Assembly (NCBI GenBank): GCA_964016885.1
Contig: OZ024740.1
Coordinates: forward strand, 353,524,001 to 353,588,000
Direction of reading: 5' to 3'
Source of the DNA: Eledone cirrhosa
Lineage: Eukaryota
DNA: 64,000 nt
Shown here: positions 1 to 64,000 of the stretch, piece after piece
How positions within the stretch are numbered: position 1 is the stretch's first letter
How the letters are laid out: every line of letters starts with the position of its first letter
Notes under the pieces: generated by a model
What the model was told of the DNA's origin: nothing
The model's input: only the letters and a program-made list of their open reading frames with translations
The model's database searches: none
Made by a program: the position numbers and the translations under genes

Positions 1-539
1 CAGTGGCTAGTTATGGCCAGTTTGAATGGAATGAGGTGAGAGAATTCTGGCCGGATACAGCCGATTTAAATGCTAAAGGGTTAAACCAACACTTCGACTG
101 CTAATTTCCCATCTTCTTAAGGGGAGTATAGACAATGAAATAAACTTCAGTATGCTGCTAATAATCATTTTATTGATTCTGGAGAAATGAAAGGCAAAGT
201 TTCTCTTGGCAGAGATTCACCGAATAAACTGTCAAGCACCAAACAAGACATCATGAAATATTCTGCATTTTCTTAGTTGAAAAACAAAGAAGACAAAATT
301 TAAATGAGTACTCAATACATATTAATAGTAGCTAATCTGTAGATTTTTTTTTTATTAGGATTTATAGTTCAATGACGAAATCCTCGTTTCACCCTATCTG
401 ACATTTTGATTTCCAATCAAAGATTATTAATTTGAAAAATTATAATTTATTAACAACAACACATCCCAGATATTTATTAAGCTATCTGTTGTTTTTCAAC
501 AAATTCCCAGCCACCATCAACACGACAGTAATAATAAGA

Positions 540-755
540 GTTTCTGATTTAGGCACAAGGCCAACAATTTTGGAGGAGGGGAAAGTCGATTAAATCGACC
601 CCAGTGCGTTTCTGGTGCTTTATTTTATCGACCCTGTAAGGTTGAAAGGCAAAGCTAACCTTGGTGGGATTTGAACTCAGAACCTAAATGGCTGTAATTA
701 TATGCCTCAAAGTATGTTGTCCTATGCTCTACCAATACAGCCAATCCATCGCCCT
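540..755 (-). mobile_element. tRNA-derived SINE, family S1 (diverged copy)
   Basis: Reverse complement of the S1 head/body (ggattggc..gtaga, gagttcaaatcc, ctttcaaccttacagggtcgataaaataa, ggccttgtgcct); taataataa on both sides. Confidence 0.75.
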
Positions 756-1222
756 AATAATAACTATTATCATTATTTTATAGGCATATTAAAACCTTTC
801 TGTCCTGATATAACAGCTGTAATAAGGTATGAACTAATTTTGCCAGAAAATTAGAACCTTGTCCTCCATTTAGCCACTGAAGCCTAACAATAGTACCAGA
901 AGAGTACTAGTGGTGAAAAATGAAAAAACAAAAAAAAAAAAAAAATACCTGGAGAAAAGTTAGCTGAAATGAAGCCAGCTGTCAGGGGAAAATTTAGTTT
1001 TATTGTGTACTGGGCAAAATAATAAAAGGCAGGTAGAAAGGTAATAAAGTAATTAGCTAGAGATGTAGTTAGCTAGTGACATACAAATAGAATTAATGAG
1101 ATACATAGATAAAGAGACACAGGATAGATTGATATATATATATATAGAGAGAGAAGGTGGGGGGAGAGAAAGAGCAAGAGAGAGCACTATATAGTGAGTT
1201 AGAAAAAGCTGTGGTTGCATTG

Positions 1223-1345
1223 TTATCGAGGTATGTAAGGGGTAATAAGATATTTGGAAAAGCCTTTTATTTTTTCAGCACCTCGCACCTCCTCATCCAT
1301 CAGAGGCAGCTGGGTGATGTGGAAATCTTCATATAAATCGAGGAT
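1223..1345 (-). CDS. ASNA1: ASNA1 exon 8 ([40 protein letters not shown])
   Basis: 3' part of ORF 1223..1540; acceptor ctccAG; TAA stop. Confidence 0.95.
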
Positions 1346-4300
1346 CTGGAGACAAATACAAAAGGTAATTTTAAAATATATGCATAATGGAGAGAGTGGA
1401 AGTGACATAAGAAAATAAACTATACTCTGTATGTATGTGTGAGTGCTTGTGTTGCATAAGTGTTGAGCTTTACAGAAGCAAACATCGAAGCAATGGATTG
1501 GCAGTATCAGTAGAGGGTCGGACGCCATGCTTTGCAGCATAGAGTTACTCCCCTTTAGGATCTGAGTTCAAATCCCGCCGAGGTTAACTTTGTCTTTCAT
1601 CCTTACGGGGTCGATAAAATAAAGTACCAGTAATGCACTGGATTATTTGCTGGCCTTGTGCCAAAAGTAGAAATAATTATTATACATTTCTGGGAAAGAT
1701 CGTTGTCTATTTTGAGTGTAAGTAAGGGGTGTAGCCTAGTGGTTAGGGTGTTGAGCTTACAGTTGTAATGTCATGGACTGAGTGGCACAATGTGTTCCTG
1801 AGCAAAACACCATATTTCACATTGTTCCAGCCCAGTGAGATAAAAATGAATACCAGCAGCAGTAGGTGATTGACTCAGTAATGGACTGGCAATTTGTACT
1901 CTTAGTTTGGGATAGACAATAATCTTCAATCATATAGCTGTCAAGTTTAACAGTTGATCCCTAAGGTCTACTTAGACTAGTCCCCCTCTCTTTCCTAAGT
2001 ATTTACCTCATTCAGCCAAGTTTCATAAGAGCATTTTCATGTCTCTTTCTTTTTGGTGTTAGTGAAGGTGAATGAGCCACTATCATTCTGTACACATTCT
2101 TCATCAACAATGTCCTGATTCCTACTGATACATTTTGTAAACTGGAACACTTCATGCTTCTCATCTTCATGTAGAAAATTGGCATTTCTCTTTGCTCAGT
2201 ATACCTGACATCTAGCTTTTCTTCTAGTTATGTCATACTGTTTCTTATCCCCTTCCATTCTTTCCAAGCCTGTCTTTTATGGAACTATGATTTTCCATCA
2301 TGCCATACTTTTCATATTTGCTCTACCCGCAAATCTGGTTTGTTGCTCACAGAAGGTAGTCTGACAGAATTACCCAGTTGTCTATGCTATAAATTTCTTG
2401 GCATACACATCACCTAGTACTTCTTTAGGCCTAGGTATTGGCCGAGGGATCTTTCAGCTTCCATACCTTCCTTTTCTCTGAGATGTATAGCTCTTTTTCT
2501 GATGTTACTAATATGCACTGTGGAGATATTTAGTATTCACGAACAGCCATCTATCCAGTTTACGCTTGTGTTCACAGGAGTAATAGGTGATCAAAGGGCT
2601 GATCAGTTTCTAAAGTTAGCTCATCTCATCACAAAACCTGATCCCTCCTCATTCTTCATTCTAGATACATAGCCTCCATTCCATCAAAATAGCTACTGTG
2701 GTGTTGTCCAACATGTCCAATAAAGTAACTAGCTGTGATAATGATACTGTTGTCACCTGGTATTAAAGTAGGGTGTTAGAAGATCACCTATTGCCTATCT
2801 GTCAGTCCTGACTATGGTGCATATACAGATATAACTGTTGTTATGACTAGTCTAAGTATTCTGTATACTTTGACTACCTCAATTAATTTATGTCTAATTC
2901 TCTGCTAACAATATACCCAATCCACTCAACCCAGCAATATTACACACCCAAAGTTATTTGTACCAGTGTTCCTTTCCAACAAGGAGTCTGCCTATGCTTC
3001 ACCTCCCTCTCCCCTTTTGTATACAGCATAACAACTACACACCTCTGCTGTAGCATCTCTATAAACTATCTAGATTTTTTTTTCCTCAGCCCTAAAGTTC
3101 CAGAAGGAAAATATGATTAAAATATCTAGAGAAGTAATCCATAGTCTATAAGATGGTAGAGGAAGGTGTGATACCCAATGACAGGAGTATTTGTAGCTTT
3201 GTCAACTACTACAAGGACAAACAAGATATATAAAAGAGACTACTACAGAGGTATGAAAGTTAGAGAAACAACTATAGTACAATTGACAAGGAACAGAATG
3301 AATCCCGATCAGATACAGTTCAGTTTTGTGTCTGGAAGCACTCCGTATGTTAACTTTCTAATGAGACAAATGCAAAAGAGAATTACTTAGCTAAGAGTAA
3401 GCCCTGATATCCAGCATTTGTTAATCTGGATAAGGTCTTTGACAGGGTACTATACTCTATAATTTGGTGTTCACTAAGGAAACTAAGAGTTGAGGAATAG
3501 CTTGTGAAAACCATACAAATTTGTGAAAGCTATAAAAGTACTGAGGCACATTTTGCAATGTAGGGGACTCCTGGGGGCAGAACCCGCTTTTGGAAAAAGC
3601 CGATGATTTTGTACAAGCATAGTTTTCGAAGCAGCACTGAAGTATTGACATGAATGCTATACATAACTGCTATTTAATACCTGACCAACGATGGGTACCT
3701 CTACTACTTTATAAATATAGTAAAATAAAAAATATATAATATTTATTTATACCTGGTATATATTATATAATTTATTATATATAAATTAATGATTTTATTT
3801 ATTATATATTATTTACAATTTGCTAGAATTAGGGTTAGGGGGCGCTAAGGGTATTACGTGGCTGTGAGGGGGCGGTGGCCCCAAAAGTTTGAGAACCTCT
3901 GCCTTAACTGCCAGGTAAATGACCATCTTTGATATGCAAAAAAATAGATAGAAATATTGTGTAAACTATGGATGCAAAAGAAGTGTAATGGGAGCACAGG
4001 CAGGCTGACAAAGATGGCAGACTTTTTATGTGGAAAATTCATAGGTGTAGTTAGTAGTAAAAGTACACATGAAATGAATTCCTTCATGAGAAGGATCACT
4101 AGAAACAATTGATACATGCATTTTGAGAGAAAAATTGGAAAAAATGAAAGAATGATAGTAACGATTGCAGAAGATTCTAAATGAGACAAAGTAAACTTTT
4201 AGATGAAAGCAATAATGAAAAAAAAAAAAGTAAAATAAAAGGGAAAAAAAAGTAAAGGAAAGAGAAAAATTTCACTTACTTGATCAATGTATTTGGATTG

Positions 4301-7300
4301 TATTTTGTGACGGGATTTACACATCTTACATGTCTGCTCACCTTTTGGCACAAATAACAGCTGGTTGACAACTACGTTGTGGGTGTCAATACCATAGCGT
4401 GTTAGTTCTTGAACCAACCGCTCTGTTTCATACAGAGACAAGAATTCAGCAATACACACACACACAAATGTAGTTTGGTCCTAAAACAGAAAATATAATG
4501 ATAATGATGGCAATGAGTAGGAGTCATTGAGCTTGGGGTGGAAGATATCACAAGTTGATCTTCTGCATGGTAAATACCACAGCAAAACCAAAATTTATGG
4601 GCTTACCTCTAAACATATGGAAACTAGTAGGTTAATTCTTAACATCTTGTAATGATTTAGCAGAAAACATCTAAAAAGAGGTTTGTTAATTCAAATGTTT
4701 GTAGTATCTTTATTAGGAGATAGATGGTTGTGAAAAATTACAACAAACTAAAGTAAAGACTTAAATTTTTAATGTGATGTAGTCATAGTGTTGTTTTGTA
4801 CTTTTTAAGAATGTCTTTCTAAAATAGTTTCATGCAGTACAGGACATTAAGAGCTAAAGGGTAGGTTAAACCAAGTCATCTTTCTGTTTCTATTTCTAGT
4901 TTTCTTTTTAGGTGGTGGTGGTATAGTGTAATTTATATGTTGTCCTTTGTCTTTATATTTGATATAGTGCTTGATTGTAGGGTGTAAACATTTGATTAAA
5001 TGCTATATAAATTCTACAGCTTCCTTCAACTTCTTTCACACTGGATAGATGAAAGACAAGATAAATATCTATAGGATCTAAAATTAGAAGGTAAAGAGAC
5101 ATAAACAAACATTGCAAGGCAATAACAGATATAAATGACTGATGTCATACTCACTGGATTCTTAAACTGGATATTCACATTTCGAATAGTCTCCAGCATA
5201 TCATCTAATCTCTTGGTCATTTCTTCTGCATTCAAATCTTGCATACCTAACATGCTAGCAACCTGAAATATATAAACCAATATTATAAAATTTCTCAATA
5301 ATGACCGAGATGAATAATGACAACAAAAGGTTTTTATAAGTTTGGTAGTTGACCAAAACCTTTTGGAAAGAGCAGTCAACTGAATCAAACCTAATACTTG
5401 ACTTATACTTTTGTTAACTCAAAAAGGATGAAAAACAAATTGTAAGTAAACAGTACAAAGAATTTTCTCAAGCTCTACTGATTCTGATATTTCCTACTCT
5501 GATAATGCTGATAGTAATGAATGGACTTCAGTCAGTTTCAACAATGTGTTCCAGTTGTTCAATCAATGGAATAGCCAACTCATGAAATCAATTTATTAGT
5601 GGCTGAGCACTTAATGTAATTCTCAGGGAGATTCAGTGTATGACAAGGCTGACTCTTTACCTGTACAGTCCATCTGTTAGGTTTCCAAACAGTTTCTATC
5701 TACTCAATGTCACTCACAAGGCATAAGTTAACATGAGAATATGGTAAAAAACACCTGGCTATGTTTTCACTATTTCTTACATAAGTACAAAGCTACATGC
5801 AAATTTTGGGAGGAAGTAGTTAATTTAACTGAGTTCAATACTTAAACCTTTTGTCACCATATTTGTCCCCTTTTTTACTCATCAAGACTAGTTTTTCCAA
5901 AGCTTACCCTAAGCTCTTTTGATTCAAATTTCTGTTTCCAAAGATGGAATTTCTTTTCTAGCTCTTCCATGGATTCAGCTATGGGAACCAGGTCATCAGC
6001 ATATAGAAGTTTCCATAGATGGTCAGTCTCAATTCCTCTGTTATGGCTTTATAATAAACAGGAGTGGACTAAGGACTGAGCCCTGATGGGCTTGCACTGC
6101 TCTCACAAGCTATTTTTCTACACCTAGTTTTCTTAGGGACCACCAGATGACAGATCATGGTACTCTGTCAAAGGCCTTCTCTAAGTTCATGAAAGCTAGA
6201 AATATTAGCTTATACTTTTCCCCAACACATATAAATGGTGCAGTGGCAAGTGGATAATAGAGAACTGGGTAAACAATAGCTTTGCCTACTAACAGCCAAT
6301 GTGACTGGGTTGCTGGAGATTAATTGAGTGTTATAATTGTTGTTATTGTTTAGTTCCAAATAAGTCCCAAACAAGTAAAGACACTCCAGCTGCGGCCATC
6401 CTATGTTTTTCCACTCCATGATACACTTTGCTTGGAAACATTTCAGTTGCCCAGTTGTCTCTGAATCATAAATTCACACACATATAAAAACTAATATGTA
6501 TAAACATATACATATATCATCATCATCATCATCATCAACGTTTAACGTCCGTGTTCCACGCTTGCATGGGTTTGGACGGGGGTAGTCCCACTTGAGGCAA
6601 GAGTGATTGTCTTGCTCGCATAGGACTGTCTGGCAGGTTTTCTACAGCTGGATGCCCTTCCTAACACTAACCACATTTACAGTGTGGGGCTGGGAGGTTT
6701 TTACCGTGTTGCCTACACGGCCACATTACAGCGTGGACTGTGTGTTTTTTTGTCGTGACACCTACACGATCTCATTTGTTTCGGCCTGGATGGTGTGGCA
6801 CCAACATAACTTTACATAGAATGGGGTGGTGTGGATGGGGTGGGGGTGGTGGCGGGACGGGGTGTAGTTTGTTAGAGATGCCTACTGGCAAGGCGGGTCT
6901 TCTCTGTTACTGAGTACCGCCAAAGGTCACGGTCCAGTGACATTGTCTTGGAGAGGTGTAAGTGTGTGAGGTCGGAGTTTATCAGCTCATCCCATGTTTT
7001 TCTAGGTCTGCCTATTCCGTGGCTACCGTCTATCTTTATTGCCCTGCACTTTGTAATACAGCTATCGACTTTCATGCGCATCACGTGTCCATACCAACGC
7101 AGCCTTCTCTCGAGTAAACAACATCTGATCCCTCTTATCTCTAATTTTTTCCTTAGTTCGTTTATGCTTTGCCGTTCACGTATATTACTGTTACACATCC
7201 AGCGGAGCATGCAAGCTTCGTTCCTCTCTAGTCTGCGTATATCCTCTGCACACAATGCCCAGGTCTCACTACCATGCAACATTGCTGTTCGTATGCAGGC

Positions 7301-8994
7301 ATCGTACAACCTGCCTTTCATTTTTAGGGAGAACCCTTTAGCAGCTAATAGTGGTATAAGCTCTCTGAACTTTTTCCAACCAGTTCTGACTCTAGCTACA
7401 GTACTTTCAGAGCACCCTCCCCCACTGCTGATTTTATCGCCCAGGTAACGGAAGCTGTCCACTATTTCTATGTAAATGACTATTTCCAGCTGATGAGGAC
7501 ATTCTCAGAACATACTGGGAACTCTGTGATATATTCAGAGGAAAATGAGAAAAAAAAAATTTTTTTGTTTTGTTTTGTTATGAAAAATTATTTTTCTTTG
7601 GCAGCGAGGCTACCCATATATTTGTTGCAAAATGTATTATATATATCTCTATTATGCTTAAGTGCTGTCTTAATGCTAACGCCAATTAAATATATATATA
7701 TCTCATTCGTTGTGCTTATATGAAGTGGCAGAGAGAATATTAGCGCAACTGATTAGAGAAAGGGTCAAATTAGATGAGATGCACTTTTGTTGACCTAGAG
7801 AAAGCCTTTGATAGGGTACCCCGATCTGTCATCTGGTGGTCCCTAAAGAAACTAGGTGTAGAGGAATGGCTTGTGAGGACAGTGCAGGGGTGCTGTCAGT
7901 AAAGTGAGAGTAGGAATGGAGTTTAGTGAGGAATTCCAGATACAAGTAGGTGTACATCAGGGTTCGGTCCTCAGCCTGCTCTTGTTCATTATATTCCTCC
8001 AAGCCATAACAGAGGAGTTTAAGACTGGATGCCCATGGGAACTTCTCTATGCTGATGATCTGGTTCTTATAGCAGAATCAGTAGAGGAGCTAGAGAATAA
8101 ATTCTGGCTATGGAAACAGCAGTTGGAATCAAGAGGACTGAAAGTGAACATAGCTAAGACAAAAGTGTTGATAAATAGAAGAGAGGACAATACTCTGATT
8201 CCATCAGGGAAATGGCCATGTTCGATATGTAGGAAAGGAACTGGCATAAATTCCATAAAATGTATGCAATGCAGATCTTGGGTACACAAGAGATGTAGTG
8301 GGATAGCAGGCAAACTAACAGGTAGGGAAAATTACGTATGCAGTAGATGTACAGGGAAAGTTGGCAGTAGTAATCGCAGTGATAGACACGTTTCCAATGC
8401 AGGTGGGTTCTATAGAAGTGGTCGATAGCTTTCGGTAGCTAGGTGATCAGATTAGCATGGGGGGTGTTCCGAGGCCATAGTATCTAGAATAAGGACAGGT
8501 TGGAAGAAGTTTAGGGAGCTGCTTCCTCTGTTGACAAAGAAGGGTTTCTCCCTGCGTACGAAAGGACAGTTATATGATGCCTGTGTGAGATATGCGATGC
8601 TGCATGGTAGTGAGACATGGGCAGCAACTGCAGAGAAATGAAGCAAGCATGCTCCGTTGGATGTGCAATGTCAATGTGTGTGAACGACCAAGCATAGACG
8701 AGTTGAGAAAGAAACTGGGTATAAGAGGGATAAGTTGTAGTGTGCAGGAGAGAAGACTGAGATGGTATGGACATGTGATGCGCATGGAGGATGACCGGTG
8801 GGTAAAGAAATGCCAAGAAATCCCAGTAGAGGTAGACCATGAAAAACATGGGCGGAGGTGGTGAGAGCAGACCTCAGATCGCTGAAACTCACGGAGGAGA
8901 TGACGAAGGACTGTGACAGGTTGAGAGATGCTGTGCTGAATAGGACCCGTCCAACCCTTGCAAGATGGGAAAAGCGGACGTAAAATGATGATGA

Positions 8995-9036
<42 letters not shown>

Positions 9037-10702
9037 CAATTTACCTGAGAAAAAAATGGGCTAAAATGACTGCGAATTCGTAGTAGTTTGCCAAGTCCCT
9101 TCTCAACAACACTAGGGAAAGAAAGGAGACGCAAAGTGTGTCCAGTTGGTGCAGTATCAAACACAACACATGAAAAGTTCATTCCTTTAACCAGCCTGTA
9201 AACAGAGTGAAGCAAAATTGAAGAAAAAAATTACAAAAATTTACAAACGGAATACACACTAAATTCTTACACTGACATGATCAAATGGTTAAGAAGTTTG
9301 CTTTACAATCATTAGGTCACAGGTTTGATCTTACTGGGAGCCATCTTGGGCAATTGTCATTTAGTATAGCTTTAGGTCCACCCATGTCTTGTAAATGAAA
9401 TTGGGTGGATAGAAAATGTTGGAAGCCTGTTGGATGGATTGAACCAGTAATTTAAAGAGCCAGCTTTGTCACACACTGTCATGCTAAATCTCCCTCAGAA
9501 TTACATTAAAGGTATACATGTGTCTGTGTAATGCTCAGCTATTTACATATTTATTTTATGAGTTGATGTCCCATTGATTGAATAATTGGAACACAAATGG
9601 TTGGAACTGACAGAGGTCTATTTTCTTTCCTTCCATATTGACACAAGACTATGATATTTGTAGAGAAAAAGCATGACTGTTTTAATTGATTCCAGTACAT
9701 GACTGGTATCTAAATCATTTGATCCATCCCAGATTGGTGGAAAGCTGAATGATGCTGTGTCTGGTTTAAATTTGGAACTAAATGCTGAAATACACTACTG
9801 ACCAACTTATTGCCTCAAACATTATGCTAGGATGCATATGCAATAGTAATAATTGTACTCTGGTCAAGACCACTTTATTTATTTCTTCTGTGACCATTAT
9901 GTGAATCTAAACGTGTACAAAAATGGTTTCTAATTTAGGTATGAGGCCAACAATTTTGTGGGGTCATGAGGAACGTTAATTATACTGACTCCAGTATTTT
10001 ACTGGTACTTATTTTATTGAAAGGCAAAGTTGACCTCAAAGTGATTTGAAACCAAAATGTAGAGGGCCGAACAAAATATTAATGATTCTGCTAATACATC
10101 ACTTTAAAGGTGTACAGAAATAGAATATAGAATTAATTCAGTGTAACACACCTGGACTGTCAAATTACATAGAATTAACTAATGCTTGTTGATGTGTGCC
10201 ACATGTTTGTTGCCTTGGTAGAGGTATATCTGTGGATTGCAGTAGCTAGTTGTTTGTCTAAATGCCTAGAGTCTGATTGAACAGCTGACCTGTGGCTGCT
10301 GGTGTAGCAGTGATAATGACAACAGTAGTCTGGTAACCAAATCTTAAACATAATTTAGTATTTTTCTCTAGTGATTTGTATCCATTCCTTTATGCACCAT
10401 TCTAAGTTTATTATAAAAATCTTAACAGATATTATATGTAAACAGACAAATAAAGTTTTTAAAGAGACAACAGGATGCTGAATTATTTTAGTTGGTCTAG
10501 CTTATATCCATCCCAAATTGAGATTTTTGAATAAGTTTGATATGTTTAATTACTTCTTTGAGCTTGATAATTCTGTATATCTTATCTGTATACTTTATCA
10601 TTTCAATGAGATGTCTAAGTATTAGAAACAAATAACATTTTAATTAATATATATATCCCCATGTGGAAGATGGACGTTAAACGATGATGATGATGATGAT
10701 GA

Positions 10703-10767
<65 letters not shown>

Positions 10768-13700
10768 AAGAGGGTGAGAGAGAGAGAGAGGTGAGTGGGA
10801 TAGAATGGACCTGTCAGTTTCAATGATGAATGTTCCAGTTGATTGAGCAACAGAACAGCTTGCTTGTGAAATTAATATAAATGGCTGAGTTTTCCACAGG
10901 CATCACCATCATCGTTTAATGCCCATTTTCCCCACTGGCATGGGTTAGTGTGAGACAAGCCAAGTTGGAGGACTGTCTTTTGCTCACACAGAATTGATTT
11001 TGGCTTGGTTTCAATGGCTGGATGCCCTTCCTAATGCCAACCACATTTACAGTGTGTACAAGGTACTTTTTGTTGTGATGCCTACTTTACAGTGTGGGCT
11101 GAGTGCTTTTTGTTGTGACTCCTATATGAACACTGTACAGTGTGGACTGGGTGCTTTTTGTCATGACACCTAAACAATCACTTTACAGTGTGAGCTGAAC
11201 ATTGTTTCTCTTGTCACCAACGCAACCACTTTACAGTGTGGGCAGGGTGCTTTGTGTGTACCATGCCTTGAGCTTCCAAACAGTTCCTATCTACCCAATT
11301 TTCTCACAAGTCTTGGGTCGACCCAAAACTTATGTAAATAACACTTGCCCAAGATATCAAGAAATGGCATTGAACCCAGGACCTTATGATTGTGTAGTCA
11401 TCTTCCAAACATTTTAGTCATACTGCCATCCACAAAGAGAGTGAGGTAAAAGAGAAAAGGGAGAAAAAGATGACAAAAATACTTACTTAATAACTTCAGC
11501 AAAACTCATTGCTTCATCAATGCCTGGAAATGCACCAAGAAGTTCCTGCATCATGGTTTTGCCCATACTCATCATGTCAGCTTCAAAGTAATAATAATAA
11601 GAATAAGAAGAATAACAATAATAATTTCTTTTATTGGCCACACATACCAATAAAAGCAATAAATTTTCTACAAGAAAAATTCCCTAAAAGACCACCTAGG
11701 GTAATTCAGGGTGAAAACCCCACACAAAGGTACTGAATGTGCCATCTATCAATTTTTTAAAATTTTTATTTTAGAAAAGCAAAGTCAGGGTAGGCCCATT
11801 CAGCTTCAATAATCTTGCTGATTTCACTCACCTTTCGTGGAACACTCTAGAAAGCAGAACCTCCCTATCCACTCTCACCTTCCTCTTCAAGTGGTACTTG
11901 AAGAAGTTAAAGAGGGTTTGGCCAGAAAAGAAAGTTCCTGTCTTCAAACCTTTCACTCGTGTCCACCACACAAGTTCTTTTACCATAGCCACTATACAGA
12001 GAAAAACTCACTGACCTTCCTTGCCAAGAGAAGAAGGCAGCTCAATTTTCACTATATATATTCAGCTGACATCTGCATGTGTCCTACATGCAATAACAGC
12101 TGTTCAGCACATGCCAACAAATCTATAATGCATGGACACTGAATGATAGAGTGCAGGATGGTTTCATCCTCCTGTAATTATTTCAAACAGGCAATGCTCC
12201 TTTGTAGCACTGCCAAGCCAAGCCAAGGACTTTTGGAAATTGTCCATGGTCCCCAACCTGAAAGTCATTCAGAAGAGTTTTCTCAGATTGCCCTCATCGA
12301 TGCCCAGAGCATTTCCTAGGCTATCGTCACTCATTTGATCCACTATATTTCTATAGAAAGCAAGTATTGTTATCAGGCCACTGAGTGTTTTGTCCAGTTG
12401 GTAGAATGCTGTAAGTGCCTGGCAGCATTAGATGCTAGATGCCCACCCTTGGTCTGTGCTTGACCTAAGGCAGCATCTCCGCTAAGGAGAAAAATTTCAG
12501 AAAAACAGATCTATCAAAAGGTGACCATGCTGATTCATCCTCACAGGAACTACAGTATTTCTGCAGGGGCCACAGCCTCAGTGCATGTCTATTTGTTGAA
12601 CTGCTAAGCTACATGGCATAAACAAACAGTAAATGTAAACATAGGCATAGACACATATACATGACAGGCTTCATCACAGTTTCTGTCTTCCAAATTTCAC
12701 TCACAAGGCATTGGTTAACGAGGTTATAGTATAAGACACTTGTTCAAGGAGTTACACAGGGAGTGAAATTGGAAAGAGGTGGTTGCAAAGTGAAATCCTA
12801 AACCACATAACCTAGTCATCCCTGTGCCTATAATGTCTTTATGAAAATAAGTTGTATTCAATAAAAGTTAGATCTGTCATTAATACAAGATTCAAATCCC
12901 TTTCAAGTTGTCTTCGATGGAAAAATTGTGTGTACGTCAGTAAATATATACATAAACAAGTACATTATAAGAAGAATTTATTTTCATTTTACCTTCTTCA
13001 AAATATTCTTCAGGGAGTTCAGACATTCCAAGATTGGGGTCAATTTCCTGAAAAATAAGAAACACAATTATAAGGATCACTAATTGTTTTGCCAAGGTAA
13101 AAGACTATCATTTTGTAAGGAAAAAAAAAAAAGAAAACAAAAATCAACTGCAGTATTTTATTGACCTCAGTGAGATTAAAAATAAAGTTGGCTATGATAG
13201 AATCGTTTTCTCAAATCAGTGAAGTACCATTATTTTTCAGATTAGTGAAGTACCATCTAGTTTATTGACTAGCTCCTTGCACCATTATAAACTAGATTAC
13301 CAAAATTAAAAAATATTGTGGTAGCTGTTTGCTGCAAGTTATGTCCATTTATGTCAGGTTAAACTTCGGTATTTAATAAACGGAGATCAATAAGGAAATG
13401 TGGCTGATTCAATCAACTAAAACTTATGAAGTCAAAATTCTCCTGCATGGCTACAGTTAAAAAAAAAATGAAATTAGTAAAAAAATAATGTATATAGGAT
13501 TAGTAATTCTATCCATCTAGTAATGCTGTATCATGATATTAACCTTTGCATTACCATATTTTTAATGAAAGATACTGCCTAGGATTTTTGCAAGATTTTG
13601 AAAATAATCAAGAATTTGAAAGGATTTAGGAATATAACTAAATTTATTATTAAGTTTGTGTTTTGAACATAACTTGATAAAAGTTCACACATAAAATTAT

Positions 13701-16700
13701 GATGGAAGGTTTTAAAGACAAATATGATATGCTTAACTCATGATGGAGTTGTAGGGGGTGCTGTATTAATTTACGGTGGTCTTGGGCATTTAAATCAAAG
13801 TTGATCTCAGTGGTATTTGAACTCAGAGCACAGAGAGTGAGAACAAATACTGTGAAGCATTCTACCTTAAGTCTTAATGGCATAGACAATTCACTGACTA
13901 TTTAGATAAATATAAGCACTTTAAAAATAAACAGCTTTGTATAATAGAACTGGGGTGAGTCTCAGGCAGTTTGGTATTAAAAACGTTACGGTTGGATATG
14001 AGAGCAATGGAATAAACATAAGATGCAGGATTACGCCAACATACTCAATGGTATCAAACGATGGGTCCCGCATCAGTTTTAATGATCAATATTCAGTTGT
14101 TCAATCAATGTATTGCCCAGCTTGTGAATTAATGTTCAAGTGATTGAGTCTTCTACAGACACATGTTCTTCTAATGTACCCCAAGCCAAATCAGTAGGAC
14201 ACAATATGTGATAAGTCTAGACTTTTGAATTACAGGTAAAAGCCATCTGATAGGCTTCAGCAGTTTCTGCCAACGCAGTTTCACTCACAAGGCTTGAGTT
14301 GACCTGAAACTATGGTAAAGACATCTACTCAAGGTACCCCATCATGTGATAGTACCACAACCTCATGATTAGGAAGCAAATTTCTTAACCACTAAGGCAT
14401 GTCAGCATCTGGTATCAAATAACACATAGGTAGTTAACTACACTGCACCATCTTTTAAAGAGCTATTTCTTCACTTGATCTTCAGTCTTTATAGCTTGTT
14501 TATTTATCCAGCAATAAGGTCAAAGGTGCGTATGTGCTTGGAATTTTTTAGTCAGTATTGTTTTATGCTGTTCATTTGTGAAGTAATTTTGATGCAGATA
14601 AAGTTGTTTGCCATTGGTTTCTACTTGATAATAGTTAACTGCTTATCTATTACTGGATCAACTTCCTTTTGACATTTCAAAAACTAGACAATAATTCCTC
14701 ATTAATACTATTTTGGTTGCTTGTGACATATAAAAGAGAGGACTTTGCCTTTGTAACTTCTATCAAATTGGTGACAGTTCATATTTTATAACTGGTTCCA
14801 CACACGTATAGTGACTGAATATTTAGCATCCCTGGCTAGCTCTACAATGTGTCCCCTTCTGCCAAATATAATAATTTTCACTTACAGCTAAAATTATTAC
14901 ATTTGGGAGAAGTTTTTAACATTTCTTGCTCTCACTACTCTAAGAAAATTACTAAGCCTACAGTTTTTAATACACAGTCTAAACTCATCCATAACAAATT
15001 ATATTACAGATTATAATACCATACAATGCTTTGGGTATTTCCACAATGCTGCTACAGACCAAAGTTGTTTAGTGATTTATTTATTGATTGTAGGATATTA
15101 TTGTATATTTAAGTTAATTACACAAATTTTATAAAACTGATACTTTAAGGTTCAGTAATGCACCTCTCTCAAGTCTGTGCTCTAGGCAGTTGCCTAGTTT
15201 GTTTAATGGTAGCACTAGCCCCGGTGCTACAATCTCCATAATAAACACCTTTATCTATGAATCATCCTGTCCACCTAGCTGCAAGTAGCTACTATAGAAA
15301 TGAACACTTCATCACTGCCTGCAGCACTGAGCTTAAATTGGAAGCACTGTTCTGCTAGGCTAACTTAGTCTTGTTACATTGCATCAAGACAAATGTCTTC
15401 AGTGGCATGCTAATGTTACTCATTTTATTACAATATTTCCTAAGAATAAAATTAACTCTTAACGTCTTATACAGCAAGAAACTTCATTAGCGATATATTC
15501 ATAAAAAATCTAAAACAGAACTAGGACAGCATCACATTAAAAATTAAAATCTTTAGTTTACTGTATATTTTCACAGAGCTCTGTCCATCAGGAAAGATAC
15601 TGCCAATTTTGAATTAACAAATATATATTTTTAGATATTTTCTGTTAAATCATTAGAGAATATTAAGAATTAAAATCTAACCAAAACAAATCTCCCCTCT
15701 ACTTTAAAGAAAAAAAGGAAACAACAAACCGACATCAAGATTCAACTGGAATTAACACAATCATCATAATCATCAGTTAACAACCATTTTGTATGTTAGC
15801 AAGGTTTTAATGGGTCTTCAAAGACCAAGTCAGTACTCAAGTACTCAGCTGAGTTGGAGGCCTGCAACTCACTTACATATGATCCTGCAACTCTACTAGG
15901 GAGGTTGTTATGTTTTTTAAACAGCTGAAGGGTCCTCCTAAACTTTTGTTTTGCAAGTTTCCTATGGATGGATGCCCTTCCTATCAGTGATCACCTACTA
16001 AAATTAATATAATAATTTGACAAAAACTTACCATTGCATACAGGTTGTGAAAGCCATGTACTTGACTCGGTACCTTTGAGAACTTCTGGTTGAAAGCATC
16101 AGATATGTTGTGTGCTGGATCAGTGGAAATGATCAGAACAGTGTCACGCACTTTAGCCAATTCAACAGCCAGGCAACAGCTGAAATGAACAGAGTGAGTG
16201 AGGAAGAGAAAAAAAGTTTGTATTTGTAGTAAAGATCTCAGAAATTTTAAGCCTGGCAGAGCCCACCCCTCTCCAGGCCTGATTACAGCAGATTTCTTCC
16301 AGAAAGAGGAAGAATTGACCCCAGTACTAGACTGGTACTTTTTTTATTTATTGACCTTGAAAGTATGAAAGACTAAGTTGACCGTGGCGGGATTTGAACG
16401 CAGAGAGCCAGAACAAATACCATAAAACATTCTATCCAATGTTCTAATGACTCTGCCAATTCACTGCCTATATGATGTTTATGCAAACAGTAAAAACCAA
16501 AGTAAGAAACACCATTATTGTTGAGCACCAAGCTAGTACTGATCAATCAGACACATGATAGAGATGTTCAAACAGTGACTATCTCTCATTATCAAATATA
16601 CAATTCACTGATGTTATTTCTTTTAGATTTCATGTTTAACATCCAGAGAATTTGGTACACATTCCTGATAGCTCGGTCACCAAATGAAATGCAGACTAAA

Positions 16701-19700
16701 CTGTTCTGAAACACAACAAAACACAAGAGCAGGTAGTCAAGCATCTTATTCACTACTACCTTAAACATTTTGATACCTAACTGCCTGACACCACAAAGAG
16801 TTTATAATTTTATGTAAGAACTTTTGTTAAATCATATTCCAAACAAGAATTTTTTTCAAAATGATTCATACACAGTCTCTTTCATTAAAAATATGACAAG
16901 AATTAAAATAATATGATAGTTTATTAAAATATTAAAAAATAATTTTTTTATCAATGTTTTTGAAAAATTTTTAAATTCTGCTGAATGTTCTTTAATTAAT
17001 ATGTATCAATCAATACACATTTGATGAATGTGTACATCTGTGTCCCCCTCCACTACCACTCCTTATCTATTCACTTCATCATTACACTCACCTGACAATC
17101 CCAGCATTCTAGTGAGTGTCACCTGCCCCATGCTATGGACTACACCATCCACACCTTAACTACTATTGCCACTTAGGTATTCTCACTATCACTACACCTC
17201 CCTTTACCTCTATGTTATTGAAGGTCAGTTCTTCCCTCCTACTCATGACCTGGTCAAATTACACCAAACTTGTCATACACATAATTTCATACTTATCTTT
17301 CTTCTTCTCTCCTCATCAACCACACAGAGCAGAAAGGGCTCTTAAGCTGGGACAATAACCAACAACTCTAGTGTTGGTACCTTGAAAATGCACCTAGATG
17401 TAGAAACCTTGCCAAAAAGGTTGAGAGGTCCTGTCAGTATGTACTCAGTAGAGTGTGGGTTCGTATGTAAGCAAGATACTGATCCTGACCTGTCTGTGAG
17501 GTCAGTAGCCTCACTTCAGTTCTGACTCAGTCTCTGAAGATCCATCCAACCCTTACTAGCAGGGAAATCACTCTTTAAACGAAAATGATAATGCTGATTA
17601 TGATGTGTGTATGATTAGGTGTACATATGTGTGTGTGCAGGTATTATATATATTATTATCATCATTTTTGACATCCGGTTTCCTTGCCAGCAGCGGTTAG
17701 ATGGGCTACTCAACATTTTGTTTGGTAATTTTTTTAAGGTTGGATGCCCTTCCTATCACCAACCACTTTACAGAGTGCACTATGTGCATTTTATCATGGC
17801 ACCAACACTAGAGAGGCTGTTGTGCCCTGGAAACTAATGGATAGTCCCCTCAAACCTATTAGGTATGGTTTCTATAGCTGGATGCTCTTCCTATTGCCAG
17901 CCACATTACAAGGTTGACTGGGTGCTTTTTGTCATGGCACCAGCACTACCTCATTACAACACTAGTACCCCACTGCATAAATTCACATATAGATGCACTA
18001 ATATGCATACAAATACACACACACATATATATATTATTATACACCATGTGTATCCAGTTTAGAATAAGTACAACATATCACTGTGAGAATCAACTGAAAG
18101 GGTTAGTATCAGGAAGAGTATCTGGCTGTAAAACAATGCCTCAAAATATTGCATCCAACCCATGCCAGCAAGGAAAGGTCGATGTAAAATGCTGCTGATA
18201 ATGATGTGTGTACAACCATCCTATCATGCCTTTTTCTTGACTTAAGTTTTGAAGTGGTCAGTTCACTTTGTTTTGTCTTTTCTTTGACTCTTATTATTAT
18301 CATTATTAGTTCCAGGGCGGTGGATTGGCAGTATCGGTAGAGGGTCGGACGCCATGCTTTGCAGCAAAGAGTTACGGCCCTTTATGGTGTGAGTTCAAAT
18401 CCCGCCGAGGTTAACTTTGCCTTTCATCCTTACAGGGTCGATAAAATAAAGTACCAGTAATACACTGGGATAATTGCTGGCCTTGTGCCAAAAGTAGAAA
18501 TAATTATTAGTTCCAGGGTCATTGGTCGAACTAATTCATCTTTCTATTTCTTCTATGGTTACCTTTGTATATTGTTTTGTCACTTTTGCCCTACATTTTA
18601 TTGTAGGAGTATTCCTACTCTGTATCGGTATGTACAATTTTTGTCTTCCCAGTCCAATTGGTTGAAAAGACCCAATCTATACTGTTCAGTATCTGTTATG
18701 TTTTATCTGGAATCTGGTATAGCTCTCTTTCCTAAGAAACTACTTGTGCCTTGGGGAAAGTAGTACGGTCTTTTAAACTACTTAAAACTAGACAACATCA
18801 AGTAGACAGCTGATGAGCAGGAATTCTCTATGTGTTTACCATCACCAAATTTTATGCGCCCCTCGTTTGTCCCACATGTTAATTTTGGATTTTATATATA
18901 TATGCATATACACACACACATCATCATCAATCATTTTACGTCTGCTTTTCCCTGCTTGCAAGGGTGGGACGGGTCTTATTCAGCACAGCATCTCTCCACT
19001 CGTCACGGTCCTTCGTCATCTCCACCGTGAGCTTCAATGATCTGAGGTCTGTTCTCACCACCTCCCCCCATGTTTTTCGTGGTCTACCGTCAACTAGCAT
19101 TTCCTGGCTCTTCTTCACCCATCGGTCATCTTCCATGCGCATCACATGTCCATACCACCTCAGTCTTCTCTCCCGTACACTACATTCTATCCCTCTCAGA
19201 CACAGTTTCTCTCTCAACACATTTATGCTGGGTCGTTCACGCACATTTACACTGCACATCCAACGGAGCATGCTTGCCTCATTTCTCTCCAGCCGTCGCA
19301 TATCCTCTGCAGTTGCTGCCCATGTCTCACTACCATGCAGCATCGCGCTCCTCACACAGGCATCATACAACCGGCCTTTCGTACGCAGGGAGAAACCCTT
19401 CTTCGTCAACAGAGGAAGCAGTTCCCTAAACTTCTTCCAACCCGCCCTTATTCTAGATACTATGGCCTCGGAACACTCTCCTCCCATGCTGATCTGATCT
19501 CCTAGGTACCAGAAGCTATCCATCACTTCTATAGCGCCCTCCTGCATTTGAAAAATGTGTCTATCAATGCGACTTCTACTGTCTAATTTCCCTGTACATC
19601 TACTGCATACGTATTTCTCCCTACCTGTTAGTTTGCCTGCTATCCCACTACATCTCTTGTGCACCCAGGATCTGCATTGTGTGCATTTTATAGAATTTAT

Positions 19701-22700
19701 GCCAGTTCCTTTTCTGCATATCGAACATGGCCATTTCCCTGATGGAATCAGGGTTTTGTCCTCTTTTCTACTCATCAACACTTTTGTCTTAGCTAGATTC
19801 ACTCTCAGTCCTCTTGCTTCCAACTGCTGTTTCCATAGCCAGAATTTATTCTCTAGCTCCTCTACTGATTCTGCTATAAGAACCAGATCGTCAGCATAGA
19901 GAAGTTCCCATGGACAGCCAGTCTTAAACTCCTCTGTTATGGCTTGGAGGACTATAATGAACAAGAGCGGGCTGAGGACCGAACCCTGATGTACTCCTAC
20001 TTGTATCTGGAATTCCTACCCTGACTTTACTGAGAGTACCTCTGTACAAAGTTTGCACTGTCCTCACAAGCCATTCCTCAACACCTAGCTTCCTTAGGGA
20101 CCACCAGATGACAGATCGGGGGTACCCTATCAAAGGCTTTCTCTAGGTCAACAAAGGCTAAGTATAGTGGCTTATTCTTCTCTAAGAACCTCTCTTGCAA
20201 TTGTCTCACCAAGAAGAGGGCATCTGTTGTACTCTTCCCAGGCACAAAACCAAACTGCATCTCATCTAGTTTGACCCTTTCTCTAATTAGTTGCGCTAAA
20301 ATCCTTTCTGCCACTTTCATAACCTGATCTATCAGTTTTATACCCCTATAATTGCTCCTCTCCAGAGCATCCCCTTTACCTTTGTAGCAATTTATGAGAA
20401 TACTGCTGCACCAGTCTTTGGGTATGACACCACCATATATAGCCTGATTGATGATGCGTGCAACCAGTTTAGTGCCTACGTCCCCTGATGCCTTTAGCAT
20501 CTCAGCAACTATTCCCGATGGTCCGGCAGCCTTACCATTTTTCATTTCCCTAATCGCCTCTTGGACCCTATATTCGTCAATCTCAATAGCTGGTCCCTCT
20601 GTCGGATCTACCAAGGGTAATTTCTCTCTCTCCCATTTGTTCTCCACATTCATCAGTCTCTCATAATGACACTTCCAGGCCTCCTTTTTCTGATCATTCG
20701 TGACACTAAGTACACCGGCATCATCCCGGACACATTTATCTCCAACAAAATCCTGATTTGCATTGACACACTGCCTTGCAATGTGGAACACCGCACGCCT
20801 CTGATCTTCCCATCGCAGAACATTGGCAAACCTCCTACTCTCTGCCTCCCTGACGTCTAGCTTCTCTCTTAGTGGCTGTATATTCTTCCCTACTCCCACC
20901 CTTTTTCCAAGCCTTCCATGCTAGTCTTTTGTCTCTAATAGCCTTATCTACTGTGCTGTTCCACCACCAGGTCACTCTCTGTCTGGTTGGAGCTCTGCTC
21001 CAGCCACAAGTTTCATCAGTAGCCTGCAGCAAGTTGTCACGTAAGAAATTCCAGTTATTATCTGTCATACGTCTCTAAATCGTCTTCTTTTTCGTCATAT
21101 ACATCTTGAAGCGCTTTCCTAAATTTGTATTTTAGTGAAAGGTCTTTTAGCTTCCAGACCTTTCTTCTCCACACCTTCCTATATGTCTCATTCCATCTCT
21201 TGCTTACTGAGATATCACTAACAACTAACCTATGCTGTGGGGTACATTCTTTCCCAGGGTATGCCTTGGTATTAGACACTAGTAAGAAGTCAATCTGGCT
21301 TATGTGCTCACCAGATTTGTAGGTTATTAGGTGATTGGCAGGTTTCTGGAAGTTTGTGTTGCAAATAGTCAATGTACCTGCAAATAGTCAATGTACCTGC
21401 ATCACAAAATTCAAGAAGTCTCACTCCTTCTTCATTTCTTGAACCGTAACCGTGCTCACCATGTACCCCAGTGTAACCATCCTGGAGCTGTCCAACATGA
21501 CCATTGAAGTCTCCTGCTAGCATAACGATGTCTCCATCCTCTGTCATTGCGGTTGTTTGCAAAAGTTGCTCATAAAAGCAGTCTTTCTCATCTTTGCCTA
21601 GGCCTGCTTGGGGAGCATAGGCCGAGATGATTGTCAGTAGTCTCCTACCTACAACTAATCTAAGCTTAATTATTCGATTACTAACTCGAACTACTTCTAT
21701 TGTCTTATTGATCCATTTCTCAGCCAGGAAAATGCCTACTCCCCCTAACCCATCATCCTTACCTACCCAGAATAGCTTATAGCTAAGACGTTTGCCTACG
21801 ACTAGTCTCGCAGAGGCACCTCTCCATCTCACCTCATATATATATATAAACATACAAACCCACTCAGGCATGGATAAACATTTTTTTGTTATTCATAGGT
21901 ATTGACAGACATATCTATAAATACATATACAAGGCAAGAGAAAAACATCTAGACTCACTTAAGTTTATTTATACATATATGTCTATCATCATCATCATTT
22001 TAACATCTGCTTTCCCTGCTAGCAAAGGTTGGACGGGTCTACATAGACCAAGTCAGTACTGAAGTGGAGCCACTGATCTCCCAGGCAGGCCAGGGATCAG
22101 TGTCTCACTTTATATACAGTTGACACCCACTGAGAGCACAGGAGAGGTTGCCATATTTTTGACTCAATTGAGGGTCTTCCCAACCCTTTTATCTACCCCT
22201 ATATATATAAACATGGTTTTCATGTCTGTTTTCCATGCTTGCATGGGTTTGACAGGTCCATTCCAGCACAACCTTTCTCCACTCATTGCATTCCTCCATC
22301 ACTTTTCTGAGTTCCAATGTTTTCAGATCCACTCTCACTCTTCTGCTTAGGTTTTCCTTGGTCTTCTTATAGTGCAGCTTCCTTCCTCTTGGAACTCCTG
22401 GCACTACTTCACCTAATGAACATCATCCCTACTCATCACATGACTCCATCAGCAGTCTTTTCTCTTGCACACTACATTTGATTTCTCTAATACTCATTTT
22501 CTCTCTCAGCTCATCCGTCAAAGCATCATTTCTTCATTTTCTTCAAACATTTGCACATCCTCTGCATTTACCTCCCACATATGCATCATACAGCCACTCT
22601 TTTGTTCTTATTCTAGGTACTATGCTTTCAGAACAACTGCTTCCACTGTTAATTAGTTCACCTAGGTAGCAAAAGCTATCAACTACTTCTATCGAGCCTT

Positions 22701-25700
22701 CCTGGGATTGGAAAGTTTATTTTACTAGGACTCTTACTATTACCTACTCTTAAGCATCTCCCATATCTGTTAATCTGCCTACAATTCCATGGGACATCTT
22801 TTGTACTTATATATCATCATCATCATCATCTTCGTTTATCGTCTATTTTCCACGCTAGCATGGGTTAGACGGGAGTTGTCCCACTTGAGGCAAGGTTGGT
22901 CGGGTGACCGTGTCTCACTCGTATAGGACTATCTGGCAGGTTTTCTACGGCTGTATGCCCTTCCTAACACCAACCACATTTACAGTGTGGAACTGGGAAC
23001 TTTTTACTGTGTTACCTACACGGCCACATTACAGCGTGGACTGTGTGTTTTTTCTCGTGACACCTACACGATCTCGATCTCATTATCTCATTTATTTGGA
23101 CTGGATGTTGTGGTACCAACTTTACAGAGAGAGGGTGGTGTTGGTGGGAGTGGGAGGATAGGGTAGGGGTAGTGGATTGGGGTGTATATTTGGTTAAGAG
23201 GTGCTTATTGACTGTAGGTTTCGCTTTGTATATAGGCAGGGTGGGTTTCTGTATTACTGCGTAGCACCAAAGATCTCAGTCCAGTGACATTGTCTTAGAG
23301 AGGTGCAAGTGTGTAAGGTCGGAATTTATCAGATCATCCCAGGTTTTTCTGGGTCTACCTACTCCAAAACTACCATCTATTTTGGGTCTACCTACTCCAT
23401 AACAACCATCAATTTTGATCGCCCTGCACTTTTTTATACAGCTGTCGTCTTTCATGCGCATCACGTGGCCATACCAACGTAGTCTTCTCTCAAGTAAACA
23501 GCATCTGATTCCTCTTATTCCTAATTTCTCACTTAGTTCATTTATGCTTTGCCGTTCACGTATATTACTATTACGCATCCAACGGAGCATGCATGCTTCG
23601 TTCCTTTCCAGTCTATGCAGGTCCTCTGCACGTAATGCCCATGTCTCACTGCCACGTAGCATCGCTGTTCGTATGCAGGCATCGTACAGTCTGCCTTTCA
23701 TTTTTAGAGAGAAACCTTTTGTGGCCAACAGCGGTATAAGCTCTCTGAACTTTTTCCATCCCGTTCTGACTCTGGCTACTGTACTTTCAGAAGACCCTCC
23801 ACCACTGCTGATTTCGTCACCCAGGTAACGGAAAGTGTCTACTATTTCTATAGAACCATCTGGGCAATAGAAGGAGTTAGTATCCTGTGGGCACTTGCTA
23901 CTTATTGCACCTGAGCATCGGCCACATATAAAGTCTACATTCTTAGATAGTTTACCTTGGATCCCACTACATCTTTTATGTACCCATACTTTGCATTTGG
24001 GACATAAAATGGAATTTCTGCCTACTCCTTTCCTACACACTGAGCATGGCCATTTCCCTGAGGGTACCTGTGCCTTATTTTCTTTTCTACAAACTAGGAC
24101 TTTAGTCTTAGACAAATTAACTTTAAGGCCTTTTGATTCTAGGCCATGCTTCCATGTTTGGAATTTCTTCTCTAGTTCAGCCATTGATTCAGCTATGAGC
24201 GTTAGATCATCTGCGTATAGGAGTTCCCATGAGCAGCCGGTCTTGAACTCCTCTGTTATAGCCTGAAGGGCAATAATAAATAGGAGGGGGCTAAGGACAG
24301 AGCCTTGGTGAACACCAACTTTTAAACTAAATTCTTCACAATATTCATTGTTAATTCTAACCTTACTGACTGTTTCATTATACATAGCTAGTATAGCTCT
24401 CACAAGCCATTCATCTACACCTAGTTTTCTAAGAGCCCACCAGATAATGGAGCGGGGGACTCTGTCAAAGGCTTTCTCCAGGTCTACAAAAGCTAAGTAG
24501 AGGGGTTTACTTTTAGCTAGATACTTCTCTTGTAGTTGTCGTACAAGGAAAAGAGCGTCTGTGGTACTTTTACCTGACACAAACCCAAACAGCATTCCAT
24601 CTAGATCGATTCGCTCTCTGATTAGTTGCGCTATAACTCTTTCTGTGACCTTCATGACCTGGTCAGCTAACTTAATGCCTCTATATTTTCCTCTATCTAG
24701 AGCATCTCCTTTACCCTTGTAGCAGTTAATGATGATGCTGCTATGCCAGTCTTTTGGTATGACCCCATTCTGTATTACTTGGTTAACTATATGGGTGACC
24801 ATAGTATGTCCCACCATTCCAGATGCCTTCAACATCTCAGCAACTATCTCCGAAGGCCCAGCTGCCTTGCCTGAATTCATATTTTTGATTGCCTTACTTA
24901 TTATACTACCTTTAACTTGCACCACTGATCCTTCTATTGGATCGATTTGGGGCAGACTATCTTTTTCCCCCTTATTCTCCTCATTTAATAGTCTCTCGTA
25001 GTGACACTTCCAGGCTATCTTCTTATCAGCATCAGTGAGGGCAAGTACACCGTTATCATTACGGACACACTTCTCCCGACAATATCACGGTTTTCCTTGA
25101 CACATTGTCTATCAATCCTGAACACCTCACGTTGTGGAACATGCTTGAACATTCTTTCCTCTGCTTCCCTTTTTGCAAGGTACACTTGCCTCCTAGCTTC
25201 TCTCCTGGCCACTTGATAGTGCTCTCTACTTCCCCCATCCTGCCATACTTTCCAAGCCTGCTTTTTGGCCTTGATTGTCTCTTCTACCTTACTGTTTCAC
25301 CACCAAGTTACTCTCCTCCTGCCAATAGGTCTGCTCCAGTCACAGATTTCATCTGTTGCTTTCAGCAGGTTCACTTTCAAGAATTGCCACTGTTCCTCTA
25401 TATCGCATGTCTCTAATTGCTCTTCCTTATTGTCAAAGGCATCAAATAATAAGCTTTTAAATTTGTCACTGGCTATTGGGTCCTTCAACTTCCATATTCT
25501 TCTCCTCAAGGTAAGCCTCCTCTGTCGTCGAGTACGTCTATTCCTGACTATGAGGTCACTAACTACTAGGCTATGTTGGGAGGTGCATTCTTCAGGGGGG
25601 AGGGATTTAGTGTTTACAACAGACACTTTGTCCCGTCTTCTAGTAAGGATATAATCTATCTGGTTGGCGTGTTCCCCTGATCTATAAGTGATCAAGTGGT

Positions 25701-28700
25701 TTTCACGTTTTTTGAAGTTTGTGTTACAGATAATTAGGTTATTGGCGTCACAGAATTCCAGGATTCTGAAGCCTTCCTCATTTCTATTTCAAACCCCATA
25801 GCCTCCATGGATTCCACCATAGCCATCACTATGTTGTCCAACGTGGCCGTTTAGATCACCAGCAATAATTAAGTAGTCGCTGTCGGTTATTTGGGAGGTA
25901 GTGTGCATTAGCGTCTCATAGAAACTGTTCTTTATAACGTCAGGTAGACCAGATTGGGGTGCATAAGCAGATATTATTGTCACAGTAGTTCTATTTAGAA
26001 CTAGCCTTATTTTAATTATTCTGTCATTTACTCTATTTACGTCAATTACCTTATCTACCCATTTTTCTGCTAACATAATTCCTACTCCACCCTGTCCGTT
26101 GTCATTTCCCACCCAGAAAAGTTTATAACATCGTTTTTTACCCACGATGAATCTGGCAGACCCCCCTCTCCACCTAGTCTCTCGAATACAACAAACATCA
26201 ACTTCTTTACGTTCAAGCATTTGAGCGACCTTTCAATGTGCCTACGTTCATGGTACCAACTCTGAAGTTGGGAGGGTATACACATACATACATTTATATA
26301 CATTTGTTGAACCTCTAGTTTTGACGAGCATTCAACAAAAGTGTATCCTTAATGTAATTCTCTAAAGCAATGACACGGGACCGAGACCTCTGGCGTTATG
26401 CATTAATACAAAACACCCGACTTCCCATGCAAGTCAAAGCTGAAGCATATAGACAGTTGCCCCCACCCCCGCCCACTGTAAAATTGTCATGTAGACGTCA
26501 CAACAAAAAAGCACCCAGTCCACACTGTAGAGTGGTTGTGTAGGCACCACGGTAAAAAAGCACCCAGTATTCACAGTAAATGAGGATAGTGTTAGGAAGG
26601 GCATCCAGCTGTAGAAATCAAGCCCAAATCAGTTCTGTATGAGCAAGACATGGTCACATGACCTGGCATTGCCCACAACAGGACAACCCGTCTAACCTAT
26701 GCTAGCGTGGAAGAATAGACGTAAAACAGTGATGATAATTCAGTGTGCCAGAGCTAGCCCTATGAATACATGAACAACTCAGTTTACCAGCTGACAGGAC
26801 TGTAGCAACATGAAATAAGCACAACACCCTACTGGGAATTAAATCAAAACCTTACAATCATAATCTAAACACCTTAACCACTCAGCCCCATGCTTTCACA
26901 CATACACATATGTATGTGCAAATGCATATATATGTATTAAATAATAAATTCTAGATCACATCATATACATATATTAGAATATTTAAGATAAATTTAATGT
27001 ATATATATAAATACAGTTTTTAAATTAGAAGCCTTTGCTGTGAAAACAAATGAAGCATAAATACTTTCGACTATTTGTTTGGAACCAGAAAACCAAAAGA
27101 TTACCTATATGCATTAGGAGGCTTTAAGTTTCCTTATCAGAAGATAATTAGCCCTATGAATCAGTATACAGAGGAATATCAATATGATAATGCTTTATAT
27201 GTCAAGCAGGATGTAGAATAAGGCTGAAACGATCAGTCTAATTCTACAATCAAGAATAGTGCATGTTCTGGGTGCATTTAATCATGGCATCAGTAGCACT
27301 ATAGGGTTGTGTTGAACTTATATTGTTTGTTTGATTGCCAACCACTGTACAGAGTGAACTGGGTGCAGTTTATTATGATAACACTAGTTGTGGAATCAAA
27401 TGGATGAGATTTGTGATTAATGACTGGTACCATGATAAAATGCAGCACTGCTCCCCCTGAGAGATTAGTAGCTCCGATTAATAACTGATTTGATCTGTGA
27501 TGAACCATCCAACTCATAATAGAAGGGAAAATAGAAGTTAAGTGATGATATACAAATTACTCTGATTATGAGGTTTCTTCCCATAAATATACATACATAC
27601 ACACACACACATGTATATATATATAAAAACCTGGGACGATCTGATAAATTCCGACCTTACACACTTGCACTTCTCTAAGACAATGTCACTGGACCGAGAT
27701 CTTTGGCGCTACGCAGTAATACAGAAGACCCGCCTTGCCTATGTACAAAGCGAAACCTACAGTCAGTAGGCACCTTCTATCCAAATATACACCCCCGATC
27801 CACTACACCTACCCTATCCTCCCACTCCCACCAACAAAGTTGGTACCACAACATCCAGTTCAAATAAATGAGATAATGAGATCGAGATCGTGTAGGTGTC
27901 ACGACAAAAAAAAATAAATAAATAAACTCACAGTCCACGCTGTAATGTGACCGTGTAGGTAACACGGTAAAAAGTTCCCAGTTCCACACTGTAAATGTGG
28001 TTGGTGTTAGGAAAAGCATCCAGCCGTAGAACGCCTGCCAGATAGTCCTATGAGCGAGACACGGTCACCCGACCAACCTTGCCTCAAGTGGCACAACTCC
28101 CGTCTAACCCATGCTAGCGTGGAACATAGACGATAAACGAAGATGATGATGATGATGATGATGATATATATATATTAAAAAGAATAAATTATGATAATTT
28201 CAAACGTGATGATAGAAGAAACAAAAGCTATAGGAGTTGATAAATTCTAGAATGCCACTGAGCCATCCTTGGGAAGCCTTGTATGCGATCATTTTAAAAC
28301 CAAACCACTTGGTTCTATAATACTATACTGTTTATTTTAAAATGTTTTTTAAAAAAATATTTATCTAAAAACCTTTAAGTTATGTTCCAATCAACAGATA
28401 AATGATGAGAAAGCTTGTTATATTACTAAATCCTTTATTATTTTCAAAATATATTTGAAAATCATAAGCAGTTTTTCATTACAAATATGGTAATAAAAGG
28501 ATTAAATTAAAACTATCTTTAAAAAAAGTAACCCCTCCCCACGACACATTTACTGATAAAACTTTGAAAACAGTCAGCTGGAACGTATACGATTAGAATT
28601 CCGTTCAATCAGAGTTGACCCAGGGTTAAACAATAACAAATCTCTTTGTTATAACTCAAGAAGTTATGATTAAACATGTTATCAATGTACTTATAGCGTC

Positions 28701-30817
28701 GGATAGAATGCTTTGCGGGATTCGTTCCGGATATACGCTCTGAATTCAAATTCCGCAGAGGTCAGCTTTGCCTTTCATCCTTTCGAGGTCGATAAAAATA
28801 CCAGTCAAGTACAGGAGTAGAGTCTTCCTCTCTCCTCTTCTCTGAAAGAAATCGGCTGTGTTCCAAAATGGGCTCCGTCAGGTAAAAAAAAAAATTAAAA
28901 AATTACGCAAGACAAGTTACGTCAGGAGTATGAGTCCATACATAAATACATATGATATTGACATAAATAAACACTTGCCTTAAGAACTGACGTTTGTAAA
29001 TTGAGAGTATGGAAGGATAGAAGAGATATAACTGAGATAGTAAATTTAGCGTAACTGCTAGTGACGTATATCCATTACTGATTAATCTTCACATTCAGTA
29101 ATTGAAGTGGTTAAAGAACGGAATATATATATAGATATATATGATTTTGCACTTTCATATTTACGAGCCATGGCCATCAATTTCTGAGACTAGTGTTCGC
29201 CGGTTATCTCTCTATTCCCTCCATCCACCCATTTCAACCAAATTAGTACAAAGCAAATAGAAATCTACTCGGTTAATTGACCTGGTAAAAATAACAACCA
29301 AATCTCAAAAGAAGAATGCTTTTGATTATATGTCTGTTTGATGAGAGCTAACATGGGGCTAAATAAACTTATGACATTACACAATCGCTCGATCTCAAAT
29401 CACGCACTTCTGCCTTAAAGGAAGAACATTATGCAGACAATGTAGTCATGATGAACAAAAAGATGGGATAGCCACGGCTTAAACGTCTTTGACCATAGGT
29501 ATGCTCGACCAGAGTTGAACGGCTGCTAAAAAACTCGTCATCCAGCTGAAGAGAATAACGTAAATACCAGTCAAGTACAGGAAGAGATGTAATCGTACAG
29601 ACCAAGCACACCAACCGTCATTAAAAATAAATTTCTGCATTTCTACTTATATTAGAAAATATTTATGTATCTTTCATGCTCTAAGATTGCTTCATCTAGA
29701 TCATTTATATATTCAGTGAACCTGTCTTCCCTAAAGGCGAATAAAACAACGTTTGTTAAATAGGCAAATGAGGCAAACCAAAATACGATATTCCCGTTGT
29801 CGACCAAACGCTAGTGACAGCAATTAAATTGCTCAATTGCATAAATTTACTGCGGAATAAAAAAAAAATCAAATGGGACATTCTGAAAAAAAGTTACATA
29901 AGGTTCTAAATATCGATTTGTGTCCTCTTTAAACAATGTTATACATGCACATACAATGTAATGCTTACAGATGCTTAGAAATGTACAAGTTCGTATGTTT
30001 TCGACTTGATGACATGAACACATACGAGCAAACAAGGGAGACTATGTAGTCGTTCGACATTCTAGAAACAAGTTAAATCTCCCCGAAAGCAAGATATTGG
30101 ATAATGCTGTACTAGATTATATTATGTCTGCGTGGAAGAAAAAAACAGGAGACGGGATGTTAAAGATTAGAACGCATTTGATTAATTAAAAGGGGCGGTA
30201 GAAATGTAAGACGTGTACAGTGAATTATTGTTTTGAATTTAAATACCACCGATTTCAAACATTGTTTAGGGAAAGATGTTACGAAAAATGTAATTGTATC
30301 GAAATGCAAATTCATTTTATCTACACACCACAGATATTAATTTAATTTATACAATGGAGTATTCAAATGGATTTAGACAATATTAATGCGTACACGAAAC
30401 AGAATGTTTTTGTTAATGAATCGACACAAAAGGCTCTTGATACTAGAATCTAGATACATGCAATATATACAAGTTTATACATTGGAGAAGAAAATAATAA
30501 TGACTGTAGAGTGTGAGTTATCAATAAATGATAATTCATTCTTTTTAACGATATTAAACGAATCCTGGTTGTTTAAGCCGATACAAGATTGATTGTGAGG
30601 TTAATATTTCTCTTTCTCTATATATATATACATACATATATATATATAATGCATCAAAAACGAAAAAAAATACTATTTATAAATTACGGATGTAGATATC
30701 TCACCTGGATGTTGTCTTCCCAACACCACCTTTTCCACCGACGAATACCCATTTTAATGACTGCTGGTCAATTATGTTTTTAAGTGAAGGATCGTATTCA
30801 ATTTCAGCGGCAGCCAT
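1223..30817 (-). CDS. ASNA1: ATPase GET3/ASNA1 (TRC40, ArsA family), spliced, 8 coding exons, 330 aa
   Basis: Exons 30705-30817, 16032-16179, 12993-13047, 11487-11580, 9045-9195, 5155-5262, 4280-4480 and 1223-1345 all have GT/AG ends and compatible phases (sum 993 nt). The protein has the P-loop [48 protein letters not shown] and CKMC motifs. Confidence 0.97.
1493..1683 (+). mobile_element. tRNA-derived SINE S1
   Basis: A-box-like TGGCAGTATCAGTAGA, B-box GAGTTCAAATCC, central ctttcatccttacggggtcgataaaataaagtaccag, (ATT)n tail. Closely similar copies at 18318 and 48043. Confidence 0.85.
1950..3070 (-). mobile_element. Highly decayed RTE LINE remnant (APE/linker region)
   Basis: Patchy nucleotide similarity to the 20.6-21.8 kb and 25.0-26.2 kb RTE copies; no open ORF. 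Confidence 0.5.
3130..3535 (+). mobile_element. Decayed RTE RT fragment
   Basis: Degenerate YRGMK, QFSFVSG and [12 protein letters not shown] segments, matching NYRGIK / MQFGFVPG / [12 protein letters not shown] in the better-preserved copies. Confidence 0.65.
4280..4480 (-). CDS. ASNA1: ASNA1 exon 7 ([26 protein letters not shown]...[17 protein letters not shown])
   Basis: Overlaps ORF 4199..4465; acceptor ttttAG, donor GTAAGT; CxxC zinc-dimer motif. Confidence 0.96.
5155..5262 (-). CDS. ASNA1: ASNA1 exon 6 ([36 protein letters not shown])
   Basis: Lies within ORF 5026..5388; acceptor tttcAG, donor GTGAGT. Confidence 0.94.
5870..6205 (-). mobile_element. Decayed RTE RT fragment
   Basis: Reverse strand encodes [19 protein letters not shown] and LLYADDL-like segments. 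Confidence 0.7.
6517..7470 (-). mobile_element. 5'-truncated RTE LINE (family A) with 3' UTR and (GAT)n tail
   Basis: ORF 6872..7462 ([17 protein letters not shown]); 3' UTR homologous to 22813-23200; (CAT)n at 6517-6537. Confidence 0.9.
7722..8998 (+). mobile_element. 5'-truncated, frameshifted RTE LINE (family B)
   Basis: [14 protein letters not shown], a PHD-like CSIC..C..C..H..C cluster and RLRWYGHV; (GAT)n tail at about 8985-8998. Homologous to 18919-20320 in the opposite orientation. Confidence 0.92.
9045..9195 (-). CDS. ASNA1: ASNA1 exon 5 ([50 protein letters not shown])
   Basis: Acceptor tttacAG, donor GTAAAT; switch II DTAPTGH motif. Confidence 0.96.
9270..9430 (+). mobile_element. 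Second tRNA-derived SINE family (S2, CORE-like cttgggcaa motif); related minus-strand copies at about 5680-5760, 11270-11420, 12660-12815 and 14260-14395
   Basis: Recurring tcactcacaagg...tatag..agacacttgcccaagg module (read on the plus strand in the minus copies) with a tRNA-like head. Confidence 0.55.
10900..11260 (-). mobile_element. RTE family A-like 3' UTR fragment with an expanded ~38-bp internal repeat
   Basis: catcatcgtttaa tail, ggatgcccttcctaa motif, and about 6 copies of tacagtgtg...gtgcttttt. Confidence 0.7.
11487..11580 (-). CDS. ASNA1: ASNA1 exon 4 ([30 protein letters not shown])
   Basis: Acceptor tttgaAG, donor GTAAGT; PGIDEA motif; phases fit both neighbours. Confidence 0.93.
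12993..13047 (-). CDS. ASNA1: ASNA1 exon 3 ([18 protein letters not shown])
   Basis: Acceptor ttttcAG, donor GTAAAA; matches the EIDP...ELP..FEE segment of Get3. Confidence 0.93.
16032..16179 (-). CDS. ASNA1: ASNA1 exon 2 ([49 protein letters not shown])
   Basis: Acceptor tttcAG, donor GTAAG; switch I STDPAH motif. Confidence 0.96.
18318..18502 (+). mobile_element. Full-length SINE S1 with a 16-bp target-site duplication
   Basis: ATTATTAGTTCCAGGG at 18302-18317 and 18503-18518; A and B boxes present. Confidence 0.92.
18919..21835 (-). mobile_element. Near full-length RTE LINE (family B), APE + RT, frameshifted
   Basis: APE motifs ([28 protein letters not shown]) in ORFs 21308..21871 and 21058..21372; RT (DLEKAFD, YADD) in 20078..20899 and 18936..19964; (GAT)n tail. 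A 19-bp tandem duplication at 21361-21399 breaks the frame. Confidence 0.95.
22255..22800 (-). mobile_element. Old decayed RTE 3' ORF fragment
   Basis: Degenerate similarity to 18960-19660 (DSFCYLG, RIR..W, LRKVM..C.EWR segments). Confidence 0.6.
22813..26270 (-). mobile_element. Near full-length RTE LINE (family A), APE + RT + long 3' UTR
   Basis: APE ORFs 25789..26220 and 25297..25695; RT ORF 23276..24925 (549 aa, YADD); 3' UTR ends in (GAT)n at 22813-22830. Confidence 0.95.
26365..26738 (+). mobile_element. Diverged RTE family A-like 3' end
   Basis: gaccgagacctctggcgttatgc ORF end, aggaagggcatccagc motif, ctagcgtggaa..gacgtaaaa..gatgat tail. Confidence 0.7.
27630..28165 (+). mobile_element. 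Young 5'-truncated RTE family A copy (3' ~535 bp)
   Basis: Close reverse complement of 22813-23345; (GAT)n tail. Confidence 0.9.
30705..30817 (-). CDS. ASNA1: ASNA1 coding exon 1 ([37 protein letters not shown])
   Basis: ATG in atcATGG context; deviant Walker A motif; donor AG|GTGAGA. Not in the ORF track. Confidence 0.93.
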
Positions 30818-30959
30818 GATGATATTAGACGGTGTTACAATCAATACCGTCCCTTCATAAAATGTAAACCGCATTTAATACATATCACAAATAACGCGAG
30901 CGCGCGCGCGCACACACACACACACACACACGTATGTATGTATGTATGTATGTATGTGA

Positions 30960-31376
30960 TGACCCCTTAGCCTTTGTCAAGGCAGAATTCTAGGAGAAGG
31001 AAAACTCTGATATAACACCTGCAGCCCTGATGGTATCCAATGATGTTGACTTGTTCTTCTTTTTGGTAAATATCATCTTGGTTAAGAGAGTGGGACTGGC
31101 TTTGTGCAGTGCCTTTGCTCACTATAAAAGCTTCACAGTACAGGCATTGCTTTATATCTGGAGATCTCTCTGCACTTGTCATCACATGGTACCATGGGCC
31201 TAGCACTATGTGTCAATAATTGTCACAAGTGTAGTGTTTGTACCAGAGTTTTCAAGTCACTGGCTGGACTAAAAAGTCACACTCGTTCAGCGTATCGGTA
31301 GGGGTTCTCCTACATGGATATAAAGTAGTGGCCGTACTCGAAAACGAGTTGGCAACCACCATGTATGTATGTATGC
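30960..31376 (+). mobile_element. 3' end of an RTE-type element with C2H2 remnant and (TGTA)n tail; duplicated at 34071-34580
   Basis: Near-identical to 34071-34470; encodes CSV.TRVFKSLAGLKSH; ends ACTCGaaaaCGAG..GCAACCACCA(TGTA)n. Confidence 0.7.
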
Positions 31377-32403
31377 AGGAGGACAAAGGTAAAGGTGTAC
31401 AGGGCATGTGTGCTCTCTTGTCTTCTTTATGGCTGCGAGACCTGGGTCACATATCGACACCACCTTAAGCAATTGGAGCGTTTCCATCAGATGTGTCTCA
31501 GACGGATCCATGGCGTTCACTGGAGGGACCACATCAGTGATGTCGAGATTTTGGAAAGCTCTATGTGTGACAGTATAGAAGCTCTTGTGCTTAAGCAACG
31601 ACTCCGTTGGGGTGGTCACCTTGCCAGGATGAAGGATTCTAGAATACCAAAACAACTCTTTTATGGAGAGTTGGTTAAAGGAAAACGACCGCCACATAAA
31701 CCAAAAAAAGAGGTATAAGGATTCCTTGAAATCATCTCTGAAAAACGCTAACATCTCTGCTGATACATGGGAAAATATTGCTGCTGATCGTAATAAATGG
31801 AGAAAGACTGTATATGAGGGAAAAGTTGCTTTTGAGGCATCTCGAATCGCATACGAGAAAGTAAAGCGGGATGTGAGGAAGGGCATTGCTGTTGCACTTC
31901 CAGACGGCGAGGGTCCTCCTATGGTGCTGACATTTAGCGTCTGTGCGAGACTCTACCTAAGCAAAGTTGGACTCGAAAGTCATCTTCGCAGTCATAAAGT
32001 AAGACTAGTGGTTGACTACCAGGCTGCTGTTGGAGATGCTACTCATCATGCTTGCCAAACATGTGGTAGAGAATGTAAATCAGCAGGAGGGCTCAAGCGA
32101 CATGCAAAAGTACACGAACTCCAACCACAGCCGACTATTCCCAGTGAATGTTTTGGTTGCCGACTCTGTGCAAGACATTTTAGATCATTGGCTGGGCTAA
32201 AAAGCCACATTCGATCGCAGCGCTGTTAGTTGCTATCGTGTGTGTGTGTGTGTGTGTATAGATATGTTTATGTGTGTGCGTGTATGTGTAAATATATATG
32301 TATATTATTATTGTTGTTGTCGTTATTATTATTGTTGTTATTATTATTATTATTATTATTATTGTTATTAATGTATATGTGTGCGTGTATATGTATGTGT
32401 GTG

Positions 32404-32491
<88 letters not shown>

Positions 32492-32824
32492 TATACATAT
32501 ATTCACACACATACATATACACACACACATATACATTAATAACAATAATGAAATTCACCCAGCTTATGCTGATCGGATAACTATCATGTTGCTTGCTGTT
32601 TTTCCAACCTTCGGTTTGCTTTTCCTTCTGTTGTTTACTTGTCTCACTCGCTCTACGCGTTTCACTTGTCCCAATAGCTTATTTTAGTTATTGCTCGCAC
32701 CAACCTGAGGTATCTGATTTTTAATGCGATGAAATACCTATGATGGTTGGCAAATCACTGATGAGGGACTAATTTTATAATATGTAATCCATGTGCAACC
32801 ATGCAGTGTTCTTCTCCCCTTGTT

Positions 32825-32882
<58 letters not shown>

Positions 32883-33010
32883 CTTTTATTTTTTATTTTT
32901 ATTTTATTTTTTATTTATTTATTAATTAAAAAAATTTTTTTTAATTTTTTCTCCTCGTGCAATGGCCATACTCGATAACGAGGGGGCAGCCATCATGTAT
33001 GTATGTATGT
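31377..33010 (+). mobile_element. 5'-truncated RTE/BovB-like LINE with three C-terminal C2H2-type fingers and a microsatellite-rich 3' UTR
   Basis: ORFs 31365..31718 (LLYGCETW, LRWGGHLARM, PKQLFYGEL) and 31663..32229 (CQTC..GLKRH, CRLC..GLKSH); ends GCAGCCATCA(TGTA)n at about 33000. Confidence 0.88.
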
Positions 33011-34070
33011 AGTATACGGTCAAAAGCTGAAGGCTGCTGACACATTTGTGTATTTGGGGAGTACTCTGAGTGTGACCTGCTCTCTGGATGCAGAAGTTGG
33101 TCTACGTGTTAGTAAGGGAAGTGAGTCATTTGGAAGGCTCAACGACCGTCTTTGGTGCGGGCGAGGAATCACAATGAGGACCAAGGTGAGATTGTATGCT
33201 GCATGTGTACTGTCAGCTTTGCTGTATGCATGTGAGACATGGGTTGCCTACAAACGGCATGACCACAGACTGGAACGGTTTCACCAGCAGTGTCTTAGAA
33301 AGGTGCTCGGTATCAAGTGGCAGATGCATGTGAGTGATGTTGAGGTTCCTTGAGAGAAGTGAGTGTCGGAGTATTAGAGTATCATCCACCAACGGCGTTT
33401 GCGATGGACCGGACACCTCTGCAGAATGGATGATGATCAAGTCCCAAAACAACTCTTGTATGGCGAGCTTTGTGAGGGTAAGAGACAACCTCACAAGCCA
33501 AGGCTCCGATTCAAGGATTGTGTAAAGGACTCATTGAAAAAAACTGGTTTGATAATGGCTGACTGGGAGATAGAAGCTTTTGAAAGAGAGACTTGGCGTG
33601 GAATGGTGAATGATGGGGTCCATAATTTTGAGGACAGACGCATAGAGCACGAGAAGATCAAAAGGGATGTACGTAAGCAATGCCCTGGTGTATCTCTCGA
33701 AACGATCGGTGTCTCCATTGAATTGAAATGCCCTGAGTGTGGACAAATTTGCTTGAGCAAATCTGGTCTCTAGAGCCACAGTCGCAGCCATGTTCAGAGA
33801 GAACCGGTGAACTATGATCTCCACGGTGTTGTGAGGGTTCATGGGCAACCTGATACCACCTCAAGCCAGGGAGACCCACAGTTGTCGTCAGTGTGTGAAG
33901 GAGTGCAAGTCTCTAGCAGGCTTGAAAAGCCATATCCGAGCGTCCCACATCTGAATCTGACAAGCGATTGCAATACTCTTGGCAGAGTTTGAAGCCATCA
34001 TGCATGCATGCATGTATGTATGTATGTATGTATGTATGTATGTATGTATGTATGTATGTATGTATGTATG
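33011..34070 (+). mobile_element. 5'-truncated RTE/BovB-like LINE, second family, with C2H2 fingers and (TGTA)n tail
   Basis: FVYLGS, LLYACETW, RWTGHLCRM, PKQLLYGEL and CPECGQICLSKSGL segments; ends GAAGCCATCA then (TGCA/TGTA)n. Confidence 0.88.
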
Positions 34071-34580
34071 ACCCCTTAGCCTTTGTCAAGGCAGAATTCT
34101 AGGAGAAGGAAAACTCTGATATAACACCTGCAACCCTGATGGTTTCCAATGATGTTGACTTGTTCTTCTTTTTGGTAAATATCATCTTGGTTAAGAGAGT
34201 GGGACTGGCTTTGTGCAGTGCCTTTGCTCACTATAAAAGCTTCACAGCACAGGCATTGCTTTATATCTGGAGATCTCTCTGCACTTGTCCTCACATGGTA
34301 CCATGGGCCCAGCACTATGTGTCAATAATTGTCACAAGTGTAGTGTTTCTACCAGAGTTTTCAAGTCGCTGGCTGGACTAAAAAGTCACTCGTTCAGCGC
34401 ATCGGTAGGGGTTCTCCTACATGGATATAAAGTAGTGGACGTACTCGAAAACGAGTTGGCAACCACCATGTATGTATGTATGTATGTATGTATGTATGTA
34501 TGTATGTATGTATGTATGTATGTATGTATGTATGTATGTGTGTATGTATGTATGTATGTATGTATGTATGTATGTATGTA
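34071..34580 (+). mobile_element. Second copy of the 30960-31376 RTE 3' fragment with a long (TGTA)n tail
   Basis: Direct sequence identity (ORFs 30967..31206 and 34076..34315 are near-identical). Confidence 0.8.
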
Positions 34581-34703
34581 TGTGTGTGTGTGTGTGTATC
34601 CCGAGTTCAATCGGGGGTAACCACAATAAGTAAGGTACCCAATGCATAGCAGAATATACATTTTAAATATAGAAATGGTTTCTACAGGACTAGAAGCCAT
34701 TTG

Positions 34704-34739
<36 letters not shown>

Positions 34740-34789
34740 GGCTTATATATATATATAAGCCATTTCTCTCTCTCTCTATATATATATAT

Positions 34790-34980
34790 ATAATTGTTTC
34801 TACTTTAGGCACAAGGCCAGCAATTACCCAGTGCATTATTGGTACTTTATTTTATCGACCCCGTAAGGATGAAAGGCAAAGTCAACCTCGGCGGGATTTG
34901 AACTCATATATAACTATCATTATATATACCAGTAATGCACTGGATAATTGCTGGCCTTGTGCCTAAAGTAGAAACAATTA
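34790..34980. mobile_element. Two truncated SINE S1 pieces, tails pointing outward (minus 34790-34906, plus 34927-34980), in (TA)n
   Basis: Match to the S1 3' part on both strands. Confidence 0.75.
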
Positions 34981-35002
34981 TATATATATATTATATATAT
35001 AT

Positions 35003-35352
35003 AATGATATTAAATAAATGGAAACTATATTTATAAAACCATATTTATTCTATTATATATATTTCGAGGGTACCAAAACTTTGGTACGCTCTCAGATAAA
35101 ATACAAAGTTTGTTTTATAAATTTTGACATAACCAAGAAAAGATACCTTAACGGTTCAAGTTTTTCCAAGAAATATGTATAATAGAATAGAATAAAATAT
35201 GTATAATAGAATAAATATGGTTTTATAAATATAGTTTCCATTTATTTAATATCATTGAATATTATACTCCAGTAAACTTGTCGAGTGATCTGAATTAGTT
35301 ATAAACATTTATATTTGTTGAATTACCAACAAATTGAATATACCTTTTGCTT
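35003..35352. repeat. Fold-back non-coding element family F1, copy A
   Basis: Arms at about 35003-35065 and 35195-35256; homologous to 39867-40215 and 57184-57670. Confidence 0.85.
35047..35102 (-). ncRNA. Type I hammerhead ribozyme (F1), core with a 3-nt deletion
   Basis: ATTTTAT-CTGA[del]-GAG c GTACCAAA gt TTTGGTAC c CTC-GAAA-TATATA-TA-ATAGAAT. Confidence 0.65.
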
Positions 35353-35443
35353 ATATATATATAAAAATTAGGGTAAATATTGATGCAATTCAATTCAAGC
35401 ACTCAACGTACTTTTTCCACATAGGAGTGACGGAGTAAATATC

Positions 35444-35692
35444 GAATAAGGAAAAGCGAAGTAGTTTCAGATGTTCAAGTCCTTTAATAATAATGGTGTG
35501 ATAAATATTTCAATGACGACATGTCGATTCAATTTGGATTGCCTCGGAAACATAACCTTATTATGTAACAAGCTGTCTGATGATGTCACGACACTCGCAC
35601 ACAGAACAGTGTGGCCAGTGTCGTCATTGAAATATTTATCACAGCATTATTATTAAAGGACTTGAACATCTGAAACTACTTCGCTTTTCCTT

Positions 35693-35696
<4 letters not shown>
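35444..35696. repeat. Fold-back non-coding element family F2
   Basis: Arms at about 35444-35521 and 35619-35696 (~78 bp); abuts (TA)n at 35697. Confidence 0.85.
35572..35645 (+). ncRNA. Type I hammerhead ribozyme (F2)
   Basis: GCTGT-CTGATGA-tgtc ACGACACT..AGTGTCGT catt-GAAA-TATTTA-TC-ACAGC; perfect 5-bp stem I and an AUC cleavage triplet. Confidence 0.75.
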
Positions 35697-35771
<75 letters not shown>

Positions 35772-36054
35772 CTCTGATGGTAGCTAAGATGCTTCCATAG
35801 GCGGTATGCCGGTTGAGCACTCTATGCTTTTACAGAGCAGAGTATGATATGAGAGAGTATGATGTGAGAGAATATGCTCCGAAATCATTAGACATGTCCG
35901 TCGAACCTGCGGGTCCAGAATCAGACAGATCCACACAATGATCGCGTCTCGAGCTGTCCGCCGGGGAAACAATTGTAACACACAATAAATTGAGTTCAGA
36001 TGCATCACTGATTTTTCGTTTTCTCCCCTCCCCCTCTCTCTCTCTCTATATATA

Positions 36055-36271
36055 TATAGTGTGTGTGTTCGCTTATTACGCGAAGATGCGCCCGTGAACG
36101 CGGCGCGTAAAGCAAATTCGCATAAGTCTAATTTTCTGATAAATAAAGAAAATTAAAAACCACACGCGTTATACAGCGTTATTCGCGCAAAATGAATATT
36201 TAATATTTTTGCAAGAGGCGTTAAAGCGAATTCACGTACTTCAAATTCGCGTAAAAAGCGAACAGACTGTA
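36055..36271. mobile_element. Tc1/mariner-pogo-type MITE
   Basis: Imperfect terminal inverted repeats (gtgttcgcttattacgcgaa / ttcgcgtaaaaagcgaacagactg-TA); TA flank; CpG-rich relative to background. Confidence 0.6.
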
Positions 36272-36360
36272 TTGGACCTGTTATTTTTATCTAAAGAGAT
36301 TTTTTCCAATTCCACCTTCCACCCCACCCGTCCCTTCAATCTATATTATTTCTCATTCTT

Positions 36361-36396
36361 TCTTCTGATTAAGGACTAGCGTCCGAAACGTTAAGA
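36361..36396 (+). ncRNA. Minimal type I hammerhead (G8>U mutated) in a probable solo PLE pLTR fragment (~36300-36480)
   Basis: TCTT-CTGATTA-A-GGAC tagc GTCC-GAAA-CG-TT-AAGA. Confidence 0.65.
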
Positions 36397-36563
36397 TCAT
36401 ATTCCTGCTATCTCAAGCTTTAACCTAATATATTCCCCCCATATACTGTACCGATTGTGTTGTTATTTCTGTTTACCTTTTACATACATATACGTACATA
36501 TATACATACATACATACATACATACATACATACATACATACATACATACATACATACATACAT

Positions 36564-36612
<49 letters not shown>

Positions 36613-36754
36613 TACACATACATATGTACACATACATATGCACATATATATACACACACATATACACCGATACACACGTACATAGACATACATACACACA
36701 CACACATATATATAAACACACACATACACATACATACATACATACATATATATA

Positions 36755-36977
36755 ATATCAAAGATTAGCGAAAAGGAGAATATTTATGCAGAACTGATGA
36801 GAAAGCTGCAGATACTCCACCCTGATTACACCTTCAGATTTATGCCTGTGATTATTGGGACACTGGGGTATGTTAGTAACTGCCTCAATACAAATCTTGA
36901 GAAGCTAGGCTTCACAGGAACAGAAAGAACACAACTAGTTAGGATATTACAAGTACAATCCATTAATGGAACAGTAA
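36755..36977 (+). mobile_element. 3' ORF fragment of the 49295-50985 RLE-LINE family
   Basis: Near-identical to 50595-50818 (LQILHPDYTFRFMPVIIG). Confidence 0.85.
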
Positions 36978-36997
36978 TATATATATATATGTATGTT

Positions 36998-37318
36998 ATC
37001 TCTTTCTCTTAATTTCGAGTATAATTTTTTGACCGGCTACCTTCCCGGTGGCAAGGTTGTAAAAGAAAAGAAATTGTCATTCCTCGAATCGCAAGAATGT
37101 TTTGCAAATTTTGAAGGTGCCAGCTATCGCAGCCATTTGTAGACTATGAATAAGGGAGCTGCGCTCTTTGTCCGCAAATCCAAGTTCAGTCATACTTTGG
37201 TCCAAGCGGGTTGGTATATAACCCGTAGCTCCAATAATTGTTTCTACTTTAGGCACAAGGCCAGCAATTACCCAGTGCATTACTGGTACTATAATGATGG
37301 GTATAAAGCTAAAGGTGT
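36998..37318 (-). mobile_element. 3' end of an RLE-LINE (same family as 51170-52142) containing a 57-bp SINE S1 tail insert at 37234-37290
   Basis: Reverse-complement match to 51940-52142 (IHSLQMAAIAGTFKI plus 3' UTR). Confidence 0.85.
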
Positions 37319-37324
37319 ATGTAT

Positions 37325-37658
37325 GTAGTAAGACCAGTTGTTGACTACCAGGCTGCTGTTGGAGATGCTACTCATCATGCTTGCCAAACATGCGGTAGAG
37401 AATGTAAATCAGCAGGAGGGCTCAAGCGACATGCAAAAGTACACGAACTCCAACCACAGCCGACTATTCCCAGTGAATGTTTTAGTTGCCGACTCTGTGC
37501 AAGACATTTTAGATCATTGGCTGGGCTAAAAAGCCACATTCGATCGCAGCGCTGTTAGTTGCTATCGTGTGTGTGTGTGTGTGTGTAGATATGTTTGTGT
37601 GTGTGCGTGTGTGTGTATATATACATGTATATGTATATTATTATTGTTGTCATTATTA

Positions 37659-37705
<47 letters not shown>

Positions 37706-39624
37706 GTTATTGTTATTCCTTGAATCTCAGTCATTGATGTTGGTTAACTGGAAAGTCCGTTGGATTGAATATCAAGCCACTACCTGCAGCCTCAGATATT
37801 CAGGACGTATCGGAGGGTTCTTGCTGTTCCAAGCAAGCATGCCTTTTGAAGCGTTCCAAAAAGCGTGAAGGGGCCGATTTTCTTTAACCATCCCTGGAAA
37901 CTTTTGGAGATAGTCCCCAGTGCGCCTATGACAATCGGGATCACTTTGACTTCATGGCAGTTCCAAATCCTTTTCACCTCCCACTTTAGGTCCTGGTATC
38001 GGTTAATTTTCTCCCTCTCCTTCTCTTGCACTCTCGTGTCGAACGGGCAGGCCACATCCACAATCAGGCACGATCTTTTTTCTTTGTCCACAACCACCAG
38101 GTCAGGTCTATTGTGTTCCAGTTTTTTGTCCGTCTGTATCCTAAAATCCCACAGCACCTTCACCTGATTATTCTCCATCACCGCCTCTGGCCTATGCTCA
38201 TACCATTTCTCAGAATGTGGTAAATTGTTTACTTTGCACAGGTGCCAGTGGATCACCCTGCCCATCACATCGTGTCTCCAGCCCTTATAGTGGGTCTGGG
38301 CTAGGTGTTTACACTCGGACACAATGTGAGCCACAGTCTCCTCTCTCTCTCCACAGATCCTGCACAGTGGGCTAGCCTCCTCCTTGTAGATATGGTGCTT
38401 CAACCACTTCGTTTTGAGGGCCTGCTCCTGCGCAGCCATTAGCATTCCTTCTGTAGCCTTTTTGAGGTCTCCTCTTCTCAACCAGTTCCATGTCTGTGGA
38501 TCTCTAAATTCAGTTTTCTCAAAGAAGGTACTATGAAGGGATTTTCCCTTAAGGCTGCTCTTCCTCCTTGATGTTATTTCCTCCTTGGACATCCCCTGGC
38601 CTACTGTCCCCTCCTTCAGTACAGTTCTGAGCATTGGCTCCTTACTATAGGTCACGTATTTGTATAGGTTGTTTTTCTCCATCTGAACACAGTCCTCTAT
38701 GCTGATAAGACCTCTTCCACCCTCAGATCTCCTTAGGTAGAGTCTATCGACATCACTCCTCTTGTGGAACATGTTGTAGATAGTCAATAGCTTCCTAGTC
38801 TTCCTATCCATTTCTTTTTGTTCAGCAACATTCCATCTCAGAATTCCCGCACTGTACCTAATAATAGACACAGCTCGGGAATTTACTGCACTTATGGCAT
38901 TTCTGCTGTTCAGATGTGACTTCAATACGCTCCTTACTCTCCGAATGTATTCAGTTCTTAACAATTCCTTCATTTTTTTGTTCTTTATGCCATCAGCCTC
39001 CAGAACGCCCAAATACTTGTATCCTTCCTCAGAGTCAATTTCCTTTATCATCTCACCTGTTGGTATCTGGATCCCGTTACTTCTGCTCAACCTACCCCTC
39101 TTCATCACAATGACTCCACATTTACCAATACCAAACTGCATACATATATCACTGCTGAAAATACGGACAGTGTCAACAAGCACATCCAACTCCTTCTCAC
39201 TTTTCCCGAAGAGCTTAAGATCGTCCATGAAGAGGAGGTGATTGATGGTAAGCTCTCCCCTTCCCAACTTGTATCCTGCTCTCACTTTTCGCAGCATAAT
39301 GGTCAAGGGCATCAGGGCAAGGACAAACAACAGAGGGGACAGGCTATCTCCCTGGAAGATACCTCTCTTGATCTTCACGCTTCCCAAGGATACTCCAGTT
39401 GATGTCAACTCTGTCTCCCAGGACCCCATACTCCTGCCTAGCAACTGTCTGATGTTATCTGCCACCCTGAAGATCTCCAGGCTTTTGGTGATCCAGGAAT
39501 GAGGCACCATGTCAAATGCCTTTCTGTAGTCTATCCATCCCATGGCTATTATTATTATTATTATTATTATTGTTATTAATGTATATGTGTGTGTGTATAT
39601 ATGTGTGTGTCTGTGTGTGTGTAT

Positions 39625-39656
<32 letters not shown>

Positions 39657-39850
39657 TTTCTTATTTTTTATTTTATTTTATTTTTTATTTATTTATTAAT
39701 ATATATATTTTTTTTTCTCGTGCAATGGCCATACTCGATAACGAGGAGGCAGCCATCATGTATGTATGTATGTATGTATGTATGTATGTATGTATGTATG
39801 TATGTATGTATGTATGTATGTATGTATGTATGTATGTATGTATGTATGTA
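37325..39850 (+). mobile_element. Second, shorter copy of the 31377-33010 RTE-ZF element, interrupted by a Dong-like insertion
   Basis: 37328-37715 matches 31999-32370; 39548-39765 matches 32340-32480 plus 32880-33005; (TGTA)n tail. Confidence 0.85.
37717..39547 (-). mobile_element. R4/Dong-like non-LTR retrotransposon (RT + CCHC + restriction-like endonuclease), 5'-truncated, 583-aa open frame
   Basis: DYRKAFD, GIFQGDSLSP, FMDDLK, CRICGEREETVAHIVSEC, RHD, RPDLVVVD, VDVACP and KINRY motifs; flanked by (TAT)n on both sides. Confidence 0.93.
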
Positions 39851-39866
39851 TATATATATATACATA

Positions 39867-40215
39867 TACGATATTAATAAATGGAAACTATATTTATAAA
39901 ACCATATTTATTTCATTATACATATTTCAAGGACACCAAGTTAAATTATGGTGTGCTTTCATCAGATAAAATATAATATAGAGCAGTTTTATAAATAAAT
40001 ATTGACATACCCTTAAAGAATGCAACCATTACTGTTGAAAGTACACCATAATTTAACTTGGTGTCCTTGAAATATGTATAATGAAATAAATATGGTTTTA
40101 TAAATATAGTTTCCATTTGTTAATATCGTATTTTTACTCCAATTATTTGTTTAGTGCTTTATATCAGTTATAAAAATATTTGCTTGTTGTATCCCAACAA
40201 CTTAAATTGAACTTT
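39867..40215. repeat. Fold-back element F1, copy B
   Basis: Arms at about 39867-39961 and 40036-40130; the inversion junction falls at a shared TGAAA. Confidence 0.85.
39910..39972 (-). ncRNA. Type I hammerhead ribozyme (F1), intact core
   Basis: ATTTTAT-CTGATGA-AAG ca CACCA..TGGTG tc CTT-GAAA-TATGTA-TA-ATGAAAT. Confidence 0.8.
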
Positions 40216-40832
40216 CACATATATATACATATATATATATTTAACAGTTTGGTCATAAGCCAATTTTTAGGTAAAGTGTTCAGCTATAGGGGAGCTAACT
40301 CAGAGCAAAATAAAAATACGCTTACTTCCCTTACATCACAATTTTGTGACTCACGATGGTATCGCCAAATACCATTTTTTTTCACCTCAGAACCTCATGA
40401 TTACATGATTTTACATTTATATAAATATAGACAAATCCAGTCCATCTCCTTTGGGGAATGCTTTCTGTAGTTGGCGATAGATAGATAGGGATACATAGAG
40501 ACAAAAAGAGTAATACATAGATAGATACAAATCACTCTGTGTGTGTGTGTGTGTGTGTGTGTTCTAGTTAGTGTTTTATTTCATTATCATTTCTAGCGAA
40601 ACCAGTTACCACAATGTTGATAGATAGATAGGAATACATAGATACAGAAAGAGTAGTATATAAATAGATACAACTCAATCTGTGTGTGTGTATGTCTGCT
40701 CGCGCGTGGTAAAAGTTAAGGTTTTATTTCGCTGTCATTTCTAGCATGACAGGTTACCACAACATAGCTCTTTGTGCCATGTACGACAGACAGGCACACA
40801 GACAAATCGATAAAAGCCCAACCGCAGGCCCT

Positions 40833-43800
40833 CTAAAAGACGCAACCGGCGTTGTTCGGGAATGAAAGTGTTCTTTATATATTAGAAAAAGAAAGCAGAA
40901 CATGTTGTATAAATTCTATTTATCCTTCAATGAGGTACATGATGAAATCAATTCTGAATTCATAATACAGAAATTAATAAAACATGAAAATACAAAATTT
41001 ATCAATGTTATGAGGGGAGATAAATTCTATCATGTGTTGAAGGAAATTACTGGAGAGCTTCTGGGTAAACAGCATTCTTTATTTTCTGCTTCGAAGCATA
41101 GGCAAATAAGTTTTGTAAACTACGCACCCTAGAACAACAAACGTAAAGTTGACCATGAGAAAAGAAAGGCTTATTTAAGTGCAAGCCAGTAGATTTCAAA
41201 GTCTGACCTCCAGCTTTATTGATAGACATTGCGAAGCAAAGTCGCACTGGGAATTCTATTTCAAATGGCTTGCCCGTTGGTGTGATTGGAATTCTTGTAA
41301 TGGAAATATCGTCCCCAGAAGCACACCCAGTGATTATGGTAGCTTCAATCACATTAGGTAATAATTTCTTCGCAATCAACCTTGTCCCATTTCATAATTT
41401 AGGAGGATCTAAATTTCTTAGACACATTATTGGGACTCTTACCTTCAGGAAAAGTTTCTGTGGAGGAGTTCCAGGTGGTTCAAGAGAATTACGAAACTCT
41501 GTTGGGTTGTGGACAGCTTGATTGAAAATTCCTCTTGACTGTCGAAACGATTTCATAATATGCCCGGCGTTTTTTTGGAAGACGTTTAGGTTCCCGTTCC
41601 TTCACAAATGCAACCAACTTTGTGATGTCAAAATTTGTCTCTTCCGCAAACTCTCTTGAAGTTAAATCACTTTGATTTTGGCAGTACAGAACCAGACTCT
41701 TGCAAAGTCTTGCCTCCCATGACCAAAATTGATCCTCAATTTCAATCAATGGTTGATTGAAAATATCTTCACAGAACTGAATATTGATACCTGGGTTTGC
41801 ATGTTGAACTGCCTACTTTAAGTCCCCAGCCATATCCTCTTGATGTTTCATTCAAAGTTGTCGGGGACTGCCAAGTTGACACATGTTCAGCATAATGGCA
41901 AAAAGGTTACGGAGTTTCCTTGGAGAATATGACACTGATGCTTCAGTCAATGCAAGGTCCCAATGATCATCATTTTCTAACAAACCTTTTTGATAGCATG
42001 CTACCCTATATGTTTTACACATTGACTCTCCTCAAATCTTGGAATTATTTGGAACCACATAATTCATGCAAAATGACCAGTTGAATGATGGCTGGGTGCC
42101 TCTCATGAATGGAATAATTGAAAATGCGCCAAAAAGCCTCATTGCTACTGGTGTATCTTCCTCTCTCATACTGTGCAACTTCGTCATTTGTATTTATCTG
42201 CTGACTGACATTCTGCAAAAGAGTGTATGTTGCAACATCTAAACCTTTGTATTCATATTTGCAAACATACTTAATATATTGAACAGAGTTGCAGAATTCA
42301 ACATTGATATAGGGCTTTGAAAGTTTTTGTAAGAGGAGGACAGTAGGGTACAACCCACCGATTGTCAATGATGAATTCTTACCCATTCTCTTTTTTTTTT
42401 CGAAGTGAATCCAACCTGCCCAGGTTTTCTTCTCCTGTAAATGGAGTAGTCATCTTCTTCAGTTTTGGTTTATTGTATAGGGGGACGGGGTGGTTCTTGG
42501 TACACATTTTATCCCTCATGCATGGGGGGGATGGATTAATTGAACCACAGGGCCCATGAATCATTTGTGACTTGACAATTTCATGCAGCAAAGGATATTA
42601 TGTAGCCAAATCAAAATGTGGGCATTCAGCAATCCTCATTTTTGCAATTTAATTGTGTACGTGTCACATTAGACTGGTCCAAAGTCTTCTCATTTTTTTA
42701 GGAGATCCATCAGCTTTATGACTTTATGACACCCTAGCTATAATATTATGGCGATCTTTGAGTTATTGATGTTAATAAAGTTCACTCTTTATTTCATGCC
42801 ATGCTGGGTTATATGTGAATGTAATGAAGAGATCTGGACGACCATAGTGTCTGATATATGTAAGTTCATCTTGGGTACGCTCATGCATATACCGTGGACT
42901 TCCTGTAACGCTTGATCGAAGAATAACAAAGCTGTCCAATGTTATCAGCAGCCAATGCTCCTTCATTACTGATTGCATCTCTCAGTTGAATGTATTCTGA
43001 TGCATGGAGATCTTTCTAATGTGTTCTGATGTAAAGAAGCCTTTCTCCTCCAATATTTTGCATACATATCAACTGCAAATTGCTGGAAGAGCTCACGTGA
43101 ACGATGAAGAATATTGAAGTTTTGCTCTATTAACATGAAAAGGTAAGCACAGAATTCCATACAACTTACTGTTTTTTTCAGTGTAGGATCTCTTGTTTTA
43201 ACATCTGTTTTGTTTTTATACCAAATTGATATCCATCTTGGCCAAATACACAGATTCATGGATACTGGAGCGCATCATAAGATTGGTGGGTTGCATTTAT
43301 GCGCTACAACTTATTTCCTCTTCCTTGAATAACAATATCGCTCCTCCAAGTAATAATTATCCTCCTCGCCAGTAATAATTGCTTCTACTTCGTTTGCAAC
43401 AGGGACATTGTAGCAGCCTCTGTGTTCACCAACAGGATTTTTGTCTGTATCAATGACTACCTTGTACTCAGTAAGTGGCACAGATTCCAATTCATATTAG
43501 AATTTTCTGATGTTGCTATTGTTTGCATGCAACGTATCTTGCAACTCAAATATTAACTCTTCTTTCAGATTTTGGAAGGTTCAATGACCCTTGCAAAGCC
43601 TGTTCCTTGCAATTTGCCACAACATATAACTGTAAAAACTTGAATTTTGTTTTCAGTTGGCAACCAAGATCAAATACGCTGGTATACTTGACCTTGAACG
43701 TTAATGGTTGGCTTGAAGTTTCTTTCTAATGTTTTTCAAGAAGTGCATGGTCTTTGATGTGTTTCCCCAAAGCAATGCCTTCAAAGTATCTGGGGTGTAC

Positions 43801-44500
43801 CAAACGTCGGTAGAACAACCGTTCCCCCCACAACACATAGTGAGGGTTTATCTTTCCCATTTCTTTCTTTTACAAAAACTGCACTCTTTTGACATTGCAC
43901 CAAAACCAATCACTTTTTTGTCTTTGTCTTACATCCTTTAAATGTTTTTCTCTTTCCTTTTTTGATTCTTGGCCGCTGCGGGTTGTATTTTGTTGACGTA
44001 ATTGTTCTGACTGTTTTTCCCGTGCCCCTGCTTACAGCAGCTCTCCTCCGGTCGTTTTCATGTCTTTGCTGTGCAGGGGACTCTAGTGCCCTTGCTCTGG
44101 CTACCTGTACATACCTTTTCTGCACTGTAGAATACTGTTCGTCTGCATGTCCCCTGCCTTGACATGAGATTATTTCGGTTAGATCAATGTCTTCACCAGG
44201 AAAATGCTTCCTTTCCAATTGCAGTTAGGAAAAAAACTCTTGATAGCCTTTCTGAAAGATTTTCTCTTGCCTTTACCTAAAAGTCGAAACGATTCAAGCA
44301 GTCCTGAACTTCTTCAGAAGTCGAGGAAATATCTAAGAATTCAATATTAGGTCCATTTAAACAGTTGTAGGAGTAATAAGTTATTGACAGCAGTGGTTGA
44401 AGGATTGAAAAAGGTTGAACTCGAATTTTCCTCGGGATTCTTGTTCTCTTCATCGCCAGTTGGAAGAAGGGGACTACATGTTCAATCATGAGCAAAATTT
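40833..44500 (-). mobile_element. Decayed Helitron (Rep-helicase pseudogene)
   Basis: Rep motifs (QQFAVDMYAK, GSPRYMHERTQD, GRPDLFITFTYNPAW, MIHGPCG, INVEFCNSV..IKYVCKY) and PIF1-like helicase C-terminus (FPVRLCFAMSINKA.GQTL, FSHGQLYV..SRV). Degenerate 3' hairpin cccgaacaacgccgg followed by TTAG at about 40833-40860. The 5' boundary is uncertain. Confidence 0.9.
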
Positions 44501-45194
44501 ATGTCCAGAAAATGTTTTGAATTCAGCAAGTCACATAATCTTTTAATAAGTAAATGATAATGTTCCCCATGTTTCTTTTCAGTCGAACTTACATAGTTCG
44601 TCAATGTAAGTATATACGAAAGTTAAACTTCGTAAGACGTTGTCGATGAATTTTTGAAAGCTCATATAACATGAAGAAAAATTCATAGTCCGATAGGTGC
44701 GGTAATTTCAGATTTATGGATATCTTTAGGCTCTATAGGGATAAGATTGTAAGCCCCGACCAAGTCAATTTTTGAAAAAAAAAAAATGTTGCAGCCTAAA
44801 TAAAATTCGTAAAGTAGTGAAATGTTAGATGCGTTATGGCGTAGAACAAAATGCTTTGCAATATTTGTTTACTTTGAGTTTAAATTCCATGGAAGATAAT
44901 TTTGCCTTTCATACTTTGCAGGGTGATAAAATAAATCATCAACCAGCCCAGAGTGGTGAAACGGAGGAATTGTTAAGACGTTGAACGAGATGTTTTTTGT
45001 ATTTGTTTCGTCTCATTGTGTTCAGAGCTCCATTGTAGTTTATTTGGATAGTAGACTTAACCAGTCGTCTCGTTTAACGCCTCACCTGACTCTTGGATGT
45101 CTTAAGAAGAGTCTACTCTGTTGCGTCCAAGCCTGATCTTGGAGACCTTGACAGGAGCTATCGGCACTGTTCTAATTCTTCACGACTTAAACAG

Positions 45195-45560
45195 TCAAAA
45201 ATATGGTATCGCGTACTTTTCAACAACTGTGTTGATATTAAGTGCATGACAATCACCACAAGGACGCCACAGTCAGTTGAAGTTTTCTTGGGAAATATTT
45301 GCAGAAGTGATGACCAGTTTACATCAGATTGATAAATAGTGGCGAGTTCAATGTGACTGAATTCCCGTTTATTTACCTCTTTTTTTTTGTTGTTGTTTAG
45401 AACTGCGCAAATAACAATTACAGAGGATGTAGTTCCTGACTCCTTGATCTTTGTCGGGTTGGAGGTAGCTTACAATATGTGCGGAACATGTAGTTTCAGT
45501 AGTAATATGTGTGGTTGTGAATTGAACTTCCATTTGTGGAAACAAGAGCACTGGATCGTC
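45195..45560 (-). mobile_element. Gypsy/Ty3 LTR-retrotransposon RT remnant
   Basis: Reverse strand reads WSSLLQIFPKKTSTD/WRPCGDCHALNINTVVEKYAIP (cf. WSSPLHMVPKK..DWRPCGDYRALN..T..DRYPIP), with a 2-nt frameshift. Confidence 0.75.
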
Positions 45561-45730
45561 AGGTAAATTGGGGCAAGATTGATACTGACTGTTAGTTGTA
45601 CATCTGCGGCTGTCCTTTCTGTAGCTGATGCATCAATAATGTAGTCACTTAGACCTAACATACTGACATAAATGTAAATGAACAATGAGTATAATTGAAG
45701 CGATGAAAGAAAGAGCATTTTCGTCTCTCT

Positions 45731-45732
<2 letters not shown>

Positions 45733-45818
<86 letters not shown>
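45733..45818 (+). repeat. (CA)n microsatellite; representative of many long (TA)n, (CA)n, (TATG)n, (TAT)n and (GTT)n tracts (e.g. 10706-10764, 32420-32480, 35697-35757, 48301-48390, 61036-61154, 61967-62055, 63938-64000)
   Basis: Direct reading. Confidence 0.95.
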
Positions 45819-45824
<6 letters not shown>

Positions 45825-46937
45825 ATATAGCTATATAGCAATTTCAACATCAATTTTTCTTGTCTTTCGTTGGGCTCACAGTTTGTGCAATGTTTCTCCT
45901 ATGAGCCATGCAAAATATTTACGTCCAGCATAAATGCATTTAAATGTGTTGTTTGTGTGGTATCTTTATATTTCACATGAAAGACAATTACTGCATAACA
46001 ACTTTTAGGTATCAGGTTTCAGATGTAATGGCCATGTCTGATGTTATCCAAGTATTGTTCACTAGAAAAAATATCGTGAATCAATATCCCACAGAATAAT
46101 AACAACATTGGACATTGAGCTTTGTTAGATGAGATAACATGTAATGCATAAAAATGACAAACCATATTTGCAGTTAGATGGCAAATAAAGAAAAAAAGGT
46201 ACAATAAGAAAATGAAAGGTTAATCCATATAAAGTGAACAGCAGACGTTCACAAACAGAAATAAACTAGAAAACTGTAAATAAAATGTTAGAAAATCAGT
46301 TTGGAATGTGCAAGCGGTGCCGGATGTAGAACAAACGAGACCCTGCACGAGTTAAATTATGAAGCCCCTTACTTGGGCGCTGAAGCAGATAAACATTCTT
46401 TTTGTCAGAAAGATGGGCCTTCCTGGCCAACGGGCCCCTGTGCTTAAGCACACCTAAGCATAATGGTAAATCCGGCAATTTTTGCAAGTAAGACTCATTT
46501 TTTTAAAGATCTGTAATGTCTATTACATAAAATATACAGACAAAACTACAGAGAAATAATCCTTTTTAATAAAGGATGCAGAAGTATATTTGGAGTGTCG
46601 GGAAGTGTGAGCGCTACATTGACTGGCGTAGATTCATCAGTCAATGTTAGTAATTATGGGGGCTCTACAGAAATATAACATTCCTTCATTAACGACACAA
46701 AAATTAAGAGCACACTGTCAGTAGATATGCACGATTGGACCAAAATTGGGTTAAAGAGAGTCACTTGACGTGATGAAACAAAAAGTCTATTCTGAACCAA
46801 CTTTAGTATGTAGTTTTTGAAACAAATAAAAGTGTATTCCATTGGTTAAAATTAACAAAACTGCTTGTTAGAGCTACATTTTGTTTAAAGGTTTCAACAA
46901 CATTGAAAAATAATTACAAAGCTATCAGCGCGTGAGG

Positions 46938-46975
<38 letters not shown>

Positions 46976-46983
<8 letters not shown>

Positions 46984-47656
46984 CGTCCTTTCACGCACAA
47001 GGCGTCAAGGTACGCATGTATTGTCCAACCAAGTGCCAGTGTGGTTCAATGGCGGGTTAATAAATTAACGAGCCAGAACAAATATAAACAAGGTTTAGTA
47101 AATAATGAAAAAGTTTCAAAATAAATTTTAAAAAATTGACTTTACCTACTATAGTTACCTTTTACTAAACCTTGTTTATATTTGTTCTGGCTCGTTAATT
47201 TATTAACCCGCCATTGAACCACACTGGCACTTGGTTGGACAATACATGCGTACCTTGACGCCTTGTGCGTGAAAGGACGTATTTCATATTACTACTACCT
47301 CCACATACGTTGAGAACAAACCGGGTCATTCCGACTGCTGCTGATAACAGCGGTGGCTAGTTCGACCTACCTCCTTTTGCCTCTATCTTTACTACGGCCC
47401 TTGATAAACCTGTTCTACATCATCCACTCTCATCCCAGGAACAGTCTTTGATAGCGCTAGTTTGTGATTTAAATTCAGGAATTTTATATTCTTTGAATGA
47501 AAAGAACCTTCTGACGAGAATCTCTCTTTGCAACGAAGGCCGTATGGCCTACGTTTTATTTCTGGGATTCGAAACCGATCGGTAAAGGTAACTATAGTAG
47601 GTAAAGTCAATTTTTTAAAATTTATTTTGAAACTTTTTCATTATTTACTAAACCTT

Positions 47657-47662
<6 letters not shown>
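46976..47662. repeat. Non-coding element F3: inverted arm plus a terminally redundant 483-bp unit, in (TA)n
   Basis: 46976-47102 is the reverse complement of 47161-47287; 47583-47662 is the reverse complement of ~47084-47163; tttactaaacc recurs at 47161 and 47644. Confidence 0.88.
47506..47589 (+). ncRNA. Type I hammerhead ribozyme (F3) with an enlarged loop II
   Basis: acctt-CTGACGA-GAATCTC-(~39 nt)-GGGATTC-GAAA-CCGA-TC-ggtaaaggt; stem I is imperfect. Confidence 0.65.
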
Positions 47663-47719
<57 letters not shown>

Positions 47720-47751
47720 CGCCAGGTGTAGATAAATATGCGGAAAAATTA

Positions 47752-47896
47752 TCTTCTTCTTCTTCTTCTTCTTCTTCTTCTTCTTCTTCTTCTTCTTCTT
47801 CTTCTTCTACTTCTTCTTCTTCTCCTCCTCCTCCTCCTCCTCCTCCTCCTCCTCCTCCTCCTCCTCCTCCTCCTCCCTCCCTCCCTCCCTCCTCCT
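47752..47896 (+). repeat. Compound (TTC)n-(TCC)n polypyrimidine microsatellite
   Basis: Direct reading. Confidence 0.95.
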
Positions 47897-48042
47897 CGGT
47901 GTCATACATACATATCCCCATAGAAATAAATATTTTAAATAATTATGTCTCTCAGCCACTAACATTAATGCAAACAGTAGGAATATGGATCAAATGATTT
48001 TATGCTACTTAGCTAGTAGTTTTTATTATTATTATTATTATT

Positions 48043-48232
48043 GGATTGACAGTATCGGTAGAGGGTCGGACGCCATGCTTTCCACCATAGAGTTACGGCC
48101 CTTTATAGTCTGAGCTCAAATCCCGCCGAGGTTAACTTTGCCTTTCATCCTTATGGGGTCGATAAAATAAAGTACCAGTAATACACTGGTATAATTGCTG
48201 GCCTTGTGCCAAAAGTAAAAACAATTATTATT
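48043..48232 (+). mobile_element. SINE S1 copy inserted in (TTA)n
   Basis: Closely similar to 18318-18502; flanked by ATT repeats. Confidence 0.88.
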
Positions 48233-49294
48233 ATCAGAAACCATTATTTTTTTTATTATTCCACATCTATTTTCTCGATCGAGTTCGATTGTTTCTTGAA
48301 GTTGCTGCTACTGGTGTTGCTGTTGTTGTTGCTGTTGCTGTTGTTTCTGTTGTTGTTGCTGTTGTTGCTGTTGTTGTTATTGTTGTTGTTGATAGCGATA
48401 GTGGTGGTGGTGATAATAATAATGGTGATAAGGATGATGACGATGCTGCTGATGTTAATATGTTAGCTACTGTTGAAGCAGACGATGAAACGAAATAAGA
48501 AGAAAAGGATAATAGGAGAATTAGTTGTTGGTTCCGGTAGAGGCAGTGGTGTTGGTATTGAATGGATGGCTACATATATATACAGATCTTTAGACATATG
48601 TATGGGTTGGAGGGAAAAAAAGGATGCATGGCTAATTAAATGGAAGGGTATATTGCAAAGCTGCTTAGCCGACGGTCATATGCTTCTGCGATGTTTAATT
48701 GTTTAAGAAGCCATACAATTAAGAGTTATAGTGGAAATACTTGGGTCCGTCAAAGAAGAAATATATGGCTTCTTTTTTATTTCAATGGTAAAAGGTCTGG
48801 AAATAGAAGTTTTAAAAAATCGATCAACAATCCCGGTAGCGATACACGGCCATTTGAAAACGAAACAATTGTACTCATTTGTCTTTATCTCGTTGCTTTT
48901 AACTGAATATGATTAATTATATCTACCTAACTACCTTTGTTCCGTTGTTTTTTTCTTTGTTGCTTTCTTTCTTACTTACATTAATTTTTTCTTTCCTTTG
49001 CTATCTTTATCTTTATATCCATCCATACATGCTTACACACATGCATACATACATACATGCATGCATGCATACATACATACATGCATACATACGTATATGC
49101 TTACATACATACATGCATGCATATATACATGCATACATATATGCATGTATGCATACATACATGCATACATACATACACACACATATACATATGTATGCAT
49201 GCATGTATGTATGTATGCATACATACATGCATGCATACATACATGCATGCATACATACATGCATGCATACATACATGCATACATACATATATAC

Positions 49295-50985
49295 GAAACT
49301 CTATGCCAAGAACATGGATGGGATGAAGAAAAATCTTGACCTGGTTACAACGTTCTCAAAGGATATAGGAATGGAATTTGGCCAAGATAAATGCTTCTAC
49401 ATGACTGTAAAGTGGGGAAAAACAACAACCCAATCTAGCAACATTGTCATCAATGGCCTAACTGTTTCACCGATATCTGATGAGGACTGCTACAGACCTG
49501 GGGATAGATGAGAACATATCTTATAATGGTATCTGTAATAAGGAACGCGTAACCAGGGAATACTACACCCGATTAAGAAAGATTTGGTCATCGGAACTCT
49601 CTGCGCAAAACAAAACAGTGGCTCACAATGTGTTTGCTGTGCCTGTCCTAACACCAACGCTTGGAATACTCAATTGGACGATAGACGAAATCTGAGCAGT
49701 TGATGTTAGAACTCGAAAAATACTGAACAACACCGGAAACTTCCACATCAACAGTGACATAGACCGCCTTTACTTGAAACGTAAGCAGGGAGGCAGAGGC
49801 CTAACATCAGTCCAGACAGCATTTGAATGTCGCATCATATCCCTCCGACAACATCTACGAACCTCGAAGCGTAGGAGCCCGTTTCTCGAGCAAGTCTATC
49901 TGCATGAAACAGATAAGATCATGAGAGTTGGGAAGGAACTCCTCGAGAGATATTCCCTGTGTGATAATCAAAAACTCACACCCAGGGAAGTCGCTCAGCA
50001 CTATCGCAGTGAATCCACGGATGAAAAACTGCATGCTTATCAGCAAAAAATCATGCATGGATATGTTGCCAGGAAGCTCCAGAGTGAGAGTAATATAGAT
50101 AAAGAAAGTAGTCTATCTTGGACCAACAACCGCTATATTGGCTCCCACTTTGAAGGATATGCTTTTGAAATCCAAGAACAGGAAATACCTGATTCACGAA
50201 ATATCTGATTCACAAAAGAGATAGGGATGCAGGCAAAACACCTACATGTGATAATAAGTGCAGACTCTGCAGAATTAACATCGAAGATGTCACCCATGTC
50301 ATCAGAAGCTGTCCAAAGATGTCATCGCGGTACTATCTACCTATGAGGCATAATGTAGTGGCCAAAACACTGTACAATACAATCCGTAGAAAAGATAGCC
50401 CCGATAATAAACACATTAAAAGCTACAGCAATGTGGAAGACATCCATATGCATTATATGAAAGAGTACTGGTGGAATGTTCCAGTAAAAGCCCCAATAAA
50501 ATGCAGGCATAATAGACCAGATATTATGATATGGGAGAGGGAAAAGAAAGCATGCACAGCAGTGGAAATTAGCTGCCCAGCAGATGCCAATATAATATCA
50601 AAGATTAACGAAAAGGAGAATATTTAAGTAGAACTGATGAGAAATCTGCAGATACTCCACCCTGATTACACCTTCAGATTTATGCCTGTGATTATTGGGG
50701 CACTGGGATATGTTAGTAACTGCTTCAATACAAATCTTGAGAAGCTAGGCTTCACAGAAACAGAAAGAACACGACTAGTTAGGAAATTACAAGTACAATC
50801 CATTAATAGAACAGTAAAAATATGTAAAACATTCCAAAAATTTTGCATCTAATAACTGCATATACACATGTCTAGATACAAAGCATATACACATGCACAC
50901 ATACAACTTCAGTGTTACTATCCGGGTTTCATATGATGTTAATATGGATTTTAGACCCCGGCCACCTTCCTTGCGTGAGAAGTAT
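49295..50985 (+). mobile_element. 5'-truncated RLE (R4-like) non-LTR retrotransposon, frameshifted, followed by (TATG)n
   Basis: FSKDIGMEFG.DKC, GGRGL, CRLC..EDVTHV..C, RHN, RPDIMIW and VEISCP motifs. Confidence 0.88.
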
Positions 50986-51169
50986 GTATGTATGTATGTA
51001 TGTATGTTTGTATGTATTCTTCTGGTTTTATAATTTCACAAATTTTTACCAATAGAGAGAGAGTCGGTTTCTAACATTCTCATTGGAATTTACACAACAT
51101 CAACTAGCTAGATTATGTATGCATGCCTGCATGTGTAGATATGGATGTAATTGTATTTGTGGATATGTA

Positions 51170-52142
51170 TATATCCTTCAACAGAGGAAAAAGGTTGGCA
51201 ACCATCTTGCCCAGGTTTATGAGCATGAAAAAAAAAATATCATTAGAATAGCCACTGATCTGGAGGAGAGATATGGAATAAAGCCTGATATAAATCTCTC
51301 ACCCAGAGAAATCGGAAGATCCTATTCAATGTTCAAACAAAATGAAAAAAATTGACCAATTTACAGAAAAAGTTGTGCATGGATACTCGAGACGTAAAAC
51401 ACAGACCATAGAGGGGATAAACTACTCAAAAAGCCTGGCATGGAGTTCCGACAAGTTTATGACATCACACCTTGAGGGATATCTCTATGTAATACAGGAA
51501 CAAGAACTCCCTACCAAATATCTGCTGCACAAAAGGGGAGTCCCATCAGCTGACAATAAATGTAGGCTATGTAAAACAAAGATCGAGGATGTAAGCCACA
51601 TTGTTGCCAGCTGCGAAAGAATGTCATCTCGCTACTACCTCCCCATGAGACACGATGGGATAGCTAGAACCATCTGGAACGCACTTCGGAAAACAAAATT
51701 AACAACAAACGAGGAAGAAAAAATTTGGAGACAGAGGCACTAAGGAATACTGGTGGAACCTGAAAATAAAAACTGCCACCAAATTAAAGCACAACCGGCC
51801 TGATATTGTTGTTTGGGACCACACATTGAAAACGTGTTCTGTTGTGGAGATCAGCTGCCCACTTGATGTAAACGTTGTCAGAAAAATACAGGAGAAGGAG
51901 GACATCTACGGAGCATTGATGAGGAGTTTACAAATCCAGTTTGGACCAAAGTATGACTGAACTTGGATTTGCGGACAAAGAGCGCAGCTCCCTAATTCAT
52001 AGTCTACAAATGGCTGCGATAGCTGGCACCTTCAAAATTTGAAAAACATTCTTGCGATTCAAGGCATGACAATTTCTTTTCTTTTACAACCTTGCCACCA
52101 GGAAGGAGGCCGGTCAAAAAAATATACTCGAAATTAAGAGAG
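51170..52142 (+). mobile_element. 3' part of a related RLE (R4-like) element
   Basis: CRLCKTKIEDVSHIVASC, RHD, RPDIVVWD and VEISCP motifs; 3' UTR shared with 36998-37080. Confidence 0.85.
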
Positions 52143-52461
52143 ATATATATATATATACATACATACATACATACATACATGCACACACACATACATGCAT
52201 GCATACATACATGCATGCATACATACATGCATGCATACATACCTACATACACACACATATACGTATGTATGTATGTATGTATGTATGTATGTATGTATGT
52301 ATGTATGTATGTATGTATGTATGTATGTATGTATGTATGCATACATACATACATACATGGATACATACATACATATATGCATGTATGCATACATACATGC
52401 ATACATACACACACACACATACACATATGTATATATATATAGATAAGTGTATATAGATACA

Positions 52462-54994
52462 TAACGGTCGTTACATCGATGACTGTATCGGAGCCACGAC
52501 CCTCACCCGAGAACAGCTCGACTCCTTTCTCTCCTTCTTCTGCTCCTTCCACTCCTCCCTCCACTTCACCACCTCTATCTCCACCACCCACGTCCACTTC
52601 TTAGATATCTCCGTCGCCATCGACCCCTCCCACCACTCCCTCGTCACCTCCGCCTTCTTCAAACACACTGATTCTCACTCCTACCTCGACTTCACCTCCT
52701 CCCACCCTGATGCTGACTTTGACTCCCAGGCCCTTTCCCTAGTCAGCCATTTCATCCGCAGAGGTTATCCCCCCTCCCCCGTCCACACCGCCCTCACTCG
52801 CGTCCGTGCTGTCCACCGCTCCACCGCCCTCCCCCACGCCACCCCTCCCCCCCTCCCCCTCCACTGCACCATCCTCAGCCTCATCCGACGCCTCCAGTCC
52901 GACCCCTCCACCTCCCACATCTTCCTATCCCCACCACTCCCCTCCTTCAAACGCGCACGCAATCTCCGCACCCTCCGCGTCCGCAGCTCCCTACCCCAAC
53001 CCACGCTTTCTTTCCCCCCCGCTTCCCTTCCCTGTTCCAGGCCTCGTTGCAACAGCTGCCCCACATCACCAACACCACCACCTTCCAGTGTCCCAACGGC
53101 CACTCTCTCTCCGGCATGCCTTCCGCTGCACTTCCTCCAACCCAGTCTATGGACTTCGCTGCACGGAGTGCAGCGCAACCTACGTCGGACAGACTGGACG
53201 TCGCCTGGCGGACCGGTTTACCGAACACCTCCGGGATATTGGTCTCGGCGGGAGTTCCTCCATCGCCCGCCACTTTGGCTCCCCTGGACACTCCGCGCAC
53301 CACCTCACAGTCTGTGGCCTACTCCAATGCCACGGAACACCCGCCACTCGCCTCAGGGTCGAACAACGCACCATCTTCACCCTACAGACCCACACTCCCT
53401 CCGGCCTGACTCCCCACCCCTATAGCCTTCGACCGCCCTGTTTCCACTCACCCCACATATCCCCCACTAACACACTCCTCCTTTTCACCGCCCACCCCCT
53501 TGGCCCACCCCACAACTAACAATACTAACAGCCCCACCCCACCCACGACCACCCTCCCCCAACTAACAATACTAACATCCGCACCCCTCCCCCTATCACA
53601 CATACACCCACCGGTACATATATAGACGCACTCACACTATCCACACACCCTACTACCACCACTAACCCTCACCCACACATCCACTCCAACCACCACACAA
53701 CTAATACCACTAACATCCCCCCGACCCCACGCACACGAACACACCCACCCACCCACACCCATTTACTCCACCCACTCTACACACCCTACAACCACTCACC
53801 CCACTAACACACCCACATTCAACCCTTTCTCCACCACCAGTATACTAACACCCACTAAAACCCCCTTCACCACACACACTCATCCAAACACGCACACACA
53901 CACCAGTACACTACACTCCCTCCACCGGCCCCCACACCTTTTCTCTCCCTCTCCCCGTTCCACCCACACCCATTCACACACACACACACATCCCACTAAC
54001 ACCTCTACTAATACACACCCCATCCCCCCGCATGACCCCCTCCTCACTCCACCTTTCACCCTACCCATCCTCTCCCCCTGTCCACCGCACCGCCGCACAC
54101 ACTGACACACAGACTTTCTCCACCTGCCATTCCCCTCTACTGCTGCTATGCCTTCTCCTGCCTTGACCCTCTGACCACTTCCTGTTGCGCGCGCACCTCA
54201 CATCTCCCTTCTTCCAACTACCACAACCATTGGCCATCGTTCCCACTATCCACTCCATAACATGGAAAATATTCGGCAACCCTTCACACCCTCTACGGAA
54301 CTACCTTAGGAACTTACCCACGGACATTCGCTCACAAAATCTTTTTTCGAACCACGCCACCTACATCCACAAAACTTATAAACACCAACACACACGTGCG
54401 TACCCCCACACATACACACACTCAACCTCCGGAATCCTCTCCCCCCACCCCTCTGACCCCTCCCCATCCACACGCACACACATTCCGCCCTACACCCCAC
54501 CCCACACACACACCTTTTCCTGAACATGGAACCTCGTTCTTCCCCCAACTCTCACATTCACATATACACACACACACGTACACCTACACACACACACCAC
54601 CTTCAGCCCTCCCCGCTCGGACACCCCGCCTCCCTCTCCCCACTCCACCACCACCCCTACACGCCCCATACCCTTCCACCACTTGTTTATCTTCATGTTT
54701 ATTTTAATTTTATTTTTTTAATTTTTTTATATTTATTTTTATTTGTACCCCTTCCACCGTTTTTCCTCCCTTTCCTCCCCCTTTTTTCTAAATGTCTCTC
54801 CTCCACTCCCCCACACACCCTCGGAACTCTCTTCCCATCCACTTTTCGCCTGAAGAAGGGCTTATGCCCGAAACGTCGTTCCCCACCCCCACTCTCAAGA
54901 GCGTGAAACTAATAAACCTTTGTCTGTACTGCCTCTCTGTTTTGTTCCCGTTCCATTTTTCACTACATATATCTATATATCCCTCTCTCTCTCC
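52462..54994 (+). mobile_element. C-rich Penelope-like element (RT C-terminus + GIY-YIG endonuclease + long 3' UTR/pLTR)
   Basis: RYIDD at about 52469-52483; HFLDISV and FKHTDSHSYLDFTSSHP; CTSSNPVYGLRCTECSATYVGQTGRRLADRFTEH (GIY-YIG); hammerhead near the 3' end. Confidence 0.9.
54847..54880 (+). ncRNA. Minimal type I hammerhead in the PLE pLTR
   Basis: cgc-CTGAAGA-A-GGGC ttat GCCC-GAAA-CG-TC-gtt; palindromic ACGT stem III, typical of dimeric PLE hammerheads. Confidence 0.8.
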
Positions 54995-55015
54995 CTATAT
55001 ATATATATATATAGT

Positions 55016-56157
55016 ACGTGAGGTATATGATTTTTAATGCAATGAAATATCTATGATCGTCGGCAAATCACTGATGAGGGACTCATTTTATTACATGTTA
55101 TCCATGTGCTACCTGCAGTATTTTTCTCTATATTTTATTACATATATTTACCCAAACTGCGATTCTGTGTTTTTTTCTCTCTCTCTCTTACTGCTCCCCC
55201 ATTCTCTCTGTTTCTCCTACCTTCTTTCGCCCCCTCTGTCATGTCAGTTAACTCTTCCTCACACTTTCACTTATTCACTGTTTCTCCTCTCTTCATTTCA
55301 TCCTGTACACCACGAAGGCTATTTTTCTCTCTTCTCACATGGCCATCGTTCGTGTCAGGTCTTTTTTCTAAAGCGCTCATATATTCACCTAGCTTATGCT
55401 AAACAGAATAATTTTGAAGCTTGTTTCTTTCCCCTACGGTTAGCTATACTCTTTGTTGTTCTCCTGTCTCACTCGCTTTACGCGTTTCAATTGTCCTAAT
55501 AACTTATTTTGGTTATTATTGCACCGACGTGAGGTATATGATTTTTAATGCAATGAAATATCTATGATCGTCGGCAAATCACTGATGAGGGACTCATTTT
55601 ATTACATGTTATCCATGTGCTACCTGCAGTATTTTTCCCTATATTTTATTACATATATTTACCCAAACTGCGATTCTGTGTTTTTTTCTCTCTCTCTCTT
55701 ACTGCTCCCCCATTCTCTCTGTTTCTCCTACCTTCTTTCGCCCCCTCTGTCATGTCAGTTAACTCTTCCTCACACTTTCACTTATTCATTGTTTCTCCTC
55801 TCTTCATTTCATCCTGTACACCACGAAGGCTATTTTTCTCTCTTCTCACATGGCCATCGTTCGTGTCAGGTCTTTTTTCTAAAGCGCTCATATATTCACC
55901 TAGCTTATGCTAAACAGAATAATTTTGAAGCTTGTTTCTTTCCCCTACGGTTAGCTATACTCTTTGTTGTTCTCCTGTCTCACTCGCTTTACGCGTTTCA
56001 ATTGTCCTAATAACTTATTTTGGTTATTATTGCACCGACGTGAGGTATATGATTTTTAATGCAATGAAATATCTATGATCGTCGGCAAATCACTGATGAG
56101 GGACTCATTTTATTACATGTTATCCATGTGCTACCTGCAGTATTTTTCTCTATATTT

Positions 56158-56162
<5 letters not shown>
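55016..56162 (+). repeat. Tandem repeat, 511-bp unit x ~2.2 (family F4); diverged solo fragment at ~32550-32825
   Basis: Units start at 55016, 55527 and 56038 and are almost identical; flanked by (TA)n; each unit has CTGATGA (55071, 55582, 56093). Confidence 0.95.
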
Positions 56163-56225
<63 letters not shown>

Positions 56226-56228
<3 letters not shown>

Positions 56229-56370
56229 TAGTTCCGTAGAGGGTGTGAAGGGTTGCCGAATATTTTCCATGTTATGGAGTGGATAGTGGGAACGATGGCC
56301 AATGGTTGTGGTAGTTGGAAGAAGGGAGAGAGAGAGGGATATATAGATATATGTAGTGAAAAAAAAAAAT
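56226..56370 (-). mobile_element. Inverted junction fragment of the C-rich PLE 3' region
   Basis: The reverse strand joins ~54955-54996 to ~54203-54305 through a shared TCTCCCT. Confidence 0.85.
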
Positions 56371-56400
56371 ATATATATATCATACATATATATATACATA

Positions 56401-56484
<84 letters not shown>

Positions 56485-56486
<2 letters not shown>

Positions 56487-57133
56487 ATTCGGGCTGTTTG
56501 TTTACAAACAAACCGAACATTATAATAATATTTACAAACAAACCGAATATTATAATATAATAGTAAACCCATACGTACATATATATATGTGTGCATGTAT
56601 GTATGTATATACATACTACTGTACGTCTGTATATATGTATATGTATGTACGCATTCATACTTATATTTAAGTATCAGCCGTACTAAGAGTGAGAAATGAA
56701 ATTTCATTTTTTCCATTTATCGTTTTCGGTACGCCCGGCCGACTAACTCACTCGATATGCAAATTAGGCTGCTCAGCCGTTAATATGCATAAGGAAAGTA
56801 TATACTTTCAAACGTTCAATCGACTGACAGGAAGGTATACGGTACTGATGACAGCTAATAAGCTAGAAACTAGCTCATCGTTCCTTTGTCAGTGTTGAAC
56901 AAAAGGGCAACGATGGTTGCCGAACACTGTACGGCTTAATTCGGGCAGTTTGTTTACAAACCGAACATTATAATGAATGTTCTGTAAACCCATACGTACA
57001 TATATATATATGTGTGCATGTATGTATGTATATACATACTACTGTACGTCTGTATACATATATGTATGTCCGTATACATACTTATATTTAAGTATCAGCC
57101 GTACTAAGAGTGAGAAATGAAATTTCATTTTTT

Positions 57134-57137
<4 letters not shown>
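56485..57137 (+). repeat. Partial tandem non-coding element F5 (unit ~450 bp) in (TA)n
   Basis: 56485-56716 is repeated at 56937-57137. Confidence 0.85.
56823..56893 (+). ncRNA. Type I hammerhead ribozyme (F5) with an extended stem I
   Basis: ACTGACA GGAA..CGGTa-CTGATGA-cAGCT aata AGCTa-GAAA-CTAGc-TC-ATCG TTCC tt TGTCAGT. Confidence 0.7.
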
Positions 57138-57190
<53 letters not shown>

Positions 57191-57229
57191 ATATTAATAA
57201 ATGGAAACTATATTTATAAAACCATAATT

Positions 57230-57293
57230 ATTTTATTATATATATTTCAAGGGCGACCAAGGTATATTATGGTCCGCTTTCATCAGATAAAAT
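57230..57293 (-). ncRNA. Type I hammerhead ribozyme (F1), left arm
   Basis: ATTTTAT-CTGATGA-AAG cg GACCA..TGGTC gcc CTT-GAAA-TATATA-TA-ATAAAAT. Confidence 0.85.
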
Positions 57294-57470
57294 ACAGGTT
57301 TGTTTTATAAATAAATATTGACATACCCGGAAAAAAGACAACCTCAACGGTTGAAATTCGCTGGATAGTGAAATTACAAGTACAATCCATTAATTTAATC
57401 CAGCGAATTTCAACCGTTGAGGTTGTCTTTTTTCCGGGCATGTCAATATTTATTTATAAAATAAATCTGT

Positions 57471-57534
57471 ATTTTATCTGATGAAAGCGCACCATAATTT
57501 ACCTTGGTCGCCCTTGAAATATATATAATAAAAT
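57471..57534 (+). ncRNA. Type I hammerhead ribozyme (F1), right arm
   Basis: Perfect 7-bp stem I (ATTTTAT/ATAAAAT), CTGATGA and GAAA cores, palindromic ATATATAT stem III, AUA site. Confidence 0.85.
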
Positions 57535-57666
57535 AATTATGGTTTTATAAATATAGTTTCCATTTATTAATATATTGTATATTTACTCCACTAATTTGTT
57601 GAGTGCTTTATATCAGTTATAAAAATGTTTAAGCTTGTTGAATCCCAGCAAATTAAATATAACCTC

Positions 57667-57753
<87 letters not shown>

Positions 57754-57886
57754 TACATATATATATATACATATCTATCTATGAATATGAATATATATAT
57801 ATATGTATACACACACACACACACGCATATATATATATATATATATATATATAAATGAAAGGTATAGAAAATATTGTAGGAAAAAG

Positions 57887-57922
<36 letters not shown>

Positions 57923-57979
57923 TAGATAAATATGTATTTATATATGTATGATATATCTATGTTTGTATATATACAGAAT

Positions 57980-60205
57980 AGAGGTAACCGAGACTGCGTA
58001 AGTATTTACACAACTTTACACAATGAGTATGTAGACATGCTAAAGAGTTAGTTCTGAAACAGACACAAAAGAAGATCAAGGAATTATGGTGGTAAAGGAG
58101 AATTGAAGGGGACTCAAAATACTTAGAAAAGATATTGATATTCTGGAAAGGGAAAAATGAGGTGAATTAAGAAAAGGGGAAAGATTGAACAACTTACAGG
58201 GAAGCACAATATGAGAAGAAAGAAGATTGCTATGGTAACCGAGGAGCTGAAATTAAAGGTACTTTCCAAAGCTGTAAATATTAAGAGGCATGGACAACGG
58301 ACCACACAGTATAAACATGGTGCACCTTTCCAACAAAATCAGAAGAGTTTTATCAGGAGGTAAATGGCATGGCTAGGAATGATGATGTAATCCCTGATGT
58401 GGATGAAAATAAGAAGTTTTGGAGTGATATCTAAAGAGTAAGAAAAGAGTACAACAGAAGTGTGGAGTGGCTGATTGACATAAAAAATGACATTGAGGAT
58501 AACAAACAGGGAGAAGTGGACATAACAACTGATATGGTGAGGGCTCTTCATGGGAGAATTGCTGAGCAACTAAATAAAATCTTGAATTGAGAAGAGAGGT
58601 TGCCAGGATGGCTAACCTTTGGGAGGACGATCTTGTGTTTGAAGAACCCCAGCAAAGAAATGCAGTTGACAACTTTAGACCTATATCTTGCCTCCCCTTT
58701 ATGTAGAAGCTTACGACAGGTGTCATTGCTGGTGCAATATTTGAATACCTGGAGGAGACACTACCTGTAGAGCAGAAGGTACGTAGGAGAAAAAGCAGGG
58801 GGACTAAGGATTAATCGTTGATTGATAAGGCGATCTTTAAAGATTGTAAAAAGAGACACACAAATCTTGCTATGGCCTGGATCGATTACCGCAAGGCTTA
58901 CGGTATGGTGCCACGTAGTTGGATAGTAGAATGTTTGAAAATGTTTGGTATTGCAGCAAACGTTAGACAGTTTTTAGTGAGCAGTGTAGAAGACTGAGCT
59001 GACATCATCTAGACAGACATTGGGAGTTGTGAATATCAAGAGAGGAATATTTCAGGCAGACAGTTTTTCGTCTTTGCTGTTTGTATTGTGCATGGTTCCA
59101 CTTTGATTAGTGTTGAGATGGTTAAAGGCAGGTTACGACTGAGGAAGATGTGAGTTTAAGATAAACTACCTGCTGTTAATGGATGACCTAAAATGTTATG
59201 GGAAATCATATGAATATATTAATTCCTTTGTACAAACAGTTCATATATTCAGCACGGACATAGGAATGGAATTTGGCATACAAAGTGTGGGGTGCTACTA
59301 CTGAATTGAGGTAGAATTGGTGAGATGGAAGGAATTGTATTACCAGACGGACAAGTTATGAAGGAAATTGACGATAATCGATATAGGTACTTAGGTATCC
59401 TGGAAATAGACCAAATGAAAGAGCTGTTACCAAAGGAATATAAACTGAGACTGAAGTTGGTAGGACTAAGATACTTGCCGTCAACACATGAGTGTGTAAG
59501 AGTGTAGATGTGATGAACTTAAGGAGCTTGATAGAATGACCAGGAAAATGACACTACAAGGGGTTCTACACCCCCAAAGTGACATGGACATGTTATATCT
59601 ATCACAACAGAGAGGAGGAGGAGGAGGAGGTTTCATTTGCTGTGAAATGTGCGTGAAATCTGATGAAAACAATCTGGCATGGTATGTAAAGAATTCAAAT
59701 GAGAGATTGATGGCAGGGTTAAGAAAGATAAAGGTACTAAGCAGTGATGAAGAAAAAGAAAAGAGAGAATTTAAACAAGACCGACTGAATGACACATTGA
59801 ATAGATGACTAGAAAAAGAAATGTATGGTGAATTCATACATGAAAAGCATGTGACAGTTGACGAAGATAAGAACTAGGAATGGACAAGGAAAATCGACTT
59901 AAATGTTGAAACTGAGGCCCTTATTTTCGCAGCCCAGGAACAGGCACTGAGAACGAACTATATCAAATTCAATATTGAAAAGTCAGTTAATTCCCCACTT
60001 TATAGGTTGTGTGGTGAGAAAGGTGAAACAATAAACCTCATTATTAGTGAATGTAAGATACTGAGGAGTAGAAGAGAAGGCAGGACGACATTGCTAGATT
60101 GATTCACTGGAAGCTCTGTTATAAGTATGACATGAGTAGACGTGAGAAATGGTATAAACATCAGCCGGAAAGGAATGCTGTAAACAAACAATATAAAATC
60201 GTGGC
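57980..60205 (+). mobile_element. Heavily decayed R4/Dong-like LINE
   Basis: [48 protein letters not shown] and RLCGEKGET..LIISEC segments, with many stops and frameshifts. Confidence 0.85.
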
Positions 60206-61055
60206 TAGAACCCCCCTCTCTTCTCACTCTTTCTCACACATACCTATATATATAATTAGTTACAACGTTGACATGTACAGGTACTTAAGTTTCGTTGGGT
60301 TGTTTACCTCAACTCATTCAGCCTATCATAAAATTAAAAATGGCTTCCCACCTTGGAGATTTTAGAAAGTATATATCTATATATAGATAAATGGCTTAAA
60401 TAATGTAAGTGAAATGGGAGATAACTATTAAAAAAAAACTTGTGTTTCAGAGGGAGCCCAAGGGTTAAGTTGAAATGTTGAAGAAAATAAATTCAATTAA
60501 TCCGGTCTAGATCATTTTCATGAAGCCGTTGTGTGGTTCGCATCATCGTTCGCGCCCAACGTGAAGACTAATGTAGGTAGCAAATTCTTAGTCCTCTTAG
60601 AAACGTATGTCAGATTGAAAGAAATATAAACGCTAATAAAAATTGATATCAAATTAATTACACATATTACTTTAGGTATTCCATAGAAGATTGCAACGAA
60701 AGGACATTTCACAATTACGAATAAATAAATCATTGAAATATATCATATTGAATTGAAATTTAAAAATAAAAATGACCAAGAAATAGAATTACGCTGTCAT
60801 TCTCCCTGCAGCTCTACGCTGTGTGCAATATTATCGGATTATTTTTAACTTTTCATCTTTGAGTAGCTTAATCTGAACGATGAAGTTAGATATTATCAAC
60901 GAAACAATGGTTAAATAGATTAATGAATTAAATCTAATTGCCAGCATGATGAGAAATATTCCTCCTTCCTCCCGCCTCTCTCTTTATACATCTGTATAGT
61001 AACAAACATAAACACCCACAAACACATAGAGACACACACGTGAATGGATATAAGC

Positions 61056-61171
<116 letters not shown>

Positions 61172-61237
61172 CATAAATATATACATACATGTGGTTACTT
61201 GATATTTATTACAAACACTATGCTGTGATTTAGATAA

Positions 61238-61376
61238 AAATGTTTATTTGGCTGCCTAGTTCAGATATTTCTGAGTCTGGCCGCAAATCTTCAGCTTGTA
61301 TTGACACGATTTATAATCAAAATAGTGTCAATATAAGCTTGGCTCAGAAATATCTGAACTAGGCAGCCAAATAAAC

Positions 61377-61381
<5 letters not shown>
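61238..61381. repeat. Short nested fold-back element next to (TA)n
   Basis: Outer arms at about 61238-61278 / 61343-61381 and inner arms agcttgtattgacac / gtgtcaatataagct. Confidence 0.8.
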
Positions 61382-61427
<46 letters not shown>

Positions 61428-61431
<4 letters not shown>

Positions 61432-61964
61432 AAAATGGTTTAATTAGGAATAAAAGAGTATTAGTGATTGTATGGGTTAGTATTCAGTTGTGATTTTAAG
61501 TTTTTAAGTTTTTACCGGTTGCGCATTTCTAAATGCTTTTCAAAAATAATTTTGAGATATAGTGTCCGTGCTGTTTGCTCTGATCTGATTAGTTTTGGGA
61601 ATTCTACCTGTTTTTATGTTAAAAAAGTGGCTCCAGCGTTACTTTGGTGTTGCAAAAATTCTTGTGGTCAAAACAATTTTGATTGGTCGGTAGAGGTCAT
61701 GTGAATGTAAAAAATTGATTTTGCGCCAAGACTGTTTTTATGTTAAAAAAGTGGCTCCAGCGCTACTTGGTGTTTGCAAAAATTATTGTGGTCAAAACAA
61801 TTTTGATTGGTCGGTAGAGGTCATGTGAATAAAAAATTGGTTTTGCGCCAAGATTGAGAAATGACTCTTTCACAACAAATGTGTGTGTGTGTGTGTAGTA
61901 GTAGTAAGGTGTTCGATGTTGTGATAATGGTTAGCAGGGATGTGTGTCAAATGGCTATTAAGAT

Positions 61965-62059
<95 letters not shown>

Positions 62060-62174
62060 GCAGAGTAATTCGTGGTAGCAGGGATGGTCAGTAAGAATGT
62101 GTCTGAAAGCAATGGGTATTTTAGCATGTCAAAAGATATTTTTCAGCTTTTGTCTTATACGGAGAAGTGCGCGC

Positions 62175-62265
<91 letters not shown>

Positions 62266-62413
62266 GGTGGACCAGTATTTTTTTCCCCCTGGTAAAATGG
62301 TGTACATTATTCGATTTTTTCAGTAAAATCGGTTCTCTTAATAGAACATCAAAAATCTTAACAATAAAAGGTGTGAAATGATATTCACTATATATATATA
62401 CACATACATATAT

Positions 62414-62509
<96 letters not shown>

Positions 62510-63860
62510 TTTTTTTGTGTTGCACCATAGAGCATGTGTGTTTACGTATGTCATTGTGTTTATATGTGGGTAGAGATGTGTGCTGATATAGGTATGTATG
62601 TTGACGTGTGTATGTTGTGAGTTCGTCTTAGGGAGAAGTGTTTAGACGGGGTCCGTATTTGTTAATGAAGTAAGATTCCTTGCTGATGTGCTGGGTGTGG
62701 GTGGCATTATCTTTAAATTTGTAGAGGTGAAAGATTCTGAAGTTGGGATGATTTTGGGCGGCACAGGTATCAATGTGTTCCCTCAGTGGTATTTTCCTGT
62801 ATTCCCGTATTTTAATTTGGGATCTATGGACAGTCATACGTTGGCGGAGGCTGTCTTTGGTCTGGCCTATGTATTGTTCTCGACAACCTGAGCAAGTTAA
62901 TACATATATTAGATTTTCCGATGCACATGTGAAATTGTGTTTTACTATAAAACGTTGTCCATCTTTGAAATAGAATTCCGAACCCTCTATTAGGTTGAGG
63001 CAAATGCCACAGTTGGGTCTATCGCATTTTTTTACTGTGGTTTTCGTTGTTGTGGTTGGCAGTACTTTGGCATGTGTTAGGATGTTTTTCATTGACTTGG
63101 ATTGTCTTTTGCTCTTTATGATATCGTGTGTTCGTAGAATTTGGTTCATTCTATGGTTCTTTTTCAACACAGGGATGTTCTGGAGGATGGTGTCAAAGGC
63201 CTCATTGTTGAGAGGGTTGTGTGTGGAGATGTATGGAAGAGATTTTAGTTTCGGTTGATTTACTTTAGGGTGTCTAAGGTCCTGGGTACTGAGTTTTAGG
63301 GCACGTTGGATTCCATTGTCAATTAGTGATGCAGGGTAGTCCCTGCCTATGAGTGTGTCCTTTAGTTCTTGTAGCCGTAAGTAGCAGATGTTTTTATTGG
63401 AGACTATAGTACAGATTCTCTTGGCTAAGTTGTAGGGAATATTAATTTTAACGTGTCTAGGGTGGCAAGAGTTGAAGGGGAGATATTGCTTGGAGTCTGT
63501 GGGCTTGTAGTATATGTCTGTTTCTATTTTTTTGTTATGGATCTTAATGAGGAGCCTTGGCGCAAAATCAATTTTTTACATTCACATGACCTCTACCGAC
63601 CAATCAAAATTGTTTTGACCACAAGAATTTTTGCAACACCAAAGTAACGCTGGAGCCACTTTTTTAACATAAAAACAGGTAGAATTCCCAAAACTAATCA
63701 GATCAGAGCAAACAACACGGACACTCTATCTCAAAATTATTTTTGAAAAGCATTTAGAAATGCGCAACCGGTAAAAACTTAAAAACTTAAAACCACAACT
63801 GAATACTAACCCATACAATCACTAATACTCTTTTATTCCTAATTAAACCATTTTTCGACT
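61428..63860 (-). mobile_element. 5'-truncated Penelope-like element with an inverted terminal repeat (pLTR)
   Basis: GIY-YIG ORF 62628..63170 (FTCASENLIYVLTCSGCREQYIGQT..LRQRM..H); RT thumb KPTDSKQYLPFNSCHP at ~63460-63510; 61430-61730 is the reverse complement of 63557-63857. Confidence 0.9.
63740..63777 (+). ncRNA. Variant/degenerate hammerhead-like motif (U3:A8, A13C); mirror copy on the minus strand at ~61509-61546
   Basis: ttt-TTGAAAA-GCATT taga AATGC-GCAA-CCGG-TA-aaaa. Confidence 0.5.
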
Positions 63861-63933
63861 GTGAACAATTTGTCAGCATTTTCTATTCCGTTTACCAATA
63901 TATAATAACTTGTGTGTTACACCTCTATTCTTT

Positions 63934-64000
<67 letters not shown>

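What the first reader, a model, noticed from the sequence alone, without database searches (positions are those of the whole stretch)
35003..57670. Family F1: three independent copies, all fold-backs, with covarying hammerhead stems
Copies at 35.0, 39.9 and 57.2 kb have diverged but keep their pairing. The stem II base is AAG/CTT or GAG/CTC. The upper stem is GACCA/TGGTC, CACCA/TGGTG or GTACCAAA/TTTGGTAC. Stem I is ATTTTAT paired with ATAAAAT, ATGAAAT or ATAGAAT (G-U tolerated). All three left arms start at about the same position, yet each copy inverts at a different point, so inversion seems to be a recurrent product of the integration mechanism.
Basis: seen in the sequence. Interest (0 to 1): 0.75.

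Follow-up and report, generated by a model that had tools for sequence, protein, structure and literature searches.

The report
Penelope stubs primed at two sites
The three mirror-image pieces are short stubs of a very common Penelope-like jumping gene (Hydra group) with a predicted hammerhead ribozyme; that layout is already known, but their fixed ends suggest that each stub was likely made when the two cut DNA strands started copying at two different hairpin-marked sites of the element's RNA, a testable idea for how these elements build their mirror repeats.

Summary
The three fold-backs are real. They are ribozyme-bearing terminal repeats (pLTRs) of a Hydra-clade Penelope-like retrotransposon. 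Long copies run into an RT + GIY-YIG ORF with the Hydra motifs; the hammerhead pattern has 36,464 genome matches, control 0. Inversion is common, not universal: 44 of 86 tail-anchored copies have an adjacent inverted arm ending at site A, about 85 nt inside the tail end B; 3 end at B. Inner ends cluster at a likely transcription start (16 of 37 within 7 nt, 1.6 expected). A and B each lie 7-9 nt before one of two similar hairpins. Best model: both nicked (TA)n strands prime reverse transcription, one at A and one at B, and the cDNAs join head to head. Inverted pLTR, tail and hammerhead are published PLE features; the A+B rule and hairpin pair I did not find in print. This scan has already reported them on other pieces of this genome.

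The parts
35002..35162 (-). Copy 1 (subfamily c1), A-arm: pLTR from near T (T+8) to site A, no tail
   Evidence: (L124)
35047..35102 (-). Copy 1 hammerhead remnant; core reads CTGAGAG (3 nt lost), predicted inactive
35163..35352 (+). Copy 1 B-arm: starts after the hammerhead core (local duplication at 35163-35194) and runs through site A to tail end B, then (AT)n
35266..35286 (+). Hairpin A of copy 1 (ACTC-13 nt-GAGT), 8 nt after site A
39854..39868 (.). Left copy of a 15-nt target-site duplication (includes about 3 nt that also fit the element); right copy 40219-40233
   Evidence: L094
39869..40040 (-). Copy 2 (subfamily c2), A-arm: T+12 to site A
   Evidence: (L094)
39910..39972 (-). Copy 2 intact minimal type I hammerhead motif (stem II AAG/CTT + ACACCA/TGGTGT; loop III TATGTA)
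40031..40218 (+). Copy 2 B-arm: starts at the core (T+88) through about 10 nt of microhomology with the A-arm (core reads CTGTTGA), ends at B; hairpin A at 40136-40155
57187..57369 (-). Copy 3 (subfamily c3), A-arm: from T (ends GGATAGT on + strand) to site A; hammerhead motif at 57230-57293
57370..57397 (.). Copy 3 junction filler, 28 nt, not element sequence upstream of T
57398..57669 (+). Copy 3 B-arm: T+3 to tail end B, then (AT)n
57471..57534 (+). Copy 3 intact minimal type I hammerhead motif: stem I ATTTTAT/ATAAAAT, CTGATGA, stem II, GAAA, palindromic TATATA, predicted cut after 57527
57585..57604 (+). Hairpin A of copy 3 (ACTC-12 nt-GAGT) at the start of the 85-90 nt tail

Best explanation
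F1 copies are short stubs of the hammerhead-bearing terminal repeat of a Hydra-clade Penelope-like retrotransposon, and each fold-back was likely made in one insertion by twin priming at two fixed internal sites of the element RNA. Shown: link to the RT/GIY-YIG ORF; two fixed outer ends A and B about 85-90 nt apart; A+B pairing; a fixed inner limit T (A of YC|ACTA(T/C)CC); a related hairpin 7-9 nt after each of A and B; (TA)n targets with 3-6 nt that fit both target and element; 11-15 nt target duplications around the whole unit. Inferred: T is the transcription start; the endonuclease nicks both strands of (TA)n; one 3' end primes at B, the other at A, each placed by its hairpin (possibly by the two halves of a protein dimer); both cDNAs run toward the RNA 5' end, often to T, and are joined head to head by microhomology or filler. 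Since A and B lie only about 190 and 275 nt from T, priming near the 5' end of the mRNA gives these short stubs; long copies need read-through RNA from tandem copies. Stubs lack hairpin B and are likely dead ends. The hammerhead is predicted to work only as a dimer and was likely uncut in the templates.
For: Long copies continue 5' through about 1.4 kb of AT-rich DNA into an ORF with RT motifs, C-N-C-x5-C linker and GIY-YIG; L090 shows pLTR-ORF-pLTR with a 4.0 kb period. 30 of 30 loci with hairpin B lead into the same ORF start or carry it; 462 such sites against 36,464 hammerhead matches. Of 86 tail-anchored loci: 44 adjacent inverted arms end at A (35 of 44 on the modal base or 1 nt off), 3 at B, 8 distant or interrupted, 31 none seen (11 loci run beyond the reference). 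Among the first 30 motifs of contig C1 (26 insertions) 13 clear and 1 probable A+B units, no A+A or B+B (read partly by eye). A-arm 5' ends at T-1..T+5: 16 of 37 (1.6 expected), B-arms 13 of 66 (2.5 expected). The A-arm reaches more than 5 nt further 5' than the B-arm in 26 of 44, the B-arm further in 11, which simple copy-back of one cDNA cannot give. Joints: 22 overlaps, 4 blunt, 18 fillers. Informative target duplications in 5 of 39 (11, 14, 15, 15, 15 nt; shuffled mean 1.0, 2/500 as high). Arms share the haplotype in 16 of 18 c3 pairs (0.56 expected, p 0.003). In vitro precedent: PAc nicks and extends both strands, starts at two internal sites that bound the tail, prefers AT-rich DNA and needs no ribozyme cleavage (PMC11167929). 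63 of 81 B-arms cross the predicted cut site; 1 begins within 3 nt of it.
Against: All mechanism steps are inferred from genomic products. The two arms overlap in most units, so one RNA must be copied twice with strand displacement or two RNAs are used; L165 has arms of two haplotypes. T as transcription start is not shown: the test for a cap-derived G at T junctions was inconclusive (46 sites: 13 C, 12 G, 12 T, 9 A before removal of non-family rows) and no RNA was available. The hairpins are weak alone (z -1.6 and +0.1), and hairpin B was collected with a pattern that demands it. In PAc the start site is not homologous to the cut DNA, here 3-6 nt fit both, which blurs A and B by that much. 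Loci are the best-scoring hits of three queries, not a random sample, and tail queries miss units with a partial tail. No intact ORF among 8 long copies.
Confidence: 0.7

Rival explanations
1. Self-priming (snap-back), on the nascent cDNA or on an antisense RNA, makes the hairpin, and the endonuclease trims it to give the one-sided tail (proposed for rotifer PLEs).
For: PMC3846280 infers self-priming on an antisense template from junction palindromes (passages). Seven of 44 units have equal arms, some with perfect palindromic joints (L065, L071, L105), and some share rare variants in both arms (L061, L105).
Against: Copy-back of a B-primed cDNA needs the A-arm to lie inside the B-arm; 26 of 44 break this. 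Solo A and solo B arms with the same ends exist. L165 has two haplotypes. An antisense version needs opposite trimming in the 26 and the 11 cases.
Confidence: 0.15
2. A and B are endonuclease cut sites in a DNA or RNA-DNA intermediate, not RT start sites; the paired motifs are endonuclease recognition signals.
For: Craig et al. ascribe the tail to EN-mediated resolution; the Penelope EN needs the tail for recognition (as cited in PMC11167929); both sites are AT-rich like the target, and the motif is a short stem with little energy.
Against: PAc start sites map on the tail ends in vitro. Hairpins A and B differ by a compensated pair (ACTC/GAGT vs GCTC/GAGC) with free loop length, which fits a single-strand structure.
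Confidence: 0.1
3. F1 is a self-propagating non-autonomous palindrome or retrozyme-like element that spreads as a fold-back unit.
For: Very high copy number, no ORF in most copies, hammerhead present; non-LTR retrozymes derive from pLTRs (bioRxiv 10.64898/2026.07.22.740005, abstract, introduction and passages).
Against: Junctions differ in every copy examined; no head-to-tail arrays of the stub as in retrozymes; stubs lack hairpin B; arms match the pLTR of long ORF-bearing copies.
Confidence: 0.04
4. Assembly or library fold-back artefact.
For: No long read was laid; the 57.2 kb joint was not covered by contigs.
Against: Fixed biological ends, diverged arms, fillers, target duplications, and joints in read-derived contigs.
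Confidence: 0.01

Closest known systems
Hydra clade of C-terminal EN+ Penelope-like elements (Craig et al. 2021, PMC8557442; section 11, passages and supplement parts read), including Hydra-1_Obim of Octopus bimaculoides
   Same: Domain order RT then GIY-YIG; DKT, CxCx5C, CxxC and CxH motifs, no CCHH; (TA)n target; hammerhead in the pLTR; motif-by-motif likeness to the published Hydra proteins by eye; Penelope-13_HM is listed with an inverted 5'-truncated copy.
   Different: A different family from Hydra-1_Obim (other hammerhead and N-terminus); RWR for RWK; unit about 4.0 kb, not under 3 kb, from about 1.4 kb of non-coding DNA; stem III reduced to one or two pairs with a 6-nt palindrome.
Inverted 5'-truncated pLTR with one-sided 30-40 bp tail of EN+ PLEs (PMC3846280, PMC8557442; passages)
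   Same: Head-to-head arms, tail on one arm only, microhomology at the joint, target duplications of about 10 bp.
   Different: Tail is 85-90 nt; here counted (A+B 44, B+B 3), with a fixed inner limit and a hairpin after each end.
PAc (Poseidon, Anolis carolinensis) in vitro TPRT (PMC11167929; main text parts 1-2 of 4 read)
   Same: Two internal RT starts bounding the tail, near a stem-loop; both strands nicked and extended; AT-rich target; uncut RNA as template.
   Different: PAc starts lie 111-118 nt inside the ORF and are not homologous to the target; here both sites lie before the start codon, fit the target over 3-6 nt and have one hairpin each. That paper does not explain inverted units in the parts read.
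Minimal type I hammerheads of PLEs (Cervera and de la Pena 2014, PMC4209133; part 1 of 4 read)
   Same: Conserved core, long stem II, minimal palindromic helix III that needs a dimer; pairs on opposite strands 100-700 bp apart were already noted.
   Different: Seven-pair A-U stem I; loop III palindrome varies (TATATA, TATGTA, TACGTA, TGCGCA) while staying self-complementary.
LINE-1 twin priming (recalled, no paper read)
   Same: Second target strand primes a second cDNA, joined head to head by microhomology.
   Different: In L1 the second site is variable and the arms do not overlap; here both sites are fixed and the arms usually overlap.

Membership tests
EN+ Penelope-like element | Single ORF with RT followed by C-terminal GIY-YIG endonuclease | tested here: met
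   RT motifs and order in L037/L046/L088/L090; Pfam GIY-YIG E 4e-4, 21 bits, just under the 22.6 cut-off; RT piece had no Pfam hit; 67 homologues at 31-43%
EN+ Penelope-like element | pLTRs from partial tandems, direct or inverted, with one-sided tail | tested here: met
   L090 pLTR-ORF-pLTR plus inverted piece; L088, L089, L093; tally
EN+ Penelope-like element | Hammerhead motif in the pLTR | tested here: met
Hydra clade | DKT in place of DKG | tested here: met
   VKSDKTNN in L087-L090
Hydra clade | N-terminal RWK motif | tested here: met
   present as the conservative variant RWR(AF) at the matching place (published RWKAFF)
Hydra clade | CxCx5C linker before the endonuclease | tested here: met
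   CNCRNKSNC
Hydra clade | No CCHH in EN; CxxC and CxH around conserved E and N | tested here: met
   one Cys in the core, CSLC and CKH present
Hydra clade | (TA)n insertion preference | tested here: met
   flanks
Hydra clade | Generally short (<3 kb) | tested here: not met
   period about 4.0 kb in L090; a described tendency, not a diagnostic; the excess is non-coding
Hydra clade | Placement in the clade on an RT tree | not tested
   published proteins were only read in the supplement and compared by eye
Type I hammerhead ribozyme | Core CUGANGA / GAAA / UH with three helices | tested here: met
   3 of 6 window arms; stems supported by pair counts; single-strand folds recover stem II but stem I only partly; no Rfam hit
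Type I hammerhead ribozyme | Self-cleavage | not testable with these tools
   no pile-up of cDNA ends at the cut site: 1 of 81 within 3 nt
Non-LTR retrozyme | Head-to-tail tandem units each with a hammerhead, no ORF link needed | tested here: not met
   copies are solo or head-to-head; head-to-tail neighbours were rare among the first 100 listed motifs; read-through copies lead into the ORF

The most novel reading that the evidence does not exclude
Hydra-clade PLEs carry a pair of small hairpins that set two RT start sites; a dimeric RT-endonuclease engages one hairpin per subunit and primes both target strands at once, so the inverted pLTR and the one-sided tail are the normal product of a programmed double-priming reaction, and the tens of thousands of stubs record the mRNA 5' end to the base.
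Probability: 0.5. Interest if true: 0.7.

Novelty: new member of a known kind. Interest (0 to 1): 0.45.

Why it matters
How PLEs, the closest relatives of telomerase RT, make inverted repeats and tails is stated as open in PMC8557442. This family gives base-exact ends, a candidate RNA signal and a strict A+B rule that can be tested in the existing in vitro system. As a sequence feature alone the finding is ordinary transposon debris. About 36,000 hammerhead motifs and many long inverted repeats may also matter as a source of double-stranded RNA in this genome (inference, not tested).

Tried and rejected
Rfam scan of the window: 0 hits. Run search: no RNA holder listed, so expression and T could not be examined. 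RAD-seq reads and contigs did not span the 57.2 kb joint; 'opposite strand' joints are what ordinary non-inverted copies give on this stretch and were not counted as fold-back support. Cap-G test inconclusive. Ribozyme-cut templates: no pile-up. Pfam found nothing for the 388-aa RT piece. Look-up of earlier findings by sequence: nothing. Two apparent A+A units (L162, L177) proved to be damaged tail arms. Paper searches found no paper in the held library applying twin priming to PLEs or describing the hairpin pair; subscription journals, Repbase entries and the supplements of the bioRxiv preprint and of PMC11167929 were not seen and may bear on this. R-scape was not available; the count of structure pairs was used, and its upper stem II counts are lowered by a 1-nt bulge in c3-type rows. 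Rows dropped before counts: the three window copies and one duplicate, five tandem read-through loci (B-arm ends), eight loci without the A-end motif (that test includes the window copies).
Full report
Observation. The window is a piece of a 3.0 Gb microsatellite-rich animal genome (likely a cephalopod, inferred, not tested). The three copies are at 35002-35352, 39869-40218 and 57187-57669; BLAST within the window found no fourth copy with a match of 40 nt or more. Each has a minus-strand left arm and a plus-strand right arm meeting head to head, in (AT)n-rich flanks. The motif is a minimal type I hammerhead: stem I ATTTTAT/ATRRAAT, CTGATGA, stem II, GAAA, a 6-nt palindrome, TA. An intact core is in 3 of 6 arms. 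Rfam reports nothing.

Covariation. The exact pattern has 18,379 + 18,085 matches in the genome and 0 for the reversed control. On 27 motifs (3 from the window, 24 of the first 30 on contig C1) 93.7% of cells pair (shuffles 88.2%, 0/500; slid partners 34-55%); 8 pairs change on both sides, 7 in stem II and 1 in the loop III palindrome, none in stem I. Subfamilies show AAG/CTT, AGG/CCT, GGA/TCT, AAA/TTT at the stem base, and TATATA, TATGTA, TACGTA, TGCGCA in loop III, which stays self-complementary as expected for the dimer fold described in PMC4209133. The sequences are related, so the shuffle counts are not probabilities.

Identity. Long copies (L031, L034, L035) run 5' into the end of an ORF. 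A search with that piece gave 1,787 candidates, 40 scored, whose upstream DNA encodes RT motifs, a CNC-x5-C linker and a GIY-YIG domain ending CSLC...CKH. L090 is pLTR-ORF-pLTR with a period of about 4.0 kb, the 3' copy ending at A and an inverted 5' piece carrying the tail. The ORF starts about 45-55 nt after B and has RWR and DKT. These are the Hydra-clade marks of PMC8557442 section 11, and the published Hydra proteins match motif by motif by eye. The listed octopus member Hydra-1_Obim has another hammerhead, so this is a further family. None of 8 long copies has an intact ORF.

Ends. Tail queries of the three subfamilies gave 90 loci, 86 after removing the window copies and one duplicate. 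44 have an adjacent inverted arm ending at A (B-81 to -96, mostly -84, -87, -86 by subfamily), 3 an inverted arm ending at B, 8 a distant or interrupted one, 31 none; 11 loci run beyond the 480-nt reference. In position-ordered loci across about eight subfamilies, 14 of 26 insertions are A+B (one probable), none A+A or B+B. Inner ends pile up at T, the A of YC|ACTA(T/C)CC: 16 of 37 A-arms and 13 of 66 B-arms within T-1..T+5. T resembles the Inr-like TCACT noted in rotifer pLTRs, but a cap signature was not shown. In the window: copy 3 reaches T on both arms with a 28-nt filler, copy 2 joins T+12 to T+88 through about 10 nt of microhomology, copy 1 joins T+8 to a point behind the core.

Signals. 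Site A lies 7-8 nt before ACTC-N-GAGT and site B 7-9 nt before GCTC-N10-GAGC, seen only in copies that read on into the ORF (462 matches, control 0). I saw the repeated motif; reading it as a hairpin came from earlier finding e1-9815236. A similar hairpin is visible near the end of the published Hydra-2_Amil sequence. The element continues past A and B with 3-6 nt that equal the (AT)n flank. Target duplications of 11-15 nt flank the whole unit in 5 of 39 cases, among them window copy 2.

Mechanism. The A-arm reaches further 5' than the B-arm in 26 of 44 units and less far in 11, so neither arm is simply a copy of the other. Arms belong to the same subfamily in the 55 head-to-head pairs examined and share fine haplotype in 16 of 18, with one clear mixed pair. 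63 of 81 B-arms cross the ribozyme site. Together with the PAc data (both strands extended, two internal starts bounding the tail, ribozyme not needed) this favours priming of both target strands, one at A and one at B, run-off toward T, and head-to-head joining. These steps are inferred. Snap-back self-priming (PMC3846280) and endonuclease trimming remain weaker rivals.

Reality of the fold-backs. An exact 85-nt contig crosses the copy 1 switch in X1 and X2 (one sample, possibly the assembly's own; short side under 31 nt), and other family joints, several ending in TGGATAGT, occur in contigs. No long reads.

Novelty. Hammerheads in pLTRs, inverted pLTRs, tails, (TA)n targets and two internal RT starts are published. 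I found no paper with the A+B rule or the hairpin pair in four searches. The scan has reported both on other pieces of this genome and in another genome; those notes are not independent evidence. Papers seen: PMC8557442 (passages, section 11, supplement part 2 and passages), PMC11167929 (parts 1-2 of 4), PMC4209133 (part 1 of 4), PMC3846280 (passages), bioRxiv 10.64898/2026.07.22.740005 (part 1 of 5 and passages); L1 twin priming is recalled. Verdict: real, a new member of a known kind, with a testable mechanistic reading; interest 0.45.

Noticed in passing
window 35400-35697: A second hammerhead fold-back of an unrelated sequence family directly beside copy 1 (core at about 35577 on +; ACTCC...GTTGAGTGC hairpin on the - arm), same (AT)n setting.
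   Followed up: partly
window 61428-63939: Another PLE: 315-aa ORF end with CxxC linker and GIY-YIG (Pfam E 4e-7) on -, between 304-nt inverted arms, one with about 80 extra nt; Neptune-like by motif (recalled).
   Followed up: partly
window 46974-47660: 129-nt perfect inverted repeat followed by a hammerhead-like motif at 47506 and a partial direct copy, in (AT)n; a further family.
   Followed up: no
window 52457-53519: GC-rich decayed PLE-like ORF pieces with a weak GIY-YIG hit (E 0.013).
   Followed up: no
window 37792-39660: 622-codon open frame of a non-LTR retrotransposon (RT and C-terminal zinc/endonuclease-like motifs) just left of copy 2.
   Followed up: no
window 55016-56172: Three near-identical copies spaced 511 nt apart.
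   Followed up: no
L093 1668-8413 (oriented as): An A+B fold-back whose arms each hold about 3 kb including RT and EN: the same rule at full scale.
   Followed up: partly
L003, L025, L096: Rare B+B units with the tail on both arms.
   Followed up: partly
L214-L243, tail and region before the start codon: A 10-bp inverted repeat TCAGTTATAA / TTATAACTGA encloses site B and hairpin B and ends just before the ATG; no covariation seen and one half was demanded by the search pattern.
   Followed up: partly
L014, L021, L034, L087, L197/L198: Insertions of different subfamilies sit tail to tail in one (AT)n tract: repeated use of the same target.
   Followed up: no

What the first reader, a model, noticed from the sequence alone, without database searches (positions are those of the whole stretch)
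46976..47662. F3: permuted 483-bp unit plus an inverted copy spanning the unit junction
The plus-strand unit is terminally redundant (tttactaaaccttgtttata at 47161 and 47644). The inverted left part (46976-47163) reads continuously across the end-to-start junction and begins just downstream of the predicted hammerhead cleavage site (after 47580). This is what reverse transcription of a circular or multimeric self-cleaved RNA with a template switch would leave (inference).
Basis: partly seen in the sequence, partly recalled or inferred. Interest (0 to 1): 0.7.

Follow-up and report, generated by a model that had tools for sequence, protein, structure and literature searches.

The report
Twin-primed hammerhead retrozyme insertion
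This is one of several hundred young insertions of a 483-base repeat with a predicted self-cutting RNA motif; its two back-to-back arms start at two fixed sites and were likely copied from one RNA molecule, probably a circle, by a Penelope-type transposon enzyme, a route proposed for such repeats but not yet shown.

Summary
The insert is one copy of a young 483-nt non-LTR retrozyme family (1,129 exact hammerhead 29-mers in a 3.0-Gb genome) that sits in (TA)n.

The inversion is not a template switch. All 67 two-arm inserts among 100 parsed loci are head-to-head. In 69 of 70 assignable pairs one arm ends 80 nt and the other about 188 nt after the predicted cut. The two arms share a haplotype (1561 of 1575 sites). 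Autonomous Penelope-like elements here leave the same footprint. Best reading: both nicked DNA strands prime on one RNA (twin priming).

A circular template is likely but inferred: arms run up to 10 near-identical units, and 252 passes over the cut show no indel. The cut site is the top hotspot of inner ends, yet holds only 13 of 154. The 21-nt redundancy is just a 504-nt arm. No RNA data were found and no partner enzyme was identified. The scan noted this architecture before in other families of this genome.

The parts
46939..46977 (.). Left (TA)n target microsatellite
   Evidence: 84 of 100 loci have TA on both flanks, 99 of 100 on at least one
46974..47162 (-). Arm B: 189-nt inverted arm; outer 3' end at unit position U188, inner 5' end at U483-U2, the predicted cut (U1 = 47585)
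   Evidence: 100% match to the circularly continued unit; junction
47161..47162 (.). Head-to-head junction with 2-nt microhomology
47161..47664 (+). Arm A: 504 nt = one 483-nt unit plus 21 nt; inner end U60, outer 3' end U80
47161..47643 (+). 483-nt retrozyme monomer, circularly permuted; no ORF of 130 aa or more
   Evidence: 104 of 125 complete cut-to-cut monomers are 483 nt
47178..47181 (+). Site A (ATAT ending at U80), internal copy; the used copy is 47661-47664
   Evidence: 261 exact site-A/(TA)n junctions genome-wide
47182..47289 (+). 108-nt 'tail' between sites A and B, predicted hairpins; presumed enzyme-binding region (inference)
   Evidence: fold z only -1.56
47286..47289 (+). Site B (ATAT ending at U188)
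   Evidence: 128 exact site-B/(TA)n junctions genome-wide
47506..47589 (+). Predicted type I hammerhead ribozyme: stem I 47506-47510/47585-47589, core 47511-47517, long stem II 47518-47570, GAAA 47571-47574, palindromic stem III 47575-47582, cut after 47584
47660..47717 (.). Right (TA)n target microsatellite

Best explanation
This insert is one copy of a young, non-coding 483-nt hammerhead repeat family whose copies sit in (TA)n as two head-to-head arms with two fixed outer ends, and it was likely made by a Penelope-like reverse transcriptase/endonuclease priming from both nicked target strands on one RNA, probably a circle. Steps: (1) tandem copies would be transcribed and cut by the hammerhead into monomers that would be ligated into circles (inferred from known retrozymes); (2) a Penelope-type protein would bind the structured region between U80 and U188 and nick both strands of (TA)n (inferred); (3) one DNA end starts cDNA at site A and the other at site B (the paired fixed ends are shown; priming is inferred); (4) both cDNAs run on across the cut site for up to 10 units and stop at scattered places, somewhat more often at the ribozyme cut (shown); (5) the two cDNA ends would be joined by microhomology or filler and filled in (junction signature shown).
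For: 67 of 67 two-arm loci among 100 parsed are head-to-head. A+B pairing in 28 of 28 (sample chosen by identity), 34 of 36 (chosen by site A; 1 A+A, 1 A+other) and 7 of 10 (chosen by site B; 3 B+other, 0 B+B); 69 of 70 among pairs with both ends assignable. A third ATAT with the same TTTATAT context (U388) is no arm's outer end among these loci. Arms agree at 1561 of 1575 segregating sites in 59 loci vs 23% mismatch across loci; within the youngest clade 24 of 26 own pairs are mismatch-free vs 34% of cross pairs. Monomers differ by 0.58 substitutions within vs 16.5 between loci; 12 alleles seen in one locus only are fixed in all its copies, 6 of them across both arms; 0 indels in 252 passes over the cut. 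Junction microhomology of 2 nt or more in 49% of 45 filler-free joins vs 17% at random. An autonomous RT + GIY-YIG family shows one long and one short end in 10 of 10 loci seen in both orientations. A second family has a hammerhead-like motif with site A 81-83 nt after its cut. In vitro a PLE protein cleaves and extends both strands and starts at two internal RNA sites (PMC11167929).
Against: No RNA evidence of expression, cleavage or circles was obtained. No autonomous element with significant sequence similarity to the unit was found among 100 PLE-anchored loci fetched; the best candidate's 80-nt segment scores z 1.9 only (12 of 300 shuffles as high). Homogeneous arrays could also come from a homogeneous linear multimer or from later tandem expansion; 50 of 103 units tie with a unit elsewhere and 5 are nearer to one. 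A second cluster of inner ends at U323-336, mostly at arm length 711-718 (6 of 28 second-pass vs 1 of 70 first-pass), could mark the 5' end of linear transcripts. 30 of 95 loci have one A or B arm only. For the anole PLE, hammerhead cleavage was not needed for insertion in vitro. Only 1 of 9 Xenopus retrozyme dimers cleaved in vitro.
Confidence: 0.62

Rival explanations
1. Same twin priming by a Penelope-type enzyme, but on linear uncleaved multimeric transcripts of existing tandem arrays; no circle is needed.
For: Explains read-through, shared haplotype and precise junctions equally well. Palindromic stem III suggests slow, dimer-dependent cleavage (PMC4209133). Uncleaved RNA was the dominant substrate for the anole PLE. 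The U323-336 end cluster may be a transcription start.
Against: Linear copies cannot outgrow the parent, and should inherit mosaic units. In 16 arrays of 3 or more full units, 18 minority alleles are not mosaic elsewhere; the 5 shared ones are 4 at a T/A run boundary and 1 single site. A subfamily 12% diverged still has 9 of 10 identical units (L125). One array alternates a dead and an intact hammerhead core with period 966 (L124), as a dimer circle would give; this is a single locus and a local two-unit duplication also fits.
Confidence: 0.27
2. One reading: one cDNA with a template switch or fold-back makes the inverted part, starting at the cleaved RNA end.
For: In this copy and three others (L074, L079, L280) the B arm ends at U483, within one base of the cut. 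The cut region is the top hotspot of inner ends. Self-priming on antisense RNA was proposed for PLE inversions (PMC3846280).
Against: Fold-back on the first cDNA could only copy what that cDNA holds and would end at or before its start; the second arm ends 108 nt beyond it and can share no sequence with it (L108, L073, L120). 141 of 154 inner ends are outside U477-483. Junctions differ from locus to locus.
Confidence: 0.06
3. DNA-level satellite: arrays and inversions arise by recombination or repair in (TA)n, with the hammerhead a bystander; or an assembly artefact.
For: Tandem expansion by unequal crossover is the standard satellite model and is invoked for retrozymes in bioRxiv 10.64898/2026.07.22.740005.
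Against: Copies are dispersed over many contigs with base-exact outer ends. Both end junctions with (TA)n appear as loose ends in contigs of public runs of one study. The hammerhead helices covary.
Confidence: 0.05

Closest known systems
Metazoan non-LTR retrozymes (Cervera and de la Pena 2020, PMC7229834, passages and parts 3-4 of 6 read; review PMC7761336, passages; Li et al. bioRxiv 10.64898/2026.07.22.740005, parts 1-3 of 5)
   Same: Protein-free tandem repeats with one type I hammerhead per unit, low GC, monomers to multimers, co-occurring with PLEs; circle-templated multimeric cDNA was proposed.
   Different: Unit is 483 nt with an unusually long stem II. 'Inverted' and 'target site' do not occur in PMC7229834; here inversion, (TA)n targeting and two fixed ends are the rule. 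Circles are shown there and untested here.
EN+ Penelope-like elements, Neptune type (PMC8557442 and PMC3846280, passages; PMC11167929, parts 1-2 of 4; PMC4209133, passages)
   Same: Head-to-head inverted 5'-truncated copy, tail on one end only, microsatellite targets, hammerhead with palindromic helix III about 80-90 nt upstream of the first start site, two internal start sites.
   Different: No ORF; the tail is 108 nt rather than 30-40; both arms can be multi-unit arrays. The papers leave the origin of the inversion open or invoke self-priming or endonuclease resolution.
LINE-1 twin priming (recalled, no paper read)
   Same: Both target strands prime on one RNA; the cDNA ends join by microhomology to give an inversion.
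   Different: The second site here is fixed, there is no poly(A), and the arms overlap in sequence, which needs strand displacement or a repeated template.

Membership tests
Non-LTR retrozyme | Type I hammerhead in each repeat unit | tested here: met
   Core and three helices; 92.7% of cells paired, 9 of 15 pairs with changes on both sides, 0 of 500 shuffles as high on covariation score; no Rfam hit at gathering
Non-LTR retrozyme | Short tandem repeats, dimers to multimers, dispersed | tested here: met
   Arms up to about 10 units on many contigs
Non-LTR retrozyme | No protein coding, no LTR | tested here: met
   No ORF of 130 aa or more over the insert; the redundancy varies between copies
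Non-LTR retrozyme | Self-cleavage of the RNA | not testable with these tools
   Needs in vitro assay
Non-LTR retrozyme | Accumulation as circular RNA | not testable with these tools
   No RNA run was listed
Penelope-like element (autonomous) | ORF with RT and GIY-YIG endonuclease | tested here: not met
   None in the insert; no parsed arm was seen to run on into an ORF
Penelope-like insertion footprint | Head-to-head inverted copy with a tail on one end, microsatellite target | tested here: met
   67 of 67; 69 of 70; 99 of 100
Derivative of an identified PLE pLTR | Sequence homology to an autonomous element's pLTR | tested here: inconclusive
   No significant match in the PLE loci fetched; geometry shared with the L240/L243 family, z 1.9; only some of the genome's PLE families were sampled

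The most novel reading that the evidence does not exclude
These insertions are direct genomic records of double rolling-circle reverse transcription: a dimeric Penelope enzyme primes both strands of a cut (TA)n at two dedicated sites on one covalently closed ribozyme RNA circle, and the same two-site twin priming explains the inverted pLTR and one-sided tail of all Penelope-like elements.
Probability: 0.5. Interest if true: 0.72.

Novelty: new member of a known kind. Interest (0 to 1): 0.5.

Why it matters
Two questions are open in the papers read: how Penelope-like elements get their inverted copy and one-sided tail, and whether retrozyme circles really serve as templates for new insertions. 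This family offers hundreds of very young insertions, a 483-nt donor, two base-exact start sites and candidate enzymes with open frames in the same genome, so both questions become testable. The element class itself is known, and the scan has noted the same layout in other families here.

Tried and rejected
No RNA holder was listed; this is no evidence on expression. Contigs of three runs from one study cover the unit but cannot show ends, strand or circles. Rfam found nothing at gathering score. Partner search: the 784-aa RT + GIY-YIG family, a second ORF family, 30 GIY-YIG loci and 20 further loci gave no significant similarity to the unit; profile hits there were retrozyme relatives beside PLEs. 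The dead-core variant occurs 4 times in the genome, twice in L124 and once each in two more distant copies, so the alternating pattern could not be replicated. The 21-nt repeat as a target-site duplication or LTR was rejected: it is internal unit sequence and varies with arm length. A target duplication cannot be read inside (TA)n. Rows dropped: 5 loci picked by hand (L125-L129) and arms with other outer ends were left out of the stop statistics (157 arms used); a third distant segment in L058 was ignored; L279 gave no segment of 24 nt or more; the first 25 nt of each arm were not scored. Some of the 22 'filler' junctions are subfamily differences from the reference. Seven literature searches listed no paper on paired fixed ends or twin priming in retrozymes; the library lacks most subscription papers, and supplements (closed for the bioRxiv paper, not opened for the others, e.g. 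the model in Fig. S9 of PMC7229834) may bear on this.

Full report
Observation. A 21-nt direct repeat lies 483 nt apart at 47161 and 47644. The left part, 46974-47162, is a 189-nt exact reverse complement of the unit continued across its end-to-start junction. Both sides are (TA)n. A type I hammerhead fold has its core at 47511 and its predicted cut after 47584. I number the unit from the first base after the cut (U1 = 47585). The left arm then runs from U483 (U483-U2, given 2 nt of microhomology) to U188; the right arm runs 504 nt from U60 to U80. Rfam gives no match at gathering score, but in 11 relatives 92.7% of cells pair and 9 of 15 pairs change on both sides; 0 of 500 shuffles reach the covariation score and slid controls fall to 24-53% paired. 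Related sequences inflate the shuffle test, so the slid control carries more weight.

The family. The genome (3.0 Gb, organism not established) holds 1,129 exact copies of a 29-nt hammerhead stretch. The best-scoring full units are 98-100% identical to the window copy. I parsed 100 loci: 40 chosen by identity (window included), 55 chosen by an exact site-A end on contigs C1 and C2, and 5 by hand; then 20 more chosen by a site-B end. Of 125 complete cut-to-cut monomers, 104 are 483 nt.

Outer ends are fixed and paired. All 67 two-arm loci among the 100 are head-to-head with 3' ends outward, and 99 of 100 have TA repeats on at least one flank. Outer ends fall at U80 (site A; 261 exact junctions) or U188-196 (site B; 128 exact junctions). 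Pairs are A+B in 28 of 28, 34 of 36 and 7 of 10 two-arm loci of the three samples; there is one A+A and no B+B. The second sample cannot show B+B and the third cannot show A+A, so each was sampled on purpose. Both sites end in ATAT, matching the target, but a third ATAT at U388 is not used, so position and not only microhomology selects the sites. Relatives about 62-67% alike keep two ends, at about 95 and 199 nt after their cut. One-arm inserts are common: 30 of 95.

One RNA per insertion. The two arms agree at 1561 of 1575 segregating sites in 59 loci, against 23% mismatch for arms of different loci; in the youngest clade 24 of 26 own pairs have no mismatch against 34% of cross pairs. Head-to-head junctions show microhomology of 2 nt or more in 49% of 45 filler-free cases against 17% for random joins; 22 of 67 have filler. 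A fold-back model fails because the second arm ends 108 nt beyond the first arm's start and can share no sequence with it (L108).

Inner ends and the cut. 120 of 157 arms cross the cut by at least 10 nt, 77 exceed one unit, and in 32 of 63 two-arm loci both arms cross. Inner ends are scattered, with a peak at the cut: 12 vs 4.0 expected within 5 nt, 13 vs 2.7 at U477-483, against 227 read-through passes; the scan-corrected P is 0.001 for the 7-nt window. Four B arms, the window's among them, end at U483. Most of the peak lies a few bases upstream of the cut, in the palindromic stem III, which only a ligated or uncut template can supply. The 26 arms of the third sample gave 1 vs 0.4-0.6, too few to confirm. 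So the window's copy may be a run-off at a cleaved end, but it is not typical.

Circle or linear multimer. Monomers differ by 0.58 substitutions within a locus and 16.5 between loci; 252 passes over the cut have no indel; 12 alleles seen in one locus only are fixed in all its copies; minority alleles in arrays are almost all unshared. This pattern needs a one-unit bottleneck followed by regrowth at each insertion, which rolling round a circle gives most simply. L124 alternates a dead and an intact core with period 966, as a dimer circle would, but it is one locus. Against: homogeneous linear parents or later expansion are not excluded, and A arms stop at U323-336 in 6 of 28 second passes vs 1 of 70 first passes, which may mark a transcription start. 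No RNA data could be had.

The likely enzyme. A young 784-aa RT + GIY-YIG family inserts in (TA)n with one short end and one end about 38 nt longer in 10 of 10 loci seen in both orientations. Another family (938-aa open frame, GIY-YIG above cut-off, RT just under) has a hammerhead-like motif with the U3-A8 core, site A 81-83 nt after its cut ending in TTTATA, and a second end about 65 nt further. Its similarity to U1-80 is marginal (z 1.9), so it is a candidate by geometry only. 'Neptune-type' rests on the cysteine motif before the endonuclease as described in PMC8557442; no tree was built.

Comparison with print. Tandem type I hammerhead repeats that give circles are known, and circle-templated multimeric cDNA made by PLEs was proposed (PMC7229834; PMC7761336; bioRxiv 10.64898/2026.07.22.740005). 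Inverted copies, one-sided tails and microsatellite targets are known for PLEs, with the mechanism called undefined (PMC8557442; PMC3846280). A PLE protein cuts and extends both strands and starts at two internal sites in vitro (PMC11167929). My seven searches listed no paper joining these into fixed A+B twin priming on one retrozyme RNA. Eight earlier notes of this scan describe the same layout in other families of this genome; none matched this sequence. They are not independent support.

Verdict. A real feature and a new family of a known class. Twin priming at two fixed sites on one RNA is well supported (about 0.89); that the RNA is a circle is likely (about 0.62). Interest 0.5.

Noticed in passing
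window 57186-57670: A different hammerhead family as a head-to-head pair in (TA)n (cores at 57286 minus, 57478 plus); the right arm carries an extra tail of about 90 nt. A related single core lies at 39965 minus.
   Followed up: partly
window 62628-63575 (-): 3' part of a young RT + GIY-YIG Penelope-like ORF; many genomic copies share a 784-aa open frame.
   Followed up: partly
L176:4004-4153 (just past the window end): A 91% identical short copy of this retrozyme family ending at site A, beside the Penelope-like element.
   Followed up: no
L124:5301-6944: 3.4-unit array with period-2 variants, one of them in the hammerhead core (G8 changed in units 1 and 3); possible dimer-circle product.
   Followed up: partly
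unit positions U323-336 (window 47424-47437): Cluster of inner ends, mostly at arm length 711-718; possible transcription start or pause site; unexplained second-pass bias.
   Followed up: partly
L240, L243, L244, L247, L251: Penelope-like family with a U3-A8 hammerhead-like motif and two 3' ends about 65 nt apart; candidate helper.
   Followed up: partly
L038, L058, L129, L074, L107, L163, L174: Relatives at about 62-77% identity keep the hammerhead helices, and where seen similar end spacing: an older superfamily.
   Followed up: partly
flanks of L031-L129: Many unrelated hammerhead families, often as opposed pairs, in the flanks of fetched loci.
   Followed up: no
window 52457-53519: Frame-broken stretch that resembles the end of a Penelope-type RT and endonuclease by eye; no Pfam match.
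   Followed up: no
window 44870-44935 and 48106-48171: Two 73% alike copies of a 66-nt segment, probably a dispersed repeat.
   Followed up: no
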